Origin: Deltaproteobacteria bacterium
GTDB lineage: Bacteria; Desulfobacterota; JBBIRW01
Reading direction: 5' to 3'
Length of the DNA stretch: 64,000 nucleotides
NCBI GenBank assembly: GCA_037441565.1
Contig: JBBIRW010000007.1
Coordinates: forward strand, 43,297-107,296
Below the pieces are notes generated by a model. That model was not told the origin of the DNA. It did not search any database and saw only the letters and a list, made by a program, of their open reading frames with translations. The translations under genes and the position numbers were made by a program. Positions within the stretch are counted from its first letter, which is position 1, and every line of letters begins with the position of its first letter. Shown here piece by piece: positions 1 to 64,000 of the stretch.

Positions 1-186
1 TAGCTGCATCAACTCTTTTTCCCTTAACCTTGAGGCGAGGTCGTAGATATTACATGCCCTCTTTTCCATTGTCTGGAGGAGCTCTAATTCATGTTTTATT
101 GTGTTTGAAATCTCGCTCCAGATATAATTCTCCAGCTCTCTTATTGCCTCCTCCCTGCTTCTTTTGAAAATCTTTATCTCATTCAT
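1..186 (-). CDS. hypothetical protein, 5' fragment (gene continues past window start)
   Basis: Minus-strand frame opens with ATG at 184-186 (MNEIKIFKRSREEAIRELENYIW...) and stays open to position 1. No recognisable domain. Confidence 0.3.
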   Translation of the reverse strand, partial: MNEIKIFKRSREEAIRELENYIWSEISNTIKHELELLQTMEKRACNIYDLASRLREKELMQL

Positions 187-252
187 ACATTAAAAGCACT
201 TATATTCTATATCATTCTTATAATACAGTCCAACCTATAAAAATTGACACCA

Positions 253-1305
253 TTACGGTTGTTTTTCAGACTTGGAATTTGATCTCAGATAAACTGTCCT
301 TATGGGAAATGGGATTTCAATACCTTCCTCTCTGAAACGCCTGAATATTCTCTTTCTCATCTCATGCTGAACATAATACTGATCCACAAACTCTTTTACC
401 TGGCAGATTAGCGTAAAATTGAGTGAAAAATCGCCAAAGCCCGGAATAAATCTTACAAACGGCTCTGACTCTTCAACCATTCCTGGAATCTCCTTTGTCG
501 CCTTTTTTGCCTCATCAATAAGAATCCTTTCGATTCTTTCAGGATCGCTCTCATAGCTTACAGAAATCGGTATGAGAAGGGACATCCTTTTTTCAGGAAG
601 GTAGTAGTTCGTAATTATGGATTGGGAAAGTTTCGCATTGGGGATTATTACAAGATTATTTGGGAGAGTCCTTATCCTTGTTGCCCTCCAACCAATATCA
701 ACAACATAGCCTTCATCTCCTGTGTCAAGTTTTATGTAATCACCAACCCTTATCTGTTTTGATACCGTTATGTAGATACCTGCAAAAAGGTTTGAAAGGG
801 TATCCTGAAGACCGAGGGCAACTGCAAGACCGCCAACACCGAGCGCTGTAAGGATGGGTGTTATTGAGATATCGAGCATGTTCAGTATTATTAAGAGACC
901 TATTATGATAATTACCCATCGAGAGATATTTCTTGTAAGTGTCGTTATTGGCATTATTCCTTCAAATCTCTCTCCGTAAGATTCAATGAAATCACCGACT
1001 ATCTTTGCAGTAACAAGAGAAACACTGAAGATAAGGAGTGATATTAACACCTTCTCAATAAGGAGAGAAGTTCTCAATTCAAGATCCATCGTTCTTACTG
1101 TCATGTATATAGCAAGAAGAACAATCCAGATGATCGATGCCCTGCCTGTGGCATTGAGTATTATATCATCTAACTTTGACTCTGTTTTTTTCGCCCATTT
1201 ATGAAGGATGTTAAAAAGCAGATGCCTTATGATATATCCTATAATAAGAACAGCAAGGGCGGTCAGTATGGTTAAAGAGGGCTCCGGAATCATCTTTGAT
1301 GACAT
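253..1305 (-). CDS. mechanosensitive ion channel, MscS family
   Basis: 350 aa; N-terminal TM helices followed by an MscS-type beta domain (GLQDTLSNLFAGIYI, IRVGDYIKLDTGDEGYVVDIGWRATRIRT). Confidence 0.85.
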   Translation of the reverse strand: MSSKMIPEPSLTILTALAVLIIGYIIRHLLFNILHKWAKKTESKLDDIILNATGRASIIWIVLLAIYMTVRTMDLELRTSLLIEKVLISLLIFSVSLVTAKIVGDFIESYGERFEGIMPITTLTRNISRWVIIIIGLLIILNMLDISITPILTALGVGGLAVALGLQDTLSNLFAGIYITVSKQIRVGDYIKLDTGDEGYVVDIGWRATRIRTLPNNLVIIPNAKLSQSIITNYYLPEKRMSLLIPISVSYESDPERIERILIDEAKKATKEIPGMVEESEPFVRFIPGFGDFSLNFTLICQVKEFVDQYYVQHEMRKRIFRRFREEGIEIPFPIRTVYLRSNSKSEKQP

Positions 1306-1385
1306 TTCTTCTCCCCGCCCGGTTTTTTCAGAGGCATAAAATAAGTATCAATCTTACTCTACCTCAAAGTGAACGGGATCTTTGA

Positions 1386-2876
1386 TCAAAAATGAAGGAT
1401 CTTTTCCACCTCTTCACGATCACACTCCATAACGTATGGGATACCCGAAATCTCCGAAGCCTCTTTTGTGAGTGCAAAGATATCATCTCTCGAGATGTGA
1501 TCAATCGTAAACTTCCTTGCCCCAGCCATAAGCTGCTGGAGTCCTGTTTTTATCCTGTCTATATATGTGTAGAGACCTAAAGCACCAGGAGGGATCATCC
1601 TGAATCTATTTCCATATTTGCTTTCAAGGATCTCTGCAGTAACGAATATGTGTTCTATGTCTGTACCAAATTGTGAGATGTTTTTTGGAAGTTTCCCCTC
1701 TTTTATCCAGATACCTATATTCTTTCCAACCATTGCAGGGATCATGGTTGCCCTTCCCATGCAAACGGCCTTAACGAATGGAGCACCAAGGGCAAGGGCT
1801 TTAAATATATGATCCTCAAAAGAAATCCCGCCACCTATTGCAAGGGAAGGTATATATTTACCCTTTTCGTGAAGCCTCTTTGCATACTCATAAAGGAGAC
1901 ATTCGATATACACAGTCGGGATACCCCATTCATTCATCATTCTCCATGGACTCATTCCTGTTCCTCCACCTGCGCCATCAACAGTAAGGAGATCAACCTT
2001 TGCTATGGAACAGAGCTTAAGTGCCAGAGCAAGGTCCCTTGGTCTGTAGGCACCGGTTTTAAGGGATACGAACTTAACACCTATCTTCCTCAGATGCTCT
2101 ACTTCCTTAATGAACTCCTCCTCATTAACCATGCCAAGTCTTGAATGCCTTTCAAATTCTTTAAAAACACCATCCCTGAATGCCTTCTGAATCACCCCAT
2201 CCTCAGGGTCAGGAAGCACCACATATCCCCTTTCCTTTAATCTGAGTGCAGATTCCAGGGTGGGAAGCTTTACCTCTCCACCTATATCCTTTGCACCCTG
2301 CCCCCATTTTATCTCGATTGCCTTAACACCGAGTTTTTCAACCGCATATTCAGGCACTCTTGCCCTTCCATCCTCCACATTGTGTTGAACCAGAACCTCT
2401 CCGTAACCCTCATACCAGTCCTGAAAAAGCCTCACCCTTCTTTCCAGCTCGGGCGATTTTATAACCCTCCCGTTTCTGAATTCTGCATCAGGGTCCATAC
2501 CACATACATTCTCACCTATTACAAGTGCAATACCGGATAATGCTGATCCAATGGCCATACCCTCCCAGTTGTTCCTTGCAATATCGGTGGATCCAAGGGC
2601 ACCTGTAAAAATGGGAACCTGTAACTTTATCCTGTAGCCCCCCTTTCCGATTATGGTCTCCACATTTACATTGGGAAAGACCGCCTTATCGGGGTCTGCC
2701 TCAATACCATATGCACCCACACATGAGCCGTGGATATTGAAATGGGAAAAATCAACAGGATAATCCTTTGTTGCACCTGCTGTAACCTTGCCAAATGGTT
2801 CTGGGTATATAACTTCTCTGCCTCTGAATGATGATTTTGCTATCTCACATGTGCCGGGGCAGCCATCAAGGCACAC
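1386..2876 (-). CDS. FMN-dependent glutamate synthase domain family protein (GltB central-domain homolog)
   Basis: 496 aa; Cys-rich N-terminus (CLDGCPGTC) and conserved FMN-domain motifs (LKTGAYRP, DGAGGGTGMSP, AIGGGI). Confidence 0.8.
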   Translation of the reverse strand: MCLDGCPGTCEIAKSSFRGREVIYPEPFGKVTAGATKDYPVDFSHFNIHGSCVGAYGIEADPDKAVFPNVNVETIIGKGGYRIKLQVPIFTGALGSTDIARNNWEGMAIGSALSGIALVIGENVCGMDPDAEFRNGRVIKSPELERRVRLFQDWYEGYGEVLVQHNVEDGRARVPEYAVEKLGVKAIEIKWGQGAKDIGGEVKLPTLESALRLKERGYVVLPDPEDGVIQKAFRDGVFKEFERHSRLGMVNEEEFIKEVEHLRKIGVKFVSLKTGAYRPRDLALALKLCSIAKVDLLTVDGAGGGTGMSPWRMMNEWGIPTVYIECLLYEYAKRLHEKGKYIPSLAIGGGISFEDHIFKALALGAPFVKAVCMGRATMIPAMVGKNIGIWIKEGKLPKNISQFGTDIEHIFVTAEILESKYGNRFRMIPPGALGLYTYIDRIKTGLQQLMAGARKFTIDHISRDDIFALTKEASEISGIPYVMECDREEVEKILHF

Positions 2877-3086
2877 AGAACAGATGCCCGAAGATGGGGA
2901 AGCCTCAGGAATCCTTAATCTTGTGGATGTTACAGAACCCCTATTGATATCCCTGCTAAAACTTATTACTATTCCTCCTTATTAGTTTAGTTTATCTATG
3001 AAATAAATCTTCTTTTATAAATTTTGTCAACAATTTTCTTTAAAAATATTCTTTAAAAAAGGCAATTTATATAATACCGTTTTATT

Positions 3087-3920
3087 TTAAAATAGACTCC
3101 TGAGTACCTTGAGGTTCTCCATGTCCATGTCGCCTTCTTTTGGTGTTTCTATAATCATTGGCATATCCTCGAATATTTCGTTTGAAAGGATTACTCGGAA
3201 GGGCTCAGTTCCGATAAAGCCCCTTCCTATGTGCTCGTGGCGATCGACCTTTGAATTAAAAGGCATTTTTGAATCATTAAGATGAAAAACTTTTAATTTT
3301 GCAAGGCCAACAATTGAATCGATTGCTTTGAAGATCCTATCCCACCCTTTATGGTCAAGCCTGTATCCAGCAGCAAAAAGATGGCATGTATCGAAGCATA
3401 TACCCAATCTTTCGGTATTTTTTACACTATCGAATAGATCAAGGATCTCCTCCAGGCTTGATCCAATGGCGGAGCCCTGTCCTGCTGTATTTTCAAGAAG
3501 GATTATGGTTGAAGTATCCTGTGTTTCATCAATGATTTCAGCAATAGCTGAGCTGCACCTCCTGATCCCCCACCTCACTCCCATTCCCCCATGAGAACCG
3601 CAATGGACAATCCAGTAAGGGATCCCTAATCGTGAGCATCTCTTTATCTCTTCGACGGATGCATCTATGGACCTCTTCCACAATTTTGCATCAGGGGATG
3701 CCAGGTTTATAAGGTAGCTTGAATGGGCAATGACCTGCTTTATCCCTGTTTCCTTCCATGCCCTATCAAAAAGTGCAATCTGGGATTCTTCAAGCGGTGG
3801 AAAATCCCACCTTACCTGATTCCGCAAGAATATCTGAACTGCATCACATCCGAGTTTTTTACCCCTTATAAGTGCCCTCCAGAGCCCACCCGCAATAGAG
3901 ATATGAGCACCAAGATTCAA
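3087..3920 (-). CDS. nfo: deoxyribonuclease IV (AP endonuclease family 2)
   Basis: 277 aa; hallmark Nfo motifs HSSYLINL, ENTAGQG, CFDTCH, HLNDSK. Confidence 0.85.
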   Translation of the reverse strand: MNLGAHISIAGGLWRALIRGKKLGCDAVQIFLRNQVRWDFPPLEESQIALFDRAWKETGIKQVIAHSSYLINLASPDAKLWKRSIDASVEEIKRCSRLGIPYWIVHCGSHGGMGVRWGIRRCSSAIAEIIDETQDTSTIILLENTAGQGSAIGSSLEEILDLFDSVKNTERLGICFDTCHLFAAGYRLDHKGWDRIFKAIDSIVGLAKLKVFHLNDSKMPFNSKVDRHEHIGRGFIGTEPFRVILSNEIFEDMPMIIETPKEGDMDMENLKVLRSLF

Positions 3921-3944
3921 CCTTTCTCCCTTAGAAATCTTAGA

Positions 3945-4661
3945 TTAAAATTTCCATATTACACTTGCCATAAAAGATGTTTCCGCTCCTACATCAATTT
4001 CAGCAAGGAGGGATGCAAAGGGTGAGATTCTGTACTCGACCCCTCCGAATACCTTTATAAGCTCATCCTGCCTGTAATCCCTGTCAGGGAGACCCTCAAT
4101 CTTAAGGGTTCCCTCCACACCACTTAATGCAATTCCCATATACGGTGTAATGGGAGAAGTCCTTCCAACCTGATGGAACTGAACTCCTGTTGAAATCTCC
4201 CAGTTAAGTTGCTTTATCTTTCCACTGAGCGAACCTATAAAATCTTCGTCCTCGCTTTCAAAATAAAAAAGTTCAGCTTTTATACCCCAGAAGGGCTTCC
4301 CCTCAATCTCAAGAAGATTTACTGCAGCACCACCACCGATTCCCAATCCCACATCACCATTGAAATCACTGCCAAGGATGCTGTTGTCAGACTCTGCTCT
4401 TGCAGCACCTATTGAAAAAAATAGTTCAAGGTTTTTGTCTATTGTAAATGATGGCTTTATAAAGAATCGCTGCACGAGGATATCCTCACTGGGGATCTCA
4501 TCAAAATCCATTTCCCTTATAGAGAAATCATAACCCATTTCAAGCTGTGCCTTACCATAGGGTAGAGAAACAGTCGGCTTACCAATTCCCATTGCGTATC
4601 CATTTTCTGAAATCATTAAACACAGTATTGAAAATAGTAGGATCAGAATGGACCTCTTCAT
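3945..4661 (-). CDS. putative outer-membrane beta-barrel protein
   Basis: 238 aa; N-terminal signal peptide, alternating hydrophobic beta-strand pattern, C-terminal aromatic residue (WKF). Confidence 0.5.
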   Translation of the reverse strand: MKRSILILLFSILCLMISENGYAMGIGKPTVSLPYGKAQLEMGYDFSIREMDFDEIPSEDILVQRFFIKPSFTIDKNLELFFSIGAARAESDNSILGSDFNGDVGLGIGGGAAVNLLEIEGKPFWGIKAELFYFESEDEDFIGSLSGKIKQLNWEISTGVQFHQVGRTSPITPYMGIALSGVEGTLKIEGLPDRDYRQDELIKVFGGVEYRISPFASLLAEIDVGAETSFMASVIWKF

Positions 4662-4732
4662 CTCTGTACCTCCATTGCTTATAATTCGATAGATGATTGA
4701 TTAATGATAGCAGATAAAATAAAAATAAGTAA

Positions 4733-5206
4733 ATGTTACACACGCAGAGACACCTTATTTTCTTACTCATCTTTGTTTTCCTCATTTCGTGCTCGAAAAA
4801 ATACACCCCTGATGAGGAGCTTATAAGCCGGACAATAAGAGAAGCAGCTCAGGCAACACAGGCAAAGGATCTAAAAGGTCTTCTTAAACATATTTCAACA
4901 TCCTACAAGGATCCCATGGGAAATGACAGGGATGGTATAAAAGGCATTCTTCTCTATCATTTTACGAGAAATGAAAAGATATCAATTTTTATAGTAAAGG
5001 AGGAGATAGAGGCAGGCAGAGAAAAGGGAAAGGCAATAATTAAGGTCATCTTCACAGGTGAAAAAAAGCCGTCGCAGGAGATAAAGGAGCTTATCAAGAG
5101 TGCACTCGGTATCTATATGTTCGAAATCTCCTTTAAAAAGGAAAGGGGTAGATGGCTTGCCATATCAGCAACATGGACAGAGATCGGACTAAAGGAGTTG
5201 CTCTAA
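4733..5206 (+). CDS. putative lipoprotein, unknown function
   Basis: 157 aa; signal peptide with lipobox-like LISCS, then a soluble domain. Confidence 0.5.
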   Translation: MLHTQRHLIFLLIFVFLISCSKKYTPDEELISRTIREAAQATQAKDLKGLLKHISTSYKDPMGNDRDGIKGILLYHFTRNEKISIFIVKEEIEAGREKGKAIIKVIFTGEKKPSQEIKELIKSALGIYMFEISFKKERGRWLAISATWTEIGLKELL

Positions 5207-5895
5207 CCCTTAAATAATTTTTCAAGCTGCGAAAGGCTTATCTCTCTCAGCGAATCAATAACAATAAGGGGGGAGAGTTTCTCAAGCCTCTCCCTGGGGT
5301 AGGAGTTCGTAACAGCTATACAGAACATGCCAGCCTCCTTCGCAGCCTTTATCCCATGGATTGAATCCTCTATAACAACGCACTCTGAAGGGATTATGGG
5401 TGGGTTTAATTTTAAAAGTTTATTAAGAAGATCAAGTGCTTTTATATAAGATTCGGGATCCGGTTTGCCCCTTTCCACATCATCAGCAGAAACGATAACG
5501 GAGAAGCAATCCTTAATACCACCTTTTTCCAATAAAAAGACTATCTCCTTTCTCATTGCGCCCGATGCAATTCCAAGCGGAAATCTTTTTGAGGCATCTT
5601 TAATGAAATCGATCGATCCTTCATAAAATCTCACACCTTCCTTCATAGCCTCCTCAAAGTATAACCCCTTTTTCTCAATAAGCTCCCTGATTTTTTCATC
5701 GCTAATTTCCCTTCCATGTGATAGGAAAACCTCCCTGAAACACCCCTTATCATCAAGGGCAAGATATTTTTCATAATATTCCTTTTCTGGAAGCTCAATA
5801 CCCTCCTGCTTTAATGTCTTCTGGAATGCTGTGAGATGTAGTGCCTCTGTATCAGCAATCACCCCATCAAAGTCAAATATGATTGCCCTGAGCAT
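5203..5895 (-). CDS. HAD-superfamily hydrolase (subfamily IA, phosphatase/beta-phosphoglucomutase-like)
   Basis: 230 aa; N-terminal FDFDGVIADTE (DxDG motif) and a later GIASGA motif. Confidence 0.8.
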   Translation of the reverse strand: MLRAIIFDFDGVIADTEALHLTAFQKTLKQEGIELPEKEYYEKYLALDDKGCFREVFLSHGREISDEKIRELIEKKGLYFEEAMKEGVRFYEGSIDFIKDASKRFPLGIASGAMRKEIVFLLEKGGIKDCFSVIVSADDVERGKPDPESYIKALDLLNKLLKLNPPIIPSECVVIEDSIHGIKAAKEAGMFCIAVTNSYPRERLEKLSPLIVIDSLREISLSQLEKLFKG

Positions 5896-5919
5896 GAAAT
5901 ACCCTCAGTTTAAAATTGT

Positions 5920-6783
5920 TTGAATGTCCTTCCTTTTTACATTATGATTTTTTTTGCTTCAATAGTTTTTTTCACTGAGAGGGAAAAGATGTATAGAATT
6001 CATGTCCACATCCCTTTTGATATGCTCACAGGATATATGGAAAACATATTGAAAATGAGAATCAATCTTGAAATCGCCTTTAACGCAAGATCCCTCGATA
6101 AGGTGAAAAAATGGGAATTCCAGAAGATCATCAGCACCTTTAATTATAAACCTTCGATCACCTTCCATGCGCCCTTTATGGACCTCTCGGCAGGTGCCCT
6201 TGATGAGAAAATAAGGAAGGTATCGGAAAAAAGAATCCTTCAGGTCCTGAACCTCTCAAAGGTTCTACATCCTGCACTCATAGTTGTCCACACCGGTTAT
6301 GAGAAATGGAGGTATGCGGGGCTTTATGATAAGTTCTTCAGGAGTAGTAAAAAAACATGGAAAAGGATTATCAGTGAGGCAGAAAAGTTAGATATCCCGA
6401 TTGCACTTGAAAATGTCTTTGAAGAGGATACCTCACTTATAAAAAATCTTATCCAGGAGATAGGTTCAAAAAAGATGGGGCATTGTTTTGATGTGGGGCA
6501 TTTCCATATATTCGGTAAGATTCCTATTGAAAAGTGGTTTGATGATCTCGGCGAATTTATAATGGAGGTTCATCTTCACGATAATAGGGGAAAATGGGAT
6601 GAACATCTCGCACCAGGAAGTGGAAATATTGATTTCAAGACCCTTTTCTCCCTCATCTCAAAACTCCCATCAAAACCTATCCTCACACTTGAGGCGCATT
6701 CAAGGGAGGATGTGGAAATAGGAATGGAGAAAATCAAGAGATTTATAGAGGCAATGGATCATAAGGGTGGATTTTCTATATAG
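5920..6783 (+). CDS. sugar phosphate isomerase/epimerase (xylose isomerase-like TIM barrel)
   Basis: 287 aa ORF; conserved His/Glu/Asp pattern (ALENVFEE, HCFDVGHFH, HLHDNRG). True start is probably the internal ATG near 5989 (MYRIHVHIP). Confidence 0.7.
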   Translation: MNVLPFYIMIFFASIVFFTEREKMYRIHVHIPFDMLTGYMENILKMRINLEIAFNARSLDKVKKWEFQKIISTFNYKPSITFHAPFMDLSAGALDEKIRKVSEKRILQVLNLSKVLHPALIVVHTGYEKWRYAGLYDKFFRSSKKTWKRIISEAEKLDIPIALENVFEEDTSLIKNLIQEIGSKKMGHCFDVGHFHIFGKIPIEKWFDDLGEFIMEVHLHDNRGKWDEHLAPGSGNIDFKTLFSLISKLPSKPILTLEAHSREDVEIGMEKIKRFIEAMDHKGGFSI

Positions 6784-8441
6784 TAAGATATGGACTTCAA
6801 TGCCTCCTTGAGTTCGCCGCCGCTGGAAAATCTTTCCTTCACATTCTTCCTGAGGCACTTCATTATGATATTGTCTAGCTCCTCTCTAATTGACGGGTCA
6901 ATGACCATGGGTCTCTCAGGCTCCTCTTCAAGGATTTTATCCATAAGGTTTTTTTCAACAGGATCATAAAATGGAAGTCTCCCTGTATGAATCTGATACA
7001 TGATAACCCCCAGTGCCCATATATCACTCCTCTTTTCACTTTTCCCCAGTATCTGTTCCGGTGCCATATATGGTCTTGTCCCTATAACGGTTTTGCTTAT
7101 CTCCTCATCCCGTAGCTCCTTTGCTGTTCCATAATCAAGTAACTTCAGTATGCCATCGTTCCTTATCAGTATATTCTCAGGCTTTATGTCCCTATGAACA
7201 ACGTTTCTGCTGTGGGCATGGGAAACAATATCCACAAGCTGACTGATATAAAACCTCTTTTCACCTTCACTCATTCCAATCTTCATTTTATCACTAAGTG
7301 TTATTCCATCGACAAACTCCTGAACGATGATTATCCTTTCATTGTGCTTCAATATATCCTTAACTGATACAGCATTTCTGTGTGGCTCAAGTTTCTTGCA
7401 TATCAATGCCTCCTTTAAAAATCTTCTATTGTATTTTTCGCTCCTTGGTATCTTCAGCACACAAAATTCATCCCTGTTCATATTCATGATATTCCTTGCC
7501 TTCCATATCTCCGAGAAAGTCCCATCACCAAGCTTCTCAATCTTTTCGTACCTATCAGCAATAAGTTCTGACATCCTTTTGATACATATAAAATTCCTCT
7601 CGATGGGAATGAGATTGCTCAGTATATTTAAAAGAAACCTCCTTACCCTTCCACCTTTTTCTTTTGATTCCACCCACATGTTGCTTTCGGAATCCAGGCC
7701 TATGTTTATACCCTCATAACCGATGATCTCGCCTTTCTCATCCTTAACAAGCTGACCCGAGATAAGAACCGTAATGATACTTCCGTCCTTTCTTTTGAAG
7801 TTGACTTTGAAGTCATTAACAAAACCGTTCTTCTCTATGAGATATTGGAAGAGTTTTCTGTCATCAGGATTCACATATATATCCTTTGGAATATTTACCT
7901 TCATCAATTCATTCTTACTTTCATATCCCAGCATACGTACAAGGGCATCATTGCATTCAATAAACCTTCCATCCCTGCTACTCAGAAAAACGCCTTCCCT
8001 TATGGACTCAAGGATAAGCCTGTATTTTCTCTCAAATTCAGATAATCTTTTCCTTTGAAGGGCGAGATTTGAGAGTATCCTTATCTTTGATAACAGTTCA
8101 TAAGGTTTCAATGGCTTTTTCAAATAATCGGAAGTTCCGTGCTGGATAATCTTTTCGATGGTCTCATCGGTTATGCCCTCATTTAAAAGCATGAGCATCG
8201 GGATCCGAGAAATGGGTGGAATTGATATCAACCTGAGATAAAGTTCATTCAGCATGTCCGTCTCTTTGGGAGAATCAATTACAAGCAGATCAACACCCCC
8301 TTTTTCCACCTCTTCGAAGACTTCATCCAGTATAGCTAAGACAGAAAGCTTATAGTCCTTGCCCTTCAGAACCTCCATAAATAGGGCTTCACAATCTCGA
8401 TCTTCATCCAGAAGCAATATTCTTACAAGCTCGCCGCTCAT
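6759..8441 (-). CDS. response-regulator receiver / PAS / Hanks-type Ser/Thr protein kinase fusion
   Basis: 560 aa; REC domain (LLLDED, DLLVID, YLKKP), PAS domain (GVFLSSRDGRFIECNDALVRMLGY), kinase domain with HRDIKPENIL catalytic loop, DYG and TRPYMAPE motifs. Confidence 0.8.
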   Translation of the reverse strand: MSGELVRILLLDEDRDCEALFMEVLKGKDYKLSVLAILDEVFEEVEKGGVDLLVIDSPKETDMLNELYLRLISIPPISRIPMLMLLNEGITDETIEKIIQHGTSDYLKKPLKPYELLSKIRILSNLALQRKRLSEFERKYRLILESIREGVFLSSRDGRFIECNDALVRMLGYESKNELMKVNIPKDIYVNPDDRKLFQYLIEKNGFVNDFKVNFKRKDGSIITVLISGQLVKDEKGEIIGYEGINIGLDSESNMWVESKEKGGRVRRFLLNILSNLIPIERNFICIKRMSELIADRYEKIEKLGDGTFSEIWKARNIMNMNRDEFCVLKIPRSEKYNRRFLKEALICKKLEPHRNAVSVKDILKHNERIIIVQEFVDGITLSDKMKIGMSEGEKRFYISQLVDIVSHAHSRNVVHRDIKPENILIRNDGILKLLDYGTAKELRDEEISKTVIGTRPYMAPEQILGKSEKRSDIWALGVIMYQIHTGRLPFYDPVEKNLMDKILEEEPERPMVIDPSIREELDNIIMKCLRKNVKERFSSGGELKEALKSISYYIENPPL

Positions 8442-8473
8442 CTTCCAATCCCCTCAAAATTAATTATATAATA

Positions 8474-9145
8474 ATGACAAACATGAAGGCATCATCATTA
8501 AGCAAAATCAACAGGATCATATCTATCATAAGAAAGGAAACAGAAGATTTCGAAATACCTGCCGTCTCAAGGGTCGCCCGCTCAAGGGATCCATTCAGAA
8601 TCCTCATCTCCTGTATCCTTTCTCTTCGAACCAAAGACAACATAACCCGTGACTGCTCAACACGTCTCTTTCAGCTTGCATCAGATCCATATAAAATGAG
8701 CTCGCTTTCCATTGAGGAGATTGAAAAGGCGATATATCCCTGTGGATTTTACCGACAGAAGGCACGCTTCATCAAATCGATCTGTAGAAGCCTTATTGAG
8801 AAATACAATGGAAAGGTTCCTGATAACCTCAAAGATCTTATGGAACTCAAAGGTGTTGGAAGAAAAACCGCCAATCTTGTAATCACCCTTGGTTATAATA
8901 AATTTGGCATATGCGTCGATACACATGTCCATCGTATAGTTAACAGGTGGGGCTATGTTAAAACAAATAATCCAGAAGAGACAGAATTTGAGCTTAGAAA
9001 GAAGCTCCCTAAAAGATACTGGAAAGAATTCAACAGTCTGCTTGTAAGCTACGGTCAGCATATCTGTAAACCCGTAATTCCACTATGCAGTATCTGCAAG
9101 ATATCACGATTCTGCCTGAAGGAGGGTGTTAAAAAATCCAGGTAG
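8474..9145 (+). CDS. nth: endonuclease III (HhH-GPD DNA glycosylase with [4Fe-4S])
   Basis: 223 aa; HhH motif LKGVGRKTANLV, DTHVHR, and the C-terminal Cx6Cx2Cx5C cluster (CKPVIPLCSICKISRFC). Confidence 0.85.
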   Translation: MTNMKASSLSKINRIISIIRKETEDFEIPAVSRVARSRDPFRILISCILSLRTKDNITRDCSTRLFQLASDPYKMSSLSIEEIEKAIYPCGFYRQKARFIKSICRSLIEKYNGKVPDNLKDLMELKGVGRKTANLVITLGYNKFGICVDTHVHRIVNRWGYVKTNNPEETEFELRKKLPKRYWKEFNSLLVSYGQHICKPVIPLCSICKISRFCLKEGVKKSR

Positions 9146-10096
9146 CAATGGCTGGAGCGGATCTTTTTCTGCAATCAAAAATTTTTGCGGCAGAGCATTA
9201 CATGGCTCCCCATCAAAATCTGGATTTTTGCAGATACAGATATGTGCCTCAATCCCTGAATGCCTTGAAATGTCTTTTATAAACCCGTATATACTTTTCC
9301 TTTTTGTAAAAGGAACAAGCTTTGTTTTTTTAGAAGTGCAAACCTCCCTCCAGGGCTCATCCACAAAATATGAAAGTATCCTGGTTAGTTCTCTCTTTCC
9401 CAGTTTGCTCCTCATTTCATAAATGATATTTGGCCTTAGATGAAGGCAGCTAATCGAAATCTTCTTTACACCATGTTCGTTTAAGACAGACACAAGTCTC
9501 TTTATTTCGAAAAAACTGTCGGTTACAGATGGAATAATCGGATCAATCCTCACCTCAACATCGATACCTGCTTCCTTTAGCATCTTTATGTTCTTCAATC
9601 TTTCATATGGCGTTGATGTATTTGGCTCAAATACATCATGATAATAATCGGAAAGGCTCACAATTCCTATACGGGCATGAATAAGATGCGGCTTTAATCT
9701 GAAGAGCCCGATAAAATCTTCAGGTATATTGCCCTTTGTTAGAAAGGAAAATGGTATATTCCTTTCAATAAGGATACGCATCGCCTTATAGGTAATTTCA
9801 AGAATTTCAGCTGCTGGCTGAAAGGAATCCGATGCAGTGTTAAAGATAACATAAATCGAGCGCGATCTTCTTATCAGTGAATCCAGATCTTTTTCAAGCA
9901 TTGTTTGTATATTCTTGTAAAGATAGACTGAGTATGGAGGAGGTGAGTTGCTATATGATTTTGCGTAACAATAAATACAATCATGGATACATCCAGATGT
10001 GATGTTTATCGCATAAAGACCCTTCATGCAGCCAAATGTAAATTTTTTGAGAGCGGATGTTTTCTTATCACATTTAATAATCTTCCACACTTTCAT
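9104..10096 (-). CDS. radical SAM protein, SplB-like (DNA-repair photolyase/spore-photoproduct-lyase family)
   Basis: 330 aa; CxxxCxxC motif (CIHDCIYCYA) near the N-terminus. Confidence 0.7.
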   Translation of the reverse strand: MKVWKIIKCDKKTSALKKFTFGCMKGLYAINITSGCIHDCIYCYAKSYSNSPPPYSVYLYKNIQTMLEKDLDSLIRRSRSIYVIFNTASDSFQPAAEILEITYKAMRILIERNIPFSFLTKGNIPEDFIGLFRLKPHLIHARIGIVSLSDYYHDVFEPNTSTPYERLKNIKMLKEAGIDVEVRIDPIIPSVTDSFFEIKRLVSVLNEHGVKKISISCLHLRPNIIYEMRSKLGKRELTRILSYFVDEPWREVCTSKKTKLVPFTKRKSIYGFIKDISRHSGIEAHICICKNPDFDGEPCNALPQKFLIAEKDPLQPLLPGFFNTLLQAES

Positions 10097-10098
10097 AT

Positions 10099-12090
10099 CT
10101 AACTCATAACAATCCTTGCATCAAGCACTTTATATCCCTTTTCAAAGGATGCCACAGGGTTCAGATCTATCTCATCAATGGATTGATCCTCCATCATGAT
10201 CTTCGAAATCTCAACAATAAGATTAGCTAATGCCCCTTTATCCCTCATCCCCTTTCCTCTAAAATCATGTAGAACCTTTGATCCCTTAATCTCATCGATC
10301 ATTTCGAGTGCATCCCTTTCACTCAGAGGCGCAATCCTGAATGAAACATCGCGTATCACCTCTACCATTATGCCACCCAGACCAAACATCGCAACAGGCC
10401 CAAACTGCTGATCCCTGAAGGCACCTACTATTACCTCGACATCAGATTTCACCATCTCCGATATGAGTAAACCATCCGTTTCCAAGCCAAGTGAGATCAG
10501 TTTTGAAAAGCCACTTCTTAGAGCAATATCGTCCCTTATATCGAGAATAACTCCTCCAACATCACTCTTATGACTGACCGATTTTGAATTTATCTTCAAT
10601 ACAACAGGATAACCAACATTTGATGCAAAGGACAATGCATCTTCCAGAGTGCTTACCTTAAAGCTATTTGCAGTAATAATACCCCTTGATGAGAGAAATT
10701 GAAGTGCCTCATAAGGTGAAAGAAGTTTTTTCCCCTTCGCTGTGGGCGTAACCTTTGGAATCGTGATTGTCTTTTTCCTTGTTGGTAAATGATGTGAGGC
10801 TGCCTTTATCCCTCTCTCAGGTGTTGGAAACACAGCAACCTTGTTCATGTGCATAATCTCCTTCTCCCTTCTTTCCACATCAGCTCCTCCGAGGAATATC
10901 ACAAGCTCACAACGATCCCTGTTTACAACAGATGAAGCATTCTCTATGGGATCGCCAAAAATAATGGTAACAATATCGTAATATGGAGCTGCCTCCTGGA
11001 TCACTCTTTTGTATGTTTGAGCATCAGCATCACCTGTAAGATCCAGTGGATTTGATATGATAAAGTGTGGAGGAAGCATCTCCCTCAATTTCTTCTCCAG
11101 TTCCTCTGGAAGAGGAGCTACATCAAATCCACACTCTTCAGCAGTGTCAGTCGCAATAATGCCAGAGCCCCCGGAGCTCGTTACAATAAGCATCCTTCTC
11201 CCCTCTGGCTTCTTAACATAAGCAAGTGCCTTGGAGATATCGTAAAGCTCTTCAAGATCCAACGCCCTATGTATACTAAACTGCTTGAATAATGCATCGT
11301 AAACCTCATCCCTTCCAGCAAGCGATTTTGTGTGCGATTCTGCAGCTATAATTCCTCTTTCTGTCCTTCCAGATTTTAATATTACAATGGGTTTTCTACA
11401 GTTCTTCATCACACGGAGAAATTTCTCTGCATCTTTAATACCTTCAATATACAGTGCTATCACTTTTGTGTTTGTATCCTGGGAAAAATATTCTATAAGA
11501 TCCGATTCATCAACATCTGCCCTGTTTCCCATACTTACAAATGCAGAAAAGCCCAGTTTTTCCTGAGATGCCCAGTCGATAAGTGCTGCACCAACAGTTC
11601 CACTCTGTGAAATGATTGCAATATCACCTCTCAGTGTTATCAATGGCCAGGATGCGCAAAGGTGATGGTACGGGTAATTAACACCCTGACAGTTTGGACC
11701 GATCAGCCTCATACCGAAATCCCGCGCATTCCTCAACACATCCTGCTGCAGAACCTCTCCTTCCCTTCCTGCCTCACTGAAACCACCTGTTATGATGATT
11801 GATGCCTTTACCCCCCTTTTTCCACAGCGCATAATCGCATCGGGGACAGCCTTCGCCGGAATTATAATAACAGCAAGATCAACACCCTCCGGCAGTTCAT
11901 CAACAGACCGCAGGCTTCTTTTCCCCAGTATCTCCTCTCCTTTCGGGTTTACCGGAAAAACCTCCCCCTGAAAACCTGCATCGAGTATGTTTTTAAAAAT
12001 TTTGTATCCGAATTTTTCCGGATTACTGGATGCACCAACTACTGCGATACGATCAGGTCTGAAAATGCAATCAAGCTCGTGTCTGCTCAT
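10099..12090 (-). CDS. acd: acetyl-CoA synthetase (ADP-forming), fused alpha/beta
   Basis: 663 aa; N-terminal CoA-binding domain (IAVVGASSNPEKFGYKIF), succinyl-CoA-synthetase-like flavodoxin domain, C-terminal ATP-grasp. Confidence 0.85.
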   Translation of the reverse strand: MSRHELDCIFRPDRIAVVGASSNPEKFGYKIFKNILDAGFQGEVFPVNPKGEEILGKRSLRSVDELPEGVDLAVIIIPAKAVPDAIMRCGKRGVKASIIITGGFSEAGREGEVLQQDVLRNARDFGMRLIGPNCQGVNYPYHHLCASWPLITLRGDIAIISQSGTVGAALIDWASQEKLGFSAFVSMGNRADVDESDLIEYFSQDTNTKVIALYIEGIKDAEKFLRVMKNCRKPIVILKSGRTERGIIAAESHTKSLAGRDEVYDALFKQFSIHRALDLEELYDISKALAYVKKPEGRRMLIVTSSGGSGIIATDTAEECGFDVAPLPEELEKKLREMLPPHFIISNPLDLTGDADAQTYKRVIQEAAPYYDIVTIIFGDPIENASSVVNRDRCELVIFLGGADVERREKEIMHMNKVAVFPTPERGIKAASHHLPTRKKTITIPKVTPTAKGKKLLSPYEALQFLSSRGIITANSFKVSTLEDALSFASNVGYPVVLKINSKSVSHKSDVGGVILDIRDDIALRSGFSKLISLGLETDGLLISEMVKSDVEVIVGAFRDQQFGPVAMFGLGGIMVEVIRDVSFRIAPLSERDALEMIDEIKGSKVLHDFRGKGMRDKGALANLIVEISKIMMEDQSIDEIDLNPVASFEKGYKVLDARIVMS

Positions 12091-12099
12091 ATGGACCTC

Positions 12100-13347
12100 C
12101 TAAATTAATAATTTCATGGAGGCATTCAAGATTTTCCCATAGTTGAGAGTGGATCTATGAAGGACCTCCTTCCAGATACCGAGACCTATACCCCTCTTTG
12201 ATAGTGTATATAAAATACCGGCATCCGAGGACGCATTCAAGAATAAGCCACCGATAATCCTGTCATCCCTGAAAACCAACTTCCTGTAAATGAGCCCTTC
12301 ACTGTTTTCATAAACCCTGAAATCGTCTTCATCTTCAATATATCCAAAGGATGCTATCTCAAGATTAAAAACTCTAAGTGTGCTCCAGGGAATGGCTCCT
12401 TCATATAAAAAATCATTCCCAGCCATATTTTCACCTGCAACCTTCCCCTGTTCCACTGCGATACTCCATAGCCCGTGAACTTCCTTTCTGCCCGTTATCA
12501 TATCAGTTGACTCAGCAACATCCCCTGCTGCAAATATGTTATTAATGCTGCTCCTCATCCTCTCATCAACAACAATTCCCTTTCCTGTTTGCACTCTCTC
12601 TCCTGTGAATTCGGGAAAATTCGGTTTTGCGCCAACAGCAACAATAACTGCATCAACAACAATTTCATCACCACCTGAAAGAATTACCATGTTTTTCCTT
12701 CCTCTTCTCTTTATTTCCATAACCCTTTCTTTTTTTCTTAAGTGAATGCCAATGCCCTTCAGGAAATCCTCGATTATATTGGAAAGCCTTCTGTCAGCAA
12801 TTCTTGAGAGCAGCTGTTCTGTTGCTTCAATAATATATACCTCCTTCCCTTGATTGATGAATGCCTGCATTGCCTGGATACCAATAAGTCCGCCTCCGAT
12901 AATCGCAACACTCTCTATCCTTCCAATCCTCCTTTTTATCCTCTTTACATCATCAAGACTCCAGAACGTATATAAATCTTTTCCGCTGATACCTGGTATA
13001 TCAGGAATAATGGGAGAAGCTCCTGTTGCAATGAGTAACTGGTCAAATGAAATTTCCTTGCTGCTGTCAATGAAAATTTTTGATCGCAAAGGATCGATAG
13101 AGAGAACTTTTCCATTTATGTATTTTACTTTCTGATCTTTGAAAAAGGATCTATCCCTTATATAAAGCACATCTTCAGTTATAGAATCATCAAGGAAGTA
13201 GTGGAGAAAGACCCTTGTGTATGGTGGGTATTTTTCCTTTGTAATAAGTATTACTTCCGAATGTTTGTCATGGAGTCTGAAGCTCTCAAGGGCACTTAAA
13301 CCTGCTGCGCTCTGACCGATAATAACAACCCTTTTTGCGCCCTTCAT
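12100..13347 (-). CDS. FAD/NAD(P)-binding pyridine-nucleotide-disulfide-family oxidoreductase (AorC-like)
   Basis: 415 aa; two Rossmann dinucleotide motifs (VIIGQSAAG, VAIIGGGLIG); 4-nt overlap with the upstream AOR gene. Confidence 0.7.
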   Translation of the reverse strand: MKGAKRVVIIGQSAAGLSALESFRLHDKHSEVILITKEKYPPYTRVFLHYFLDDSITEDVLYIRDRSFFKDQKVKYINGKVLSIDPLRSKIFIDSSKEISFDQLLIATGASPIIPDIPGISGKDLYTFWSLDDVKRIKRRIGRIESVAIIGGGLIGIQAMQAFINQGKEVYIIEATEQLLSRIADRRLSNIIEDFLKGIGIHLRKKERVMEIKRRGRKNMVILSGGDEIVVDAVIVAVGAKPNFPEFTGERVQTGKGIVVDERMRSSINNIFAAGDVAESTDMITGRKEVHGLWSIAVEQGKVAGENMAGNDFLYEGAIPWSTLRVFNLEIASFGYIEDEDDFRVYENSEGLIYRKLVFRDDRIIGGLFLNASSDAGILYTLSKRGIGLGIWKEVLHRSTLNYGKILNASMKLLI

Positions 13348-15149
13348 CCACTCAGACCAAGCCTCCTTAATGTTTCTTCCCTGGGAATGCCATTCTCATC
13401 CCACCCTCTTATTTCATAGTAACTATTGAGCATAGGATCAAGCTCAACCACCTGCCCCTTAGCTGCACCTGAAGGGAGTGGTTCCATCAAGAATCTTGGT
13501 GGAAGGGTGTCGTCCCTCCTGCTGAATCCACATCGGATGTTAAATAACCTTTCAAGATTCCAGATCCTTTCCCCGATAATTGAGATCTCCTCAGATGTAT
13601 AATTAAATCCTGTTGCTGTATTGAGAAGATTCAGTATATCCTTCTGCCCTATTGCAAATGTGCTGAAAATGCAAAGACCTGTTGAATCCACAACAGATGT
13701 ATAATCCTGAAATCCCTTTACCCAGTTATGCTTCCCCTCAATTGCAAAGGGATCGAGCTTCTCCGGAAGGCCAAGTATTTCAGGTGAAATCGTATAGCTT
13801 CTTAAATGGCATGCTCCCCTGTTTGCAGTTGCATATCCGAGACCCATCCCTTTTGCCCCCCTTGGATCATATGCAGCAAGTTCCTGTCGTTTTACTGTTA
13901 TGGATAACTCAGGATATCCAAAGCGCTCCGCCATCCTGTATGAGCCCTCAGCAAGGATATCGCCAAAACCCTCCCTCTTTCCTATCATCTTTATGAGATT
14001 TATCAGAAGATCTGCATCACCAAATCTCAGTGGAAGACCTGCTGTTTTTTCATCTATATTTCCCTTCTCAAACAGTTCCATTGCGCATGATATTGTTGCA
14101 CCTGCAGATATAGGATCAATCCCAAGTTCATTGCACAAATAGTTAGCCTTTGCAATTGCTTCAAGGTCAGATACACCAACACATGACCCGAGACCAAATA
14201 TGTTTTCATACTCGGGTCCTTCACCCTTCATCTTATGACCATCAGTTTTTACTTCAGTTATCCTGCCACACCCTATGCTGCATGCAAAGCATGCCTTGTT
14301 TCTGATGAGAATAGTCTCTGCCATGGTTTCGCCACTTATCTTTGATGCTTCTTCAAAAACACCTCTTTGAAAGTTATTTGTTGGAAAGAGACCGCACTCA
14401 TTAATTATATTAACAAGTATTGCAGTTCCATATGCAGGAAGCCCTTTTGATGTAACAGGGGATGCATATATCTTTTCATTTGCTGCCTTCACAGCCTGCA
14501 GGAACCCATCAGGATCAAAAACCTTTATCCCCCGTGATCCCCTCACTGCAATCGCCTTCAAGTTCTTTGACCCCATTACAGCACCAACACCAGATCTACC
14601 TGCAGCCCTGTGTTTATCATTTATTATGGACGAGAACCTCACGAGTTTCTCACCTGCAGGACCGATACTTGCTATCTTTGCATCAGGATCCGTCTCATCT
14701 CTTATGATATCCTCTGTTTGATGTGTGCTCTTCATAATCAACTTTTCCGCATTTCTTATCTCAACCTTTCCATTCTTTATCCATAAATAAACAGGACTCT
14801 GTGATTTCCCTTCCACGATCAAAGCATCATAGCCTGCAAACTTTAATTCCGGACCAAAGTATCCACCAGAATTTGAGCATGCGATTGTTCCTGTCAACGG
14901 TGATTTTGTAACAACCATATATCTTCCACCAGTGGGAGCAAGGGTAGCTGTAAGGGGTCCAGTAACTATAATAAGTTTGTTTCTTTCATCAAATGGATCA
15001 ATTGCGGGATCTATTTCATCAAAAAGGAGCTTGCTTCCAAAACCCCTTCCCCCGATAAACTTCCTCGCAACATCATAATTTATCTCCTCCTCTCTTATAT
15101 CTCCGCTGGAAAGATCGACCCTTAAAATCCTTCCTGCATAACCCCTCAT
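13344..15149 (-). CDS. aor: tungsten-containing aldehyde:ferredoxin oxidoreductase family catalytic subunit (AorB-like)
   Basis: 601 aa; typical AOR N-terminus (MRGYAGRILRVDLSSG...GGRGFGSKLL) and conserved pterin/FeS segments. Confidence 0.9.
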   Translation of the reverse strand: MRGYAGRILRVDLSSGDIREEEINYDVARKFIGGRGFGSKLLFDEIDPAIDPFDERNKLIIVTGPLTATLAPTGGRYMVVTKSPLTGTIACSNSGGYFGPELKFAGYDALIVEGKSQSPVYLWIKNGKVEIRNAEKLIMKSTHQTEDIIRDETDPDAKIASIGPAGEKLVRFSSIINDKHRAAGRSGVGAVMGSKNLKAIAVRGSRGIKVFDPDGFLQAVKAANEKIYASPVTSKGLPAYGTAILVNIINECGLFPTNNFQRGVFEEASKISGETMAETILIRNKACFACSIGCGRITEVKTDGHKMKGEGPEYENIFGLGSCVGVSDLEAIAKANYLCNELGIDPISAGATISCAMELFEKGNIDEKTAGLPLRFGDADLLINLIKMIGKREGFGDILAEGSYRMAERFGYPELSITVKRQELAAYDPRGAKGMGLGYATANRGACHLRSYTISPEILGLPEKLDPFAIEGKHNWVKGFQDYTSVVDSTGLCIFSTFAIGQKDILNLLNTATGFNYTSEEISIIGERIWNLERLFNIRCGFSRRDDTLPPRFLMEPLPSGAAKGQVVELDPMLNSYYEIRGWDENGIPREETLRRLGLSG

Positions 15150-15628
15150 TTTTGCACCTCCCTGTATGCATCCATAAGTTTCATGCTGTAAATCTTCCTC
15201 TTCCGCTGAAGTGTTAGATCTTCCTCCCTGTATTCAATAGCCTTCGTAGGACATATCCTTGCGCAGGCAGGATTACCCCTGCAGAGATCGCATTTGAATA
15301 CCTTGCCTTTCTCGGGGGAATAAAACATAACACCAAAAGGACACGCCATGGTACACATCCTGCAACCCGTGCATCTTGTTTCATTTAATTCAACAATACC
15401 CAGTTCACGATTTCTTGTTAGAGCAACAGATGGGCATACTTTCAAACACCATGCCTCATCACACTGGTAGCATACCACAGGTATGTAGAATGCCTCCTCG
15501 AGGAGCACAACCTCCCTGATACATGATTTTTCAGGGTTGAATTCACGAAATTTTTCAAAGGAGCAGGCAAGTTCACAAAGCCTGCAAGCGGTGCATTTTG
15601 AAGGATCGATCTGAAGAAAGGCAGGCAT
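15146..15628 (-). CDS. ferredoxin with four [4Fe-4S] motifs (AorA-like electron-transfer subunit)
   Basis: 160 aa with four Cys clusters (CTACRLCELAC, CYQCDEAWCLKVCP, CTGCRMCTMACP, CDLCRGNPACARICP); 4-nt overlap with aor. Confidence 0.8.
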   Translation of the reverse strand: MPAFLQIDPSKCTACRLCELACSFEKFREFNPEKSCIREVVLLEEAFYIPVVCYQCDEAWCLKVCPSVALTRNRELGIVELNETRCTGCRMCTMACPFGVMFYSPEKGKVFKCDLCRGNPACARICPTKAIEYREEDLTLQRKRKIYSMKLMDAYREVQK

Positions 15629-15708
15629 GGGGTCCTCCTTTTAAAACCATTTTCTATTTTCAAGAATTATACATTTTAATCCCGCCCCTTACCAGAATTT
15701 TCTTTTAA

Positions 15709-16362
15709 TTAAAAATCCTTTGATCTATCAATAATTATAACCTGGTAACCTTTTGATGCTAACTTTGTAGCCGTTGACCTTGCCTTTCCATAATCGCTGA
15801 AGAATCCAACCCTTACCCTGTAGAAGGTCCTCCCACCTATGACCTTCTCCTCCATATAAGCACCTTTGAACTCGACCTCAAGCTCATTCTTAAGTCTCAC
15901 TGCATACTCGTATGATATGAATGATCCCACCTGAAGTGTGTATCTCTCCTTTTTAATACTCTCGGACTCAAGGGATGAAGGAACACTCACAGGTTGAACG
16001 ATCACAGGAACAACACCCTTACCAATCATTTCAAGTTGTTTCGCAGCTGCATAGGAAAGGTCAATTATTCTCCCTTCTACAAAAGGTCCAAAATCATTTA
16101 TCCTAACAACAACGCTCTTTCCATTCTCAAGATTTGTTACCATTGCATAGCTACCCAGAGGAATTGTTCTTGATGCTGCTGTCAATTCATACATATCGAA
16201 TACCTCACCGGAAGCTGTTCTCTTTCCATGGAATCCCGGTCCGTACCATGATGCATACCCTCTTTCTTCATAAGGAACAACAGGTTTGTATCTGATTAAA
16301 GAACAGGAACTGAAAAAAACAGCAAGGAGAATCAAAAAGGTGGTATTGATTTTCATCCTCAA
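15709..16362 (-). CDS. rlpA: septal ring lytic transglycosylase RlpA family protein (DPBB + SPOR domains)
   Basis: 217 aa; signal/lipobox, DPBB motif [17 protein letters not shown]-terminal SPOR-like domain. Confidence 0.8.
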
Positions 16363-16426
16363 ATATTTACTTTTACGGAAGGATTTTCGTATATAATATA
16401 ATTAAAGTCCGTATAAGAAAAGAAAA

Positions 16427-17113
16427 TTGATGAAAAACAAGGCCCTTTCTTTTATCTATCTTAAAAAGGCACTTTCCATGATCGAAAGCGGAGATTATTC
16501 ACAAGCTGTTGATCTGCTCCAGGAGGCAATTCATTACAATCCCGACTGTTTTGAGGCACATATGAATCTTGGAATAATCTATCACAGGATGCAGAAGTAT
16601 AATCTTGCAATAGATGAATTCCTCGAGGCAATTCGTATAAATCCTGATGCCTCTGCGGGCCATCTCTGCCTCGGTATAGCCTATTCAGACAATGGTCAGC
16701 TCAGTGAAGCCCTTGGAGAGCTAAATGAGGCCCTCCGAATTTCCCCTACAGCCGAGGTCTATACAAACCTTGGTGTTGTCTTTCTACGTATGGGGATGCT
16801 TGATGAAGCCCTGAATGCACAGATGAACGCAGTAAAACTTGATCCAGGACATTTTCTTGCATACTATAATATGGGCGTTATTTATAGCATGAGGGATGAG
16901 CATGAGTATGCCATCAGGGCGTTCGAAAGGGCAAAGGATATAAGGCCAAATTCTATCATTGCAAAGGTAAATCTCGGCGTTGCATATGCAAGGGTTGGAA
17001 GATTGAATGATGCGCTGTCTGAATTTCAGGATGTCCTTGAACTTGATCCTGAAAATCTCCTTGCAAGAAAAAATATAGAGATACTGAAAAGGGAGATAGG
17101 AAAACAAAACTGA
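16427..17113 (+). CDS. tetratricopeptide-repeat protein
   Basis: 228 aa; tandem 34-residue TPR units (repeated A..Y/F..G..Y...A pattern). Confidence 0.8.
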   Translation: MMKNKALSFIYLKKALSMIESGDYSQAVDLLQEAIHYNPDCFEAHMNLGIIYHRMQKYNLAIDEFLEAIRINPDASAGHLCLGIAYSDNGQLSEALGELNEALRISPTAEVYTNLGVVFLRMGMLDEALNAQMNAVKLDPGHFLAYYNMGVIYSMRDEHEYAIRAFERAKDIRPNSIIAKVNLGVAYARVGRLNDALSEFQDVLELDPENLLARKNIEILKREIGKQN

Positions 17114-17246
17114 ATTCTTTAAAGGAACCAGGTGGGGATCTTGTCTTTTACAGCAAAAAGTGAAATAAAGTTCGGAATGAAATTGTCGGCGGATCTTAAA
17201 CTACGGTAAAGAGGATCGATAGGATTTTATTCGGGGAAAGGAAGGT

Positions 17247-18476
17247 TTGAAAAAAAGGCAAATTCTTTTATATGCTGTTATTTTTTTGTTCACATTCTCC
17301 TGTCCCGTTCCATGGGTTGTCGTAAGATTCCTTAATTATCATCCGGGAGCCTTTGCTGAGGTCCTTTTAAGCGGGCTTGCAATTGTAGGTGCATCTTTTC
17401 TCATCTCTTGGGCATCTGAACTCGCGCAGTTTGATCTGTCAAGATCCTTTGCAATGGCATTAATTGCATTGATTGCTGTTTTCCCTGAATATGCAGTTGA
17501 TATATACCTTGCCTGGAGTGCAGGAAAGGATTCCCATTATATCCCCCTTGTTTCAGCAAATATGACAGGCGCAAACAGACTGCTCATAGGAATTGGATGG
17601 TCCGTTACCACATTCCTGAGCTGGTGGGCACTCCGATCAAGGGGAAAGATCAACAGGTATACATTCCATATACTCCTTGAAAAGGATCTCTTCACAGAGA
17701 TAGGTTTTTTGAGTATCGCAACATTTTACTGTTTTATCCTTCCCATCAAAGGAACTATTTCGCTTCTGGATACAGTTCTCCTCTCGTCCATATTTTTCCT
17801 CTACATACTAACTGCCCTGCGTATGCCTCATAAAGAGCCTGAAATAGAGGGTATGCTCCACCTGTTTTCCATGCTTAAACCACTATGGAGGAGGATTGTG
17901 ATCATTACGATATTTATATACTCCGCCTCCATAATATTTATATCAACGGAGCCCTTTGCAGAAGGTCTGATAGATATAGGGAAGATGGCTGGAGTTGATG
18001 AATTCTTACTCATCCAGTGGATTGCCCCACTTGCATCAGAATCGCCCGAACTCATAATAATCTCCTACTTTGCCCTGAAGGGTTTCTCAACATCATCGAT
18101 GACAACTGTGATATCTTCAAAGATCAACCAGTGGACATTACTTATTGCTTCCCTTCCGCTTGCCTTCAGCATATCCTCAGGAGGCCCATCCTCGATCCCA
18201 CTTCTGGAAAGGGCAAGGGAGGAGGTCTTGCTTACAGCTGCGCAATCCCTTTTTGCATTGAGCATACTGATAAACCTCAGAATCTCCATCCTTGAGGTTA
18301 CAGCCCTCTTCATGCTCTTTGTAACTCAGCTTTTTGTTACATCGGTTCATAATCGCTACATATACTCTTCTATCTACCTGGCCCTTTCTACCATCATAAT
18401 ACTCAAACAGAAGAACCACTTCTTTGAACTTTTCAGGTATCTCAAAAGGAATCTCTTTTACCGTGAAATGCATTAA
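17247..18476 (+). CDS. CaCA-family cation/Ca2+ exchanger-like membrane protein
   Basis: 409 aa polytopic membrane protein with two alpha-repeat-like segments (IAVFPEYAVD and LASESPELII). Confidence 0.55.
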   Translation: MKKRQILLYAVIFLFTFSCPVPWVVVRFLNYHPGAFAEVLLSGLAIVGASFLISWASELAQFDLSRSFAMALIALIAVFPEYAVDIYLAWSAGKDSHYIPLVSANMTGANRLLIGIGWSVTTFLSWWALRSRGKINRYTFHILLEKDLFTEIGFLSIATFYCFILPIKGTISLLDTVLLSSIFFLYILTALRMPHKEPEIEGMLHLFSMLKPLWRRIVIITIFIYSASIIFISTEPFAEGLIDIGKMAGVDEFLLIQWIAPLASESPELIIISYFALKGFSTSSMTTVISSKINQWTLLIASLPLAFSISSGGPSSIPLLERAREEVLLTAAQSLFALSILINLRISILEVTALFMLFVTQLFVTSVHNRYIYSSIYLALSTIIILKQKNHFFELFRYLKRNLFYREMH

Positions 18477-19294
18477 AAACAGAAAATCGCTTTTTTGTTA
18501 ATCTCATGATGGGCACACCTTTCTCTGAAAATTGCCTTTATCCTCTTTGCATAAAGCCTTCTTATATTAATGTCATAAAGCACACCCCTCATATTATCCA
18601 AGGCGCGAGGGTATCTACTAAGAAGGACCCCCTTCATCGATGACCAGATCTGCCAGTGAGGGTTCATTATATCAACAAAGAAGAAATCAACACCTGTGCC
18701 TTTCACAAGTTCTACCATTGCATCAATTTCATCCCTGGTGTCAGAAATACCTGGAAGGAGAGGACCGAAAAATATGTAGGTCTTAAGACCAGCTGACCTT
18801 AATTCTTTTAAAACAGCTACTCTATCAAATACAGATGAGGCATGTGGTTCAAAATCCTTCCGCACAGAATCATTAAGCGTTGTTATCGTTACACCTATCT
18901 CACAGTTCCTGTATCCTGATAGAATATCCATATCCCTTATAATAAGGGAACTTTTTGTGAGTATCCTTACAGGAAAGCCATGTTCTTTTAAGATCTCCAG
19001 ACATCTTCTCGTCAAACTGAACTTCTCCTCAAGCGGTTGCCACCCATCACACACACTGCTTATAAAAACTGTTCCTCTTCTCGATTTTACAATCTCTCTT
19101 TTAAGCACATCGGGTGCATTTATTTTTACATCGACAAAGCTTCCCCATGGATCTGTATATCCTTTAAACTTCATCATGAAACGTGCGTAGCAGTAGATAC
19201 ATCCATGCTGGCATCCGGTATAACAATTTATGGTATAATCGGCAAGCGCAGATCTCGTAAGGATGGACCTGCAGATGACTTCCTTAATCTTCAT
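18473..19294 (-). CDS. radical SAM protein, SplB-like (paralog of 9104-10096)
   Basis: 273 aa; CxxxCxxC motif (CQHGCIYCYA). Confidence 0.7.
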   Translation of the reverse strand: MKIKEVICRSILTRSALADYTINCYTGCQHGCIYCYARFMMKFKGYTDPWGSFVDVKINAPDVLKREIVKSRRGTVFISSVCDGWQPLEEKFSLTRRCLEILKEHGFPVRILTKSSLIIRDMDILSGYRNCEIGVTITTLNDSVRKDFEPHASSVFDRVAVLKELRSAGLKTYIFFGPLLPGISDTRDEIDAMVELVKGTGVDFFFVDIMNPHWQIWSSMKGVLLSRYPRALDNMRGVLYDINIRRLYAKRIKAIFRERCAHHEINKKAIFCF

Positions 19295-19389
19295 ATCAGT
19301 AATATTATGTTAAATATGGAGATCCTTCAAGGAGCGGGCTTTACATCTTAAAAAAATTTTTTTATAAGCCAGGTCCCCAGGCAATTAAA

Positions 19390-19650
19390 ATGGAAAGAGA
19401 TAATATTAAAGCATCCCCCGGAAAATCGATCCCTTTATGGAAAATCATTTCAGGCATAATACTTATCTGGATAAGCTTTCTCATATATCCTTTATATGCA
19501 GTCATCCCTTTCCTCCCTTTTTCCTCAACCATAAAGATTGTAGTAGCAACTGCAGGTTTTTTAATAAGCTGGGCACTTTTCTCAGCAGGTGTATTCCTTG
19601 CCGGTAAGGGATGGTGGCAGTGGATATCTAAAAGAAAAGGATGGTTTTGA
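19390..19650 (+). CDS. small membrane protein, unknown function
   Basis: 86 aa with two predicted TM helices; no recognisable motif. Confidence 0.4.
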   Translation: MERDNIKASPGKSIPLWKIISGIILIWISFLIYPLYAVIPFLPFSSTIKIVVATAGFLISWALFSAGVFLAGKGWWQWISKRKGWF

Positions 19651-19695
19651 TATGAGTAGTTGTGATCATGTGGTATACTTACTAAAAATGATGGA

Positions 19696-20073
19696 ATGGA
19701 TGTAATAATGGATAAGAAAGAGCAGATATTTCACGACTGGATGGTAGAACACCTTGCAGAAAGACTCTCACGGGATTTCAATGACATAAAGGTAAATGTG
19801 ACAGGGATGAAAAAGCATGAGATCAAGGGGTATTTTCCGGATCTTATCCTTGGAAATTATGGTGTAACCCTGGCTGTTATGGAAGTTGAAACTGCCCATT
19901 CTATAGACCCTGAAAAGATATCACAGTGGAAGAGTCTCTCACATCTTGGGGTAAAGCTCATTATTATGATCCCGAAGGATCTTAAAAGCAAAGTTATGGA
20001 TATATTATGGAAGGAAGCGCTGGTCAGTAAGGTTTCGCTGGGAACATATGATATAAATATCAATATACCTTAA
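19696..20073 (+). CDS. hypothetical protein
   Basis: 125 aa soluble ORF in coding-like context; contains FPDLILGN...VMEVE, a weak PD-(D/E)xK-like pattern. Confidence 0.45.
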   Translation: MDVIMDKKEQIFHDWMVEHLAERLSRDFNDIKVNVTGMKKHEIKGYFPDLILGNYGVTLAVMEVETAHSIDPEKISQWKSLSHLGVKLIIMIPKDLKSKVMDILWKEALVSKVSLGTYDININIP

Positions 20074-20083
20074 AGATCCATCT

Positions 20084-21466
20084 CTAAAAAACTTTTGACA
20101 ATTCAGAAAACAGATATACAAAACTTTTAATGCCGCCGCTTGCCTGTCCCCAATCGAAGTTTTCATTGGGACCATGGTAGTTGTGCTCTGGTAAACTAAG
20201 ACCCATAAATATCACGGGTGCCTTAAGATATCTTTTCAAGGAAAGCACTGCTCCTATTGAACCTCCCTCGCGGACAAAAACCGGCCTTTTTCCAAATCCA
20301 TATTTAATAGCCCTCGCCACAGCATCCGCATATACACCGCTCCTTTCTCCAGAAAAGGGGTGGAGAAAGGCAAGACCACGAAGTTTTATGTCGGGATTTA
20401 ATCTCTTTACATGACCCTTTAAGATTCTAAATATGCTATGTGGATCCTGATCAGGAACAAGCCTCATGCTTATCTTTGCCTCTGCCCAAGAGGGAACGAC
20501 TGTTTTAAGGGCTGGACCGGGATAGGAACTGTTAATGACATGGACCTCAAAGGTTGGACTTCCCCATATTCTTAGAAGTGTTTCCCTCCTCTCCCTGGAT
20601 CTGAGAGACCTTAGACCATGAACCCGCATGAATTCCCTTAAACTGAATCCTGATGAGATAAAATCCCTCATCTCCCTCTCACTCACCCTTCTTACATCTT
20701 TATAAAATCCTGGAATTTTAACTCTTCCAGAATGCGCATCGTGAAGTTTTGAAATGACATCGCAAAGCTCTGCTAAAGGGTTCCTTGCAGCTCCTCCAGT
20801 TAACCCTGAGTGACTTTCTCTTTCCGCAGTCTCAAGTCTCATCGACACAGCAAGAAGACCGCGCAGAAAATAGGAGATAGCAGGCCTCTTCCTTGAGATC
20901 CATACAGTATCGGAAATAATAATACAATCAGACCTCAACATCCCTCTGTGCGTCTCAAGGAAATCCTCAAAGGAAGGGCTCCCAATTTCCTCCTCACACT
21001 CCCAGAGCAGCCTTATGTTTACAGGAATTCTCTTTTCAAATGCAAATCTTGCAGCAAAGAGTGCAGTAAGTGCAGGACCTTTATCATCCGTGCAACCCCT
21101 CCCATAATAGACATCGCCCTTTTTATAGAAATTAAAAGGATCGGTTTCCCAGCCCTCTTCGCCTGCTGGCTGGACATCCAAATGATTATATATGGTTATC
21201 CATGGTGCTTTTTCCGAAATCTGAAATGACCCAACAACAACTGGATTCCCATCTGTATCATATCGGTCTCCATGACCTCCAAAATTCTTTATTATATCAA
21301 CAGCAAAATCCGCTGCTCGATCGATGTTTCTTCTACAGGCAGGATCAGCGCTTACTGTAGGAATCCCCACCATCATGGAAAGCAACTCTTCAAAAGACAT
21401 CCGGGAAGATGATATATAACGGTCAAGATCGTGGAATATCTTTTCAGTATTAAAGTGCGATCTCAT
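20084..21466 (-). CDS. M20-family metallopeptidase (dipeptidase-like)
   Basis: 460 aa; M20 motifs NHLDVQPAG, GRGCTDDKG, ECEEEIGS. Confidence 0.8.
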   Translation of the reverse strand: MRSHFNTEKIFHDLDRYISSSRMSFEELLSMMVGIPTVSADPACRRNIDRAADFAVDIIKNFGGHGDRYDTDGNPVVVGSFQISEKAPWITIYNHLDVQPAGEEGWETDPFNFYKKGDVYYGRGCTDDKGPALTALFAARFAFEKRIPVNIRLLWECEEEIGSPSFEDFLETHRGMLRSDCIIISDTVWISRKRPAISYFLRGLLAVSMRLETAERESHSGLTGGAARNPLAELCDVISKLHDAHSGRVKIPGFYKDVRRVSEREMRDFISSGFSLREFMRVHGLRSLRSRERRETLLRIWGSPTFEVHVINSSYPGPALKTVVPSWAEAKISMRLVPDQDPHSIFRILKGHVKRLNPDIKLRGLAFLHPFSGERSGVYADAVARAIKYGFGKRPVFVREGGSIGAVLSLKRYLKAPVIFMGLSLPEHNYHGPNENFDWGQASGGIKSFVYLFSELSKVF

Positions 21467-21907
21467 ATCGCATTTAAGTAAATCCCCATTTTCGGAGGTC
21501 TAATAATAGCATAAAATATTTGATAATTGGAGCACCCGTCCATATAATTTAATAGATTTATTAAGCTCTCACCCCCTGAGGAGAATACAAAATGAGAAAA
21601 ATAATTCATGTGCTGATTTCTTAATAACGGGCTCAATCACTGCCCTTGAAATTCAAGCATCTGGAATAGGTGGAGGTGGTTTATTTGTCCCACTCCCATT
21701 TATAGGAGGGGTTGGTCTTAAAGCAGGAAAAAGCGAAGCACATATAGGGCTCGACATGAGGGTAATAAGGGTTAAGGATGCAAAGATTGCCGTCAATAAA
21801 GCAGTGCTTATCATTACAGATAGCCTTGCAAAAAAGCATATAACAGGAAGCATAGAAATTCCCTCAGCGGAAAAAGAAGAGAAGTAAACAATATTCATAG
21901 GTGAATT

Positions 21908-22447
21908 ATGAAGATGAGCAAAAGAATCAATGATTCGGTTATTGAAATTGTAAAAGGAGATATTACAAAACAGGATACAGAGGCAGTAGTTAATGCAGCC
22001 AATAAGGCTCTCGCACCTGGAGGTGGAGTAGCAGGAGCTATACACCGTGCAGCAGGACCGGAGCTCTGGGAGGAGTGCAGAACTCTTGGAGGGTGTGAAA
22101 CAGGAGAGGCAAAGATTACATCTGCCTACAGACTTCCTAACAGGTATGTAATACACACGGTGGGTCCTGTTTACAGCGGATCAGAGCAGGATGAGAAAGA
22201 TCTGAGATCGTGCTATATAAATTCACTTAAGCTTGCAAACTCCCGTGGTATAAAAACAATAGCATTTCCTGCAATTAGCACAGGTGCATTTGGATATCCC
22301 ATGGAGGATGCGGCAAGGGTTGCCATCAGGGCTGTAATCGATTTTCTAAAGGAAAACGAAGGAATAGAGCTTGTCCGCTTTGTTCTCTATGATGATAAGG
22401 CATTTTCTATACACAAAGCGGTTCTCGAAGAGATAACAAGCAGTTAA
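21908..22447 (+). CDS. macro-domain protein (O-acetyl-ADP-ribose deacetylase-like)
   Basis: 179 aa; macro-domain motifs VVNAAN, GGGVAGAIHRAAG, FPAISTGAFGYP; AGGTGA ribosome-binding site 7 nt upstream. Confidence 0.85.
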   Translation: MKMSKRINDSVIEIVKGDITKQDTEAVVNAANKALAPGGGVAGAIHRAAGPELWEECRTLGGCETGEAKITSAYRLPNRYVIHTVGPVYSGSEQDEKDLRSCYINSLKLANSRGIKTIAFPAISTGAFGYPMEDAARVAIRAVIDFLKENEGIELVRFVLYDDKAFSIHKAVLEEITSS

Positions 22448-22449
22448 AT

Positions 22450-23523
22450 TTACCTCCCGCTCTCCCTCGCCTCCCTCAATCCCCTCTCGAACGCAGCCCA
22501 GAAGGGATCTACTTTCGGGTGCTCAAGCTTCCTCTTTATCCCGCCGTCCATAATATGGATCCCCTCCTCTCTTGGAAGAACCTCGCCAACTATCGATGAA
22601 GGGATCCCTTTTTCATGGAGCCTTTGCAACACTTCCTTTGCCCGATGTGGTCTTACCGTGACGATGAGTGTCCCCTCACTTATTGAGCTGTAAGGATCTA
22701 TCTGAAACAACTCACATATCTTCTTTACCGAATCTTTCACAATTATCTTATCCTTATCCACAATCATCCCAACTCCTGATGCCTCTGCGATCTCGTAGAG
22801 ACCTCCAAGAACTCCACATTCCGTTGCATCATGCATCGCAGTGACACCCTGATCCCTCACACCGACTTCAACAGCCGTCAATGCATCCTCAACAACACTC
22901 ATCTCATAAAATATATCCTGAGCCTCCCTTGCAAAAGCCTCCCCAAAGACGCTTGCTATTTTATCACCAAAAGTTACTGCAAACAATCCCGATGCCTCAA
23001 TTGCTGCACCTTTTGTGATTATTATGAGATCCCCAACCCTTGCATCCTTCGGTGTTATGAATCTATCCTTTCTTCCTATGCTTATTACCGTTGCACCGCC
23101 AATCATCGGATATGAGCAGCCATAGTATCTTCCTGTATGACCTGCAACTATGGCAATCCCCAGTTTTTCACACTCCTCATGAATCATCATCCACATCAGC
23201 TTGAACTGCTCTGTATCCATCTCCATGGGAAGATTAAGATCAAAAGTGATGTATGCTGGCTTCAACCCTGATGTTGCTGCATCCGAAGCAAGAATGTGAA
23301 CAGCAAACCATGCCGACCTCTCCCATCCATATTCGGGAACAATGAAAACAGGATCAGTTGTCAATGCCATTACGTGATTCCCATCTATCTCAACAATACC
23401 AACATCAACCCCATGCATCGGACCCACAAGGACTTCCTTCCTCTTTCTGCCAAGATGAGGCAGTATTATCCCATCAAAGATCTCGCGTGATATCTTCCCG
23501 ATCTCAGGCATTCTGTATTTCAT
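22450..23523 (-). CDS. AIR-synthase-related (PurM-like) protein
   Basis: 357 aa; PurM-like N- and C-terminal domain pattern (GVDVGIV, HTGRYYG, ATECGVLGGL). Confidence 0.7.
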   Translation of the reverse strand: MKYRMPEIGKISREIFDGIILPHLGRKRKEVLVGPMHGVDVGIVEIDGNHVMALTTDPVFIVPEYGWERSAWFAVHILASDAATSGLKPAYITFDLNLPMEMDTEQFKLMWMMIHEECEKLGIAIVAGHTGRYYGCSYPMIGGATVISIGRKDRFITPKDARVGDLIIITKGAAIEASGLFAVTFGDKIASVFGEAFAREAQDIFYEMSVVEDALTAVEVGVRDQGVTAMHDATECGVLGGLYEIAEASGVGMIVDKDKIIVKDSVKKICELFQIDPYSSISEGTLIVTVRPHRAKEVLQRLHEKGIPSSIVGEVLPREEGIHIMDGGIKRKLEHPKVDPFWAAFERGLREARESGR

Positions 23524-23532
23524 TGTTTTTGA

Positions 23533-24111
23533 CTACTTTAACCTTTCTTCAACAACATCCCAGTTTATATTTCTGAAAAATGCCTCAATGTAATCGGCCC
23601 TCTTTAATCCATAATCAATCATGAATGCATGCTCAAAGACATCCATTATGAGGATGGGATTACATCCTGCAGGATGAGAAACATCATGTTCGTTTATCCA
23701 GAAATTTATCAGCCTTCCATTTGCAGGATCCTGATAAAGGATCACCCAGCCAATGCCTCTCATTGTCCCGCATGATTTGAAATCTTTCTCCCACTGCTCA
23801 TAGCTTCCAAAATCCTCGGCAATCTTTCTTGCTATCCTGCTTTCCTTCTTTATTCCACCCTTGCCACCGAGATTTTCAAAGTAATATTCATGAAGCCTCA
23901 TCCCGTTAAACTCCCATCCCAGTCTCCTTTTTAGCTCCGCATATTCGGGAGTCCCTGCCTTTCCATCTCTCAACATACTGTTTAACGTATCGATTAATTT
24001 GTTTGTGTTTGTTACATAACCCTGATAAAGGGTGAAGTGATTTTTGAGCAGTGTTTCGCTGAATCCTTCAATACCTATAAGCTTGCTGTAATCTTTTGGA
24101 TTGTAGCTCAT
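23533..24111 (-). CDS. sod: superoxide dismutase, Fe/Mn family
   Basis: 192 aa; Fe/Mn-SOD fold motifs (HFTLYQGYV, GWVILYQD, DVFEHAFMIDY). Confidence 0.85.
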   Translation of the reverse strand: MSYNPKDYSKLIGIEGFSETLLKNHFTLYQGYVTNTNKLIDTLNSMLRDGKAGTPEYAELKRRLGWEFNGMRLHEYYFENLGGKGGIKKESRIARKIAEDFGSYEQWEKDFKSCGTMRGIGWVILYQDPANGRLINFWINEHDVSHPAGCNPILIMDVFEHAFMIDYGLKRADYIEAFFRNINWDVVEERLK

Positions 24112-24238
24112 AAGATCCTCCTTTTGATTCTTTGTTCTTTACTGAGCGATAGAAAATAAAAACTTAAGATAATTAATACCAATGGATCTCTCTAAATTCA
24201 ATACCTTCTCTTGAATTAATGAGTTTTAATGTAGGGGA

Positions 24239-24274
24239 AGGAGGGGTCCATATCTCTCTTAATGGATCCCTCCT
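24239..24274. repeat. inverted repeat, 13-bp arms with 10-nt loop
   Basis: AGGAGGGGTCCAT / ATGGATCCCTCCT (one G-U-compatible mismatch) lying 5-40 nt beyond the bacterioferritin-like stop and about 130 nt upstream of sod; no U-tract follows. Confidence 0.4.
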
Positions 24275-24279
24275 GCTGA

Positions 24280-24717
24280 TCATTGTTCTTCTGCGAAGGT
24301 CTTGATTTGAAGGATGGCGCTGAATTTATCATCATGCCCTTCTTCATCCATTATAATCTCTTCAAGAATCCTCCTCGTCACAGGGTCACCCGCTTCCTCT
24401 GCGAGCTTTAGATGTTCTTTGTACAGTTTTATTGCCATCCTTTCACCATCGATGTCATCTTTTATCATCTTTTTGAGATCACCACCAACTTTTATCTCCC
24501 CCGGTTTTGTAACGGGTGTTCCACCAAGATAGTTTATCCTCTCCGCGAGTTTCTCAGCATGTTTCATCTCGTCGATGGCAATCTTTCTAAACATCTCGGA
24601 AATTTCGGGGCTTTCCAAACCTTCTGCCATAACATGATGCCACATATATTGTGTTATAGCAGCAAGTTCAAGTGCGAGATCATCATTTAGTGCCTTTATA
24701 AGTTTTTCTTTTGACAT
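24280..24717 (-). CDS. bacterioferritin / ferritin-like diiron protein
   Basis: 145 aa from internal ATG at 24717 (MSKEKL...), which has an AAGGAGG site upstream; two ExxH diiron motifs (DEMKHAE, DEEGHDD). Confidence 0.75.
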   Translation of the reverse strand: MSKEKLIKALNDDLALELAAITQYMWHHVMAEGLESPEISEMFRKIAIDEMKHAEKLAERINYLGGTPVTKPGEIKVGGDLKKMIKDDIDGERMAIKLYKEHLKLAEEAGDPVTRRILEEIIMDEEGHDDKFSAILQIKTFAEEQ

Positions 24718-24835
24718 GGATACCTCCTTTCTTCCTGTATACAAATATATACTTCTGATAGAATACGCCACACATTATAGCAGGAGATATCCATATCATT
24801 CAATATCAATTTTTTATCTGCAACGAATCTCTCCC

Positions 24836-25399
24836 TCAGTGATGCTCACCAAGGTAGACTTCACTTAGATGATGTAAAAGCTTATGATATTCCTCATGTT
24901 TTCCTGGGCCAATCCTCTCCCTCTCGATCCTTTCAAAGTTCTCCAAAAGCTCCTTTTCCTTTTCTACTGAAATGCGCATCTCGCCCATAGGGTAAAGGAT
25001 GTTGTCTTCCTTGTAGATGTGATCCGTAAGAAGTGAAATATAGCCCCTTGCGTTTTTTACAAAATCTACGGAAGCCTTTTCATCACCAGTCCTGTATCTC
25101 GAAAAAGCATCATTCATACCCCTCAGATAACTCCGACCCATTTCATGTTCACTAAGCATAACACCGATTGGACCCCCTTCCTTTGGAATACCCAACTCCT
25201 CAAAAGCAGGGAATAGAAGGTCTTCCTCCTTCCCATGGTGACACCTATCGGCAAATGTTCTGATGAAATCGATAATCTTTTCGATATCATCGGGCTTTAC
25301 TCTCTCGTTTTTCTGAAGCATCTCACAAACCTTCTCCAGGACTTTTAGCATAAGCTTTATTGCCTTATGTTCCTCTTTAAGTTGTTCAGTTGGTTTCAT
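24836..25399 (-). CDS. hemerythrin-like (HHE cation-binding) domain protein
   Basis: 187 aa; His/Glu-rich hemerythrin-type pattern (HHGKEEDLLFP, LSEHEMG, HIYKEDNILYP). Confidence 0.75.
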   Translation of the reverse strand: MKPTEQLKEEHKAIKLMLKVLEKVCEMLQKNERVKPDDIEKIIDFIRTFADRCHHGKEEDLLFPAFEELGIPKEGGPIGVMLSEHEMGRSYLRGMNDAFSRYRTGDEKASVDFVKNARGYISLLTDHIYKEDNILYPMGEMRISVEKEKELLENFERIERERIGPGKHEEYHKLLHHLSEVYLGEHH

Positions 25400-25479
25400 G
25401 GTGATAACCTCCCATTCTGAAATTTCCTATATATTAAATCCATCACCGGCAAAAATCTATGAGCGAAATCATATTCTGA

Positions 25480-25653
25480 TTATATTTCGCATACAAATTC
25501 GCTCTTAGGTGCACCGCATATGGGACAGACCCAGTCTTCGGGTAGTTGATCAAATGGTGTCCCTTCCCCAATATTTGATTCCGGATCTCCCTTCTCAGGA
25601 TCATAAATATATCCACAGACTGTGCACCTGTATCTTAAAAATGTATCGATCAT
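25480..25653 (-). CDS. rub: rubredoxin
   Basis: 57-aa ORF below the track cut-off: [53 protein letters not shown]. Two CxxCG knuckles and conserved YIYDPE and [11 protein letters not shown] segments. Its ATG overlaps the upstream stop (ATGA). Confidence 0.85.
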
Positions 25654-26909
25654 CCTTTTACCTTCATGTTTTTTGGAAGTATTAATCTTATCGCCCTTTC
25701 ATAAAAAATATAATCCCATGCCCAGTTTATCAAAACTATAAGCCTGTTTCTGAATCCGATAAGGTTAAAAAGATGGACACTAAGCCATATTACCCATGCA
25801 GGGAAACCAGTAAATCCAAAACCTCTCAGGTGTGCAACAGCTTTATTACGACCTATTGTAACCATCGTTCCCTTATCTATATATCTGAAAGGAAGGGGAT
25901 CATCACCACGCAACTGACGGGCTATGTTTCTTCCTGCCCAATGTCCCTGCTGAATTGCAACAGGTGCAATCATAGGGAGAACTTTTCCATCTTCCTCCAG
26001 ATAAGCAAGGTCACCTATAACATAAATCCTTTGATCTTCCATCACCTGGAGTGTGGGAAGAACAGGAACCCTTCCACCTTTAATAGTTCTCAAACCTGAT
26101 TCCTCTGCTAATCTACTTCCACGAACACCTGCTGTCCATACAACGGTTCCTGTATCAATCCTCTTTCCTTCCTTTAACAAGATATGATCTTCCGCTATCT
26201 CAGTAACAATACTGTTCAATCTCACATCAACACCCATTGATTTAAGCCTATCAGCTGTATAAAGGGATAGTTTCTCAGGAATGCCAGGGAGAATAAAACC
26301 ACTAGCCTCAATAAGGATCAGTTTTACTTCACTTATATCAATGGTTGGAAAATCCTTTACAATAGGACCCCTTATAAGCTCTGCCAGCGCTCCTGCAAAC
26401 TCCACACCTGTTGGGCCACCTCCAACTATACAGAATGTAAGCATCCTTCCTCTCTTTCCACTATCCCTTTCATGAACTGCATGTTCAAAGCATGAGAGTA
26501 TATGATTCCTGAGGTAAATGGCATCATCCAATGTCTTTAAGGGAAAACTATATTCGGCTGCACCCTTCACATTAAAAAAATTTGATATACTTCCTGAGGC
26601 GATTATCAGGTAATCATAGCCAATAGTGAAGTCATCACCAACGACCATCCTTCTCCTTATGTCAATACCCTCTACCTCCCCCATTATAAACCTTACTGAT
26701 TGAAATTTTCTCAGGATACTCCTTACAGGATAGACAATATCCTCTGGCTCAAGCTCTGAGGCAGCAATTTGATATAGAAGCGGAAAAAAGGTATGATAAT
26801 TATTCCTGTCTATAAGAACTATCTCTCCATCTATCTTGCTCAGCGATTTCAGTGCCCACAGTCCACCAAAACCAGCACCTATTATAACAATCCTTGGGGC
26901 TTCAGGCAT
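25650..26909 (-). CDS. type II NADH dehydrogenase-family flavoprotein (NDH-2-like)
   Basis: 419 aa; two dinucleotide-binding motifs ([21 protein letters not shown]) and an amphipathic C-terminal anchor. Confidence 0.8.
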
Positions 26910-27334
26910 CAGGATTCTCCTTTATATCCTTTCAAATATCTATAATCCAGACTCAAAGGATCAGGTTCAGCATAGAGATACATTAACAGACCACCCATTA
27001 TCGCAAGATTTTTTAAAAACATGATTATCTGAAGTCTCTGAGAGAAGTCTGTATGGAAAATTATTGTTGTTGGTATTAAAAAGATCAGCAGCATTAAACT
27101 TCCCCATTTTGCCTTTATTCCAAGCAGAAGGGAAAGACCTCCGATTCCCTCGAGTAAAATTGCACCTATTAAGAAAAAACCAGGGTAAGGCATTCCATAC
27201 GCCCTCATATAGTTTATCGTCCCTGATGGGTCGATTATCTTTGTTATACATGAAATGATAAAGATAATCGAAATAAATACCCTTGAAAGTAACAAAACTA
27301 CACCCTTCATGAAAACCTCCTTTTCCAGCAGCAA
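26909..27334 (-). CDS. DoxX-family membrane protein
   Basis: 141 aa with four predicted TM helices; 1-nt stop/start overlap with the NDH-2 gene. Confidence 0.65.
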   Translation of the reverse strand: MLLEKEVFMKGVVLLLSRVFISIIFIISCITKIIDPSGTINYMRAYGMPYPGFFLIGAILLEGIGGLSLLLGIKAKWGSLMLLIFLIPTTIIFHTDFSQRLQIIMFLKNLAIMGGLLMYLYAEPDPLSLDYRYLKGYKGES

Positions 27335-27388
27335 CTCAATTTTTTATTATATGATACGATCCTCCTCAATTAAATAACCTCCTTGCCA

Positions 27389-27416
27389 GTGATTGATTCT
27401 GGGTGATTCAGTGATT
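27389..27416 (+). promoter_or_regulatory. three direct GTGATT repeats upstream of the sco-cox operon
   Basis: GTGATTgattctggGTGATTcaGTGATT ends about 10 nt before the SCO1 start at 27427, in the divergent region shared with the DoxX-NDH2-rubredoxin operon. Confidence 0.25.
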
Positions 27417-27426
27417 ATATTAATCT

Positions 27427-28236
27427 TTGGAGATGCGAATAGTATTTTTGCGAAGAATCTTTGCCTTCTTAGGAAAATATCTGCCCATAATAACTATTCT
27501 GTTAATCTCTTCCACATATCCGTTAAAGGCACATACAGATGCGATGGAAGAGAGGAAAGAGGTAATTATAGAGGATAGAACAGGTAAATTTATCCCTCTT
27601 GATCTGGATTTTACCGATGAGAATGGGAAGGTTGTTTCGATCAAGGAACTCTTTAAGAAGCCGGTGATACTTTCTCCTGTTTACTTCAGCTGTCCCAATG
27701 TTTGCAATCTCCTTCTTGAAGAGATTGCCCGTCTTATTGATAAGATGGAAGCAGAACCAGGAAGGGACTACTCCATAATAACATTTAGTTTTGATGAAAA
27801 TGATAAGCCGGAAAAGGCACTTGAAAAAAAGAGGATTTTTCAAAAGATCATCAAGAAAAAAATTCCTGATGATTCATGGAAATTCCTCACAGGAGATAGA
27901 GAATCAATTAAAAGACTCACCGATGCAATCGGGTTTAATTTCAAAAGAAAGGGCGATGAATTTATACATCCTGTTTCACTGGTTGTTCTTTCAAGTGACG
28001 GTAAGATTATCCGTTATGTTCCTGGAAAGGCACTCCTTCCATTCGATCTGAAAATGGCTATTGCGGAGGCATCTGAAGGAAGAACGGGGGCAACTATAAA
28101 TAAAGTGCTTCTTCTCTGCTACAGTTATGATCCCCAAGGCAGGAGATACGTGCTTAATATAACAAGGATTGGAGGTGTAATTATACTACTTTCACTTGCT
28201 GGATTCTCAATATTTCTTCTGAGAAACAGGAGTTAA
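27427..28236 (+). CDS. SCO1/SenC-family copper chaperone (thioredoxin-like, CxxxC)
   Basis: 269 aa; signal peptide, thioredoxin-like domain with CPNVC, conserved C-terminal YDPQGRRYV segment followed by a TM helix. Confidence 0.8.
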   Translation: MEMRIVFLRRIFAFLGKYLPIITILLISSTYPLKAHTDAMEERKEVIIEDRTGKFIPLDLDFTDENGKVVSIKELFKKPVILSPVYFSCPNVCNLLLEEIARLIDKMEAEPGRDYSIITFSFDENDKPEKALEKKRIFQKIIKKKIPDDSWKFLTGDRESIKRLTDAIGFNFKRKGDEFIHPVSLVVLSSDGKIIRYVPGKALLPFDLKMAIAEASEGRTGATINKVLLLCYSYDPQGRRYVLNITRIGGVIILLSLAGFSIFLLRNRS

Positions 28237-28238
28237 TT

Positions 28239-29858
28239 ATGACGCAGGGCTCTATTCTCCTGAAAACTCACACGATTAGCTTTCTTGAAGAAAAAGGGAG
28301 ATATAAAGGTATACTTTCCTGGATCATGTCAACGAACCATAAGAGGATAGGTCTACTCTACCTTCTCTCCATGCTTTCTTTCTTCATTATCGGTGTTATC
28401 CTCGGACTTCTTATGAGACTTGAGCTTATTGCGCCGGGAAGAACCATAATGGGTCCGCAGACGTATAATTCCATATTCACCCTTCATGGAGTTATAATGA
28501 TATTTTTATTTGTTATCCCTGGAATACCTGCTGCGTTCGGGAATTTCTTCCTTCCCATACACATAGGTGCAAGGGATGTATCATTCCCGAGAATAAATCT
28601 TCTGTCCTGGTACTTCTTCATAGGCGGAGCAACACTTGTTGTGATATCGCTTTTTACAGGTGGAGGGCCTATTGATACAGGATGGACGTTCTATGCTCCA
28701 TATAGCATAAGAACAGGAACAAATGTGTCCCTCGCTGTCCTGGGCGCTTTTTTAATCGGATTTTCCTCAATACTAACAGGGCTTAATTTTGTGACGACCA
28801 TACACAGATTGAGGGCACCTGGAATGGGGTGGTTCCGCATGCCACTTTTCGTATGGTCCCTTTATGCAACAGGCTGGGTCCAGCTTCTTGCAACACCTGT
28901 CGTTGGAATAACACTAATTCTTATCATATGTGAGAGATTTTTTGGTGTCGGTTTTTTCGATCCAGCAAAAGGGGGTGATCCTCTGTTGTTTCAGCATCTC
29001 TTCTGGATCTACTCACACCCTGCTGTTTACATAATGATCCTTCCTGCGATGGGTGTTATCTCAGAAATAATCCCTGTTTTCTCAAGGAAGAATATATTTG
29101 GATATAAGGCAATAGCATTCTCAAGTCTTTCCATAGCTCTCGTTGGATATCTTGTATGGGGACACCATATGTTCACAAGCGGTATGAGTGATACTGCAAA
29201 GTGGGTATTTTCCCTATTAACATTTCTCGTGGCAATACCAAGTGGAGTTAAAACATTCAACTGGGTTGCAACAATGTATGGAGGATCAATTGAAATTGCC
29301 CCTCCATTGCTATATGCGCTCTCGTTTATATTTGCATTTTCAATAGGCGGTTTAACAGGTCTTATAAATGGAGCAATTGCCACTGATATTCACATACATG
29401 ATACATATTTTGTTGTTGGTCATTTCCATTATACCATGTTTGGTGGAACTGCCTTTGCTTTTTTTGGTGCACTTCACTACTGGTTTCCTAAGATGTTTGG
29501 AAAGATGTATAGCATAAGACTTGCAAATATTGCCTGGCTCATCCTTTTTACAGGTTTTAATATTTTATACTTTCCCATGTTTATCCTTGGATGGGAGGGG
29601 ATGCCGAGGAGATATTATGACTATCTTCCAAGATTCCATATGCTTCATCTCATATCAACCATCGGCTCCTGGATCCTTGCAACTGGTCTTATCCTTATGT
29701 TTTACAATTTTCTACGTTCCCTGAAATATGGTGAAAGGGCAGAACATAACCCCTGGGGTGGAAGCACACTGGAATGGCAGATACAGTCCCCTCCACCCCC
29801 AGAGAACTTCGAGCATATACCTGCTGTCAGCGCAGGACCTTATGATTTCAAAAGGTGA
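28239..29858 (+). CDS. ctaD: cytochrome c oxidase subunit I (heme-copper oxidase, A-type)
   Basis: 539 aa; 12 TM; SHPAVYIMILP (His-Tyr region) and WGHHMF (CuB histidines). Confidence 0.9.
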   Translation: MTQGSILLKTHTISFLEEKGRYKGILSWIMSTNHKRIGLLYLLSMLSFFIIGVILGLLMRLELIAPGRTIMGPQTYNSIFTLHGVIMIFLFVIPGIPAAFGNFFLPIHIGARDVSFPRINLLSWYFFIGGATLVVISLFTGGGPIDTGWTFYAPYSIRTGTNVSLAVLGAFLIGFSSILTGLNFVTTIHRLRAPGMGWFRMPLFVWSLYATGWVQLLATPVVGITLILIICERFFGVGFFDPAKGGDPLLFQHLFWIYSHPAVYIMILPAMGVISEIIPVFSRKNIFGYKAIAFSSLSIALVGYLVWGHHMFTSGMSDTAKWVFSLLTFLVAIPSGVKTFNWVATMYGGSIEIAPPLLYALSFIFAFSIGGLTGLINGAIATDIHIHDTYFVVGHFHYTMFGGTAFAFFGALHYWFPKMFGKMYSIRLANIAWLILFTGFNILYFPMFILGWEGMPRRYYDYLPRFHMLHLISTIGSWILATGLILMFYNFLRSLKYGERAEHNPWGGSTLEWQIQSPPPPENFEHIPAVSAGPYDFKR

Positions 29859-30484
29859 TTTTCATGATTAGTATTACTTCTTTCTCTGTTGAAAAACACA
29901 CTGATTATACTGGTTCAAAGATCGGTATGTGGTTATTTCTATTCACAGAAATGCTTCTTTTTGGGGGTCTCTTTCTCATTTATTCCACATACAGGGCAAA
30001 GTATCCCATCTCCTTCCATGTTGCAGCAAAAGATCTTAACATACAGATAGGTACGCTAAATACAATACTTCTTCTTACAAGCAGTCTCACAATGGCTATA
30101 TCGATATTATCAATAAAAAATGGAAGTAGAAGAGGGTCTGCTTCCTTTCTCATGATTACTATCATTTTCGGACTTTTATTCCTTTTCAACAAATACTTTG
30201 AATGGGGAGAAAAGATTGCGCACGGTATCTATCCGGGATCAGAAGCACTCTCCGTTATAGATTCATCCATTGTCCTTTTTTACAATCTATACTTTGTTAT
30301 GACAGGGCTTCATGCCTTACATGTCCTTGCGGGGATCTTCGTGCTTTTCATAATGTTTGTTTTACTCCTTAAGAAAAATATAAACAGGCATGATTTTGTC
30401 AAACTTGAAAATACAGGGCTATACTGGCATTTTGTAGATATAATCTGGATATACCTCTTTCCCCTTTTTTATCTGATAACATGA
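29855..30484 (+). CDS. ctaE: cytochrome c oxidase subunit III
   Basis: 209 aa polytopic protein with subunit-III C-terminal motif (LYWHFVDIIWIYLF); 4-nt overlap with subunit I. Confidence 0.8.
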   Translation: MIFMISITSFSVEKHTDYTGSKIGMWLFLFTEMLLFGGLFLIYSTYRAKYPISFHVAAKDLNIQIGTLNTILLLTSSLTMAISILSIKNGSRRGSASFLMITIIFGLLFLFNKYFEWGEKIAHGIYPGSEALSVIDSSIVLFYNLYFVMTGLHALHVLAGIFVLFIMFVLLLKKNINRHDFVKLENTGLYWHFVDIIWIYLFPLFYLIT

Positions 30485-30774
30485 GGTTTGCTATGCAAAA
30501 CAAGAGAAATGAAGCAGGTTTTTTGACATATCTTTTTGTGTGGATATCTCTCATTGTTCTCACTGCATTTACAGTTACAGTCGCGGCTCTTAATCTCGGA
30601 AAAATTGCTGTTCTCACAGCGCTATCAATTGCATCATTCAAATCGTTGATGGTTCTTAACTTCTTTATGCATCTGAAATATGAGGATCGTCTATTCCATT
30701 TCATGCTCCTTCTCTCTGTTATTACCCTTTCGATAATTATAGGATTCACATTTTTTGACATCTCTTTCAGATAG
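30481..30774 (+). CDS. cytochrome c oxidase subunit IV (bacterial small subunit)
   Basis: 97 aa, three TM helices; position between subunits III and II; 4-nt overlap. Confidence 0.6.
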   Translation: MRFAMQNKRNEAGFLTYLFVWISLIVLTAFTVTVAALNLGKIAVLTALSIASFKSLMVLNFFMHLKYEDRLFHFMLLLSVITLSIIIGFTFFDISFR

Positions 30775-30782
30775 GGTTAATT

Positions 30783-31391
30783 ATGGAAAATTTTGCAGAA
30801 AGAGTAGATAACACATTCTTCTACATAGCTGGTATCTCAGTTTTTCTTCTCTTTTCCATCACAGTTTTCATGATCTACTGTCTTATCAGGTTCAACAGAA
30901 GGAGAAATCCGATGCCCGCTGATATCTCGGAAAATCTCTACCTCGAGATAGCATGGACAATTATCCCGATAATCCTTGTACTGTCCATGTTCTATTATGG
31001 ATGGACAGGATACAGGGTTCTGGGTAAAATACCCGAAGGATCGATGGATGTAAATGTTACGGCACGCATGTGGTCATGGACATTCAGGTACGAAAATGGA
31101 AAAGAAAGCGACCAACTTTATGTGCCAGCTGGCAAGCCAGTAAAATTAACGATCACATCAATGGATGTAATCCACTCCCTATATATACCCGCCCTAAGAA
31201 TAAAACAGGATGCAGTCCCCGGTATGAAAACGCACCTCTGGTTTAAAGCAGACATAAAGGGAGAATACGATATATTATGTGCTGAGTACTGTGGTCTCAG
31301 GCACTCCTATATGCTATCAAAGCTTATTGTTATGCCTGAAGAGGATTTCGTAAAATGGTATGATGGCAGGGATATTAAAAAATTAAAATAG
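30783..31391 (+). CDS. ctaC: cytochrome c oxidase subunit II (CuA, no fused cytochrome c)
   Basis: 202 aa; two TM helices plus cupredoxin domain with CuA ligands (VIHSLYIP, CAEYCGLRHSYM). Confidence 0.85.
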   Translation: MENFAERVDNTFFYIAGISVFLLFSITVFMIYCLIRFNRRRNPMPADISENLYLEIAWTIIPIILVLSMFYYGWTGYRVLGKIPEGSMDVNVTARMWSWTFRYENGKESDQLYVPAGKPVKLTITSMDVIHSLYIPALRIKQDAVPGMKTHLWFKADIKGEYDILCAEYCGLRHSYMLSKLIVMPEEDFVKWYDGRDIKKLK

Positions 31392-31394
31392 GGA

Positions 31395-32705
31395 TTGAAT
31401 TTCGATCTGCTTTTAGAATATAAAATCCTAATGATGCAGGATTATCTCGCTGTTATCAAAGCTGAACATATAGAAACGCTTCGATATATTTCGACAGTTG
31501 CATTTGTTATCTTCTACCCCTTCATATCCATTATTCTCGGATATTTGATCCTCTCCTTCCTTTTCCTTCTCAGGGGGAGGGGAACCAATCACTTCTCATC
31601 CGAACTAACTTCATCCATAATACATACCATTACAAAGAGCAAGGGTCTTCTGTTTCTTGCAGGACTGCTTCCACCACTTACTGCATCCCTCGTTTTTATT
31701 GAAACAGGTCTTATGGAGAATAAGCATCTCGTTAATCTCTCATTACTCTCCCATATCCTTCTCTTCATTTCATTCATGTTTCTTTATCTTTATCGATCAA
31801 CAATAAACTTTATTCGCACAAAACCCGCAATCACACTCCTGTCATCTATCTTTTCAATCCTGACACTGCTTTTTTCCCTTTATATCCTCTCGTCTGTTCT
31901 TTCATCAGTATCAAACAGAGAAAAGGCTAATCTATTTTTGAATGCCATTGATCCGCTTATATCATGGAATGCCGTTGTAAGATACCTGAGGATTATTGTT
32001 CTTGCGCTTTCATTTGCTTTTTCGACCTTTATAGTTTTTTTTAAATATTTTTATAAAAGTAAAACAGTGGATGATCCTTCCCTCAGAAATGCCATAATCT
32101 ATTCCTCACTCGTATTGCTTATCCTTATACCTCCGCTTTCCCTATGGTATATCTATACCCTCCCTGAGCCTTCCCTATCACCTTTTATATTTCTGTTATC
32201 AATAATCTTAACGATTGCATCCTCTATCATTATATGGCTCCTTTACAGCTGCCTTGATGGAATAAAATCGAAATACAAATATAGCATACTCATCCTTTTC
32301 ATATTGCAGTTTATGTTTATTTCAGGTATGGAATATATCGAAAGAGAAACATCACATAGAGAAAATACCATGTTATTATTATCAAAAGCACAGGTTGTTA
32401 AAGAAGGGATAAGGACTGAAAAGAAAAAAGTTGAGATGGATGAGAAGGCAACCCTTGAAAAGGGGGAGAAGGTTTTCAAAACGGTTTGCTCAGCCTGTCA
32501 CAGCTTCACTCAAAGGGTTGTTGGTCCTCCTTTAAATGCTGTTATTCCATCTTACAGGAATAAGGTTGATGAGCTAAAAAACTTCATAAAGAATCCTGTG
32601 AAAAAAGATCCCTCCTATCCTCCAATGCCGAATCTGGGACTTCCAGATGATGAAATAGAGGCTGTCTCATTATATCTCCTGAAGGAGATAGGAGAGAAAA
32701 AGTAG
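31395..32705 (+). CDS. polytopic membrane protein with C-terminal monoheme cytochrome c domain
   Basis: 436 aa; about 8-10 TM helices, then a soluble C-terminus with CSACH heme-binding motif and PPMP (likely Met ligand). Start uncertain. Confidence 0.6.
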   Translation: MNFDLLLEYKILMMQDYLAVIKAEHIETLRYISTVAFVIFYPFISIILGYLILSFLFLLRGRGTNHFSSELTSSIIHTITKSKGLLFLAGLLPPLTASLVFIETGLMENKHLVNLSLLSHILLFISFMFLYLYRSTINFIRTKPAITLLSSIFSILTLLFSLYILSSVLSSVSNREKANLFLNAIDPLISWNAVVRYLRIIVLALSFAFSTFIVFFKYFYKSKTVDDPSLRNAIIYSSLVLLILIPPLSLWYIYTLPEPSLSPFIFLLSIILTIASSIIIWLLYSCLDGIKSKYKYSILILFILQFMFISGMEYIERETSHRENTMLLLSKAQVVKEGIRTEKKKVEMDEKATLEKGEKVFKTVCSACHSFTQRVVGPPLNAVIPSYRNKVDELKNFIKNPVKKDPSYPPMPNLGLPDDEIEAVSLYLLKEIGEKK

Positions 32706-32714
32706 GAGAGGAAT

Positions 32715-33227
32715 GTGAGAAGATCCCTTGTTCTTGCAACCATTTCATGCTATGCATCGATCTTCTCCATCATATTTTTATCAATAGGCTATTATAACTA
32801 TTACCATGATGGGCCACCCATTCAGCCCATCGCCTTCAGCCATCGTATACATGTTGCAAAGGTTGGCCTTCCCTGCAACTTTTGCCATGTTTATGCTGAT
32901 AAATCAAAAAATGCCGGAATCCCTCATATCCAGAAATGCATGGATTGTCACAGGGCTGTTGCTGTAGAAAAGCCTGAAATAAAGAAACTTACTTCATACT
33001 GGGAACAGCGTAAACCCATAGAATGGATCAAGATTTACAAACTTCCCGATCATGTTTATTTTTCACATAAGAGACATATAAAGAAGGGGGTAGAATGTTC
33101 ACAGTGCCATGGTGAAGTACAGGTCATGGACAGGGTAAGAAGGGTAAGAACTTTAAAGATGGGGTGGTGTGTGAGATGTCACAGGGTAAATGATGCACCA
33201 ACTGATTGTCTCACATGCCATAAATGA
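32715..33227 (+). CDS. actA: Alternative Complex III subunit ActA (pentaheme cytochrome c)
   Basis: 170 aa; N-terminal TM helix and five CxxCH motifs (CNFCH, CMDCH, CSQCH, CVRCH, CLTCH). Confidence 0.8.
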   Translation: MRRSLVLATISCYASIFSIIFLSIGYYNYYHDGPPIQPIAFSHRIHVAKVGLPCNFCHVYADKSKNAGIPHIQKCMDCHRAVAVEKPEIKKLTSYWEQRKPIEWIKIYKLPDHVYFSHKRHIKKGVECSQCHGEVQVMDRVRRVRTLKMGWCVRCHRVNDAPTDCLTCHK

Positions 33228-33239
33228 ACGGAGTGTTAT

Positions 33240-36056
33240 ATGAATAGAAGAAACTTCATGAAGTTCCTTGGCTTCATTACAGGATCAACATTTCTTTCAT
33301 CATGTGGCATTGACAAAGGTTTAAGAAAAATCATATCTTATGCCATACCACCAGAAAAGGAGATCATACCTGGTGAGCCATTATTTTTTAACACAACCTG
33401 CACAGAATGCCCTGCCCTCTGCGGGATTCAGGTTAAGGCATATGAAAAGATCTTTGATACGGAAAGGGGTATCTACCCTGTAAAGCTTGAAGGTATACCG
33501 GATCATCCCATCAATTATGGCACACTATGTATAAGGGGTCAGGCATCCATAACACGACTCTACAATCCCCATCGTATAAAAGATCCCTTAATTAAGGAAA
33601 GGGATGGAGTTTTCAGATCGATAAGCTGGGATCAAGCATTCCAGACCATAATTTCAGAAATCGAAAAACATAAAGCCGAGAAAAGATATAACTTCTTCAT
33701 TTCATCAAGAACAACGGGTTCCCTCTCATTACTTATTGATGAATTCTGTCACGAATTCAATATAAAGAGACTTCCGGAATTTGAAATATATAATTATTCT
33801 GCAATCAGAAAAGCAAACTCATTCCTTTTCGGAAAATATTCAATACCTCATTACAACATAAAGGACGCTGATTTTCTTTTAACAATGGGTGCTGATATTT
33901 TTGAGACTTTTATCAGTCCTGTTTCACACGCAGTTCAATTCTCTATTGCACGGAAAAACAATAATCTAAAGTGGTTTCATGTTGAACCACATCTTTCATT
34001 AACAGGAATATGTTCTGATAAAAGATTTACAATCAATCCTGGAACAGAAATATATCTTCTTATTTATATCCTGACTTCTATTCAAAAAAGAAAAATAAGC
34101 AGCAACATTCCTGCTTCAGTTGGTCAATTAATTCCCTCTCTGCCTTTGGATATTCTGAAAGAAAAAACAGGGCTAAAAGAGGAAGAAATCCTTCTCATAA
34201 GGGATGCTTATCTTAATTCAAAAAGACCCCTCATTATAACAGGTGGCGTCTCAACCAGAAGTGGCAGTGGATTCGAAGTGGCTGTTCTCTCAGGATTAAT
34301 CAATTGGGCTTCCGGATCTATCGGTAGCCTTGTTGATTTCAGCAGAGAAGAGAACTACTTAAGGGTAGGAACAATAGAGGAATTTGTTAATTTCCTTAAA
34401 ACAATTGATGAGAATAACACAGGTTTGCTCTTTCTCCTTAAAACAGATCCTGTTTCCATCTTTCCTCAGCATCTTGGAGTTAAAGAAAAACTCATCAGGG
34501 CGAGATTTAAGGTCTCCCTTTCGGACTCATTCAATGAGACAACAAAAATTTGTGATCTTATCCTCCCCCTTTCTCACTCTCTTGAATCGTGGGGAGATGC
34601 AAATCCAAGAAGAGGACTTGTTAATCTCATCCAGCCTGCAACAAAAACAATTTTCAATACAAAATCGCATGGTGACATAATTATCGAGATTATGAAAAGA
34701 AAGGGAAAAGTTGTTTCTGAAGATTTTAAATCCTTTGTTATGAGTAATTATCAGAAAAGATATGGAAAAGATTCATTAAATATGTTTATTGAAAAAGGCT
34801 TTCATGAAGAAAACCCCTCCCCTGTAAGGGTATCATTCAACGAAGAGAATGCGCAACTGTTCTTGAGGAAGCTCAAATATCCTGAAGCTATGAAAACTCC
34901 CCTTCTTATTCTTTCTCCTTCGTTGAGGTTTTTTGATGGAAGATCTTTTGATCTTGAACTCTTAAAAGAAATCCCGGATCCTTTAAGCACGATATCCTAT
35001 GGGAGCTGGATCTCCCTTTCAGAGGAGACAGCAAAAAAATTGAACATCTCAGAAAGGGATGAGCTCGAAATTACTAAGGACCGATGGTCTATAAGAGTTC
35101 CTGCAAAGATTCAGAAAGGTATAGGAAAGGATATATTTATCGTCCAGATCGGAGGACCGATAAATTATAGTGGCATGACCGATCCCAGAAGCGGTGAAAT
35201 CCTCTCATACATTGAAGGTATAAATATAAGAAAAACGGGAAAGAATGTTTCCATACCAATCCTTTCAGGCTCAATGTCACAGGAAGGAAGGGGTATAATA
35301 CCTTATCCCATACATAGAACTGAAAATAATAAAAAACACAAAGAGAGTTTATATCCTGAACATAAACATGAAAATTACCGATGGGCTATGACTATAGATC
35401 TCGATCTCTGTATAGGATGCTCGGCATGTGTTGCTGCATGTTATATTGAGAACAATGTTCCTATTGTAGGGATTGATGAACATCTCAAAGGAAGAGAGAT
35501 GTCCTGGATCAGGGTCGAGCCATTTTATGATGAAAAGGATGGAATAAGATTCCTGCTCATGCTATGCCAGCAATGTGATTATGCTCCGTGTGAACCTGTC
35601 TGCCCTGTTTATGCAACATATCATAATCCTGAAGGAATAAATGCACAGGTCTATAACAGATGTGTTGGAACAAGGTACTGCTCAAATAACTGTCCGTATA
35701 AGGTCAGAAGATTTAACTGGTATCCTCATGAATGGGAATTCCCAAGGGACAGGATGTTAAATCCTGAGGTATCAGTAAGACAGGCAGGCGTAATGGAAAA
35801 GTGCACATTCTGCATACAACGTATAAGAAGAGCACATGATATCGCAAAGGATGAAGGCAGGTCCATAAGGGATGGTGAAGTAATGCCTGCATGTGCCCAG
35901 ACATGCCCCACCCGTGCAATTACATTTGGTAATATTCTTGATAAGAATTCATCTGTATATAAGCTTTCAAAGTCCGACCGTTCATATCGCATCTTTGAGC
36001 AACTCGGAACAGAACCATCGATATATTATCTTGGAAAGAGGAGAGGAGATGAATAA
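33240..36056 (+). CDS. actB: Alternative Complex III subunit ActB (molybdopterin-oxidoreductase-like + FeS domains)
   Basis: 938 aa; twin-arginine signal (RRNFMKF), large molybdopterin-like domain, C-terminal 4Fe-4S ferredoxin domains (CIGCSACVAAC, CQQCDYAPCEPVCP). Confidence 0.85.
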   Translation: MNRRNFMKFLGFITGSTFLSSCGIDKGLRKIISYAIPPEKEIIPGEPLFFNTTCTECPALCGIQVKAYEKIFDTERGIYPVKLEGIPDHPINYGTLCIRGQASITRLYNPHRIKDPLIKERDGVFRSISWDQAFQTIISEIEKHKAEKRYNFFISSRTTGSLSLLIDEFCHEFNIKRLPEFEIYNYSAIRKANSFLFGKYSIPHYNIKDADFLLTMGADIFETFISPVSHAVQFSIARKNNNLKWFHVEPHLSLTGICSDKRFTINPGTEIYLLIYILTSIQKRKISSNIPASVGQLIPSLPLDILKEKTGLKEEEILLIRDAYLNSKRPLIITGGVSTRSGSGFEVAVLSGLINWASGSIGSLVDFSREENYLRVGTIEEFVNFLKTIDENNTGLLFLLKTDPVSIFPQHLGVKEKLIRARFKVSLSDSFNETTKICDLILPLSHSLESWGDANPRRGLVNLIQPATKTIFNTKSHGDIIIEIMKRKGKVVSEDFKSFVMSNYQKRYGKDSLNMFIEKGFHEENPSPVRVSFNEENAQLFLRKLKYPEAMKTPLLILSPSLRFFDGRSFDLELLKEIPDPLSTISYGSWISLSEETAKKLNISERDELEITKDRWSIRVPAKIQKGIGKDIFIVQIGGPINYSGMTDPRSGEILSYIEGINIRKTGKNVSIPILSGSMSQEGRGIIPYPIHRTENNKKHKESLYPEHKHENYRWAMTIDLDLCIGCSACVAACYIENNVPIVGIDEHLKGREMSWIRVEPFYDEKDGIRFLLMLCQQCDYAPCEPVCPVYATYHNPEGINAQVYNRCVGTRYCSNNCPYKVRRFNWYPHEWEFPRDRMLNPEVSVRQAGVMEKCTFCIQRIRRAHDIAKDEGRSIRDGEVMPACAQTCPTRAITFGNILDKNSSVYKLSKSDRSYRIFEQLGTEPSIYYLGKRRGDE

Positions 36057-37362
36057 GGCGATTTCCAAAGCCATTGAGTTTCGTTACCGGATTGAAAAGG
36101 ATGTTCTCGCTGCAATGAAGAAACCCCATATCCAGTACTGGATCTTCCTTTTTATCTCAGTCATCTTGTTTGTAACTGGCATGTCCCTCTGGTACTACCA
36201 GATAAAAACAGGGATGGGTGTCTCCGGTAAAACGCATCCTGTCGGATGGTACATGTATATAACAAATTTTGTATTCTGGGTTGGAATCGCCCATTCAGGA
36301 ACACTTATATCAGCTGTTCTTTTTCTATTCCGGGCAGGATTCAGGAGCAGTTTCAACAGATCTGCAGAAGCAATGACCGTCTTTGCCATTATGACTGCAG
36401 GGCTCTTCCCCATAATACATCTTGGAAGACCATGGCTTTTCTACTGGTTGCTTCCATACCCGAATGAGAGGCTACTCTGGGTTAACTTCAGATCACCGCT
36501 TATATGGGATGTCTTCGCTGTTGGGACATATTTTACGGTAAGTCTTATCTTCTTTTATGTTGGTATGATTCCCGATCTTGCCATTGCAAGGAGATATGCA
36601 ACAGGATGGAAGAGGCGCCTGTACTCCTTCCTTTCACTCGGATGGCAGGGAACACCGGATCAATGGAGGCACTATAACAGACTATATATGTTTCTTGCAT
36701 CATTTGCAACTCCGCTTGTTGTTTCAGTCCACTCTGTTGTTTCATGGGATTTCGCTATGAGCATTATCCCAGGATGGCATACAACCATATTTGCCCCATA
36801 TTTTGTTGCAGGTGCTATATTTTCTGGAACAGCGATGGTAATAACGCTTGTTGTTCCAATGAGAAAGTTTTTTTCCCTTGAAAAATATATAACTTTAGAT
36901 CACTTTGATAGCATCGCTAAAATATTACTTCTTACATCTCTCATAGTGAGCTATTCATATATCGTGGAATTCTCCATGGCATTTTATGGTGGAAATATAT
37001 TCGAAATGGAAGTATTCAGGTACAGGGCATTTGGTGATTTCTGGATATTCTTCGCCATAATGATTATATGCAACTCCATTATTCCCCTCTTTCTATTCAT
37101 AAGAAAGCTAAGAAGAAATATAAAATTTCTTTTCATATCATCCCTTTTTGTTAATGTGGGTATGTGGATGGAAAGATTCGTAATCATAGTTACTTCCCTT
37201 TCCAGAGACTTTGATCCTTACGCATGGGGACTTCCATCATTCAGCACTGTTGCTATAGGAATCACGCTTGGCAGTTTCGGAATGTTTTTCATGCTTTTTC
37301 TTATATTTGTAAAGGTCCTTCCAATCCTTTCCATTACAGAATTAAAAGAGGTTCACGAATGA
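36049..37362 (+). CDS. actC: Alternative Complex III subunit ActC (NrfD/PsrC-like membrane subunit)
   Basis: Polytopic NrfD-like protein; start set at internal ATG 36049 (MNKAISKA), 8-nt overlap with actB; the track ORF begins at 35893 inside actB. Confidence 0.8.
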   Translation: MNKAISKAIEFRYRIEKDVLAAMKKPHIQYWIFLFISVILFVTGMSLWYYQIKTGMGVSGKTHPVGWYMYITNFVFWVGIAHSGTLISAVLFLFRAGFRSSFNRSAEAMTVFAIMTAGLFPIIHLGRPWLFYWLLPYPNERLLWVNFRSPLIWDVFAVGTYFTVSLIFFYVGMIPDLAIARRYATGWKRRLYSFLSLGWQGTPDQWRHYNRLYMFLASFATPLVVSVHSVVSWDFAMSIIPGWHTTIFAPYFVAGAIFSGTAMVITLVVPMRKFFSLEKYITLDHFDSIAKILLLTSLIVSYSYIVEFSMAFYGGNIFEMEVFRYRAFGDFWIFFAIMIICNSIIPLFLFIRKLRRNIKFLFISSLFVNVGMWMERFVIIVTSLSRDFDPYAWGLPSFSTVAIGITLGSFGMFFMLFLIFVKVLPILSITELKEVHE

Positions 37363-37814
37363 AAAAGGAATATCTGTTTGAAGACAAACACGAATTTGTC
37401 GAAAAATTGAAAGATCTTTTAAAAAAGGGGGTGCCTGTTGATCGAATGCAAATATACCTCCCTTTCCCTGTCGAAGAAGTAGAAGAGATTCTTGGAAGAC
37501 CGGTTAGTAAACTGAATTTCATTACCCTTCTCGGTGCAATCACTGGAACTATTACGGGCTTCGGATTCACAGCTTATACAGTTTTAAGCTGGCCTCTTAT
37601 AACGGGAGGAAAGCCACTGATATCCATCCCTGCATTTGTTATTATAGCATTTGAATTGACAATTCTTTTTGGATCGATCACATCGTTTCTCGGATTCCTT
37701 TCACTCTCACGCCTCCCTGATATTAGAAGGATTCTGAATCCCATGGAATTTGACAACAGATTTGCAATAGTGATAGATGATGGAGAAGATGATGGAAAAA
37801 GGGATGAGGATTAA
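37359..37814 (+). CDS. actD: Alternative Complex III subunit ActD-like small membrane protein
   Basis: About 151 aa from internal ATG 37359 (MKKEYLFEDK), ATGA overlap with actC; one or two TM helices; position matches ActD. Confidence 0.6.
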   Translation: MKKEYLFEDKHEFVEKLKDLLKKGVPVDRMQIYLPFPVEEVEEILGRPVSKLNFITLLGAITGTITGFGFTAYTVLSWPLITGGKPLISIPAFVIIAFELTILFGSITSFLGFLSLSRLPDIRRILNPMEFDNRFAIVIDDGEDDGKRDED

Positions 37815-38811
37815 CCATTACTTCTTATATCTCTTTATTGGTGGATTTTTTATTGTTGCTGTTGAGTTTTTTGCAGGAATAACAAAGGGTTCACTTCTCT
37901 TCACTCTTTCGTATTGGATTGCCATCACTCATGGCTGCATTGCACTTGTTACAGCAGCTAATATTGCAAAGGCTAAATGGATAACTCCACTAAAGAGATA
38001 CCTTCTTTCCGTTTACCCGTTGCTATTGCTTCACTCAATCCTTTTTCTTTTTGTTACTTATGAGCTGGATATATATCCATGGGTTAAAAGTGAAGGATTA
38101 TGGTTAAACAGGCCATTCTTTATAGCAAGAAACTTCTTCCTGCTCTTTCTTTCCTTTTTATCTGCACGAAAATTCTCCAAGGAATCATTAATTGATAGTG
38201 AAAGAAAAAACATCTATGGCTCAATTTATATCGCATTCTTTGTTGCATCACAATCAATGATTGCATTCGACTGGATAATGTCTCTCGAATATCCCTGGTA
38301 CAGCACACTCTTTGGAGGTTATTTTTTCATTGAATCCATATACTCCGGTATTGCAATTTCAGGGATTGTATGTCTATTTCTTATGAGAAAAACTGGGAGC
38401 CAAATCAGTGAAGACCTGGTCAAGACTTTGAGGGATATTGCTACACTAATTTTCGGGTTCAGCTTACTCTGGGCAGGGCTTTTCTATGCGCAGTTCCTTG
38501 TTATCTGGTATGGAAACATTCCTGAGGAGGTAAGCTTTCTGTTTGTAAGGACTAAATTATCACCTTACCGGGAAATCTCGCTTGTTATACTCCCCTCACT
38601 ATTCTTCTTCCCCTTTCTAACACTCCTTTCAAGAAAGACAAAAACGATCCCATTGATCGTCTCAATTATATCGGTATCGATACTTATGGGTATATTTCTT
38701 GAAAGACTGCTATTCCTCCTTCCATCCGTTAAGCTAAATCCTGTAAAGGTAATCTCTCAATCAATCATTATGGCAGCACTGATTATTCTAACGATCAAGA
38801 GAAATAATTAG
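37777..38811 (+). CDS. actF: Alternative Complex III subunit ActF-like polytopic membrane protein
   Basis: 344 aa, about 9 TM helices, immediately after actD; assigned by position and topology only. Confidence 0.55.
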   Translation: MMEKMMEKGMRINHYFLYLFIGGFFIVAVEFFAGITKGSLLFTLSYWIAITHGCIALVTAANIAKAKWITPLKRYLLSVYPLLLLHSILFLFVTYELDIYPWVKSEGLWLNRPFFIARNFFLLFLSFLSARKFSKESLIDSERKNIYGSIYIAFFVASQSMIAFDWIMSLEYPWYSTLFGGYFFIESIYSGIAISGIVCLFLMRKTGSQISEDLVKTLRDIATLIFGFSLLWAGLFYAQFLVIWYGNIPEEVSFLFVRTKLSPYREISLVILPSLFFFPFLTLLSRKTKTIPLIVSIISVSILMGIFLERLLFLLPSVKLNPVKVISQSIIMAALIILTIKRNN

Positions 38812-38824
38812 ATTTTGTGCTTGT

Positions 38825-40708
38825 TTATGTCCCTTTCACAACGAGAATGGGAATATCACCTATATCATGTTGAACAGCAGAAACTGTTGAACCGTATATC
38901 CAGTCTTTTATGTGCTTGTGACCGTGACTCCCAAGAACAAGGAGATCCAGATTCTCTTCTTTTGCTATTTTTACAACCCCTTTTGCTGCATTTCCAAATC
39001 CTATTCGGAAACTTGCCCTTATTCCCTGTGCCCTGATCTTTTCTGAAAGTTTTATTAGGTAATCCTCGTCCCCTGTTCTCTCCCTATCCTCCGCTGTTCC
39101 GCCCCACACCTGAGCAGTTGCACTCTCAACAATATGAATGAGAACAATCTCTGCATCGTATCTCAGTGCAAGGGCAAGTGCATGTTTGAGTATCTTTTGG
39201 TCCGTTTCCTTCACCTCAAGAGCAACCCCTATCTTCCCATATCCAGTGTCCTCCTGAATGGATGGTATCACGGGTTCCGGTACAGAAGTTGGTCTCCTTT
39301 CTAATAATTTCTTGATAAATGGTCCAAATCCCATATACCCTAATAATAGCATCAAAAACGCACCGATTGGAATTACTATAAAATCAACCCACATAGCTGT
39401 CATCCTCCATTCAGACACCGTCTCCCAGACAAGCCAGAGGTTAAGACCTATGATAAAAAGTGCAACAAGCCATGAGAGGATTCTTACCCATAAAGGGTTG
39501 GCAAATTTACCCATCCATTCACGATCACTTGTAAACTGGATAAGGGGGACAATTGCAAAGGGAAGCTGCAGAGATAGAATTACCTGGCTCAGTATGAGAA
39601 GCCTGTATGTACCATGGCTTCCGCTTATTGCAATAACAATAACTGCGGGGATGACAGCAAGTAATCGAGAAATGAGCCTTCTTGCCCATGGCTGAATCTT
39701 TATCCGAATAAATCCCTCCATTACAATCTGCCCTGCTAGTGTTCCTGTGAGTGTTGAAGATTGACCTGCAGCAAGAAGTGCAACAGCAAAGGCAGTGGAG
39801 GCGAGACCTGTTCCCAGCAGTGGTGAGAGAAGTTCGTGCGCCTGCTGAATTTCAACCACCTGAATGCCTCGAGAATAAAAAACAGAAGATGAGAGAACAA
39901 GTATTGCTGAATTCACAAAGAAAGCGGCATTGAGGGCAATAACAGTATCTATAAGATTAAAGCGCGCTGCCGCCTGGATACCCTTGTCCGTTCGCTCAAC
40001 TGCCCTGCTCTGAACAAGCGCTGAATGAAGGTAAAGGTTGTGCGGCATAACAGTTGCTCCCAGCATGCCAAGTGCAACGTAAAGGCTATCACTATCAATT
40101 GTGGGAATAAAACCACCCATAATTGATCTGAAATCAGGTTTAGCAAGAAAGATCTCAACTACAAAACAACAACCTACAATAAATATCAAACCGAGGATTA
40201 TTCCTTCAAATTTGCGAATACCATATCGTTGAATCAGAAGCAGAAGCATTGTATCAAGAGCTGTTAAACTTACACCGATTATAAGTGGAATTCCAAATAA
40301 GAGATTTAAACCTATCGCTGTTCCAAGGACTTCAGCGAGATCGCATGCGGCTATCGCAAGCTCACAGATGATCCACAGAGGATAGTATACAAAAGGCGGA
40401 TATGCTTCACGACATGCCTGAGCGAGATCGCATCTTGCAACAAGACCCAGACGGGCGGAAAGCGTTTGCAGGAGAACAGCCATCAGATTGCTCGCAAGTA
40501 GAACCCATATGAGCCTGTATCCAAACCTTGCTCCCCCTTCGAGATCCGTCGCCCAGTTACCCGGATCCATGTATCCCACAGAAACAAGATATGCAGGACC
40601 AAGGAAAGCAAAGAGGCGCTTCCACCATTTCCAGTAGTGTGGAATCTTCACTGATTCGTAAATTTCAGGAAGGGATACGGTTTCTGTCTTATTGAATTTC
40701 GACCACAT
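38825..40708 (-). CDS. mntH: NRAMP-family divalent metal transporter with C-terminal UspA domain
   Basis: 627 aa; NRAMP motifs (DPGNWATDLEGG, GATVMPHNLYLHS), then a cytoplasmic universal-stress-protein domain (LVLGSHGH...IPILVV). Confidence 0.8.
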   Translation of the reverse strand: MWSKFNKTETVSLPEIYESVKIPHYWKWWKRLFAFLGPAYLVSVGYMDPGNWATDLEGGARFGYRLIWVLLASNLMAVLLQTLSARLGLVARCDLAQACREAYPPFVYYPLWIICELAIAACDLAEVLGTAIGLNLLFGIPLIIGVSLTALDTMLLLLIQRYGIRKFEGIILGLIFIVGCCFVVEIFLAKPDFRSIMGGFIPTIDSDSLYVALGMLGATVMPHNLYLHSALVQSRAVERTDKGIQAAARFNLIDTVIALNAAFFVNSAILVLSSSVFYSRGIQVVEIQQAHELLSPLLGTGLASTAFAVALLAAGQSSTLTGTLAGQIVMEGFIRIKIQPWARRLISRLLAVIPAVIVIAISGSHGTYRLLILSQVILSLQLPFAIVPLIQFTSDREWMGKFANPLWVRILSWLVALFIIGLNLWLVWETVSEWRMTAMWVDFIVIPIGAFLMLLLGYMGFGPFIKKLLERRPTSVPEPVIPSIQEDTGYGKIGVALEVKETDQKILKHALALALRYDAEIVLIHIVESATAQVWGGTAEDRERTGDEDYLIKLSEKIRAQGIRASFRIGFGNAAKGVVKIAKEENLDLLVLGSHGHKHIKDWIYGSTVSAVQHDIGDIPILVVKGT

Positions 40709-40734
40709 TACTACTCATCATTCTATAAATGTTT

Positions 40735-42048
40735 CTAAACATCAAGAATAACACGCGCTGTCCATCCATTATTATCTTTCCTCACCTCAAGCATGTGCAG
40801 GGTCACTGCCTTCACATCAAGATGAAGTATATGTTTTTCCGGATCGATCCTCTCCCCTGCTGCCTTCATCCTCGCCAGCCAGTTATCACCCTTCCTTCCG
40901 ATTTTCACATTAAACTCTCCAAAGATCAGTTTTTCTGTATCTTTGAAAAAGATTATTTCCTGAAGAAGATTAAAAAGGAGAAGATCCAGTTCTTCAGCCT
41001 CAATCTCTATCAGCCTTCTTTCTTTAAGATCGATTGTGCCTGTTTCAAGTATCATGATATTTGTCGTTGCAAGCGCAGAGGAAATAAAAAGTTCCTCAAT
41101 CGTATCACCCTTTGCCTCAAATGCTACATCGGCTGTAACAAAATCTTCAAGAAATCTGTACTTAAATCTCAATGTCATGTTCTCTAACTGGGAAATAACC
41201 CGATCCTTTATCTCATAAGCTCGATCGCCAATAAATACAAGACGCGTTTCTTCCGATTCAAATTCTTCAAAATCCCATCGATCAGAGACATAATTGAACA
41301 GGTAGGAGCCATCGGGAAATTTTACAAATCCCTTTGCCCTGTATATCTTTCCAGAAAAATCATTTAGCATCTCTTCAAATCTTTCCCTCTGGATTGTCCC
41401 TTTTGTACAGAAAGTAAAGTAATCCATGCTATGTGAGTGATGAACAGCATTTGATAAATATCTTTCTACTCCCATCCCGGATAAAAGCTCTGTATCTATA
41501 TTGCAGAATGAAGTTCTGAAAAGGGTCGCCCTTTTGTTAATCTCTTTTACCTTCTCCTCAACCCCTAAGAGATCTTCTTCATCGACCAGGTCTATCTTGT
41601 TTATCAGAATTACATCGGCTGATTCAATCTGTATCCTCCCTGTATAGCCTGTTTCCGGAAATCTAATCATGGCATCAGCATCAACAACAGTAACTACTGT
41701 ATCAAGCTTCACCATTGTTAGTGCCTCACCTATAATCTCTATGAGTGAATCTGGCTCTGCAAGACCTGTGGTTTCAACAAAAATTATATCAGGCCTTATT
41801 TCATTTACTATCTCCTCAATTGCCGCCTCAAATTCTCCCGATAGTGAACAACATACGCATCCTCCGGCAAGTTCAGCCATCCTTATATTTTTCCCCTCAA
41901 GAACCTTGCCATCTATGGGTATCTCTCCAAATTCGTTTACCACAATGGCGATCTTTTTCCTTGAATCCCTTATGATATTCCTCAGAAGGGTTGTCTTACC
42001 ACTGCCGAGATATCCTGTTATCAAAATAAGAGGTGTTTTTGTGATCAT
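40735..42048 (-). CDS. COG0523/CobW-family GTPase (putative metallochaperone) with extended C-terminus
   Basis: 437 aa; P-loop GYLGSGKTT, GCVCC metal-binding motif, CobW_C-like region plus extra C-terminal sequence. Confidence 0.8.
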   Translation of the reverse strand: MITKTPLILITGYLGSGKTTLLRNIIRDSRKKIAIVVNEFGEIPIDGKVLEGKNIRMAELAGGCVCCSLSGEFEAAIEEIVNEIRPDIIFVETTGLAEPDSLIEIIGEALTMVKLDTVVTVVDADAMIRFPETGYTGRIQIESADVILINKIDLVDEEDLLGVEEKVKEINKRATLFRTSFCNIDTELLSGMGVERYLSNAVHHSHSMDYFTFCTKGTIQRERFEEMLNDFSGKIYRAKGFVKFPDGSYLFNYVSDRWDFEEFESEETRLVFIGDRAYEIKDRVISQLENMTLRFKYRFLEDFVTADVAFEAKGDTIEELFISSALATTNIMILETGTIDLKERRLIEIEAEELDLLLFNLLQEIIFFKDTEKLIFGEFNVKIGRKGDNWLARMKAAGERIDPEKHILHLDVKAVTLHMLEVRKDNNGWTARVILDV

Positions 42049-42108
42049 ATCTATAAAATGGACCTTAAAACCATAAGATCCTGGGCTCTCTTCCTTTTCC
42101 TTTTGTAT

Positions 42109-43611
42109 TTAACCCTTAATGTTTCCAACCGGAATGAATCTCACAACCTTTTTTGAAAGTCCTGCAAGCTCTGTGGTATCGACTACTTCATCTATGTTTT
42201 TGTAAGCAGCACCAGCCTCCTCAGCAAGACCAGAAAAGGACGCCGTTCTTACATAAATACCCGTCTCCTCCATCTTCCTCTGGAGAGCCTTTCCATCAAA
42301 TAGTTTCCTTGCCTTCGTTCTGCTCATTGTCCTTCCACTACCATGTGCTGTTGAAAAGAAACTCTTTGTTCCCGAACCTATCCCCGCAAGTAGATAGCTC
42401 CCCGTCTCCATACTTCCGCCAATAATAACAGGCTGACCTGTTTCCTTATATATACCAGGCAATCCTTCCATTCCAGGAGCAAAGGCTCGTGTAGCTCCCT
42501 TTCTGTGAACAATAAGCTGCATCTCCTTTCCATTAACAAAATGTTTTTCAAGCTTTGCTGTATTGTGTGAAACATCGTAAACCATTTGCATCCCGAGCTT
42601 CCTTGCATCCTCCTTGAATACCTTTTCAAAAACCTCTCTTATTCTATGGGTTATTACCTGTCTGTTTGCAAATGACATATTTATCCCGCACTTCATGGCG
42701 GCGAAATAATCCTGACCTTCAGGGGAATCAAAGGGTGCACAGGCAAGTTCCCTATCCCTCACACTAATTCCATATTTCTTCTCCATAACCTTAAGAAAAA
42801 TTTGAAGATAATCAGTTGCAACCTGATGCCCGAATCCACGACTACCACAGTGAAACATCACTACAACCTGATCAGGTATTGATATACCGAAGATCTTTGC
42901 CAGTCTTTCATCGTATATGTTTTCCGGTTTCGCTATCTGAATCTCAAGATAGTGATTGCCTGATCCAAGGGTTCCAATTTGATTTATGCCCCTTTCAACT
43001 GCCTTCTCACTGATCTTTGATGGATCCGCACCCTGAATACACCCCCCTTCTTCTGTCCTTTCAAGATCCTCCTCCCAGCCAAAACCCTTTCTTACACACC
43101 ACCTTGCCCCTTCAGAAAGGACCTCCATGAATTCATTTCTATTAAGTTTCAGAAATCCGGTGCTTCCCACACCACATGGAACCCTCTCAAATAATAGATC
43201 AACAATCTCCTTGATCCTTGGTTTAATATCATTAAATGTCAGGGAAGTAAGGACAAGCCTCATTCCACAGTTTATATCAAAACCAATACCACCCGGTGAT
43301 ATTACACCTACCTTGGCATCCATTGCAGCAACACCACCGATGGGAAATCCATAGCCGGAATGTGCATCTGGCATGCAGAGGGCGTAATTTACAATACCCG
43401 GAAGTGTTGCTACATTTGTTATCTGTTCAAAGACCTGCCAGTCCATCTCGCTTATCAGCTTCTCTGTTCCATATATCCTGGCTGGAGCTCGCATCCCATC
43501 CTTGAACTCCTCAGGGATCTCATAGATAAAATCGCTTATCCTTCTGAATGGTATCGGATGTGCCATAAAGACCTCCCTCAGTAAATAACTTAAACCCTCA
43601 TATGTGGACAT
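42109..43611 (-). CDS. rtcB: RNA-splicing ligase RtcB
   Basis: 500 aa ORF; conserved RtcB segments (CMPDAHSGYGFPIGGV, HCGSRGFGHQ); start may be the internal ATG near 43566. Confidence 0.85.
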   Translation of the reverse strand: MSTYEGLSYLLREVFMAHPIPFRRISDFIYEIPEEFKDGMRAPARIYGTEKLISEMDWQVFEQITNVATLPGIVNYALCMPDAHSGYGFPIGGVAAMDAKVGVISPGGIGFDINCGMRLVLTSLTFNDIKPRIKEIVDLLFERVPCGVGSTGFLKLNRNEFMEVLSEGARWCVRKGFGWEEDLERTEEGGCIQGADPSKISEKAVERGINQIGTLGSGNHYLEIQIAKPENIYDERLAKIFGISIPDQVVVMFHCGSRGFGHQVATDYLQIFLKVMEKKYGISVRDRELACAPFDSPEGQDYFAAMKCGINMSFANRQVITHRIREVFEKVFKEDARKLGMQMVYDVSHNTAKLEKHFVNGKEMQLIVHRKGATRAFAPGMEGLPGIYKETGQPVIIGGSMETGSYLLAGIGSGTKSFFSTAHGSGRTMSRTKARKLFDGKALQRKMEETGIYVRTASFSGLAEEAGAAYKNIDEVVDTTELAGLSKKVVRFIPVGNIKG

Positions 43612-44692
43612 TCAAGCATCCCTATTTTCTGGTATATTAGTGAGTATGATAGTGATAGATGGAAGCTATGGTGAAGGTGGAGGGCAGATCCTGAGAACCG
43701 CACTCAGTATCTCCTGTATAACAGGAAAACCCTTCAGAATATTTAACATAAGGAAGGGGAGGGAAAAACCAGGCCTCATGCCTCAGCATCTCGCCTCCAT
43801 AATGGCAGCAAGGGAGATCTCTGATGCAGATATTGAAGGAGCTTTCATAGGCTCAACAGAACTGATCTTTTCACCCCGAAGGATAAAGGCAGGAGAGTAC
43901 TCATTTAATATAGGTACCGCTGGATCAACAATACTGCTTCTTCAGACCCTCATACCTCCTCTTATCTTTGCTGGAGATCTATCAAGGATCTTAATAAAGG
44001 GCGGAACGCATGTGCCTTTCAGTCCCATTTACGATTATACGGAGAAAGTGTTTGCAGAGTTCTTAAACATGTTAGGAATCAGGATCAGTTTAAGGATCAG
44101 ATCATACGGCTTCTACCCTAAAGGAGGTGGTTCAATAGAGGCTGAAATATATCCTGTAGAGTCGATCTTACCAATAGAGATTCTCGAGAAGGGGAGGTTA
44201 AAAAGGATCGGAGGCTGTTCATCCGTTGCCAATCTCCCCATATCCATTGCAGAGAGACAGCGCACATCCGCTATTAAATATATGAAAGAAAGACTCGGTG
44301 ATGAAGTTCCCATTCATCTTGAAACTATGAATGTTCCAACCCCATCTGAGGGAACATTTCTATTCCTCAAGTGCGAATTTGATCTTTCTATTGCAGGTTT
44401 CTCTTCCCTTGGAAGGAGGGGAAAGAGTGCGGAAAAGGTCGGTGAGGAAGCTGCCTCAGGGCTGATATCATTTCTCAGAACTGATGGTGCAATTGATCCC
44501 CATCTTGCTGACCAGATAGTTCTCTATCTCTCAATGGCCTCAGCTCCATCCCGATTCACTGTATCCTCCATAACGGATCACCTGTTAACGAATCTCTACA
44601 CAATAAGGCATTTCTTTAAAATTAGATACTCCGTTAATGGAGAAAAGGGAGGAGTTGGCCTGATTGAAATAAATCCTGTTCTTCAAAATTAA
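43604..44692 (+). CDS. rtcA: RNA 3'-terminal phosphate cyclase RtcA
   Basis: 362 aa ORF; RtcA N-terminal motif ([19 protein letters not shown]); start may be the internal ATG near 43646. Confidence 0.8.
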
Positions 44693-45582
44693 AGATCGAT
44701 CAGCATGGAGAGGAATATCAATGAGAGATAAACTATCGAATATCTGAAAAGCGTCCTGTCAATTTTCTTTCCTGACAGTTTCATAAAAAAGATAACAAAA
44801 TATATTACATTGAGAAGAATAGAAACCCAGAGGTAAAATGATCCGCAAAATTCTAAAACGAATGGAAGTATGCTTGCCATTGAAAGAAGAACAAGATAGA
44901 TTAACATTAATTCTGATGTCTTCCTTTCGGATATAGCAGGCATTACAGGTATTCCTGCTTTTATATAATCATCTCTGTAGAGACTTGCAAATGACCAGAA
45001 GTGAAGAGGTTGCCAGATCAGGATAATCAGGAATAAAACAAACGCCTCAGCATCAATACCGTTCTTAACCGCAGCGCATCCTATAAGCGGTGGAAGGGCT
45101 CCCGCAATACCGCCAATCTCAGTAGCATGCGGAGTTTTTCTTTTTAGAAATCTTGTATAGAGAAAATAGTAGATGAATGCACCGATCATGGATAGAAATG
45201 CTGACAGTAAATTCACAAAAATGGATAGAAAAATGAATGATAGAATTATGAGAAGCATGCCGAATTTTGTTGCACTCCTTATATCAATTCTTCCGAGAGG
45301 TATTGGCCTGTTTTTTGTCCTTTCCATAACTGCATCTATATCTGCATCATAGCAGTTGTTTAATATTGTTGAGCCGGAGCAGCAAAGTGCAAGACCGGTT
45401 AATGTCCAGAACAGGAGCGATGTATTTATCGCCCCCTTTGATGCAATCCATATACTGGAAAAGGCTGTAATGAGCATAAGGAGTGTTATGCCAGGACCTG
45501 TTACTGAAATATAGTCCCGGAAAACACCCCTTCCAATGCTTTGAGAAACAATAACCCTACTTCTTAGCCCTTCCGTATTCAT
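44689..45582 (-). CDS. ctaB: protoheme IX farnesyltransferase (heme O synthase, UbiA family)
   Basis: UbiA-type polytopic protein with Asp-rich motif (NCYDADIDAVMERTKNRP); start set at internal ATG 45582 to limit overlap with coxI. Confidence 0.8.
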   Translation of the reverse strand: MNTEGLRSRVIVSQSIGRGVFRDYISVTGPGITLLMLITAFSSIWIASKGAINTSLLFWTLTGLALCCSGSTILNNCYDADIDAVMERTKNRPIPLGRIDIRSATKFGMLLIILSFIFLSIFVNLLSAFLSMIGAFIYYFLYTRFLKRKTPHATEIGGIAGALPPLIGCAAVKNGIDAEAFVLFLIILIWQPLHFWSFASLYRDDYIKAGIPVMPAISERKTSELMLIYLVLLSMASILPFVLEFCGSFYLWVSILLNVIYFVIFFMKLSGKKIDRTLFRYSIVYLSLIFLSMLIDL

Positions 45583-47134
45583 AAGGTCCTGATGTAACAA
45601 CAGGTATCCTTTCGAAATTATAACATGGCGGTGGGGAAGGAATCGTCCATTCAAGCGATAGTGCATTCCATGGATTATCAGACGCCTTTTCCCCCACAAA
45701 CGCTGAACGAACAACATTGAAAACGGAAAGCAGGAAACCAGCTATCAGTATATACCCTCCGATAACTGTTACCCTGAATAGCACAGTAAACTCTGGAGGA
45801 TAGCTCCAGTACCTCCTCGGCATGCCCATGAGTCCCAGCTGGAAAAGGGGTATGAAAGCGAAAAGGGAACCGATCATGATCAGCCAGAATGAAAGCCTTG
45901 CCATGCGCTCATTATACATGCGCCCTGTGAATTTTGGAAACCAGAAATAAATACCCGCAAAAGCCACAGATGTCATGGCAAGTGATAGAACCATATGGAA
46001 ATGGGCAACAACCCAGTATGTATCATGAACATGGAGGTCAATTGCAATAAGCCCATTTCCAACGCCCGTAACACCGCCGATAACAAAAAGACTTATAAAA
46101 CCTATCACATAGAGCATAGGCGCCCTGAATTCTATTGCTCCCCTATGCATCGTTCCAAGCCAGTTGAATACCTTTATACCCGTTGGAACAGCAATGAGTA
46201 TTGTAAGCATCGATTGCATGATCCTTGCCCAATCCTCTACACCTTTTGTGAATAGATGATGAATCCATACGGAAAACCCGAGGATGGTAATTGACATAAT
46301 TGCAATGACCATACTCCTGTATCCAAATATCTTTTTCCTTGAAAAGGTTGATACAATTTCCGATACAATTCCAAATGCAGGAAGCGCAACAACATAAACA
46401 GCAGGGTGTCCGTAAAACCAGAATAGATGCTGATAAAGCATCGGAGATCCACCCATTGAAGGATTATAGAAATTTGTTCCCAAGTATCGATCAAAAAGAA
46501 GGAGTGTTACAGCTCCCGCAAGAACAGGTATTCCAAAAAGCTGAATTATAAAAGCACTGAGCATCCCCCATATAGCGAGATTGAGTCTTCCCCATGTCAT
46601 ACCTGGTGCCCTCATACAGATTATAGTTGTTATAAAGTTCACAGCAGATGCGAGGGCAGATCCACCGAGAAGATGAACGGAGAAAACATAAAGCGAAGTA
46701 TTCGCATCCGTGATTATTGAATACGGTGGATAACCTGTCCAGCCGATATCGATCCTTCCAGGTGTTACGAGTGCAAGAACTGCCATAACCGTTGCACCTG
46801 CAAAAAGCCAGTAGCTCAGGGCATTGAGCCTTGGAAATGCAACATCCTTTGCACCTATCATAAGCGGGATAAGGAGATTGGCAAAGAAACCTGTAAAAAC
46901 TGGAATCATCCACCATAAAATCATTGCTGCTCCATGAATTGTGAAGAATACATTGTATGTTTTTGCACCTATTATATCCATTCCTGGGGACCACTGTTCT
47001 GCCTTAATAAAGATGGCAAGGATAAGTCCGAGCACAAAAGCAGTAAGACTTGTTATAAGATAGAGAACTGCAATCCTTTTATGGTCTGTTGTAAATATCC
47101 ATTCCTTTATACTAAAGCCCTTTTTTTCTGACAT
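45557..47134 (-). CDS. ctaD: cytochrome c oxidase subunit I (second copy)
   Basis: 525 aa; GHPAVYVVALP and WIHHLF motifs; 12 TM. Confidence 0.9.
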   Translation of the reverse strand: MSEKKGFSIKEWIFTTDHKRIAVLYLITSLTAFVLGLILAIFIKAEQWSPGMDIIGAKTYNVFFTIHGAAMILWWMIPVFTGFFANLLIPLMIGAKDVAFPRLNALSYWLFAGATVMAVLALVTPGRIDIGWTGYPPYSIITDANTSLYVFSVHLLGGSALASAVNFITTIICMRAPGMTWGRLNLAIWGMLSAFIIQLFGIPVLAGAVTLLLFDRYLGTNFYNPSMGGSPMLYQHLFWFYGHPAVYVVALPAFGIVSEIVSTFSRKKIFGYRSMVIAIMSITILGFSVWIHHLFTKGVEDWARIMQSMLTILIAVPTGIKVFNWLGTMHRGAIEFRAPMLYVIGFISLFVIGGVTGVGNGLIAIDLHVHDTYWVVAHFHMVLSLAMTSVAFAGIYFWFPKFTGRMYNERMARLSFWLIMIGSLFAFIPLFQLGLMGMPRRYWSYPPEFTVLFRVTVIGGYILIAGFLLSVFNVVRSAFVGEKASDNPWNALSLEWTIPSPPPCYNFERIPVVTSGPYEYGRAKK

Positions 47135-47150
47135 ATAAAATCACCTCCAG

Positions 47151-48926
47151 TTATTTCAGCGATTTAAGATATGCGATTATGGAATATATCTGTCTTTCGG
47201 AAAGCCTGTATGGTGGCATTGCTGCAGGATAACCTTTAACAATCTTCTCTGAGGGATAAAGTATTGAGTGTTCTATATACTCCTCATCAACCTTCATGCT
47301 TCCACCATCCTCGAACCTTGTTTCCCTCCCAAATATTCCTTTAAATGTTGGACCTGTTGATTCCTCCCCCGTAACTGTGTGACATCCCAGACATCCCAGG
47401 ATCTCAACAAGCCTCCTTCCCTCATTGATATCGGGTAAAGCTTCTCCCTCACTCTTCGCCTTTGATATCCATGCATTGAAATCCTCCCTCTTCATTGCTA
47501 TCACCTTTGCAATCATCATAGAATGACCATTTCCGCAGAACTCCGTGCAGAATGCCCTGTATAATCCTGGCTTTTCCGCATTAAACCACAGATACGTTAT
47601 CCTTCCCGGAATTGCTTCCTCCTGAATATGGAAATCTGGAAGGAAAAATCCATGAAGCACATCCCTGCTTGTAAGGCTGATCCTTACAGGAATTCCGGCA
47701 GGAATAACAATCTCATTTACCCCTTTTATTCCTTCAGGGTAGGTAACATTCCATCCCCACATGAACCCCTCGACGCTGATCTCATATGCATTGGATGGAA
47801 CACCTCTGAATTTCTGATAAATACTCCATGTCTGGATCCCTAAGAAAATAACAATCACAAGAGGAATAACAGTCCATATAATTTCAACAAGTGAATTCCC
47901 CTCAATGTAATCCCCTTCTTCCCTTCCTCTTCCCTTTCTGTAACGGATGCAAATATAAATTAACGGAATCGTTACAACTAACCAGACGGCGAACATAAGT
48001 ATAAGATAGATACCGAAGTGCTGATCCCACAGCCTCGATGGATTGCTTGCATCAGATGCGAGTGCATCTTTTCCGGAAATGAAAGTTATGAAAGGGATCA
48101 GTAGCAGTAACTCTGATCTCCTTTTCTTTACATAAATAACAATGGAGAGCAACCCGGTAATAACCCCCATAAAAATTCCAGCTGCAATAAAAAGAAGCGG
48201 AATGTTTATCACATATGTTCGTGATCCTGGATCGTATTTATAGCATGCAAATGTAATCATGCTCGCTATCGAAACACTTCCAGAAATCCCCTTCATTGAT
48301 TCAAGTATTGCTAACCGAACGTTGAATGGATCAGGTTTTGATCCATAAAGATATCTTGTTATCCTTCCTTCGGGAGAGATAAATATGTAAACAGATGGAT
48401 GTACAAACATTCCATCTTGAATTGAATAGAAGAACCGATATCCCGTGCTCTCGACCAGCTTATTTATATTTTCATCTGTCGTTGTTGCAAATTTCCATTG
48501 ATTAAATACTTCTGATCTCTTTTTATTAAAAACTCTTTCATAGAATTCTAATGCTTTTGATGGTGTATCCTTGCTGTTAAAGCTCAAAATAAGAACATGG
48601 TAATCTTTTCCATTTTTTAAATCCCTTATCTCATTCAATGCATCAAAAAGTCCCTCAACAAGAAGCGGGCAGATATGTGGACAATCATAATAAACAAGCG
48701 TAAGGATCAGGACTTTGCCCTTGAATTGCGAAATAGAAAATTCTTTCCTGCTTTTATCCGTAAAAGTTATTTCTGCAACGGATCTTCCGAGATGTTTTTC
48801 TTCTTCTATCTTTAAAATCGCCGGATTGAAATCCGAGGTTGATATAGTAGGAATCTTTGCCTCTAAATCAGCATTAAATGAAAGTATAAAGAAGATCAAA
48901 ATAACCAATCTTCCAATCGATACCAT
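47151..48926 (-). CDS. SCO1/SenC domain fused to cytochrome c oxidase subunit II with C-terminal cytochrome c domain
   Basis: 591-aa single frame: signal peptide, SCO1-like thioredoxin domain (CPHICP, YDPGSRTYV + TM), two CoxII TM helices, cupredoxin domain with CuA site (FCTEFCGNGHSMM), C-terminal heme c motif CLGCH. Confidence 0.8.
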   Translation of the reverse strand: MVSIGRLVILIFFILSFNADLEAKIPTISTSDFNPAILKIEEEKHLGRSVAEITFTDKSRKEFSISQFKGKVLILTLVYYDCPHICPLLVEGLFDALNEIRDLKNGKDYHVLILSFNSKDTPSKALEFYERVFNKKRSEVFNQWKFATTTDENINKLVESTGYRFFYSIQDGMFVHPSVYIFISPEGRITRYLYGSKPDPFNVRLAILESMKGISGSVSIASMITFACYKYDPGSRTYVINIPLLFIAAGIFMGVITGLLSIVIYVKKRRSELLLLIPFITFISGKDALASDASNPSRLWDQHFGIYLILMFAVWLVVTIPLIYICIRYRKGRGREEGDYIEGNSLVEIIWTVIPLVIVIFLGIQTWSIYQKFRGVPSNAYEISVEGFMWGWNVTYPEGIKGVNEIVIPAGIPVRISLTSRDVLHGFFLPDFHIQEEAIPGRITYLWFNAEKPGLYRAFCTEFCGNGHSMMIAKVIAMKREDFNAWISKAKSEGEALPDINEGRRLVEILGCLGCHTVTGEESTGPTFKGIFGRETRFEDGGSMKVDEEYIEHSILYPSEKIVKGYPAAMPPYRLSERQIYSIIAYLKSLK

Positions 48927-48939
48927 TTTTTCCTCCTCA

Positions 48940-49683
48940 TCAAGCTTTTAGAAAGCTATACGGGAGGATATAAACCAATGAAAGAATGAGAAGCCATAGA
49001 CCATCAACAAAATGCCAGTAGTATCCGCAAATCCTTACAACACTTCTACGAATTCCTCCAGCTCCTTTTCTAATTGAAAGAAGCAGAATATAAAGCTGAA
49101 ACAAAACACCCACAAGAACATGGGAGCCGTGAAGACCTGTTATCAGATAAAAATATGTTCCGTAGGAGTTACTTGTAATAGTTAATCCTTCAGATATAAG
49201 CCTGCTCCATTCCCTTGCCTGTCCCATAAGAAAAAGAAGGCCAAGCACAATTGTCAAGGAAAGCCATTGCTTCATGTATTTCCTTTCAGCCATCTGAATT
49301 GTTACACTCGAGGAAATAAGAATGACTGTCAGGATCATTGCAAAACCAAGTGGTGGAATGTCTGCTGGTATTCCTGGAGATATCCATTCCCCTTTGGGAA
49401 GCATGCTGTATAAGTATGCGCTTAAAACTCCGCTAAAGAGTGCGATCTCAGATAGGATAAAAACCACCATTGCCGTAGTGCTGATCCTTTCTTCTGAATC
49501 CGATTCGAATACCTCGGATACCCATCCTGTGAGGCTTATGATTGTGCCCGCAGCACCCAGACAGGCTGTAAAAAGGCCTCCGACAGGAATCTTCCACTGA
49601 AATGAGATCATAAAACCCATCATGATGAGGAATGATGAAAAAGCTGTAAAAAATGGCCAGATGCTTACAAATTGAGTATGCAT
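48940..49683 (-). CDS. ctaE: cytochrome c oxidase subunit III (second copy)
   Basis: 247 aa polytopic protein; subunit-III C-terminal pattern (GLHGSHVLVGV, YYWHFVDGLWLL). Confidence 0.75.
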   Translation of the reverse strand: MHTQFVSIWPFFTAFSSFLIMMGFMISFQWKIPVGGLFTACLGAAGTIISLTGWVSEVFESDSEERISTTAMVVFILSEIALFSGVLSAYLYSMLPKGEWISPGIPADIPPLGFAMILTVILISSSVTIQMAERKYMKQWLSLTIVLGLLFLMGQAREWSRLISEGLTITSNSYGTYFYLITGLHGSHVLVGVLFQLYILLLSIRKGAGGIRRSVVRICGYYWHFVDGLWLLILSLVYILPYSFLKA

Positions 49684-49736
49684 CCTTCACCCCCATAAAA
49701 TGGGATAATATTTGTCCAGTTTAAACACAAAAATTT

Positions 49737-50138
49737 TTATATTCTATTAGAAAGCATTTTGAAGTTTATCCTGCTAAGTCTTCCTTCCATTTCCTTCCTC
49801 ATTTCAACCCATACTGGATGAACAGAACAGCTGTTGCTAAGAGTGCACAATCTTTTGTTGATAGCACACCTGTTAAATGCAACGGGGCCATCTATTGCCT
49901 GGATTACATCCAGAAGATTTATCTCCTCCAGCCTTCTTGCCAGCTGAAAACCCCCCTTTATGCCACGGTATGATCTCACCAGCCCTACCCTTGTAAGTTT
50001 TTGCAGAATCTTTGAAAGAAAATCCCTGGGGATCCTTTTCGCCCTTGCAATCTCCTTCGCCATTGTTATCTTTCCCTCATTCTCAGCAAGGTATAACACA
50101 CATCTGATAGCGTAATCTGCCTGCCTTGTAATCTGCAT
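49737..50138 (-). CDS. Rrf2-family transcriptional regulator (IscR/NsrR-like, three conserved Cys)
   Basis: wHTH N-terminus (ADYAIRCVLYLA) and Cys triad (CAINKRLCTLSNSC); start moved to ATG 50138 because the track start at 50150 is a TTG. Confidence 0.8.
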   Translation of the reverse strand: MQITRQADYAIRCVLYLAENEGKITMAKEIARAKRIPRDFLSKILQKLTRVGLVRSYRGIKGGFQLARRLEEINLLDVIQAIDGPVAFNRCAINKRLCTLSNSCSVHPVWVEMRKEMEGRLSRINFKMLSNRI

Positions 50139-50325
50139 AATACAGGACAAAATTTATCCTCTTTTGATCAATTATGTCAAGAAAATTATTTTTTAAGGAT
50201 GCCTCCTAATTAACCGGGTAATTTCTGTAGGTTAAAAATAAAGGGATGGGCTAATTTTTTTTACCCCCTGGAAGTAAAAATTTTATATAATAAAAGATGG
50301 CAGATGGAAAGGAAAGGATCCTTCC

Positions 50326-50886
50326 ATGGTAGAGATAAGATTTCATGGGAGAGGGGGACAGGGTGCGGTCACCAGCGCGGAACTACTTGCACTTGCTGCC
50401 ATTGAAGAAGGAAAATTTGCACAGGCCATACCAAGTTTTGGTCCTGAAAGGAGAGGCGCTCCTGTTGCTGCATATGTAAGGATAAGCAGAAACAGGATAA
50501 AATATAGATTCGGGATTTACAATCCCGATATAGTCGTTGTTCTTGATCCAAGCCTTTTAGGTCTTCCTATTGTCAAATCAGGCCTTAAAGAGGATGGTGT
50601 CCTCGTTGTCAACACTCATGAATCGGAAGATGAGGTCAGGGAAAGTATTAAGTATGATGGCACGCTTGCCATTGTTGATGCCTCTTCTATTGCAATAAAG
50701 ACCCTTGGAATCCCTGTCACCAATACCTGTATGCTTGGGGCGCTTCTGAAAGCCTCAGAAGTTGTTTCCCTTGAATCCTTTTTTAACCCTATGAAACAGA
50801 AGTTCAAAGGGGCAGCGGAGAAAAATCTCGATGCAATGAAACAGTCCTATAATGAAACAATAATTTTTAAAAAGAGGCTCTTATGA
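50326..50886 (+). CDS. porG: pyruvate/2-oxoacid:ferredoxin oxidoreductase gamma subunit
   Basis: 186 aa; typical gamma N-terminus (IRFHGRGGQGAVTSAELLA). Confidence 0.85.
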   Translation: MVEIRFHGRGGQGAVTSAELLALAAIEEGKFAQAIPSFGPERRGAPVAAYVRISRNRIKYRFGIYNPDIVVVLDPSLLGLPIVKSGLKEDGVLVVNTHESEDEVRESIKYDGTLAIVDASSIAIKTLGIPVTNTCMLGALLKASEVVSLESFFNPMKQKFKGAAEKNLDAMKQSYNETIIFKKRLL

Positions 50887-51179
50887 AATTTAAACCTGCT
50901 CATGAATTAGGATGGAAGGAACTTAAGCCGGGATATATAATAGATGATCCCGGCAATTCAATTCATTATAAAACGGGAAGCTGGAGATCGCGCCTTCCTG
51001 TCTGGGATTACTCCCGATGCATCAAATGTGGTATATGTTACATTTTCTGTCCTGACAACGCTGTTATCCAGAGATCAGATAGATACTTTGAAGTTGATCT
51101 CGATTTCTGCAAAGGTTGCGGAATCTGTGCCAGAGAATGCTACACCCAATGTATAACAATGAAAGAGGAAAGGGTTTAG
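50883..51179 (+). CDS. porD: pyruvate/2-oxoacid:ferredoxin oxidoreductase delta subunit (2x[4Fe-4S])
   Basis: 98 aa; two ferredoxin motifs (CIKCGICYIFCP, CKGCGICARECY); 4-nt overlap with porG. Confidence 0.85.
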   Translation: MKFKPAHELGWKELKPGYIIDDPGNSIHYKTGSWRSRLPVWDYSRCIKCGICYIFCPDNAVIQRSDRYFEVDLDFCKGCGICARECYTQCITMKEERV

Positions 51180-51181
51180 AT

Positions 51182-52357
51182 ATGGGAAAGGTTGTCGGGA
51201 TGGAGATAAGTATTGCTGCTGCTGAGGCTGTAAAGCAGTGCAATGTGGATGTTATCTCAGCATATCCTATAACCCCCCAAACACATATAGTTGAAAAATT
51301 AAGTGAATTTGTAGCAAATGGTGAGCTTGATGCAGAATTTATACCGGTTGAGAGCGAACATAGTGCATTGAGTGTTTGTGTTGGTTCATCTGCATGTGGG
51401 GCAAGGACATTTACCTGCACAAGTTCTCAAGGCCTCATTTTGATGAGTGAAATCGTCTATATAACCTCTGCAATGAGGCTTCCGGTTTTTATGATCCTTG
51501 CAAACAGATCCCTTTCTGCACCTCTTTCCATATGGGTTGATCATTCTGATGTTATGTCAATAAGGGATTGTGGATGGATTCAGGTCTTTGCAGCCAATGG
51601 TCAGGAGGTTTACGATCATGTATTTCATGCATTCAAAGTAAGCGAAAATGAATCTGTTCTTCTTCCATATATACTCAACATAGATGGATTCATACTCACC
51701 CATGTTGTTGAACCGATAGAACTCATTGATCAGGAAATTGTAGATAAATATCTTCCTCCATTTAATCCACCATACAGGCTTGATCCTGATAGACCATTAA
51801 CGATGGGTGCTTATGGTGTTCCTGAAGTTTATATGGAATCAAAGATGGCACAGGACATGGCATTGAAAAATGCTTTTCCTTATATCATTAATGCATGGAA
51901 AGAATTCGGAGACCTCACTGGAAGATACTATAATCCCGTTGAAACATATAGATCTGAAGATGCAGACATACTTCTTGTGACAATGGGTTCTATGGGTGAA
52001 ACAGCAGAGGTTGCTGTTGATGAATTAAGGGAAGACAATATTGCTGCAGGTATTGTGAAAATAAGGCTATGGAGGCCATTCCCTTACGAGGATTTTATAA
52101 ACAAGGTATCAAGGGCGCAGATCCTTGTTGTTGTTGACAGATCACTTTCCTATGGAGGACCTGGTGGTCCAGTGGCATCAGAAATAAGGGGTGCACTCTA
52201 CCACCTTGATAAGAGACCATATGTTATGAATTTTATTGCCGGTCTTGGGGGAAGGGACATCACGATTAATGATTTCAAAGAAATGATCGATCATGCAATC
52301 AAAAATGCACATAAATCAAGGCAGGAAGATTATATTTTATTTGGGACAAGGGAGTGA
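51182..52357 (+). CDS. porA: pyruvate/2-oxoacid:ferredoxin oxidoreductase alpha subunit
   Basis: Start at internal ATG 51182 (MGKVVGMEISIAAAEAV); conserved alpha motifs (ISAYPITPQT). Confidence 0.85.
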   Translation: MGKVVGMEISIAAAEAVKQCNVDVISAYPITPQTHIVEKLSEFVANGELDAEFIPVESEHSALSVCVGSSACGARTFTCTSSQGLILMSEIVYITSAMRLPVFMILANRSLSAPLSIWVDHSDVMSIRDCGWIQVFAANGQEVYDHVFHAFKVSENESVLLPYILNIDGFILTHVVEPIELIDQEIVDKYLPPFNPPYRLDPDRPLTMGAYGVPEVYMESKMAQDMALKNAFPYIINAWKEFGDLTGRYYNPVETYRSEDADILLVTMGSMGETAEVAVDELREDNIAAGIVKIRLWRPFPYEDFINKVSRAQILVVVDRSLSYGGPGGPVASEIRGALYHLDKRPYVMNFIAGLGGRDITINDFKEMIDHAIKNAHKSRQEDYILFGTRE

Positions 52358-52364
52358 AACAAAA

Positions 52365-53303
52365 ATGATAAATTATACTGTATATGTTCCAAACCTCTTA
52401 ACAAAAAAAGAATACTTCGCTGCAGGACATAGAGCATGCCAGGGATGTGGCCTTGCTCTTGCTGTGCGCTACACAATGAAAGCTGCTGGTGAGAATGTTA
52501 TTGTTGCAAATGCAACTGGATGTCTTGAAATCATATCAACCCCTATCCCTTACACATCATGGTGCGTTCCCTGGATACATGTTGCCTTTGAAAATGCAGC
52601 AGCTGTTATATCAGGTGTTGAGGCTGCTTATAAGGTGATGGAAAGAAAAGGAAGAATAAAAAAGAGAAAGATATATTTCCTTACCCTTGCAGGAGACGGA
52701 GGAACAACGGATATAGGTCTTCAGGCACTGAGTGGTGCGATGGAGAGGTTTCACAATTTTACCTATATCTGCTTCGATAATGAGGCATACATGAATACGG
52801 GAATTCAGAGATCAGGCTCAACCCCATTTGGTGCACATACAACAACATCACCTGCTGGAAGTGTAAAACGCGGTCAGAGCACCTGGAAAAAGGATATGCC
52901 GGCAATATGCGTTGCTCACAATATTCCTTATGTTGCAACAGCAAACATCAGTTATCCCTTTGATCTTATGGAAAAGATTAAAAAGGCACTTGAAACAGAG
53001 GGCCCATCATATGTTCATGTGCTTTCTGTTTGCCCAACTGGATGGGGACATCCTCCTGATGATACCATTAAAATTGGAAGGCTTGCAACAGAAACAGGTA
53101 TATTTCCACTCTATGAAGTAGTAAATGGGAGATATAGATTAACAATTGATTTTCCGGATCTCAAGCCTGTTGAAGAATATCTCCATGCACAGGCAAGATT
53201 CAAACATCTCAGGGATGAGGAAATAAGATATATTCAGGAGAGGGTTCATAAGGAATATAAAAAATTAAGAAGACTTCAGGAAATAACACAAAAGATGGAA
53301 TAA
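52365..53303 (+). CDS. porB: pyruvate/2-oxoacid:ferredoxin oxidoreductase beta subunit (TPP-binding)
   Basis: Start at internal ATG 52365 (MINYTVYVP); Cys ligands CQGCG and TPP-binding GDGG motif. Confidence 0.85.
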   Translation: MINYTVYVPNLLTKKEYFAAGHRACQGCGLALAVRYTMKAAGENVIVANATGCLEIISTPIPYTSWCVPWIHVAFENAAAVISGVEAAYKVMERKGRIKKRKIYFLTLAGDGGTTDIGLQALSGAMERFHNFTYICFDNEAYMNTGIQRSGSTPFGAHTTTSPAGSVKRGQSTWKKDMPAICVAHNIPYVATANISYPFDLMEKIKKALETEGPSYVHVLSVCPTGWGHPPDDTIKIGRLATETGIFPLYEVVNGRYRLTIDFPDLKPVEEYLHAQARFKHLRDEEIRYIQERVHKEYKKLRRLQEITQKME

Positions 53304-53307
53304 GAAT

Positions 53308-53781
53308 ATGATCAAGCTTACAAATATCAGGGGAAAGGTTGACAGAATTATTGACATTTATAACGGCGACAGGGGTCAGATCGTTTCAATCCTTCAGGAT
53401 ATTCAGGAAGAATATCTTTATCTTCCCAGAAAAGCACTTGAGTATATAAGTGAAAGATTAAACATTCCACTTTCTCAGCTATACAGTGTGGCAACTTTTT
53501 ATCGGGCAATGAGGCTAAAGCCCCGGGGAAGATATCTCATACGTGTTTGTCTCGGAACAGCATGTCATATAAGGGGTGGTCCATTAATACTGGAGAGAAT
53601 CGAGAGGGAGCTCGGCATTAAGGCTGGAGATACAAGCAGTGATATGAAATTTACCGTTGAAACAGTAAACTGTGTTGGAGCCTGTGCCCTTGGTCCTATA
53701 GTAATCTGCAATGACGAACTACGCTCTCATATGACAACAGTAAAGGCATTATCACTTATAAAAAAGCTCAAGAAGGATTGA
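53308..53781 (+). CDS. NuoE/HoxE-like [2Fe-2S] thioredoxin-like subunit
   Basis: 157 aa; two Cys pairs (CLGTACH, CVGACALGP) in the NuoE arrangement. Confidence 0.8.
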   Translation: MIKLTNIRGKVDRIIDIYNGDRGQIVSILQDIQEEYLYLPRKALEYISERLNIPLSQLYSVATFYRAMRLKPRGRYLIRVCLGTACHIRGGPLILERIERELGIKAGDTSSDMKFTVETVNCVGACALGPIVICNDELRSHMTTVKALSLIKKLKKD

Positions 53782-53784
53782 AAT

Positions 53785-55635
53785 ATGGAAAAGATAATAA
53801 AAACTCCTGATGATCTCGAAAGGAGAAGGAAAAAACTCCTGGAAGAGAGGCAACCTTCCAGAAAATGGATTGCAGTGCCCTGCGGAACATGCGGACTTGC
53901 AAATAGATCTGACCAGATACTTGAGGGATTGAAAACCTATATCAAAAAGGCGAAAGTTGATGTTGAAGTTAAGAAAACCGGATGTCAGGGGCTCTGCGAA
54001 TCACTTCCAAAGATAATCATCCATCCGGAAAAGATATTCTATCAGCATGTAAAACCATCTGATATCAAGAATATTGTTGAAGAAACATTGAAGAAAAACT
54101 CCTTGGTGGAGGAGCTCCTGTTCAGGGATCCTGGAACGGGTAATACCATCGTAAAATTTGACGATATCCCTATTATGAAAAAGCAACACAGGCTCCTCCT
54201 ATCCTATCACGAATGGATAGATCCTGAAGATATAGATGATTATATCGCATTATCCGGATATACATCCCTTGCAAAAGTTCTCTTTACCATGAAACCGGAT
54301 GAAGTTATCGAGATAATAAAGAAATCAGGATTGCGCGGAAGAGGAGGAGCAGGATTTCCAACAGGGATCAAATGGGAATCATGCAGAAAGGCGACGGGCG
54401 ACATAAAATATGTAATCTGTAACGCTGATGAAGGTGATCCCGGTGCATACATGGACAGGGCATTACTCGAGGGAAATCCACATCTTGTTATAGAAGGGAT
54501 GATCATAGGAGCCTATGCAATAGGTGCACAGCAAGGCTATGTTTATGTAAGGTGGGAATATCCTCTGGCTTTGAAGAATCTTATTAAAGCTATAAATAGC
54601 GCCAGGGAATACGGGCTTCTTGGTAAAAACATACTTGGAAGCGGTTTTGATTTTGATATAGGAGTAAACAGAGGTGGAGGTGCATTTGTTTGTGGTGAAT
54701 CAACTGCACTTATGGCATCAATGGAAGGAAAGCCAGGAGAGCCAAGGGCAAAATATATTCATACCGTTGAAAAGGGGCTCTACAATAGACCAACAACACT
54801 CAACAATGTTGAGACATGGGCGAATGTCCCGATAATAATAGAAAGGGGTCTTGAATACTACACCTCAATCGGCAATGAAAATAATAAGGGAACAAAGATC
54901 TTTTCGCTTGCCGGCAAAGTCAACTATACAGGTCTTATCGAGGTCCCCCTTGGAATAAAACTGAGAGATATCATATTTGATATTGGCGGTGGAATAAAGG
55001 AAAATAGAAAATTTAAGGCAGTTCAGACAGGAGGCCCTCTCGGCGGTATCCTTGGAGAGAAGCATCTCGATCTTCCTGTTGATTTTGACAGTTTAAGCAA
55101 GGTTGGTTCAATGATGGGAAGCGGAGGAATGATTGTAATGGATGAAACAAACTGTATGGTTGATGTCGCAAAGTACTTCCTTAGATTCCTTGAGGAGGAA
55201 TCATGTGGAAAGTGCGTTCCTTGCAGGGAAGGAGTCAGGAGAATGAGAGAAGTTCTTGATGAAATCTCATCAGGGCGAGGGAACGATGCATATATTCAGC
55301 TTCTTGAGGAGATGGGAAGTGCAATCATGGATGGAAGTCTCTGTGCTCTGGGCGGTTCTGCACCCAATCCTGTTATGACAACAATAAAATATTTTCCCGA
55401 AGAATACCATTCACATATTTACAACAGAAAATGTCCTGCAGGTGTTTGCAAAGATCTCATTACATACTCTATCGATCCCGATAAATGCAACGGATGTGCT
55501 GCCTGCATTCCCGTATGTCCTGAAAAATGTATAACTGGGGTGAAGAACAAACCCCATATCCTTGATCCTGTTAACTGCATAAAGTGTGGATCCTGTTATG
55601 ATGTATGTAGATATGATGCTGTTCTCAGGCATTAG
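53785..55635 (+). CDS. NuoF/HoxF-like NAD(P)H-binding FMN flavoprotein with extra FeS domains
   Basis: 616 aa; N-terminal thioredoxin-like Cys domain, FMN/NADH motif GRGGAGFPTGIKWE, cluster motif ESCGKCVPCREG, C-terminal 2x[4Fe-4S] ferredoxin (CNGCAACIPVCP, CIKCGSCYDVC). Confidence 0.85.
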   Translation: MEKIIKTPDDLERRRKKLLEERQPSRKWIAVPCGTCGLANRSDQILEGLKTYIKKAKVDVEVKKTGCQGLCESLPKIIIHPEKIFYQHVKPSDIKNIVEETLKKNSLVEELLFRDPGTGNTIVKFDDIPIMKKQHRLLLSYHEWIDPEDIDDYIALSGYTSLAKVLFTMKPDEVIEIIKKSGLRGRGGAGFPTGIKWESCRKATGDIKYVICNADEGDPGAYMDRALLEGNPHLVIEGMIIGAYAIGAQQGYVYVRWEYPLALKNLIKAINSAREYGLLGKNILGSGFDFDIGVNRGGGAFVCGESTALMASMEGKPGEPRAKYIHTVEKGLYNRPTTLNNVETWANVPIIIERGLEYYTSIGNENNKGTKIFSLAGKVNYTGLIEVPLGIKLRDIIFDIGGGIKENRKFKAVQTGGPLGGILGEKHLDLPVDFDSLSKVGSMMGSGGMIVMDETNCMVDVAKYFLRFLEEESCGKCVPCREGVRRMREVLDEISSGRGNDAYIQLLEEMGSAIMDGSLCALGGSAPNPVMTTIKYFPEEYHSHIYNRKCPAGVCKDLITYSIDPDKCNGCAACIPVCPEKCITGVKNKPHILDPVNCIKCGSCYDVCRYDAVLRH

Positions 55636-55650
55636 GAGAAGGAGATTGGC

Positions 55651-56370
55651 ATGTCTGATGGAAAAACAGTAACTTTAACAATAGATGGAAAGACGATAAG
55701 ATCAAGGGAAGGAATGTATGTTCTTGAAGTTGCAAGGGAGAACAATATTCAAATTCCAACACTTTGCTATCATGAATCATTAGCACCATCCGGCTCATGC
55801 AGACTCTGTGTTGTTGAGGCAAAACGCGATAATTCATCAAGGATTGTTGCATCATGTCTTTATCCTGTTTCAGATGGTCTCGAAATATTAACAAATAGTG
55901 AAAGAGTTCTGGCCGTAAGAAAGCTTGTTGTAGAACTCCTTTATGCAAGATGCCCGAATGTTCCGTTTGTAAAAAATCTTGCAAATGAGTTTGGAATAAA
56001 GGAACCAAGGTTTGCAAAGGAGAATGATGACTGCATACTGTGCGGCCTCTGCGTTCGCGCATGCGATGAAATCGTGGGTGTTAAGGCTATCTCTATGGTA
56101 AGCAGAGGGGCAAAAAAAGAGGTAAACACACCCTTTGGAACCGCATCGGATGTATGCATAGGTTGTGCAACGTGCGCATATATATGTCCTACAAAGAGAA
56201 TAAAGGTTGAGGAGAAGGATGGATACAGGAAGATCTGGTATAAGAAATTTAAAATTGTCAATTGCAGGAAGTGCGGATTTCCCATAGGTCCGAAAGAACA
56301 GCTTTCTTACTTTATTAAAATTGCCAAACTACCTGATAATTTTTACGACCTTTGTCCGAGCTGCAGGTGA
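55651..56370 (+). CDS. HoxU / NuoG-N-terminal-like FeS subunit ([2Fe-2S] + [4Fe-4S])
   Basis: 239 aa; plant-type 2Fe-2S pattern (CYH...CRLC...C), then CILCGLCVRAC and CIGCATCAYICP; no molybdopterin domain. Confidence 0.75.
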   Translation: MSDGKTVTLTIDGKTIRSREGMYVLEVARENNIQIPTLCYHESLAPSGSCRLCVVEAKRDNSSRIVASCLYPVSDGLEILTNSERVLAVRKLVVELLYARCPNVPFVKNLANEFGIKEPRFAKENDDCILCGLCVRACDEIVGVKAISMVSRGAKKEVNTPFGTASDVCIGCATCAYICPTKRIKVEEKDGYRKIWYKKFKIVNCRKCGFPIGPKEQLSYFIKIAKLPDNFYDLCPSCR

Positions 56371-56888
56371 CGTAAATACCATATGAGAAAGGCATGATAT
56401 ATGAAATTTTTCTTTGAGACAGAATCAGCGAAGGCATCTTCTTCCTCAAAAGGAAGCGAGTCAAAATTCCTCAATAGATAAGCAGAAAAGACCCCACTTC
56501 CCGATCCCACCATATCACCATTTCTGTTGTAAATAGCCACATTCCTAAGCCCACAACTTGGCGATTTACTCTTAAGTATAAATCCGCAAATACCCATACT
56601 CTCAAGCTCCTTAGACTTCCCTATCATATATTTCCGAAAAATATCACTTAAATCCCTATTTTCACGGATAGTTATAATCCTTATACCACCTCTTCCTTTT
56701 ACAAGATGAATAGGCTCCCTCGGCACACCCAAACCTGCTTCCTCTTCGGGACAGAAAGGAATCCATCTGAATATTTTTCCAAGAACTTCAACTATGAAGG
56801 GGTTATACCTGTGTGTTCCATCATATCTAACCCTGTTCCCAAGCAAACATGAAGAGATGGCAATTGGGATCAAAATATTCTTTTTCAT
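56343..56888 (-). CDS. DUF523-family protein (TudS-like)
   Basis: 181 aa; N-terminal ISSCLLGNRVRYDG pattern typical of DUF523. Confidence 0.55.
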   Translation of the reverse strand: MKKNILIPIAISSCLLGNRVRYDGTHRYNPFIVEVLGKIFRWIPFCPEEEAGLGVPREPIHLVKGRGGIRIITIRENRDLSDIFRKYMIGKSKELESMGICGFILKSKSPSCGLRNVAIYNRNGDMVGSGSGVFSAYLLRNFDSLPFEEEDAFADSVSKKNFIYHAFLIWYLRHLQLGQRS

Positions 56889-56913
56889 ATATTAATAGGA
56901 TTTCCGTCGGTAA

Positions 56914-57708
56914 TTATTCTCCGATCTTCGGTATTGTTCCCCTCTCAAGCGCGTTCCTCCAGCTCTGATAAAAAATTCTAAGGGAAATTAAAATGTAGAT
57001 CCCATTCAACACCGCAGCAGTAAGCATCAGCTTAAATGGGAATGGAGATCCGTTTATCACAATCCTCATCGCTTCAAATGAATAGGAAGAAGGGATAATC
57101 ATTGCAATAACCCTTAAAAATCCTGGAAGTGTATCCACAGGGTAAAAGACAGCTGAAAAAGGCATAAAAAGAAAAGCAAGCGCCCATGCAAGCACCTCTG
57201 CCTCCTGACCAAATCTCAGTATAAGAGAAACCGTTATGATACCTATTGACCAACCCATAGCAACAAGGTTTACCGTTAAGGGAAGGAGTGATAATCCCAT
57301 TTTAAATATATTAAAAGAGTAAAGTATGCCTGCTATGAAGGACATCATAAAGAAGGCAATAATAACTTTCAAGACACTGACGAGTATAAGTCCAAGGAGA
57401 TATTCACTAATTGTCAGGGGAGATATGAAGACATTAACAAGATTCCTCGCCCATATGTCTTCAAGGAAGGAGAGCGATATTCCCTGCTGGGCCCTGAAAA
57501 GGATGTCCCAGAGTATAAGTGCACCAAGGAAAAATGAAACAAAAGGAGGCAGTTCCTTTGAGCTCCTTAAAAGATAAACAGTAACAAAACCCCAGAGAAG
57601 TATATCAATTGCAGGCCAGTAGAAAACCTCGAGTATCCTTGCAAAACTCCTTCTGTAAAGGAATGCCTGTCTGATAACCACTGCACCAACCCTTTTAAAA
57701 TTCATCAT
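56914..57708 (-). CDS. ABC-2-type transporter permease
   Basis: Six-TM permease; start set at internal ATG about 57708 (MMNFKRVGA), small overlap with the ATPase gene. Confidence 0.7.
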   Translation of the reverse strand: MMNFKRVGAVVIRQAFLYRRSFARILEVFYWPAIDILLWGFVTVYLLRSSKELPPFVSFFLGALILWDILFRAQQGISLSFLEDIWARNLVNVFISPLTISEYLLGLILVSVLKVIIAFFMMSFIAGILYSFNIFKMGLSLLPLTVNLVAMGWSIGIITVSLILRFGQEAEVLAWALAFLFMPFSAVFYPVDTLPGFLRVIAMIIPSSYSFEAMRIVINGSPFPFKLMLTAAVLNGIYILISLRIFYQSWRNALERGTIPKIGE

Positions 57709-58414
57709 AGAGACTCCTGAAAAAGAATCCCTCAAGTGTTCCATATCTTTGTATAAGAACTGATTTCTCCTCGATAGCGACGATCTTCCCTTTCTCAAGA
57801 AAGAGTATCCTGTCCGAAATCTCTTCAATATCCCTGAGATTGTGTGATGTATATATTATCGAAACGCCCTTCTCAATGCACATCCTTCTGAGAAGCTTCC
57901 TTATCCTTAATGCTATTTCGGGATCCAGACTTGCTGCAGGCTCATCAAGAAGAAGTATCTGAGGATCGTTGATCATACATTTTGCAAGGGCAAGTCTCAT
58001 CATCTGTCCCGATGAAAGTCTTCGTGATGGTCGATTGGATACATCTGTCAGTTCAAAGAGTTCCAGAACCTCTCTGCACCTTTTTTCAGGATGATTAACA
58101 TTATAAACCAATGCATAAACAAGAAGATTCTCCCACGGTGTTAGCGAAAGAGGTAGACTTACATAGTTTGAGGCAAAGTTTACATGATGAAGGATTTCTG
58201 CTCTGTTCTTTTTAAGATCCTTACCGAATACCTCCACATATCCCTCATCAGGGGTTATCAATCCAAGGAGGATATGTATGAGTGTTGTTTTTCCTGCGCC
58301 ATTAGGACCGATAACACCAAGAACCTCCCCTTTCTTCAATTCAAAACTCACATTATCAAGTGCAACTGTTCCATTAAAGACCTTTCTTATCCTTTCTGCC
58401 TTTAAGATGACCAT
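57695..58414 (-). CDS. ABC transporter ATP-binding protein
   Basis: 239 aa; Walker A GPNGAGKTT, signature LSSGQ, Walker B LLLDEP. Confidence 0.85.
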   Translation of the reverse strand: MVILKAERIRKVFNGTVALDNVSFELKKGEVLGVIGPNGAGKTTLIHILLGLITPDEGYVEVFGKDLKKNRAEILHHVNFASNYVSLPLSLTPWENLLVYALVYNVNHPEKRCREVLELFELTDVSNRPSRRLSSGQMMRLALAKCMINDPQILLLDEPAASLDPEIALRIRKLLRRMCIEKGVSIIYTSHNLRDIEEISDRILFLEKGKIVAIEEKSVLIQRYGTLEGFFFRSLYDEF

Positions 58415-58426
58415 AAACGCCTCACA

Positions 58427-59455
58427 TCAATCTATGATAAGGACCTTTGCCCCTTTTATCCTCCCTTCCTTTAACTCAAGGATAGCACGATTTGCATCAC
58501 GCAATGCGAATAGCTGATATTGGGGTTTTATAGGGATCTGTGATGCCATATATAGAAACTCACGAACATCCTCTCTTGTTACATTAGCAACACTCTTTAT
58601 TTCCTTCTCAAGCCATAGATCGCGGGGATAATTGAGTCTGAGAAGCGCATCCTTATCCATCTCCTCCTTCCTTATCGCATTGATAACAAGCCTTCCACCT
58701 GCTTCGATATTCTTCATCACTTCAACAACAGGTCTCCATACAGGTGTTGTATCTATTGCAGAATGGATCTTTTCAGGCGATTCTTCCTCGATTCGACCTG
58801 TCCATACTGCACCAAGTTCCTTTGCAAACTCCCTTTCCCTCTCCCCCCTTGCAAAGACAAAAACCCGGGAGTTCGGGTAGTGGAATCTTATCAACTGGAT
58901 AACAAGATGTGCAGAGGCACCAAAACCAACAAGTCCGATATTCTGTCCATCCCTGTGTCCTGAAAGCCTCAACGAGCGATAACCTATTGCACCTGCACAG
59001 AGAAAAGGGGCTGCCTCTGCATCTGAAAACACCTCTGGAATCTCATAGGCAAAATCCTCTCTTACCTTTGTATATTCTGCATAACCCCCATGGGCATCCC
59101 TTCCTGTTGCCTCAAATCTTTCGCACAGGTTCTCCATGCCAATGATACAGAATCTGCATCTTCCACAAACACCGTGAATCCAAGCTACCCCAACCCTATC
59201 CCCTATTTTGAATCTTTTTACACCCTTTCCTACCTCTACGACCCTTCCCACAATCTGATGACCGGGTATCATGGGGATTGTTGAAGGAGGGGTCCTTCCC
59301 TCTATTTCATCGATCTCTGTATGACATACCCCGCATGCATTAACCCTGATTACGATCTCCCCTTCCTCAGGCACAGGATCCGGCATGTCGCAGAATTCCA
59401 ATGGTTCCCTGGTCTCAGTTAAACTGGATATCCTCCTGATAACCATTGCCTTCAT
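58427..59455 (-). CDS. adh: zinc-dependent alcohol dehydrogenase (MDR family)
   Basis: 342 aa; catalytic-Zn motif CGVCHTE, structural-Zn Cys cluster (CGRCRFC), Rossmann GLVGFGASAH. Confidence 0.85.
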   Translation of the reverse strand: MKAMVIRRISSLTETREPLEFCDMPDPVPEEGEIVIRVNACGVCHTEIDEIEGRTPPSTIPMIPGHQIVGRVVEVGKGVKRFKIGDRVGVAWIHGVCGRCRFCIIGMENLCERFEATGRDAHGGYAEYTKVREDFAYEIPEVFSDAEAAPFLCAGAIGYRSLRLSGHRDGQNIGLVGFGASAHLVIQLIRFHYPNSRVFVFARGEREREFAKELGAVWTGRIEEESPEKIHSAIDTTPVWRPVVEVMKNIEAGGRLVINAIRKEEMDKDALLRLNYPRDLWLEKEIKSVANVTREDVREFLYMASQIPIKPQYQLFALRDANRAILELKEGRIKGAKVLIID

Positions 59456-59595
59456 TTCCGCCTCCGATCAACATACAAAAACTCTATCATGAATCCAGAA
59501 TTTTATTATAATTAATAATTTGAAAAGACACCTCTTTAATCTCCTGATCTTTTAATCAGTTGATGTAGAACATTTTCAAAGAGGGAGGGATTGGT

Positions 59596-60663
59596 ATGAA
59601 AATCGCCCAGATCTCGCCCCTTTTTGAAAGTGTCCCGCCGAAGTATTACGGTGGCACTGAGCGCGTTGTATCATACCTAACGGAAGAGCTCATACGCCAG
59701 GGTCATGATGTAACACTCTGTGCAAGTGGAGATTCCCTAACAAAAGCAAGGCTTATTGCGCCATGCAAGAAATCACTACGCCTTGATAAAAACTGCATAG
59801 ATCGAATGGCCCATCATATCCTGATGCTGGAGATGTTATTACAGAGGTTTGAGGAGTTTGATATCATCCATTTTCATATCGACTATCTGCACTTCCCCAT
59901 TTCACGTCGTATGCACGCACCTCATATAACTACCCTTCATGGAAGACTCGACATACCTGATCTTGTTCCTTTATACAGGGAGTTCTCAGATATTCCACTG
60001 GTATCCATCTCAAATGCGCAGCGAGAGCCCCTTCCCTGGGTAAACTGGAAAAGAACAATCTATCACGGCATTCCAGCAGATCTTTACACCTTCAGACCGG
60101 AATCTGGAAAATATCCTGCCTTTCTTGGCCGGATATCCCCTGAAAAAAGGGTTGACAGGGCGATAGAGGTGGCAAGACGTGTGGGAATGCCTTTAAAGAT
60201 AGCTGCAAAGGTGGATGTAGCTGATAAAGAATATTTTGAATTTGCTATAAAGCCACTTCTTAAATCAAAGGATGTAGAATACCTTGGAGAGATAAATGAG
60301 GCTGAGAAGAATGAGTTTCTTGGAAATGCCTATGCCTTACTCTTTCCTATCGACTGGCCAGAGCCCTTTGGACTTGTCATGATCGAGGCGATGGCATGTG
60401 GAACTCCCGTAATTGCGTTCCGTAAAGGCTCTGTCCCTGAGGTGATGGTGGATGATGTAACAGGAAAAATCGTGCATAATATTGGTGAAGCAGTGCGCGC
60501 CGTATATGAGCTATCCAATTTCAATCGCCTTAGATGCAGGAAACTCTTTGAGGAACGGTATACCTCTGAAAGGATGGCAAGGGATTATTTAGAGGTTTAT
60601 CGGGAGATTATCAATGAATGGAGGTGTAATCGCTGGACCGACCCATTCGGAAGGGCAGCATGA
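59596..60663 (+). CDS. glycosyltransferase, GT4 family
   Basis: 355 aa; GT-B fold with GT4-type C-terminal motif (EPFGLVMIEAMACGTPVIA). Confidence 0.8.
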   Translation: MKIAQISPLFESVPPKYYGGTERVVSYLTEELIRQGHDVTLCASGDSLTKARLIAPCKKSLRLDKNCIDRMAHHILMLEMLLQRFEEFDIIHFHIDYLHFPISRRMHAPHITTLHGRLDIPDLVPLYREFSDIPLVSISNAQREPLPWVNWKRTIYHGIPADLYTFRPESGKYPAFLGRISPEKRVDRAIEVARRVGMPLKIAAKVDVADKEYFEFAIKPLLKSKDVEYLGEINEAEKNEFLGNAYALLFPIDWPEPFGLVMIEAMACGTPVIAFRKGSVPEVMVDDVTGKIVHNIGEAVRAVYELSNFNRLRCRKLFEERYTSERMARDYLEVYREIINEWRCNRWTDPFGRAA

Positions 60664-62828
60664 AGGAGGTCATCAGGATTGATGAACATTATTATATCTT
60701 AGCCACCTCCCCCAGGGTTGATGATATAACAAGGGTGCTTAAGGAGGGGGAGACCTTTGCAGTATTTGATAGAAGAGGGGATATACAACCTTTCGGTCTC
60801 GGCGAACAGGGACTTTATTCAGGTGGAACGCGATTCCTTTCAAGACTGGAATTTCACCTGGGGGACCAGAGACCTCTCCTCCTTAGCTCCACAATCCGTG
60901 ACGATAACGCACTCCTTTCCGTTGACCTCACAAACCCCGACATCCCTGGTAAAGACGGATCTATCATTCTAAGAGGGACCCTTCACTTTTTTAGATCAAA
61001 GCTCCTCTGGAAGGGTTGCTGCTATGAGCATCTTCGTATAACCAACTACGGGGAGCGCCCTGTTCGGATAAGATTTGGATGGAATTTTGGATCAGACTTT
61101 GCTGATATCTTCGAAATCAGGGGAGTAAAAAGGGAGAGGCGGGGCAAATTCCTCGAAGACAGAGTCACAACAGACGCTGTTATACTATCTTACGAGGGTC
61201 TGGATGGAAAGATAAGGAGAACACAGATAGAATTCAATCCTCCGCCAGAGATTTTAACCCGGGATGAAGCATCATACACAATTACCATAGATCAGAGGGA
61301 GGAGAAATCCTTCTTCCTCACCGTAAGGTGTTTTAACCCGGATACAGATCAACCCGAGATACTCACCTATCACAAGGCCCTCTCATTCACAAAGGAAGCA
61401 CTCACCTCAGTGCGATCATCACATTGTGAAATATTTACATCAAATGAGCAGTTCAATGACTGGATCAACAGATCACTATCAGATCTTTATATGATGCTAA
61501 CAAAAACACCCTCGGGTCCATATCCCTATGCAGGCGTGCCATGGTTCAGCACTGCCTTTGGTCGCGATGGAATTATCGCATCATTAGAATGGCTATGGGC
61601 AAATCCAGATATAGCAAGGGGCGTTCTTAAATTTCTCTCAGAAACACAGTCAAAGAAATTTGATCCTGATATCGAAGCAGAACCAGGTCGTATCCTTCAT
61701 GAGATCAGGAAGGGAGAAATGGCATCGCTTAATGAAATCCCCTTTGGAAGATACTACGGAAGCGCAGATGCTACTCCACTTTTCGTGATTCTCGCCTCTG
61801 AGTATTATGAACGCACCGCTGACCTTGAACTGATAAAGGAGATATGGCCCAATATAGAGCTTGCTCTTGAGTGGATGGAAAAATATGGAGATATCGATGG
61901 AGATGGGTATGTGGAATACAGATCGCACTCGTCGAAGGGGCTTATTCATCAAGGCTGGAAGGACTCAATGGATGCTGTATTCTATGAAAATGGATTTCCG
62001 GCAGAGGGACCAATTGCCGTTGTAGAAGTTCAGGCCTATGTCTATGCTGCACGCATAGGTGCTGCGAAACTTTCAAGAGCCCTTGGTAATGAGGAAAAGA
62101 GCCTTCAGTTTATTCAAAGTGCGCAAGCACTGAGGGAGAAATTTGAAAGGGATTTCTGGTCAGAGGAGCTTTCAACATACATCCTTGCGCTTGATGGTAA
62201 GAAGCACCCCTGTAAGGTAAAGGCATCCAATGCTGGACACTGTCTCTTCTGTGGGATCGCGAGCCCTCAGAGGGCGTTTCAGGTTGCAAAAACCCTCCTT
62301 TCAGAAGAATTCTTCTCAGGATGGGGTATAAGGACGCTCTCTTCGCGCGAAAAGCGATATAACCCCATGTCCTACCACAATGGCTCAGTATGGCCCCATG
62401 ACAATGCCATTATTGCTGCGGGATTCTCCAGATACGGCATTAAAAAAGGGGTTCTGAAAATCTTAACAGGACTTTTCGATGCAAGCCTCTTCTTTGATCT
62501 CCACAGGATGCCAGAACTGTTTTGCGGTTTTCCGAGAAGGCCGGGCGAAGGTCCAACCCTCTACCCCATCGCATGTTCTCCGCAATCCTTGTCAGCATCC
62601 TCTGTATTCCTTCTTCTTCAGGCATGCCTCGGACTTCACACCGATGCCATACATCTCAGCATAAAATTTATAAATCCAACACTCCCACCATTCCTCCAGG
62701 AAGTTACCATAAAGAATCTACGGATCCGGGATTCATCCATTGATATTGTGCTGAGAAGATATCCCGATGATGTTGGGGTCGAAATATTAAGAAGGGATGG
62801 TCCTGTTGATGTGATCGTTAAAAAGTAG
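60660..62828 (+). CDS. amylo-alpha-1,6-glucosidase / glycogen-debranching-enzyme-like protein
   Basis: 722 aa; N-terminal GDE_N-like beta domain and C-terminal six-hairpin glycosidase-like domain; ATGA overlap with the GT4 gene. Confidence 0.7.
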   Translation: MKEVIRIDEHYYILATSPRVDDITRVLKEGETFAVFDRRGDIQPFGLGEQGLYSGGTRFLSRLEFHLGDQRPLLLSSTIRDDNALLSVDLTNPDIPGKDGSIILRGTLHFFRSKLLWKGCCYEHLRITNYGERPVRIRFGWNFGSDFADIFEIRGVKRERRGKFLEDRVTTDAVILSYEGLDGKIRRTQIEFNPPPEILTRDEASYTITIDQREEKSFFLTVRCFNPDTDQPEILTYHKALSFTKEALTSVRSSHCEIFTSNEQFNDWINRSLSDLYMMLTKTPSGPYPYAGVPWFSTAFGRDGIIASLEWLWANPDIARGVLKFLSETQSKKFDPDIEAEPGRILHEIRKGEMASLNEIPFGRYYGSADATPLFVILASEYYERTADLELIKEIWPNIELALEWMEKYGDIDGDGYVEYRSHSSKGLIHQGWKDSMDAVFYENGFPAEGPIAVVEVQAYVYAARIGAAKLSRALGNEEKSLQFIQSAQALREKFERDFWSEELSTYILALDGKKHPCKVKASNAGHCLFCGIASPQRAFQVAKTLLSEEFFSGWGIRTLSSREKRYNPMSYHNGSVWPHDNAIIAAGFSRYGIKKGVLKILTGLFDASLFFDLHRMPELFCGFPRRPGEGPTLYPIACSPQSLSASSVFLLLQACLGLHTDAIHLSIKFINPTLPPFLQEVTIKNLRIRDSSIDIVLRRYPDDVGVEILRRDGPVDVIVKK

Positions 62829-62852
62829 TGGTAAAATGTTTATGGAATCTCC

Positions 62853-63740
62853 ATGGAAGGGGAGAATATAAGGATTGGAACTTCTGGATGGTCCTATCCC
62901 ACGGGGAAGGGAAGGTGGGCTGATCTATTCTATCCGGAAAGGGTGAGGGATGAACTTTATTTCTATTCAAGGATATTCAACACAGTGGAGGTAAACTCAA
63001 CCTTTTACCGCCCTATACCATTCCAAGTGGCTAAATCATGGTTAAGAAGGGTCCCTTCTGACTTTGAATTTACCATAAAGCTCTGGAACAGATTCACGCA
63101 TCCTATGATGGGGGAGGAGGCGGGTGAGAGGGAATATGATCTCTTCAAAAGCGGGGTGGATCCCATAGTGGAGGGTGGTAAATTTGGATGTCTGCTCATT
63201 CAGTTCCCGCCGAGCTTTGCATATTCACCACAATCCGTTGAAAAGCTCTGCCATATCTTAAATAAATTTGCCTCCTACAGGAAAGTGGTTGAACTCAGGA
63301 ACAGAACATGGAGCGATAGCATGGATGACACAATCCGGATTCTCAAGGAAATGGATGCCTCGCTTGTATACATAGATGAGCCAAAGTTCAGATCTTCCAT
63401 TAGACAGGAACTCAAGCCCTCCGGTGAGATCCTCTACATACGCTTTCACGGCAGAAACAGGGAAAAGTGGTGGAACCATGAGAATGCAGAGGAGAGGTAC
63501 GACTATCTTTACTCCATAGATGAACTAAAGCCTTTTGCGGTGGAAATCAGGAAGATCGCAGAGAGTGGTTCGATAAAAAGCATCTACGTATTCTTCAATA
63601 ATCATCCCAGAGGACAGGCACCCGCAAATGCACTCATGATGAAAAACCTCCTCAACATCGAATCTAAAGCTCCTCTCTATGAAAAATTCCTCGACTCCTT
63701 TCCCATCCTGAGGGAGATACTATCAGTAGAACAGGGTTAA
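62853..63740 (+). CDS. DUF72-family protein
   Basis: 295 aa; hallmark IGTSGWSY near the N-terminus. Confidence 0.75.
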   Translation: MEGENIRIGTSGWSYPTGKGRWADLFYPERVRDELYFYSRIFNTVEVNSTFYRPIPFQVAKSWLRRVPSDFEFTIKLWNRFTHPMMGEEAGEREYDLFKSGVDPIVEGGKFGCLLIQFPPSFAYSPQSVEKLCHILNKFASYRKVVELRNRTWSDSMDDTIRILKEMDASLVYIDEPKFRSSIRQELKPSGEILYIRFHGRNREKWWNHENAEERYDYLYSIDELKPFAVEIRKIAESGSIKSIYVFFNNHPRGQAPANALMMKNLLNIESKAPLYEKFLDSFPILREILSVEQG

Positions 63741-64000
63741 GCCCTTTCCAGCCTTACCCTTGATGCACCCTTTGCTTTCCTCAAAATCTTTGGATTACCC
63801 AGAATCCTTCCCACTATATTGACCTTACTTGCGGGCACTGGTTTTTCACCACTGCTTGCAGGGGTCGGGCCAAAAAATATCGCCATTGCCCTTCCAGGTG
63901 GCCAGTATCCTATATCACCAACATTAACATCCGTTGTTGCAGTTTCATCAAGACCCATCTTTACAGGAATCGTGAAGTAGAATTCATCCCCCCATTCCTG
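63737..64000 (-). CDS. cyclophilin-like-fold hypothetical protein, 3' fragment (gene starts beyond window end)
   Basis: Minus-strand frame is open from the window end (...QNGGDEFYFTIPVKMGLDETATTDVNVGDIGYWPPGRAMAIFFG...) to the stop at 63737. Confidence 0.4.
   Translation of the reverse strand, partial: QEWGDEFYFTIPVKMGLDETATTDVNVGDIGYWPPGRAMAIFFGPTPASSGEKPVPASKVNIVGRILGNPKILRKAKGASRVRLERA

Follow-up and report, generated by a model that had tools for sequence, protein, structure and literature searches.

The stretch of DNA analyzed here (64 kb; referred to as the window) contains a complete open reading frame (ORF) at 6759..8441 with an ATG start codon and a GAGGGG Shine-Dalgarno-like motif upstream. 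As judged from the translation, its product is a soluble, apparently active Ser/Thr protein kinase that carries a receiver-like domain at its N-terminus, followed by a PAS domain (Table 1). The protein differs from P0001 of GCA_037446715.1 at a single residue (L35 versus S35). A sequence-only reading of the window had proposed that a response-regulator receiver, a PAS domain, and a Hanks-type kinase follow one another in this ORF. The ORF and all motifs quoted in that reading were located in the 560-aa translation, and the proposed order holds, with Pkinase and PAS above the Pfam thresholds and Response_reg full-length but sub-threshold. That reading had also named two observations that would speak against it, absence of the receiver Asp/Lys and substitution of kinase catalytic residues, and neither was found.

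Table 1. Features of the receiver-PAS-kinase gene, with positions in the window
Feature	Position	Strand	Description or basis
Complete ORF	6759..8441	minus	560 aa: receiver-like domain, PAS, disordered linker, Hanks-type kinase
Receiver-fold (pseudo-receiver) domain, aa 6-122	8076..8426	minus	Pfam, PDB receiver matches, AF2
Acidic pair D12-E13 (DD1, DD2)	8403..8408	minus	Aligned to DD of 3t6k, MtrA, and CpxR
D56 (GAT), phospho-acceptor position	8274..8276	minus	Aligned to acceptor Asp of 3t6k, MtrA, and CpxR
L86 (TTA), conserved Thr/Ser position	8184..8186	minus	Aligned to Thr of 3t6k ('LMLTAQG')
K109-P110, conserved Lys and K+1 Pro	8112..8117	minus	Aligned to 'KP' of 3t6k, MtrA, and CpxR
Long alpha5/signaling helix, aa 113-146	8004..8105	minus	Connects receiver fold to PAS; AF2
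PAS domain, aa 139-244	7710..8027	minus	Pfam PAS 139-242, PAS_9, TIGR00229
Linker, aa 245-290, probably flexible	7572..7709	minus	Low AF2 confidence
Hanks-type Ser/Thr protein kinase domain, aa 291-550	6792..7571	minus	Pfam Pkinase, Foldseek
K330, ATP-anchoring Lys of beta3 ('VAIK' position)	7452..7454	minus	Invariant, 113/113
Catalytic loop H416-R417-D418-I-K420-P-E-N423	7173..7196	minus	H, R, D, K, P, and N invariant, 113/113
D436-Y-G, Mg-binding 'DFG' motif	7128..7136	minus	D436 invariant; Tyr 89/113, Phe 24/113
Activation-loop S449-K-T451, probable autophosphorylation sites	7089..7097	minus	Family conservation

The kinase domain was matched by Pkinase (PF00069) at residues 298-539 with 173.2 bits against a cut-off of 31.7 (E=9.1e-51), and residues 290-550 formed a bilobal protein-kinase fold in the AF2 model, with pLDDT mostly >90. 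The top Foldseek matches were to the kinase domain of M. tuberculosis PknB (TM 0.86, 28% identity, E=2.6e-21). The motifs HRDIKPENIL (416-425), DYG (436-438), and APE (460-462) were found as claimed in the sequence-only reading. Besides the invariant residues in Table 1, the alphaC Glu (E344) and P461/E462 of APE were likewise invariant in 113/113 relatives. The Gly-rich loop G305-x-G307-x-x-S310 is present, and only its third Gly position varies among the 113 relatives. In the activation loop, T451 does not vary among relatives, and S449 is conserved in at least 90% of them. T451 sits 11 residues N-terminal of the APE Glu, a spacing also seen for PKA Thr197, and S449 is spaced like PknB Thr173. 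With every catalytic residue present, the domain is apparently a catalytically competent, RD-class, Hanks-type kinase, as predicted from these motifs. It resembles PknB-like Hanks kinases in fold, catalytic motifs, RD class, and activation-loop Ser/Thr. However, PknB has a transmembrane segment and an extracellular PASTA sensor, and the window protein has neither; unlike PknB, its regulatory part is a cytoplasmic N-terminal receiver fold and PAS domain. The kinase part matched the NCBIfam PknB/Stk1 model at E=2.7e-54, with a score far below the equivalog cut-off (185 bits against 450).

The PAS domain claimed in the sequence-only reading was recovered by Pfam at residues 139-242 (PF00989, 50 bits, cut-off 22.6, E=3.4e-13), and also by PAS_9 (PF13426, 49.9 bits, cut-off 27, E=4.2e-13) and TIGR00229 (52.2 bits, cut-off 22.9). 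In the AF2 model, residues 147-244 adopted a PAS fold consisting of an antiparallel sheet with flanking helices. Solved PAS domains gave no sequence match at E<=1e-3, and no LOV-type Cys motif was seen in the sequence. The PAS domain is probably the real sensor of the kinase. On its N-terminal side, alpha5 of the receiver fold was modeled as one continuous 34-residue helix (113-146) that extends into the PAS domain. On the C-terminal side, residues 244-288 had pLDDT <50, and the mean pairwise identity of the linker (aa 245-290) was 32% across the family.

The N-terminal domain was matched by Response_reg (PF00072) at residues 8-121 over the entire profile (1-111/111), with a score of 24.5 bits (E=3.1e-05), below the Pfam gathering score of 30.2. 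In phmmer searches against PDB receivers, matches were obtained with 3t6k (6e-07) and with MtrA and CpxR (E ~1e-05). The best sequence matches were receivers of the OmpR/PhoB type (PhoB, MtrA, CpxR), with which the domain has the alpha4-beta5-alpha5 motif 'GAxDYLxKP...L..R' in common. In OmpR/PhoB regulators, the alpha4-beta5-alpha5 surface is the active dimer interface. Unlike these regulators, the window protein has no DNA-binding output and lacks the Thr. The AF2 model showed a (beta-alpha)5 fold with pLDDT of ~82-92, comprising beta1 (6-11), beta2 (30-35), beta3 (52-56), beta4 (82-86), beta5 (105-108), and alpha1-alpha5. In the model, beta strands 1, 3, and 5 carry D12/E13, D56, and K109, respectively, at their C-terminal ends. 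The D12-E13 pair directly follows beta1 in the motif LLLDEDRD, which includes D14; D56 is at the end of beta3 (VDLLVID); L86 is at the end of beta4 and is followed by N87 at T+1 (codons read directly); and K109-P110 directly follows beta5 (DYLKKP), with Y106 as the aromatic residue at K-3.

The receiver had been described as intact-looking. The acidic pair, D56, and K109 are indeed present, but the fifth active-site residue, Thr/Ser, is replaced by Leu86, a point that the sequence-only reading had missed. In true receivers, the T position is Thr/Ser in 100%, T+1 is Ala/Gly in 74%, and Pro at D+4 and Gly at D+8 are typical (PMC12632262). The window receiver has E60 at D+4 (no Pro) and L64 at D+8 (no Gly), and among the supporting features only the K-3 aromatic fits, whereas T+1, D+4, and D+8 do not. 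Pseudo-receivers are defined as lacking any one of the five residues (DD, D, T, K) (PMC12632262), and the domain is a pseudo-receiver by that definition because the Thr/Ser is missing. It resembles the pseudo-receivers described by Bourret and colleagues in its fold, missing T, non-small T+1, and acidic loops: acidic residues are enriched in the beta3-alpha3 and beta4-alpha4 loops of pseudo-receivers (PMC12632262), and the corresponding loops here, DSPKETD and NEGITDE, are acid-rich. The family also resembles aspartate-less receiver (ALR) domains (Maule et al., PMC4395418) in that ~80% of the relatives are Asp-less; the window protein, by contrast, retains D56 and falls outside the ALR class.

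The receiver-PAS-kinase architecture of ~560 aa was found in >110 sequence clusters, mostly from metagenome-assembled genomes (MAGs) of Thermodesulfobacteriota and Anaeromyxobacteraceae. In the GTDB scan, the window's own genome was not among the matches listed, the best of which was at 43%. For RtcB, the best named hits came from Nitrospirota MAGs (76-77%), with Acidobacteriota just behind (74-75%), and the taxonomic assignment is tentative. One cluster member, an 'Aenigmatarchaeota' fragment, is probably mis-binned. The earlier description of the architecture as rare applies to characterized proteins but not to sequence data, given the number of clusters. Galperin's response-regulator censuses reportedly include rare receiver-protein-kinase fusions, and our literature search found no description of a bacterial receiver-PAS-Hanks kinase. 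The family is widespread but unstudied.

Conservation of the receiver active site was assessed from the alignment of 113 relatives for the acceptor column and from 148 relatives in eight clades for the quintet signatures. The acceptor column contained Ala (35), Asn (23), Asp (22), Gly (13), Glu (9), and others, and Asp was absent in 91/113; that is, the acceptor Asp is kept in ~20%, and Ala, Asn, Gly, or Glu occurs in ~80%. The canonical quintet was found in none of the 148 relatives across the eight clades, whose non-canonical signatures include DSALK, DTGLK, ASELK, DPNSP, HRDSP, DHAWA, GPLLA, and others. The window clade (the P0001 and P0002 clusters, quintet DEDLK) was the only one of the eight to have DD1, DD2, Asp, and Lys together, and D12, E13, D56, K109, P110, and Y106 were conserved in all four of its sequences. 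Receivers of a PAS-less sister family of ~445 aa were degenerate as well. Response_reg scores ranged from none to 65.7 bits among the ten clade representatives scanned, and family receivers scored 44-60 bits against the PhoB receiver. A recent swap of the receiver from a canonical regulator was not supported, since the window receiver scored no better against canonical receivers (19.6-32.7 bits) than against those of the family (up to 30 bits), and Leu at the T position is common to the window protein and the largest family clades. Because the acceptor is ~80% non-Asp and the full quintet is found in 0/148, the conserved function of the family is independent of Asp phosphorylation. These results indicate that Asp phosphorylation cannot underlie that function.

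The three domains have diverged at different rates. The window protein and P0002 are 78% identical overall, with 56% identity in the receiver, 93% in the PAS domain, and 85% in the kinase. The dN values were 0.29, 0.035, and 0.082, respectively, so that the non-synonymous rate of the receiver was ~3.5 to 8 times that of the kinase and PAS domains, and PAS was the best-conserved domain by both measures; only dN was usable, because synonymous sites were saturated between the window and L004 (pS 0.52-0.79; receiver dS not computable). The active-site loops beta3-alpha3 and beta4-alpha4 were not conserved between the two proteins (SPKETD versus SYADEE in the former), and T+1 is Asn in one and Pro in the other. 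P0001 and P0002 are identical in the pocket motifs DEDRDCE, VDL-VIDS, and DYLKKPLKPYELLSKIRILS. Across the family, the best-conserved receiver positions lie on alpha4-beta5-alpha5 (L99, G102, A103, D105, R119, and L123). Of these, A103, R119, and L99 are family-invariant but are replaced in the window clade by Thr, Lys, and Ile. The receiver of this clade is the most diverged (17-22% identity to other clades). That its pocket was kept despite this divergence hints that selection has acted there. Two independent lineages are too few for the retention of the four residues to be significant (~0.56^4, ~0.1 at 56% domain identity).

The genomic neighborhood contained no histidine kinase within ±10 kb of 6759-8441 or in the rest of the window (ORFs of at least 150 aa), in agreement with the earlier statement that no cognate histidine kinase is adjacent. 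Genes for Hpt, FHA, and PP2C proteins were not found in the 64-kb window. The locus is syntenic with that of P0002, whereas P0005 and P0109 have unrelated neighbors, and all three loci were without a gene for a histidine kinase, FHA, or PP2C protein. The neighborhood was considered for hints of partner or substrate genes and gave no lead, as the neighbors at P0005/P0109 differ. Many response regulators are orphans whose kinases are encoded far away, and the missing adjacent kinase is therefore weak evidence.

We consider it moderately likely that the protein is a PAS-sensing Hanks-type kinase in which the receiver fold serves dimerization or autoinhibition and not His-Asp phosphotransfer. Two N-terminal modules, the pseudo-receiver and the PAS domain, would control a cytoplasmic kinase. 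The PAS domain would sense a signal, and the receiver fold together with the long alpha5 helix would act as a phosphorylation-independent module for dimerization and/or autoinhibition that sets the relative placement of two kinase domains. This placement would in turn govern autophosphorylation in trans at S449/T451 of the activation loop, after which the kinase would phosphorylate unlinked substrates. Dimerization through alpha4-beta5-alpha5 and the helix, and autophosphorylation at S449/T451, are both parts that we infer. Precedents for such gating are Caulobacter ShkA and Synechococcus CikA, in which an internal pseudo-receiver autoinhibits the kinase and a ligand relieves the inhibition (PMC12632262, PMC7010744). 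By analogy, the window protein may plausibly be gated in this way, although ShkA and CikA are two-component histidine kinases, whereas the window protein is a Ser/Thr kinase and no ligand is predicted for it. No case of a bacterial pseudo-receiver with a Hanks-type kinase output was found in our literature search.

The sequence-only reading had instead proposed that a phosphorelay input feeds a Ser/Thr phosphorylation output. Its three-domain architecture and intact kinase are correct, but the functional coupling is weakened on four counts: L86, N87, E60, and L64 depart from canonical receiver residues; none of the 148 relatives has the full quintet and the acceptor is mostly non-Asp; the active-site loops differ even from those of the 78%-identical relative; and no linked histidine kinase was found in the genomic contexts examined. 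As the family receiver is generally without a phosphorylation site, such a relay is possible but unlikely. Canonical His-to-Asp phosphotransfer is not the mechanism of the family and is probably not that of the window protein either. A clade-restricted working receiver is an alternative that we regard as doubtful but worth weighing. According to it, D56 is phosphorylated by an orphan histidine kinase, a distant Hpt protein, or acetyl phosphate, and phospho-D56 alters dimerization or frees the Ser/Thr kinase from autoinhibition; with no Thr for a Y-T switch, such coupling could only be non-canonical. D12, E13, D56, K109, P110, and Y106 align to catalytic positions of solved receivers, and the pocket residues are kept in all four clade sequences despite the strong divergence of the domain, a conservation that is not significant with two independent lineages (~0.1). 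CheY T87I, with a bulky aliphatic residue at T, is still phosphorylatable and autodephosphorylates more slowly (PMC3774744), so Leu86 is no chemical bar to Asp phosphorylation. Fungal Rim15, with its Asp kept in some lineages and replaced in others, also offers a precedent (PMC8510515). By contrast, functional receivers have Thr/Ser in 100% where the window protein has Leu, access to the Asp needs a small residue at T+1 and not the Asn of the window protein or the Pro of P0002, and the beta3-alpha3 loop, which varies between clade members, has neither Pro at D+4 nor Gly at D+8. The Response_reg score is sub-threshold, no linked kinase is present in the window or at the syntenic relative, and each sister clade functions with either the acceptor Asp or the metal/Lys residues missing. 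Since the window clade alone keeps the Asp, the acidic pair, and the Lys together, we assign residual D56 phosphorylation in the window protein a small but appreciable chance, as far as sequence can tell.

Less probable still is a pseudo-receiver that gates the kinase by binding: the pocket could hold a divalent metal or small molecule, another surface could bind a nucleotide second messenger, a quinone, or a partner protein, or the domain could be phosphorylated on Ser/Thr by the attached kinase. Characterized pseudo-receivers regulate attached kinases likewise. c-di-GMP binds the pseudo-receiver of ShkA, quinones bind those of CikA and KaiA, and the pseudo-receivers of ShkA and CikA inhibit autophosphorylation of their own kinases (PMC12632262). 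The acidic loops DSPKETD and NEGITDE fit the pseudo-receiver pattern, but P0001 and P0002 differ in these loops, the window receiver showed no ligand-binding motif, and the neighborhood offers no pointer to a ligand or partner. This explanation overlaps with the dimerization/autoinhibition module that we prefer, and sequence cannot separate the two. Finally, the high receiver dN (~3.5 to 8 times that of kinase/PAS) and the sub-threshold Pfam score would fit a decaying, functionless N-terminal remnant, or a gene non-functional as a whole in this organism. We consider this very improbable: the reading frame is unbroken, a relative with 78% identity has it in a syntenic position, AF2 models the receiver fold confidently (pLDDT 82-92), and the receiver dN of 0.29 is far under the saturated synonymous divergence. 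Moreover, the N-terminal domain of ~120 aa is kept in 8/8 clades and in the PAS-less sister family, and the alpha4-beta5-alpha5 residues are strongly conserved across the family.

Rim15, a fungal PAS kinase of the Greatwall family whose receiver is C-terminal, likewise unites these three domain types in a single chain and shows the same evolutionary pattern. Ascomycota carry Ala, Gly, or Glu in place of its acceptor Asp, whereas Basidiomycota and Mucoromycota retain the Asp, and the role of its receiver is unstudied (PMC8510515). Rim15 differs in being eukaryotic, much larger, of another kinase subfamily, and in the order PAS, kinase, receiver. The two architectures are convergent, not homologous. 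The bacterial family can be regarded as a counterpart of Rim15, whose receiver is equally unexplained. The window protein does not represent a novel type of system.

Two-component systems and Hanks-type kinases are customarily viewed as separate bacterial signaling systems, and the known links between them are mostly kinases that phosphorylate response regulators in trans. The family represents a sizeable uncharacterized group in sulfate-reducing, syntrophic, and myxobacterial lineages in which a receiver fold is built into a Ser/Thr kinase. It is also a test case for regulation of an attached enzyme by a pseudo-receiver, the manner of which was called 'a mystery' in a 2025 review, and the window clade supplies a member with an almost intact pocket, relevant to an ancestral Asp-phosphorylation input. 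Tentatively, and we think it rather unlikely, the window clade may preserve an ancestral phosphorylatable receiver-PAS-Hanks-kinase, the sister clades having converted the domain to a phosphorylation-independent module. If so, the clade would be a one-polypeptide bridge from His-Asp signaling to Ser/Thr phosphorylation, and the family would form a natural series from receiver to pseudo-receiver, stepwise and with the output unchanged. The phosphorylated form would then signal non-canonically, because Leu replaces the switch Thr. In routine annotation, the gene is a 'protein kinase', and each of its domains is ordinary.

The minus-strand open reading frame (ORF) that the sequence-only reading had assigned to the kinase was borne out by the window sequence, as was every motif quoted from its product, and a GAGGGG motif was found a few bases upstream of its ATG. 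The window protein differed from the GCA_037446715.1 cluster representative only at residue 35 (Leu and Ser, respectively) and was identical to another cluster member; the window is thus from a sibling assembly or strain rather than from GCA_037446715.1. Domain search recovered all three proposed parts of the architecture. Pfam placed PAS at residues 139-242 (E=3.4e-13) and Pkinase at residues 298-539 (E=9.1e-51, 173 bits), and the whole Response_reg profile was matched at residues 8-121, with a score of 24.5 bits that is under the gathering score of 30.2. With NCBIfam, TIGR00229 (sensory box) scored above threshold, and the kinase part matched PknB/Stk1-type models. An AlphaFold2 model built from a 113-sequence alignment (mean pLDDT 83, pTM 0.65) gave a (beta-alpha)5 receiver fold at residues 6-122, an alpha5 helix unbroken up to residue 146 and entering the PAS domain (residues 147-244), a 45-residue linker of low confidence (residues 244-288), and a bilobal kinase domain (residues 290-550). 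The linker between PAS and kinase is predicted to be flexible. The best structural match of the kinase domain was that of Mycobacterium tuberculosis PknB (TM 0.86, 28% identity).

The catalytic motifs of the kinase were unsubstituted: K330, E344, H416-R-D418, K420, N423, D436 (DYG), and P461-E462 were invariant in all 113 aligned relatives. The domain is, by these residues, a member of the Hanks family, intact and predicted to be active. In the activation loop, T451 was invariant and S449 was conserved in at least 90% of the sequences. T451 lies 11 residues before the APE Glu, the spacing of Thr197 in PKA; together with the HRD Arg, this spacing suggests an RD kinase that would be activated through activation-loop phosphorylation.

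We placed the receiver active site by alignment to the solved receivers 3t6k, MtrA, and CpxR and by the AlphaFold2 model. The acidic pair (D12/E13), the acceptor (D56), the Lys with Pro at K+1 (K109-P110), and the aromatic residue at K-3 (Y106) fit a true receiver. By contrast, L86 (codon TTA) at the Thr/Ser position, N87 at T+1, E60 at D+4, and L64 at D+8 do not. According to a 2025 Bourret-laboratory review (PMC12632262), the T position of true receivers is occupied by Thr/Ser in 100% of cases and T+1 by Ala/Gly in 74%, D+4 is typically Pro and D+8 typically Gly, and a receiver missing any one of the five active-site residues is termed a pseudo-receiver. Since the defining residue at T is absent and the domain falls outside the canonical receivers, the N-terminal domain is classed from its residues as a pseudo-receiver under that definition, although it is not aspartate-less. 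The earlier description of an intact-looking receiver thus holds for the acidic pair, D56, and K109 but not for T, T+1, D+4, and D+8.

Next, the family was examined as a whole. In the 113-sequence alignment, the acceptor column contained Ala (35), Asn (23), Asp (22), Gly (13), and Glu (9); the T column Leu (56), Ser (34), Trp (10), and Thr (5); and the K column Lys (54) and Pro (29). Adding GTDB members and 50% representatives gave 148 sequences, which identity clustering of PAS plus kinase divided into eight unrooted clades. Written in the order acidic pair, acceptor, Thr/Ser, and Lys, the clade signatures were DSALK, DTGLK, and ASELK (59 sequences); DPNSP, EPNSP, and HRDSP (45); GPLLA-like (17, Desulfobaccales); DHAWA (13, Anaeromyxobacteraceae among them); DTNLK, EGFIW, and DSAVW (small clades); and DEDLK (4, the window's clade). 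None of the 148 sequences carried the canonical quintet, and among the eight clades only the window's kept the first acidic residue, the acceptor Asp, and the Lys together. Because the canonical quintet is absent throughout and a single clade keeps these three residues, the function uniting the family cannot be Asp phosphorylation. Receivers of the family nevertheless matched that of PhoB at 44-60 bits and reached 65.7 bits with the Pfam Response_reg profile.

The window's clade was unusual within this family. Identity between the window protein and P0002, a 78%-identical relative listed in a word-indexed search, fell from 93% in PAS and 85% in the kinase to 56% in the receiver, with dN values of 0.035, 0.082, and 0.29, respectively (dS was saturated). 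By these comparisons, the receiver is the fastest-evolving part of the protein and PAS is highly constrained. The ratio of receiver identity to PAS-plus-kinase identity between the window's clade and each other clade was 0.35-0.49, the seven lowest values among 28 clade pairs. The window receiver scored up to 30 bits against family receivers, no better than against unrelated solved receivers, and carries Thr, Lys, and Ile in place of the family-invariant A103, R119, and L99. D12/E13/D56/K109 were retained in this clade, and the surrounding blocks (DEDRDCE, VDL-VIDS, and DYLKKPLKPYELLSKIRILS) were identical in P0002 and the near-identical relative P0001. The active-site loops differed between P0001 and P0002 (SPKETD versus SYADEE), as did T+1 (Asn versus Pro).

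Across the family, the conserved part of the receiver was the alpha4-beta5-alpha5 face together with alpha5 (G102, A103, and R119 in 100% and L99 in 97% of sequences, with D105 and L123 next); that the N-terminal domain is a functionless remnant is highly improbable. In OmpR/PhoB regulators, the alpha4-beta5-alpha5 face forms the active dimer. We propose, as a somewhat probable mechanism, that a pseudo-receiver/PAS module controls the Hanks kinase. The protein would form a soluble dimer through this receiver face and the helix, and PAS would sense a cytoplasmic cue. The N-terminal module would then determine how the two kinase domains are placed or how accessible they are, and would hence govern trans-autophosphorylation at S449/T451 as well as the phosphorylation of unlinked substrates. 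Pseudo-receivers already characterised work comparably: they dimerise, constitutively or under regulation, bind ligands, or autoinhibit the kinase to which they are attached, ShkA and CikA being examples (PMC12632262). A receiver domain serving as a ligand- or partner-binding pseudo-receiver seems improbable for the window protein.

The sequence-only reading had taken the protein for a coupling of phosphorelay input to Ser/Thr phosphorylation. That interpretation is supported in part: the architecture and the intact kinase were borne out, whereas the coupling is weakened by the non-canonical receiver active site and by a family function independent of Asp phosphorylation. Restricted to the window's clade, a phosphorelay through a working phospho-site is a live minority hypothesis, rather unlikely in our estimation. 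It draws on the four retained residues with their identical blocks and on CheY T87I, which is phosphorylatable despite the bulky residue at T, although signalling-dead and slower in autodephosphorylation (PMC3774744), so that Leu at T does not preclude Asp phosphorylation. However, only two independent lineages are involved, the four-residue conservation lacks statistical force (roughly 0.56^4, ~0.1), and the conserved blocks are strand cores that any receiver fold would keep; these points make it the minority view. Phosphorylation of D56 is rather unlikely; were it to occur, the family would be a direct His-Asp to Ser/Thr bridge and a natural series of receiver-to-pseudo-receiver conversion. 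The whole architecture is strikingly paralleled, by convergence, in fungal Rim15, a Ser/Thr kinase that contains PAS and carries its receiver at the C-terminus rather than the N-terminus. Ascomycota have Ala, Gly, or Glu at the Rim15 acceptor position, Basidiomycota and Mucoromycota have Asp there, and the role of that receiver is unstudied (PMC8510515). What is new here is that a pseudo-receiver is built into a Hanks kinase; each domain type was already known.

The architecture had been called rare, which is not the case in sequence space: the word-indexed search listed at least 120 relatives, nearly all of 550-580 aa with 37-48% identity and 84-99% query coverage, corresponding to ~7 representatives at 50% clustering. 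Among the matches listed from GTDB species representatives, full-length members occurred in MAGs labelled Desulfobacterales, Syntrophobacterales/Syntrophobacteria, Desulfobaccales, Thermodesulfobacteriota, 'Deltaproteobacteria', and Anaeromyxobacteraceae. In databases, members carry no more specific names than 'protein kinase' and 'PAS domain S-box protein', and our literature search found no paper describing the bacterial receiver-PAS-Hanks kinase family, which is sizeable and unstudied, the window protein being an unusual member. One P0002-cluster member (P0124, MEM7828607.1; a 244-aa partial protein on a 2.9-kb contig) bears the label 'Candidatus Aenigmatarchaeota archaeon'; since all remaining evidence is bacterial, misbinning is the most likely cause. 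A sister family of ~440-450 aa (loci L036-L066 of the GTDB scan) has a degenerate receiver-like domain followed directly, with no PAS between, by a kinase domain that shares 43-51% identity with that of the window protein. It was found in Syntrophobacteraceae, and the cultured organisms Desulfoferrobacter suflitae (L037, DRH4) and Desulfacinum infernum (Desulfacinum loci L056/L061) also carry it, which makes them possible experimental entry points.

Within 10 kb on either side, the kinase gene is accompanied by genes for ferredoxin, aldehyde:ferredoxin oxidoreductase, pyridine-nucleotide disulfide oxidoreductase, ADP-forming acyl-CoA synthetase, a radical-SAM protein, endonuclease III, two AP_endonuc_2/TIM-barrel proteins, a HAD hydrolase, glutamate synthase, and a mechanosensitive channel. 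Beyond this, ORFs of at least 150 aa were scanned (three judged overlapping shadows were left out), giving respiratory/redox proteins, RtcB/RtcA, transporters, and glycosyl-related enzymes. No histidine kinase, Hpt, other receiver, FHA, or PP2C protein was found among the scanned window ORFs of at least 150 aa, in agreement with the earlier remark that no histidine kinase is adjacent. The P0002 locus was syntenic with the window; in the relatives P0005 and P0109, the neighbours were unrelated to the window's and included no kinase. With no partner genes in the window and unrelated neighbourhoods in these two, the kinase gene is a stand-alone unit. At the 3' end it overlaps a convergent AP_endonuc_2-family gene by 25 nt. 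On the other side is the divergent endonuclease III gene, whose longest ORF starts 32 nt away from the kinase start codon (41 nt for the publicly annotated start); the promoters of both divergent genes must therefore sit within neighbouring coding sequence.

Positions of the kinase gene and other features in the window
Feature	Position	Strand	Remarks
Kinase gene	6759-8441	minus	ATG start, 560 aa
Overlap with convergent gene	6759-6783
Codon of residue 35	8337-8339	minus
Interval to endonuclease III ORF	8442-8473
Oxidative-stress cluster	23533-26909	minus	Fe/Mn superoxide dismutase, ferritin/rubrerythrin-like, hemerythrin-domain protein, NDH-2-type oxidoreductase
Aerobic respiratory genes	27427-38811	plus
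Nramp-Usp fusion	38825-40708	minus	Nramp-type metal transporter, C-terminal universal stress protein domain
GTPase-archease fusion	40735-42048	minus	CobW/HypB/UreG-type GTPase, CobW_C, C-terminal archease in a single ORF
RtcB	42109-43611	minus
RtcA	43604-44692	plus	RNA 3'-phosphate cyclase
Aerobic respiratory genes	44689-49683	minus

The two heme-copper oxidase sets among the aerobic respiratory genes are distinct (COX1/COX2/COX3, SCO1/SenC, UbiA-type prenyltransferase) and stand alongside an alternative-complex-III-like cluster with a multihaem cytochrome c7-like protein, a 938-aa molybdopterin/4Fe-4S ActB-like protein, an NrfD/ActC-like protein, and ActD. This large aerobic respiratory kit adjoins ferredoxin-dependent anaerobe-type enzymes (AFOR, POR). 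For RtcB, the best hits with a name were Nitrospirota MAGs at 76-77%. The GTPase-archease ORF lies directly downstream of RtcB and beside the divergent RtcA. Archease is a known RtcB cofactor, and it seems unusual to find it fused to a metallochaperone-like GTPase.

Follow-up and report, generated by a model that had tools for sequence, protein, structure and literature searches.

Gene content and organization of the locus

The operon analyzed here belongs to an uncultured Thermodesulfobacteriota bacterium and lies in a stretch of 64,000 nucleotides, hereafter the window. It is an ordinary operon of a known kind, encoding an NAD-linked three-subunit tungsten aldehyde oxidoreductase (AOR). Its sole unusual trait is that it runs on, in one lineage only, into a gene for an ADP-forming acyl-CoA synthetase. 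Its features are the following:

15734-15762, minus strand: best sigma-70-like promoter match (TTAGCA, 17 nt, TATAAT; 10/12), from a consensus scan only
15666-15673, minus strand: second promoter-like site, with an extended -10 (TGTATAAT)
15634-15638, minus strand: ribosome-binding site GGAGG, read from the sequence 5 nt upstream of the aorA ATG
15146-15628, minus strand: aorA, 160 aa, polyferredoxin subunit with four [4Fe-4S] clusters, the electron-transfer "wire"
13344-15149, minus strand: aorB, 601 aa, tungstopterin catalytic subunit of the AOR family
12100-13347, minus strand: aorC, 415 aa, FAD-containing NAD(H)-binding subunit
10099-12090, minus strand: acd, 663 aa, alpha-beta fused NDP(ADP)-forming acyl-CoA synthetase
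9104-10096, minus strand: SplB/PA0069-like radical SAM gene, 330 aa

The initial annotation had described five genes on the same strand, aorABC with overlaps of 4 nt followed by a synthetase and an SplB-like gene, and this description was borne out when we checked the reading frames, the domains, and the junctions. All five frames lie on the minus strand where it had placed them, gene calls for the same frames are on record for the contig of origin (Logan SRR11582170, contig 9373, 82.8 kb), and the domain E-values are far beyond chance. The aorA/aorB and aorB/aorC junctions read as ATGA overlaps of 4 nt each. The gap between aorC and acd is 9 nt, with a GGAGG that spans the aorC stop codon, and the one between acd and the radical SAM gene is 2 nt.

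Promoter-like sites occur only upstream of aorA, and ribosome-binding sites before aorA and before acd. The best promoter match falls within the 3'-terminal part of rlpA, about 105 nt before aorA begins, and stems from a scan that found no more sites in this region than in shuffled sequences. The operon junctions were also scanned, and no promoter-like or terminator-like site was found at any of them. Considering this, and the gaps of 9 and 2 nt, co-transcription with the synthetase is plausible, and aorABC, acd, and the radical SAM gene are probably carried on one transcript.

The three subunits and their closest relatives

AorB has the domains AFOR_N (E=7.7e-85) and AFOR_C (E=2.8e-158) and matches the structures 9mqx_D (Acetomicrobium mobile WorL, 779 bits), 1aor_A (Pyrococcus furiosus AOR, 731 bits), and 8c0z_A (648 bits). 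Since FOR (332 bits), WOR5 (259 bits), and BamB (215 bits) score far below the structures of the AOR clade (640-779 bits), sequence similarity assigns AorB to the AOR clade proper. The ligands of its FS0 cluster (C287/C290/C294/C493) and the active-site residues E315 and H448 are kept. These residues are common to the "M-type" homodimer of P. furiosus (PDB 1AOR), whose catalytic subunit is 55.9% identical. That enzyme, however, works with ferredoxin and has no partner of the AorA or AorC kind, and E332 and H383, which bind the iron that bridges its dimer, are replaced by K334 and I383 in AorB.

AorA carries Fer4_11 and other 4Fe-4S families of Pfam, with 16 cysteines in four cluster motifs. 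Its best PDB match is 8c0z_C, the AorA of Aromatoleum (E=1.1e-40; 46.8% identity), followed by 9mqx_E (WorS, E=3.3e-36). A single-sequence AlphaFold model of AorA reached a pLDDT of 35, too low to be informative. The residues P9, W60, and A95, which in 8C0Z contact the C-terminal helix of AorC, are all kept; W60 is present in every aligned AorA that is linked to an AorC and replaced in the aligned AorA-only (WorS-like) sequences. AorC itself combines Pyr_redox_2 (E=4.7e-55) and Rubredoxin_C, and over residues 7-403 its best match is Aromatoleum AorC (8c0z_E, E=2.6e-57, 32% identity). It has an FAD motif (G11-x-S-x-x-G16, R45), an NAD motif (G151-G-G-L-I-G156), and, where beta-2 ends, an acidic E174 that matches Aromatoleum AorC; it lacks any cysteine, hence any redox cysteine. 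Because AorC is about equally close (35-38% identity) to homologues adjoining CODH or other AFOR clades, the ferredoxin-plus-FAD pair is a portable module rather than an AOR-specific one.

The likeness to Aromatoleum proposed by the initial annotation thus holds for the organization, which is homologous subunit by subunit to AorABC of Aromatoleum aromaticum (PDB 8C0Z; Arndt 2019, PMC6365974; Winiarska 2023, PMC10413684). The two systems have in common the gene trio and its order, the 16 AorA cysteines, the FS0 cysteines, the FAD and NAD motifs with the acidic NAD-type residue, the three contact residues of AorA, and an AorB devoid of the P. furiosus iron-bridge ligands. The likeness does not extend to the placement of AorB, which is 51% identical to its Aromatoleum counterpart: the Aromatoleum subclade has a neighbor-joining bootstrap of 100%, the AorB of the window falls inside it in 0 of 100 replicates, and the best solved match is WorL. 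The backbone of the tree between multi-subunit clades is weak (7-35% support). The AorA C-terminal tail is present, with a sequence unlike that of Aromatoleum, and in place of aorD/aorE (MoaD-like) the operon has acd and the radical SAM gene.

WorL (57.5% identity) is part of A. mobile WorABCSL, a bifurcating "BF-type" WOR with a nanowire-type WorSL architecture (PDB 9MQX; PMC12318220), whose small four-cluster subunit WorS is homologous to AorA. However, no BfuABC genes adjoin the operon of the window, where an AorC-type flavoprotein takes their place, and its AorA has the N-type "EAWC" tryptophan that the aligned WorS-like sequences lack. The aorABC genes encode a known "N-type" WOR, a described class that makes up 26% of WOR clade 87 (PMC12318220). 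The AOR of Moorella thermoacetica, reported to have three subunits, an Aromatoleum-like operon structure, and a position in the tree between the AOR subfamilies of bacteria and archaea (PMC6365974), is similar in having a catalytic subunit outside the Aromatoleum subclade.

From these homologies, AorB would use a tungsten bis-pyranopterin site to turn aldehydes into carboxylic acids, and the electrons would pass from its [4Fe-4S] cluster (FS0) through the four clusters of AorA to the FAD of AorC, where NAD+ would be reduced. The resemblance to two solved multi-subunit relatives suggests that AorA probably links AorAB protomers into a short filament that conducts electrons and carries AorC as its cap.

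Conservation of the operon and of the synthetase link

Beyond the lineage, the three AorB sequences that come closest (61-64% identity) are all encoded in the order aorA-aorB-aorC. Genes similar to both aorA and aorC were scored beside aorB in 33 of 79 other genome loci, nearly all from Burkholderiales and other Proteobacteria. In contrast, this lineage is the only one in which the synthetase and radical SAM genes come after aorABC, on three syntenic contigs that include the relatives L002 and L084. Neither gene is present at the 79 other AOR loci, where no synthetase lies within 8 kb, or at the three loci with the nearest aorABC genes, and two distant synthetase orthologues (57-59% identity) have no AOR neighbor. 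Within the lineage, the whole region from rlpA to a kinase gene is syntenic and every flanking housekeeping gene is kept as well, so the conserved pairing carries no extra information. The link to the synthetase is thus lineage-specific and does not independently show that the pairing is under selection, and the co-conservation of flanking genes anticipated by the initial annotation is restricted to syntenic contigs of the same lineage.

The synthetase and the radical SAM gene

The synthetase was initially annotated as an ADP-forming acetyl-CoA synthetase. Its Pfam domains (CoA_binding, Succ_CoA_lig, Ligase_CoA_2, and ATP-grasp_5) support an NDP-forming acyl-CoA synthetase, but not the term acetyl, as every NCBIfam equivalog scores far under its cut-off (e.g., acetate-CoA ligase, 534 bits vs 1200). 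We therefore leave its acid substrate unassigned. The PDB matches are 8wzu_A, an ADP-forming 4-hydroxybutyrate-CoA ligase (E=8e-112), and 4xyl_A with 4xyl_B (ACD). The domain set is common to Nitrosopumilus 4-hydroxybutyrate-CoA ligase (8WZU), 3-hydroxypropionate-CoA ligase (9Y43), and the ACD of Candidatus Korarchaeum (4XYL), the alpha-beta fusion has the order of 8WZU, and both catalytic-histidine motifs, also common to these enzymes, are present (H253 in ESHTKS, H507 in HKSDVGGV). Among the NDP-forming synthetases examined, only acd adjoins an AOR operon. Its best solved relatives, the ADP-forming 4-hydroxybutyrate- and 3-hydroxypropionate-CoA ligases, act in the acid-activating direction, which together with the two histidine motifs speaks for a coupling to acid activation.

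The radical SAM protein has the domains Radical_SAM and SPL (30.7 bits vs a cut-off of 27) and a CxxxCxxC at residue 36; the PA0069 and Rv2578c families match only under their cut-offs. The 3' end of its gene overlaps the convergent nth (8474-9145) by 42 nt. Nothing that we found ties it to the function of the AOR, and the radical SAM genes near other aorABC loci are unrelated to it.

Respiratory and redox genes elsewhere in the window

Further genes of the window, none of them near the operon, bear on the physiology of the host:

28239-29858: COX1 of heme-copper oxidase operon 1
45557-47134: COX1 of heme-copper oxidase operon 2
50326-53303: four-subunit POR
58427-59455: Zn-ADH

The initial annotation grouped POR and the Zn-ADH with the operon into a compact redox node; both exist, but about 35 and 43 kb away from it, respectively, which does not make for a compact unit. 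Its suggestion of tungsten use found no echo in neighboring genes: none for a tungstate transporter, the pterin cofactor, or aorD/aorE was detected in the 64-kb window. It was right about the two oxygen reductases, which are encoded alongside an ACIII-like complex. Their co-occurrence with a tungsten AOR is not surprising: the Aromatoleum enzyme is reported to have little sensitivity to oxygen (PMC6365974), and most recovered aorABC loci come from Burkholderiales. These Burkholderiales include, for example, Sphaerotilus, Azohydromonas, and Caldimonas. All three are aerobic genera.

A putative route from aldehyde to acyl-CoA

Our preferred reading, which we consider probable, is that of an NAD+-reducing AorABC continued in this lineage by the synthetase. 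AorABC would convert an aldehyde to the acid with a gain of NADH, and the synthetase would then convert the acid to acyl-CoA at the expense of one ATP, a sequential coupling that the gene order makes plausible. Alternatively, the genes may be co-transcribed without forming a pathway. AorABC would then be a broad-spectrum aldehyde detoxifier, next to the synthetase by an accident of lineage gene order, and the latter would run on its own in the direction common in fermentation (acyl-CoA + ADP + Pi -> acid + ATP), with acetyl-CoA from POR as one conceivable substrate. We regard this as possible, if rather unlikely. It is consistent with the POR operon in the window, the AOR loci devoid of a synthetase, the orthologues devoid of an AOR, and the uninformative synteny of the lineage. 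However, the short gap and the ribosome-binding site across the aorC stop codon point to coupled expression, and the pairing persisted while AorC diverged to 69% identity within the lineage (AorA 95%, AorB 86.5%). Moreover, a pairing of AOR and acyl-CoA ligase arose independently in an unrelated AOR clade, where in 4/4 loci the AOR gene is followed, after 79-250 nt, by one for an AMP-forming acyl-CoA ligase; the same theme recurs at locus L089.

The rapid evolution of AorC, the fastest of the three subunits, would also fit a scheme in which AorAB passes its electrons to ferredoxin or some different acceptor, with the AorC-like gene encoding no working subunit but a decaying or independent ferredoxin:NAD(P) reductase, as would the service of AorC-like proteins to other enzymes such as CODH. 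Yet this is hardly credible given that aorC is uninterrupted in the window as well as in L002 and L084, that clustering at 90% identity groups 3-4 members drawn from additional assemblies, and that the overlap with aorB, every cofactor motif, the AorA residues that touch AorC (among them W60, specific to the N type), and the gene order of the nearest relatives are all kept. A reductive direction, modelled on the AOR/Adh route of acetogens and Pyrococcus, is very unlikely too. The synthetase would free the acid with a gain of ATP, AorABC would reduce it to the aldehyde, and the Zn-ADH found in the window would yield the alcohol. AOR-type enzymes are reported to be able to reduce non-activated acids (PMC9295118; PMC6365974), but this requires donors of very low potential, and with the Aromatoleum enzyme the reaction was very slow and seen only when Ti(III) citrate was supplied at low pH (PMC6365974). 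Here, the partner of the AOR is an NAD-type flavoprotein instead of ferredoxin, the ADH is 43 kb away, and the two heme-copper oxidases and the ACIII-like complex provide respiratory electron sinks, leaving no evident need for alcohol formation. If the coupling of aldehyde oxidation to acid activation that we favor is true, AorABC and the synthetase would together replace a CoA-acylating aldehyde dehydrogenase.

Layout of the aor operon

The genes of the aldehyde oxidoreductase (AOR) belong to a minus-strand run of five genes, arranged head to tail from aorA to an SplB-like radical SAM gene (rSAM). The initial annotation had placed the AorABC genes and an acyl-CoA synthetase gene (acd) at 10099-15628, and this was borne out: the interval runs exactly from aorA to the synthetase.

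Genes of the aor operon and the promoter-like site ahead of it
15762-15734, minus strand: promoter-like site, best match of the scan, just upstream of aorA
15146-15628, minus strand: aorA, ferredoxin subunit, 160 aa; 4Fe-4S dicluster families (Pfam)
13344-15149, minus strand: aorB, catalytic subunit, 601 aa; AFOR_N (E=7.7e-85) and AFOR_C (E=2.8e-158) (Pfam)
12100-13347, minus strand: aorC, FAD/NAD subunit, 415 aa; Pyr_redox_2 and Rubredoxin_C (Pfam)
10099-12090, minus strand: acd, synthetase, 663 aa; CoA_binding, Succ_CoA_lig (flavodoxin-like), Ligase_CoA_2 and ATP-grasp_5 (Pfam)
9104-10096, minus strand: rSAM gene, 330 aa; Radical_SAM and weak SPL (Pfam)

The operon is tightly packed. The aorA/aorB and aorB/aorC junctions each have a 4-nt ATGA overlap, the gap between aorC and acd is 9 nt, with a GGAGG across the stop codon of aorC, and that between acd and the rSAM gene is 2 nt. 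An extended -10 (TGTATAAT) and a GGAGG ribosome binding site precede the start codon of aorA. No junction coincides with a promoter-like or terminator-like site in our scan of the region, where the total numbers of such sites are not above those of shuffled sequences. The Rfam scan of the whole window retrieved no family, including no Moco/Wco riboswitch.

Subunits of the aldehyde oxidoreductase

AorB is an AOR in the strict sense, and not a FOR, GAPOR, WOR5 or BamB, because the structures of the AOR clade score between 640 and 779 bits (9mqx_D, 779; Pyrococcus furiosus AOR, 731; Aromatoleum AorB, 648; 9g7j, 640) and those of other clades score lower (WOR83, 451; FOR, 332; WOR5, 259; BamB, 215). 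The NCBIfam model of GAPOR gives 46 bits for a cut-off of 1300. In the alignment, residues C287, C290, C294, C493, E315 and H448 of AorB correspond to C288, C291, C295, C494, E313 and H448 of the P. furiosus enzyme, whose roles we take to be those of the 1AOR structure. The four cysteines of the [4Fe-4S] cluster FS0 and the active-site Glu and His are thus kept. The FS0 motif has been described previously (PMC10413684).

The organization of the locus separates it from two other types of AOR. In the homodimeric, ferredoxin-dependent M-type of P. furiosus, the catalytic gene stands alone and encodes E332 and H383 as dimer-bridging iron ligands, whereas window aorB overlaps both aorA and aorC and encodes K334 and I383 in place of these ligands, from which Aromatoleum AorB and the WorL of Acetomicrobium mobile also depart. 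The bifurcating BF-type (WorABCSL of A. mobile, 9MQX) has BfuABC (NuoE/NuoF/NuoG-like) in the WorS/WorL operon, whereas the window aorABC is bordered by rlpA on its upstream side and by the synthetase gene downstream. There is no BfuABC in the aor operon, and the NuoE/NuoF-like genes of the window lie 38 kb away, beside the 2-oxoacid:ferredoxin oxidoreductase (POR).

The other two subunits resemble those of the NAD-linked N-type, AorABC. AorA, encoded directly upstream of aorB as this type requires, has 16 cysteines arranged in four cluster motifs. Its best PDB match is the AorA of Aromatoleum aromaticum (8c0z_C, E=1.1e-40), followed by the WorS of A. mobile (9mqx_E). In the structure 8C0Z, the C-terminal helix of AorC contacts AorA at P9, F42, W60 and A95 (PMC10413684), and window AorA has P9, L42, W60 and A95 at these positions. 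W60, in an "EAWC" motif, is common to all AorC-linked AorAs that we aligned and is substituted in the aligned AorA-only (WorS-like) sequences. It is the most specific sign of AorA and AorC working together here. The C-terminal tail of AorA (about 24 residues) aligns with AorA and WorS-like tails through a pattern of basic residues followed by K(L/F), whereas the tail of the Aromatoleum subclade is unlike it in sequence. The single-sequence AlphaFold model places a helix at 135-158 with a pLDDT of 35, which is too low to trust.

The aorC gene lies directly downstream of aorB, again as the N-type requires, and the best PDB match of its product is Aromatoleum AorC (8c0z_E, E=2.6e-57, residues 7-403), with far lower scores for the structures of NADH oxidases and of coenzyme A disulfide reductases. 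The FAD motif G-x-S-x-x-G has the form typical of the family (103 of the 122 sequences aligned have Ser), R45 is R41 of Aromatoleum AorC, and the NAD motif is GGGLIG. The acidic E174 ends beta-2; Aromatoleum AorC shares this acidic residue, but the majority of homologues carry V/I followed by K/R. The CoA-disulfide reductase and NADH oxidase families, which reach 193-197 bits in NCBIfam, need a redox-active cysteine. AorC contains no cysteine at all, and such chemistry is therefore excluded. Our metagenome scan with AorC gave 114 pattern matches and no relatives.

Taken at the level of sequence, the homology of the subunits to the solved NAD-linked AOR, the cofactor ligands and the AorA-AorC contact residues are all apparent. 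Between the window and L084, a syntenic relative of the same lineage (aorC at 8744-9991), identity is 69% for AorC, 95% for AorA, 86.5% for AorB and 84% for the synthetase. AorC diverges much faster than the other subunits or the synthetase in this lineage, with its reading frame and cofactor motifs still intact.

Phylogenetic position of AorB

We built a tree of AorB by neighbor-joining (NJ), with 100 bootstraps, from the homologues of 80 genome loci and five PDB sequences, and a second one to which metagenome proteins at 60-64% identity were added. Both are NJ trees only and leave out the AOR of Moorella thermoacetica, which is described as having three subunits and as diverging between the AOR subfamilies of Bacteria and Archaea (PMC6365974). 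The Aromatoleum-type AorB clade has 100% bootstrap support and includes 45 sequences, most with adjacent aorA and aorC. The grouping of window AorB with these sequences did not hold, since it falls inside the clade in 0 of 100 NJ replicates. Instead, it forms a separate clade, with 100% support, with the sequences of L002, a second relative of the same lineage, and of L084 (P0242). There is a second large clade of AORs of about 600 aa, in which the order aorA-aorB-aorC was found in the three loci that we checked directly (L093-L095, which hold the closest aorABC outside the lineage). The metagenome proteins P0275 and P0347 of this clade seem to share contigs with the AorC homologues P0123 and P0153, to judge by the identical lengths of their longest contigs. 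The backbone joining the window lineage, the clade of about 600 aa, the BF-type and the Aromatoleum clade has 7-35% support.

The resemblance to the AorABC organization of Aromatoleum is thus only partly upheld: all three subunits are homologous to those of 8C0Z and come in the order aorA-aorB-aorC, but AorB lies outside the Aromatoleum subclade. In architecture the operon is of the N-type, whereas its catalytic subunit is no Aromatoleum-type AorB. The operons also differ in content, as that of Aromatoleum carries aorD and aorE (MoaD-like maturation), whereas the one in the window does not, and there is no room for extra genes between 9104 and 15628.

AorC-like partners of other enzymes

Homologues of AorC at 35-38% identity, each after or near an AorA-like gene, adjoin other clades of the AFOR family (loci L087 and L089), and in an Omnitrophota MAG (L091) an AorA-like and AorC-like pair stands between cooS and acetyl-CoA synthase genes. 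Because the pair also occupies positions beside other AFOR clades and CODH/ACS genes, we regard the ferredoxin and flavoprotein as a portable NAD(P) adaptor for various low-potential enzymes. Between cooS and the CODH/ACS genes of L091 (4508-6290) and likewise of L092 (3453-5235), a four-cluster AorA-like ferredoxin accompanies an AorC-like flavoprotein 36% identical to window AorC. Most such AorC homologues have V/I-K/R-S where the window and Aromatoleum proteins carry an acidic residue, and those with this pattern may be of NADP-type. In the locus L067, whose AOR grouped weakly with window AorB in the first tree, the AOR is paired with a GltD-like flavoprotein, another kind of NAD(P) adaptor for a related catalytic subunit. 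There, at 6214-10222, a 588-aa GltD/HdrC-like NAD(P)-binding iron-sulfur flavoprotein is encoded upstream of the AOR and a small AorA-like gene lies downstream.

The acyl-CoA synthetase

The 663-aa protein is an alpha-beta fused NDP-forming acyl-CoA synthetase. It matches the PDB entries 8wzu_A, 9y43_A, 2csu_A, 4xyl_A and 4xyl_B, and among proteins of solved structure it is closest to two ADP-forming ligases, those for 4-hydroxybutyrate-CoA (8wzu) and 3-hydroxypropionate-CoA (9y43), and to the ACD of Korarchaeum. Two histidines align with 8wzu_A, H253 in AAESHTKSLAG of the alpha part and H507 in SHKSDVGGV of the beta part; presumably they have the roles known from work on the ACDs of P. furiosus and Korarchaeum, and we take the H253 site to be the phosphohistidine motif. 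The specificity for acetyl groups given by the initial annotation is not established, because every NCBIfam equivalog is far under its cut-off (acetate-CoA ligase, 534 bits for 1200; 3-hydroxypropionate-CoA ligase, 467 for 1300; 4-hydroxybutyrate-CoA ligase, 454 for 1300). Several JGI homologues are named "acetyltransferase". A Pat-type protein acetyltransferase and a DddX-type DMSP lyase (PDB 9it0 and 7cm9) were rejected, as the protein has no GNAT domain and these scores are well under those of the ACD ligases.

The window belongs to an 82.8-kb Logan contig of SRR11582170. The closest genome is L002 (on a 482-kb contig of CAZDGM01), an uncultured Thermodesulfobacteriota MAG that keeps the order rlpA-aorABC-acd-rSAM-nth (nth encodes endonuclease III), with identities of 97% for AorA, 96% for AorB, 90% for AorC, 95% for the synthetase and 92% for rSAM. 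L084, from the sample SRR27730023, keeps this order too (rSAM, 69%). Co-conservation of the synthetase with aorABC is limited to these two members of the same lineage: of the other AOR loci from genomes, 79 in number, none has a synthetase-like gene, at any coverage, up to 8 kb away, and none adjoins the three aorABC loci closest to the lineage. Two orthologues of the synthetase (57-59% identity) have unrelated neighbors. The matches from the metagenome scan with this protein were all short, at 26-53% identity, and most covered its N-terminal CoA-binding part. Our literature search for an AOR-ACD operon found no description of one.

The radical SAM gene

The rSAM protein has its CxxxCxxC motif (CIHDCIYC) at residue 36 and a weak Pfam SPL match (30.7 bits for a cut-off of 27). 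It scores 27.9 bits against TIGR04070 photo_TT_lyase (cut-off 400) and 88.6 against PA0069 (cut-off 360), and the Rv2578c model matches it weakly, under cut-off. The protein is probably SplB-like in fold class only. A paralogue at 18473-19294 (minus strand), 27% identical to the gene at 9104-10096, lies at most 10 kb away, and the two flank the aor operon on opposite sides; both positions are conserved in L084. This paralogue is of the same generic family, as is the radical SAM protein encoded next to the AOR of Thermodesulfobacterium.

We rejected a role of rSAM as a maturase of the tungsten cofactor or of the AOR, given the weak SPL, PA0069 and Rv2578c matches and the paralogue in a generic family. 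Further against it, the radical SAM proteins encoded downstream of aorABC in L093 and L095 are unrelated to that of the window. Since the gene overlaps the convergent nth, a role in DNA repair fits at least as well. In L093 (10872-13630) and L095 (10109-12844), aorABC is followed by a conserved trio of nitroreductase-family, PF01676 phosphomutase-like and radical SAM genes.

Genomic context

The "compact redox node" that had been suggested to join the operon with POR and a zinc alcohol dehydrogenase (Zn-ADH) is supported in its components, as both are present, but not in its compactness, as they lie 35-43 kb away from the operon.

Genes proposed to act with the aor operon
50326-53303, plus strand: POR operon, four-subunit 2-oxoacid:ferredoxin oxidoreductase (gamma, delta, alpha, beta)
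58427-59455: Zn-ADH

In the interval 50326-56370 (plus strand), the POR genes run directly into those for a NuoE-like 2Fe-2S protein, a NuoF-like flavoprotein of 616 aa and a Fer2_4/Fer4 protein of 239 aa. The whole looks like a single operon of POR and a BfuABC/HydBC-like NAD(H) module, and this POR may be NAD-linked or bifurcating.

Tungsten use had been read from the operon, and the window offers no tungstate transporter, pterin-cofactor or MoaD-like gene: the ABC genes at 56914-58414 are of ABC-2 type. No member of the ThiS/MoaD family was found among the called genes of 3344-64000. Below 3344, the scan covered the two largest of three ORFs of at least 130 aa, which gave MscS and nothing, respectively.

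The co-occurrence of a tungsten AOR with two O2 reductases was confirmed, with two heme-copper oxidase operons and an ACIII-like cluster in the window, but it is not unusual, because most of the aorABC loci that we found come from Burkholderiales (e.g., Sphaerotilus, Azohydromonas and Caldimonas, all aerobic genera) and the Aromatoleum enzyme is little sensitive to oxygen. The latter has been reported previously (PMC6365974). The oxidase operons occupy 27427-38811 and 44689-49683 (COX1 at 28239-29858 and 45557-47134), with SCO1, COX2, COX3 and heme O synthase, and the ACIII-like cluster encodes a 938-aa molybdopterin/FeS ActB-like protein, NrfD and ActD. For a Thermodesulfobacteriota MAG, this amounts to a set of genes for aerobic respiration. 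The segment 23533-27334, on the same strand as aorABC, has an oxidative-stress cluster (Fe-SOD, rubrerythrin/ferritin-like, hemerythrin, rubredoxin, NDH2-like flavoprotein and DoxX/MauE membrane protein). An RNA repair cluster lies at 40735-44692 (CobW/archease fusion of 437 aa, RtcB ligase and RtcA cyclase).

Possible functions of the operon

By analogy with its family, the enzyme would oxidize an aldehyde at the tungsten bis-pyranopterin of AorB, and the electrons would pass from FS0 through the four clusters of AorA to the AorC-bound FAD and finally to NAD+. AorA, which has the C-terminal tail, could polymerize into a short nanowire. The gene order suggests that the acid product would then be activated to acyl-CoA by the synthetase. 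This coupling is plausible, because another AOR clade and L089 also pair an AOR with an acyl-CoA ligase. In that clade, an AMP-forming ligase is encoded 79-250 nt downstream of the AOR in four of four loci.

AMP-forming acyl-CoA ligases downstream of AORs of another clade
L065, 2042-3625
L068, 7965-8846
L070, 9918-11558
L073, 10084-11550

The AORs of these loci are 42-45% identical to window AorB and come without AorA or AorC; their association with AMP-forming ligases is an independent pairing of an AOR with acid activation. In L089, the order is AorA-AorC-AFOR, then the AMP-forming ligase.

In the main rival explanation, AOR and synthetase would have only their expression in common, the AOR being a general aldehyde scavenger and the synthetase saving ATP from acyl-CoA. 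Because the whole neighborhood is syntenic in L002 and L084, the pairing of aor and acd in these genomes carries no independent signal. The functional meaning of this lineage-specific extension of the operon is plausible but unproven. Operation of the AOR in the reductive direction is unlikely, as its partner is of NAD-type. We consider it possible, if rather doubtful, that aorABC-acd is a dedicated two-step module assembled in this Thermodesulfobacteriota lineage, in which the non-acylating, NAD-linked tungsten AOR would hand its acid straight to a reversible ADP-forming synthetase. In this O2-respiring organism, the two enzymes would then take the place of a CoA-acylating aldehyde dehydrogenase, and AorB would represent a separate N-type lineage. 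Such a module would parallel the pairing of AOR and AMP-forming ligase in the other clade.

Previous work has already described the N-type, its nanowire architecture and its presence in oxygen-tolerant bacteria, and nothing here overturns the current understanding of these enzymes. The enzyme is of a known type in a new lineage, with a catalytic subunit that branches apart from that of the model enzyme. This adds a Thermodesulfobacteriota lineage to the N-type AORs and shows that the three-subunit architecture also occurs outside the Aromatoleum-type AorB subclade. If AorB is indeed a separate N-type lineage, the AorC adaptor would either go back to the ancestor of the bacterial multi-subunit AORs or have been recruited repeatedly. 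Finally, the pairings with ADP-forming and AMP-forming ligases hint at a recurrent gene logic, from aldehyde to acid to acyl-CoA, which could guide the assignment of substrates to AORs.

Follow-up and report, generated by a model that had tools for sequence, protein, structure and literature searches.

The locus studied here, part of a metagenomic contig, raises the question of which O2 reductases are encoded beside anaerobe-type enzymes in the genome of an uncultured deltaproteobacterium, and what they may do for the cell. The window, the whole stretch of 64,000 nucleotides that was analyzed (Deltaproteobacteria bacterium, GCA_037441565.1, JBBIRW010000007.1:43297-107296), had been described in a first-pass annotation as containing two full sets of heme-copper oxidase genes, each with a Sco-type domain, together with POR, AOR, ADP-forming acetyl-CoA synthetase, rubredoxin, hemerythrin, SOD and a bacterioferritin-like protein. 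All of these genes were recovered at the stated coordinates with strong profile matches, and the long ORFs and E-values of 1e-16 to 1e-168 place the named genes beyond chance. Pfam identified the Fe/Mn SOD (23533-24111), the ferritin-like protein (24280-24771) and the hemerythrin (24836-25399), while rubredoxin (25480-25653) was assigned by gene call and translation; these genes lie on the minus strand. AOR is encoded at 13344-15149, a protein with the architecture of ADP-forming acetyl-CoA synthetase at 10099-12090, and a four-subunit POR at 50326-53303.

Set 1, on the plus strand, begins with a Sco-like copper chaperone (27433-28236; PF02630, E 5.9e-10), in which sequence and hydropathy revealed a TM helix at the C-terminus as well as CYxYDP and CxxxC motifs, the latter (CPNVC) together with a His; a Sco-like gene is kept at this position in 77 of 80 related loci. 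It is followed by the catalytic subunit CoxI_1 of the A2 subfamily (28239-29858; PF00115, E 5e-153; TIGR02891, 685 bits, above the cutoff), CoxIII_1 (29864-30484; PF00510, 4.5e-19), the caa3-type subunit IV CoxIV_1 (30493-30774; PF03626, 3.4e-12; TIGR02229 above the cutoff) and CoxII_1 (30783-31391; PF00116 and PF02790; TIGR02866 above the cutoff). The CuA site of CoxII_1 is complete in the sequence (H...CAEYCGLRHSYM), and neither sequence nor Pfam revealed a heme c domain in this subunit. Dozens of genomes from the Ignavibacteria, Bacteroidota, Acidobacteriota and Desulfuromonadales contain the module Sco-CoxI-III-IV-II, often with CtaB at its end, adjoining Alternative Complex III (ACIII), with CoxI identities of 63-73%. 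CtaB follows CoxII in nearly all of these relatives and has been lost from set 1 here.

An ACIII is also present in the window, directly 3' of set 1 in the same operon (32715-38811, plus strand). It comprises the pentaheme cytochrome c ActA (32715-33227; PF14522, five CxxCH motifs); ActB, a fusion of molybdopterin-oxidoreductase-like and 4Fe-4S parts (33240-36056; PF00384, PF04879, PF12838, PF13247) that carries a twin-arginine signal (NRRNFMK); the NrfD-like quinol-interacting membrane subunit ActC (36049-37362; PF03916, 2.6e-26, and gene call); ActD (37359-37814; PF11821, 4.9e-36), which lacks a fused ActE cytochrome domain; and ActF (37792-38811), which has no Pfam match. ActA, ActB, ActC, ActD and ActF are thus all present. 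In Pfam searches and gene calls, the ActE monoheme cytochrome, with its single TM segment or lipid anchor, was found neither as a separate gene nor fused to ActD. Instead, ActA is directly preceded by the gene for an 8-TM membrane protein whose C-terminal part is a monoheme cytochrome c (31431-32705, plus strand; one CxxCH). For Pelobacter carbinolicus, an "ActE with eight TM segments" has been described (PMC3543383). The ACIII-aa3 supercomplex of Flavobacterium johnsoniae (PDB 6BTM; PMC8552683) has ActE, where the window has the 8-TM cytochrome c.

Set 1 is the front half of an operon of 11 genes with intergenic gaps of -23 to +39 nt, and ACIII and the 8-TM monoheme cytochrome c form the back half. 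Since the ACIII genes follow in the same operon, set 1 is read as a complete quinol-to-O2 branch and not as an isolated oxidase. Divergent from this operon runs another that encodes DoxX (26909-27310, minus strand; PF07681), a type II NADH dehydrogenase-like flavoprotein (25650-26909, minus strand; PF07992 and PF22366, NDH2_C) and the rubredoxin. The DoxX and NDH-2-like pair is a candidate quinone-reducing input to operon 1.

The 8-TM protein is probably the electron-entry cytochrome between ACIII and oxidase 1. It was found in 29 of 31 loci with a CoxII without heme c and in 7 of 32 loci with a heme c-containing CoxII (Fisher p 4e-9, uncorrected for phylogeny, the loci with the gene being mostly Ignavibacteria-like and those without it mostly Bacteroidales- or Geobacter-like). 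Its membrane domain has a cytochrome bd-like (CydA-type) fold, and it could be asked whether the protein is a third O2 reductase rather than just an electron carrier. The OR-C family of cytochrome bd-related oxidases (Murali, Gennis and Hemp; bioRxiv 10.1101/2021.01.16.426971) is described with the same architecture: a cytochrome bd fold with eight TM helices that lacks the Q-loop and carries heme c at the C-terminus. The protein of the window also has a His where TM1 begins and a Tyr-x-Tyr where TM3 ends. However, it gave zero Pfam cytochrome bd matches even at E 0.1, an hhalign comparison with E. coli CydA was negative, and a second CydA-like partner gene, as in the OR-C1a/b pairs, is absent. 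Among 127 members of the 8-TM family, the TM1 His (the His19 equivalent) is kept in only 90, with N or Q in 31, and equivalents of the proton-channel glutamates Glu99/Glu107 and of the other heme ligands are not conserved. We consider a third O2 reductase very improbable, and the role of electron-entry cytochrome is retained below.

Set 2 lies on the minus strand. CoxIII_2 (48940-49683; PF00510, 3.7e-22) is followed by a Sco-CoxII-cytochrome c fusion of 591 aa (47151-48926; PF02630, PF02790, PF00116, PF00034), the A2-like catalytic subunit CoxI_2 (45557-47134; PF00115, 1.3e-148; aligned to 2YEV_A) and the heme O synthase CtaB (44689-45582; PF01040; TIGR01473, 277 bits against a cutoff of 210). 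The first-pass annotation had placed a heme O synthase in one set, and this CtaB is indeed the only such gene in the window. In the fusion protein, the CuA site is complete (CTEFCGNGHSMM) with the upstream His, and TIGR02866 is above the cutoff; the single CxxCH is at residue 512 within PF00034, and an internal signal-peptide-like segment is retained. The two halves of the fusion match separate genes in relatives with 51% and 54% identity, and the 591-aa fusion is retained in a sister MAG with 89.5% identity. A heme c fused to subunit II, which marks caa3 enzymes, is found in set 2 only. Immediately upstream of set 2 is an Rrf2-family regulator (49737-50138, minus strand; PF02082, 5.8e-36) with three C-terminal Cys residues spaced C-x7-C-x5-C, and its position relative to set 2 is conserved in the metagenomic relative L091. 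Set 2 is caa3-like, and its nearest named relatives are magnetotactic Nitrospirota.

The A-type call of the first-pass annotation holds for both catalytic subunits. Alignment with 2YEV_A showed that the six His ligands of the low-spin heme (two), the high-spin heme (one) and CuB (three) are H83, H397, H395, H260, H309 and H310 in CoxI_1 and, in the same order, H67, H380, H378, H243, H292 and H293 in CoxI_2. The cross-link Tyr position of helix VI (HPxVY) is occupied by Y264 in CoxI_1 and Y247 in CoxI_2, which concerns the residue only, as the covalent bond is invisible to sequence. Using the D- and K-channel feature list from PMC3084760, we found D113, N102 and N120 (D-channel) and K338 and S335 (K-channel) in CoxI_1, and D97, N86 and N104 (D-channel) and K321 and T318 (K-channel) in CoxI_2. 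By these residues, the D- and K-channels of both proteins are intact.

A2 enzymes lack the glutamate that A1 enzymes have in helix VI, its function being taken over by a tyrosine (PMC3084760). Both CoxI proteins have Ala at the A1 Glu position, and the A2 Tyr (Y258 in CoxI_1, Y241 in CoxI_2) is at the position of Thermus Y248, two positions upstream of the CuB histidine. The helix VI motif is WIYSHPAVY in CoxI_1 and WFYGHPAVY in CoxI_2; CoxI_1 thus has the consecutive Tyr-Ser pair of the Thermus and Rhodothermus caa3 enzymes (YSHP), whereas in CoxI_2 the Tyr is kept and the Ser is replaced by Gly (YGHP). A motif survey found Y[A/G]HP in all of the approximately 30 closest CoxI_2 relatives. Because CoxI_2 lacks the Ser of the canonical pair, its proton pumping is less certain. 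Both catalytic subunits are thus assigned on these residues to the A type, and to A2 rather than A1. Since the CuA site is complete in both subunits II, both enzymes are read as cytochrome c oxidases, and we consider it likely that the window encodes two intact A2 cytochrome c oxidases of different ancestry.

The ACIII of operon 1 and the A2 (not A1) subfamily had gone unmentioned in the first-pass annotation. The Sco-CoxII-cytochrome c fusion, the Tyr-Gly/Ala variant of the A2 motif and the bd-like fold of the 8-TM cytochrome are local peculiarities, which we grade as minor.

The absence of heme A synthase from the window, which the first-pass annotation had reported, was borne out: no ORF in the window or in the 10 kb upstream on the same contig matched COX15/CtaA (PF02628). 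The CtaA gene was likewise not seen in either related set 2 locus, and in three relatives of set 1, CtaB is followed by the gene for the 8-TM cytochrome c and not by CtaA. The single CtaB would supply heme O to both oxidases, which would then be o3-type, namely (b/o)o3 and c(b/o)o3, unless the genome carries a ctaA at another place. In the alternative, ctaA is located elsewhere and the clusters are standard aa3 and caa3 paralogues with ordinary heme A. CoxI_1 does retain an Arg that we take to be the residue placed near the heme a formyl group in heme A enzymes, and the genome portion inspected is only ~74 kb. Heme A synthase genes are also often unlinked to cox genes, and in Caldithrix cox15 lies apart from ctaB (PMC5317091). 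The gene content of the relatives argues against heme A, as does the replacement of the formyl-site Arg by Lys in the closest CoxI_2 relatives. Furthermore, the characterized set 1 relative of Desulfovibrio vulgaris is named cc(o/b)o3, with an unusual heme content, in the statement quoted in PMC5492636, and the o3-type assignment of both oxidases is in line with that name. We regard heme A in these enzymes as possible, although on the unlikely side.

The ACIII-cox module is widespread, and its homologues have been studied in Melioribacter roseus and D. vulgaris. In M. roseus, a facultative anaerobe that also has POR (PMC3534657), ACIII (Mros0045-0040) and the cox genes (Mros0039-0033) are induced in aerobic respiration, and its CoxI is 66% identical to that of the D. 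vulgaris cc(o/b)o3 enzyme (PMC5492636, PMC3534657). M. roseus shares with set 1 the Sco protein, an A2 CoxI with YSHP, CoxIII, CoxIV, a CoxII of ~200 aa without heme c, the 8-TM cytochrome (at the Mros0033 position) and ACIII, and CoxI_1 is 68% identical to the protein of an M. roseus MAG. The arrangement differs: M. roseus has ACIII upstream of the oxidase genes, an ActD with the ActE cytochrome fused to it, and CtaB after CoxII, whereas in the window the oxidase genes precede ACIII, there is no ActE, and the operon 1 cluster lacks CtaB. The oxidase-first order is shared with a minority of loci (L005, L006, L013, L022, L031 and L041), with ActC identities of 62-70% in L006, L013 and L041.

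For D. vulgaris Hildenborough, the work of Lamrabet (2011) and Ramel (2013), in the statements cited in PMC5492636 and PMC5317091, likewise describes an A2-type cytochrome c oxidase amid anaerobic metabolism. Its cox gene family and gene order are given as those of set 1 (PMC3534657). The "cc" of the cited name denotes c-type heme, whereas of the two CoxII proteins in the window only CoxII_2 carries a heme c.

Among solved structures, Thermus thermophilus caa3 (PDB 2YEV) is the best match for both CoxI proteins, which align end to end with 2YEV_A (E ~1e-135). It is an A2 enzyme with Tyr248-Ser249 instead of the A1 glutamate and, like set 2, has heme c fused to subunit II. Unlike the window, Thermus has subunits I and III fused; CoxI_2 has Gly at Ser249, and Sco and CoxII are fused in the window. 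Among named organisms, those with the closest relatives of CoxI_2 (62-65% identity) are Ca. Magnetomonas, Magnetoovum and Magnetominusculus of the magnetotactic Nitrospirota, a group in which aa3-type oxidases are reported (PMC10278575). The set 2 relatives share the order Rrf2-CoxIII-Sco-CoxII-CoxI-CtaB, a heme c-containing CoxII and the Y[A/G]HP motif, but their Sco-like and CoxII proteins are encoded by separate genes. A further CcoN/COX1-family gene is just downstream in both related set 2 loci examined, with a full cbb3 operon in L091; no counterpart of either was found in the window.

Caldithrix abyssi has an ACIII-cox cluster yet no O2 respiration (PMC5317091), so gene presence is no proof of function; its genes were argued to be relics of horizontal transfer. 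One or both clusters of the window might similarly be non-functional remnants of horizontal transfer. CtaB has been lost from set 1, the CoxI_2 score of 632.6 is below the NCBIfam equivalog cutoff of 670.75, and the patchy distribution of set 1-type clusters across phyla suggests lateral transfer (PMC3534657). However, every ORF of both sets is full length with all ligands intact, operon 1 is tightly packed, and CtaB is available from set 2. The same gene set and the fusion are also kept in the sister MAG at ~90% protein identity, which points to purifying selection. We therefore hold decay of these clusters to be most unlikely.

Functional oxidases could still serve O2 detoxification alone, in a strict anaerobe where both only protect POR, AOR and other sensitive enzymes and do not support growth on O2. 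For the D. vulgaris enzyme of the set 1 family, PMC5492636 and PMC5317091 cite a detoxifying role. Moreover, the oxidase operon is back to back with SOD, the ferritin-like protein, hemerythrin and rubredoxin, and the remainder of the window encodes anaerobe-type metabolism. On the other hand, operon 1 encodes an entire quinol:O2 chain, including ACIII and an oxidase whose proton channels are complete, which exceeds the needs of scavenging, and the same module supports aerobic growth of M. roseus (PMC5492636). The cited accounts describe the D. vulgaris enzyme itself as proton-translocating, and scavenging and energy conservation are compatible with each other. We give an exclusively protective role a rather low probability.

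On the basis of the residues and gene content, the compact operon, and homology and synteny, we propose an electron path, heme type, regulation and role for the two oxidases, with an overall probability of about three in four. The oxidase 1 genes, the 8-TM cytochrome gene and ActA, B, C, D and F would be co-transcribed as one 11-gene operon. NADH or another donor would reduce menaquinone, and the quinol would be oxidized at ActC/ActF. Electrons would then move through the Fe-S clusters of ActB and the five hemes of ActA to the 8-TM protein, whose cytochrome c domain may replace the ActE subunit that this ACIII lacks as well as the heme c domain that CoxII lacks. From there they would reach CuA, the low-spin heme, the heme-CuB site and O2, with protons delivered via the intact D- and K-channels. 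Oxidase 2, whose heme c is fused to its own subunit II, would be of the caa3 type and probably under a redox-sensing Fe-S Rrf2 regulator.

The combination of oxidases with anaerobe-type enzymes is real but ordinary, since it is documented in Melioribacter, Desulfovibrio and magnetotactic Nitrospirota. The suggestion of the first-pass annotation that O2 is respired or detoxified beside ferredoxin-type metabolism is reasonable by analogy with cultured precedents, and the idea is not new. The oxidase pair may consume O2 for energy-conserving microaerobic respiration, for protective scavenging, or for both, and such consumption would be compatible with the O2-sensitive metabolism of POR and AOR in this organism.

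An ORF listing combined with Pfam and NCBIfam profile scans of the window (G+C ~0.38-0.46) recovered both heme-copper oxidase gene sets reported by the first-pass annotation, each with a Sco-type domain and one with the heme O synthase CtaB. Set 1, on the + strand, encodes a Sco-like protein (27433-28236), CoxI_1 (28239-29858), CoxIII (29864-30484), CoxIV (30493-30774) and CoxII_1 (30783-31391). Set 2, on the - strand, encodes CoxIII (48940-49683), a 591-aa Sco-CoxII-cytochrome c fusion (47151-48926), CoxI_2 (45557-47134) and CtaB (44689-45582). The enzymes said to accompany the oxidases were likewise present in the profile scans of the window: SOD, a ferritin-like protein, hemerythrin and a 57-aa rubredoxin at 23533-25653, together with AOR, an ADP-forming acetyl-CoA synthetase architecture and a four-subunit POR. 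The window belongs to a metagenomic contig of 82.8 kb (Logan SRR11582170_9373). The same proteins are found on MAG contig JBBIIB010000009.1 (NCBI GCA_037446715.1), the sister MAG GCA_964505185.1 shares ~90% protein identity with the window, and the whole oxidase arrangement is kept between the two MAG lineages. A promoter and terminator scan gave 49 matches, no excess over the 51 expected from shuffled sequence, and was not used.

The assignment of both oxidases to the A-type, which the first-pass annotation proposed to examine through proton-channel residues, was upheld by alignment: both CoxI proteins are A-type with intact D- and K-channel residues. The best structure match for both, end to end at E ~1e-135, was 2YEV_A, the caa3 oxidase of Thermus thermophilus, which is an A2 enzyme. 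A three-way alignment shows that all six histidine ligands, the helix VI tyrosine of the His-Tyr cross-link, and the Asp and two Asn of the D-channel are retained in CoxI_1 and CoxI_2. The K-channel Lys is also present in both, and the residue three positions before it is Ser in CoxI_1 and Thr in CoxI_2. The A2 subfamily is defined by replacement of a glutamate by tyrosine (PMC3084760). The alignment with 2YEV_A recovers the Tyr248-Ser249 pair of that structure; in the three-way alignment the position of the A1 glutamate is Ala in both proteins and the A2 tyrosine is in place. Because both carry this tyrosine for glutamate, CoxI_1 and CoxI_2 are both classed as A2 by the published criterion.

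CoxI_1 and CoxI_2 share no more than 46% identity, so they are old paralogues or separately acquired genes and not products of a recent duplication. CoxI_1 has the canonical motif WIYSHPAVY, which a survey of related loci also found in 78 of 81 CoxI matches, and CoxI_2 has WFYGHPAVY. The Nitrospirota-type clade of CoxI_2 relatives (P0001-P0031) has Tyr-Ala or Tyr-Gly before the CuB histidine where the canonical A2 enzymes have Tyr-Ser; one of the two occurs in all ~30 of the closest relatives (at least 60% identity), and Tyr-Ser occurs in more distant ones. Our literature search found no published account of Tyr-Gly or Tyr-Ala variants of A2. CoxII_1 and CoxII_2 both contain the full set of CuA ligands, and therefore both enzymes should take electrons from cytochrome c, not from quinol. 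A heme c domain is fused to CoxII_2 but not to CoxII_1.

CoxII_1 is followed by six further + strand genes with gaps of -23 to +39 nt. The first (31431-32705) encodes a 424-aa protein, here called the 8-TM cytochrome c, in which eight predicted TM helices precede a monoheme cytochrome c domain at the C-terminus. The other five (32715-38811) encode Alternative Complex III (ACIII): ActA with five CxxCH motifs, ActB with molybdopterin-like and Fe-S domains and a Tat signal, the NrfD-like ActC, ActD, and ActF, a 339-aa membrane protein with no Pfam match. With these six genes behind CoxII_1, operon 1 comprises Sco, oxidase, cytochrome c and ACIII, and is a complete quinol-to-oxygen branch. Genes for DoxX, an NDH-2-like flavoprotein and rubredoxin are transcribed divergently from it.

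Using CoxI_1 as the query against one genome per species, we obtained ~600 matching stretches and kept the 80 best, which come from many phyla and have CoxI identities of 63-73%. Among these 80, tblastn synteny shows that Sco-CoxI-CoxIII-CoxIV-CoxII-CtaB adjoining ACIII is a common module, with hosts in Ignavibacteria (including Melioribacter roseus), Bacteroidota, Acidobacteriota, Geobacteraceae, Desulfuromonadales and others. ACIII lies upstream of the oxidase in most of the 80 loci and downstream, as in the window, in a minority (L005, L006, L013, L022, L031 and L041); ActC identity reaches 62-70% in L006, L013 and L041. In M. roseus, ACIII is encoded by Mros0045-0040 and the cox genes by Mros0039-0033, and both resemble those of Desulfovibrionales and Desulfuromonadales in sequence and order (PMC3534657). 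The M. roseus proteins are induced during aerobic respiration, and its CoxI is 66% identical to that of the A2 cc(o/b)o3 oxidase of D. vulgaris, which is reportedly proton-translocating and is there given a role in detoxifying O2 for a strict anaerobe (PMC5492636). Set 1 therefore belongs to a family that is already known and has been studied by experiment.

CtaB comes after CoxII in nearly all related clusters (L004-L083) and is absent from set 1, where just 39 nt separate CoxII_1 from the next gene (region 30783-31431). CtaB has been lost from this cluster, one local difference from its relatives, and both oxidases would then have to rely on the single CtaB of set 2.

Full-length homologues of the 8-TM cytochrome c carry only the annotation "c-type cytochrome", and the family forms 537 clusters at 50% identity in a library of 1.84 billion proteins. 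The M. roseus gene at the equivalent position, Mros0033, was named as a soluble c551/c552 (PMC3534657), and for Pelobacter carbinolicus the literature notes an "ActE with eight transmembrane segments" (PMC3543383). In 36 of the 80 related loci, themselves the best of ~600, a family HMM puts the 8-TM gene immediately behind CtaB. The gene was found in 29 of 31 loci whose CoxII lacks heme c vs 7 of 32 whose CoxII has it (Fisher P = 4e-9, uncorrected for shared ancestry). Because its presence tracks heme-c-less CoxII, we read the cytochrome domain as the probable point of electron entry to CuA. It would then take the place of the heme c that caa3 enzymes carry as a fusion, and also of the ActE that is lacking from the ACIII of the window. 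In Flavobacterium, transfer from ACIII to the aa3 oxidase works without ActE (PMC8552683).

The architecture of the 8-TM protein recalls OR-C, a family of bd-like reductases in the cytochrome bd superfamily (bioRxiv 10.1101/2021.01.16.426971), and a catalytic bd-type oxidase was considered. The protein has neither Pfam nor profile similarity to CydA, the TM1 histidine is retained in only 90 of 127 family members, the proton-channel glutamates are not conserved in the family, and no partner subunit was found. The best 150 matches listed in a representative search were all members of its own family, and Melioribacter, Ignavibacterium and Pelobacter are not named in the OR-C lists of the Murali supplement (bioRxiv 10.1101/2021.01.16.426971). 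We take the fold to be bd-like and a catalytic role to be unlikely. A disguised heme A synthase was also rejected, since the family has no conserved His set and the fold matches cytochrome bd, not CtaA.

The nearest named relatives of CoxI_2 are from the magnetotactic Nitrospirota Ca. Magnetoovum, Magnetominusculus and Magnetomonas (62-65% identity), followed by Aquificaceae (~50%); aa3-type and cbb3-type oxidases are already known from magnetotactic Nitrospirota (PMC10278575). A partial CoxI, P0031, is 91% identical to CoxI_2 and is labelled "Candidatus Aenigmatarchaeota archaeon" at NCBI, probably from a mis-binned bacterial contig. Two related loci, L090 and L091, have the order (Rrf2-)CoxIII, a 275-279-aa protein, CoxII-c, CoxI (-CtaB), with a further CcoN/COX1-family gene just downstream in both, part of a full cbb3 operon in L091. 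Judged by the CoxI_2 relatives and this synteny, the source lineage may be allied to Nitrospirota. The N-terminal part of the 591-aa fusion is 51% identical to the unannotated 275-279-aa protein, which we assign as a Sco-like domain, and the C-terminal part shares 54% identity with the CoxII of these loci. Thus, while the Sco-like protein and CoxII are encoded by two adjacent genes in L090 and L091, they form one ORF with cytochrome c in the window. The sister MAG (L084) shares the fusion, which is therefore not an assembly error. A hydrophobic, signal-peptide-like CoxII segment (…LLLLIPFITFISGKDALA|SDAS…) is kept inside the fusion; it keeps the topology consistent, and cleavage may occur there. 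Directly upstream of set 2 lies a gene (49737-50138, -) for an Rrf2-family regulator with three Cys (C-x7-C-x5-C), at the same position as in the metagenomic contig L091 (3547-3909), an arrangement suggesting that oxidase 2 is under Fe-S based control by redox state, NO or O2.

As the first-pass annotation had stated, no ORF in the window matches COX15/CtaA, and profile scans of 10 kb of contig upstream gave no match either. Since one CtaB is present, heme O can be made, and both oxidases would be o3-type enzymes if the genome is without CtaA, matching the name of the Desulfovibrio cc(o/b)o3 oxidase. The Arg/Lys near the heme a formyl was also considered as an indicator of heme type, but it differs between members of the clade and was set aside as uninformative. 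In the most far-reaching reading, the 8-TM protein would be an unrecognised bd-fold subunit that couples ActE-less ACIII physically and electronically to heme-c-less A2 oxidases, or even binds extra hemes and itself reduces O2; in a ctaA-less genome, the result would be a heme-A-free supercomplex of ACIII and oxidase with a novel composition, and separately the Tyr-Gly/Ala clade of CoxI_2 would be a distinct proton-gating variant of A2. We consider this joint reading improbable, at a probability of roughly 0.15.

Between the oxidase sets lies an RNA-repair cluster (38825-44692) with RtcA (43646-44692, +), RtcB (42109-43566, -), a fusion of a CobW-type GTPase metallochaperone with archease (40735-42048, -) and an Nramp metal transporter with a fused universal stress protein domain (38825-40708, -). 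RtcB works with GTP and Mn2+, and archease activates it, so the fusion of CobW with archease, together with the neighbouring Nramp, may reflect dedicated metal delivery. Elsewhere (6759-8441, -), a 560-aa protein fuses a receiver domain, a PAS domain and a eukaryotic-type Ser/Thr kinase.

Directly behind the four POR genes (region 50326-56370), + strand genes encode NuoE-like (53308-53781), NuoF-like (53785-55635) and 2Fe-2S/4Fe-4S NuoG-N-terminal-like (55651-56370) proteins, which may form a ferredoxin/NAD(H)-linked module coupled to POR. The AOR gene (region 12100-15628, -) is flanked by genes for a 4Fe-4S protein (15146-15628) and an FAD/NAD(P) oxidoreductase (12100-13347) with a rubredoxin-reductase-type C-terminal domain. 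We take this region to resemble the AorABC type of Aromatoleum, which has three subunits and is coupled to NAD+, not only to ferredoxin. In that case, the AOR of the window would say less about strict anaerobiosis than had been supposed.

By itself, the gene content fits energy-conserving microaerobic respiration as well as protective O2 scavenging: M. roseus uses its ACIII-cox module for aerobic respiration (PMC5492636), and D. vulgaris reportedly uses the related oxidase for protection. Caldithrix abyssi has an ACIII-cox cluster and does not respire O2 (PMC5317091). On the genomic evidence, the intact proton channels of both enzymes, the single predicted transcript of set 1 with ACIII next to an NDH-2-like gene, the three-Cys Rrf2 gene upstream of set 2 at a position conserved in a relative, and the arrangement kept between two MAG lineages argue for functional, regulated oxidases. 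The proposed lifestyle, with O2-consuming oxidases alongside ferredoxin-type metabolism, is reasonable and not new, as both oxidase sets belong to described families and cultured precedents exist for oxidases with anaerobe-type enzymes. The oxidase-first order with ActE-less ACIII, the loss of CtaB from set 1, the Sco-CoxII fusion and the Tyr-Gly motif are variations, not a new system. The practical value is modest and lies in the corrected annotation (both oxidases A2, ACIII linked to set 1, ActF identified). The 8-TM cytochrome c, widespread yet unannotated, is the most interesting by-product for its bd-like fold and its distribution, and merits biochemical attention. The window adds one more uncultured lineage that combines ferredoxin-type anaerobic enzymes with proton-pumping A-type oxidases, and supports the view that "anaerobe" genomes commonly retain O2-consuming respiratory branches.
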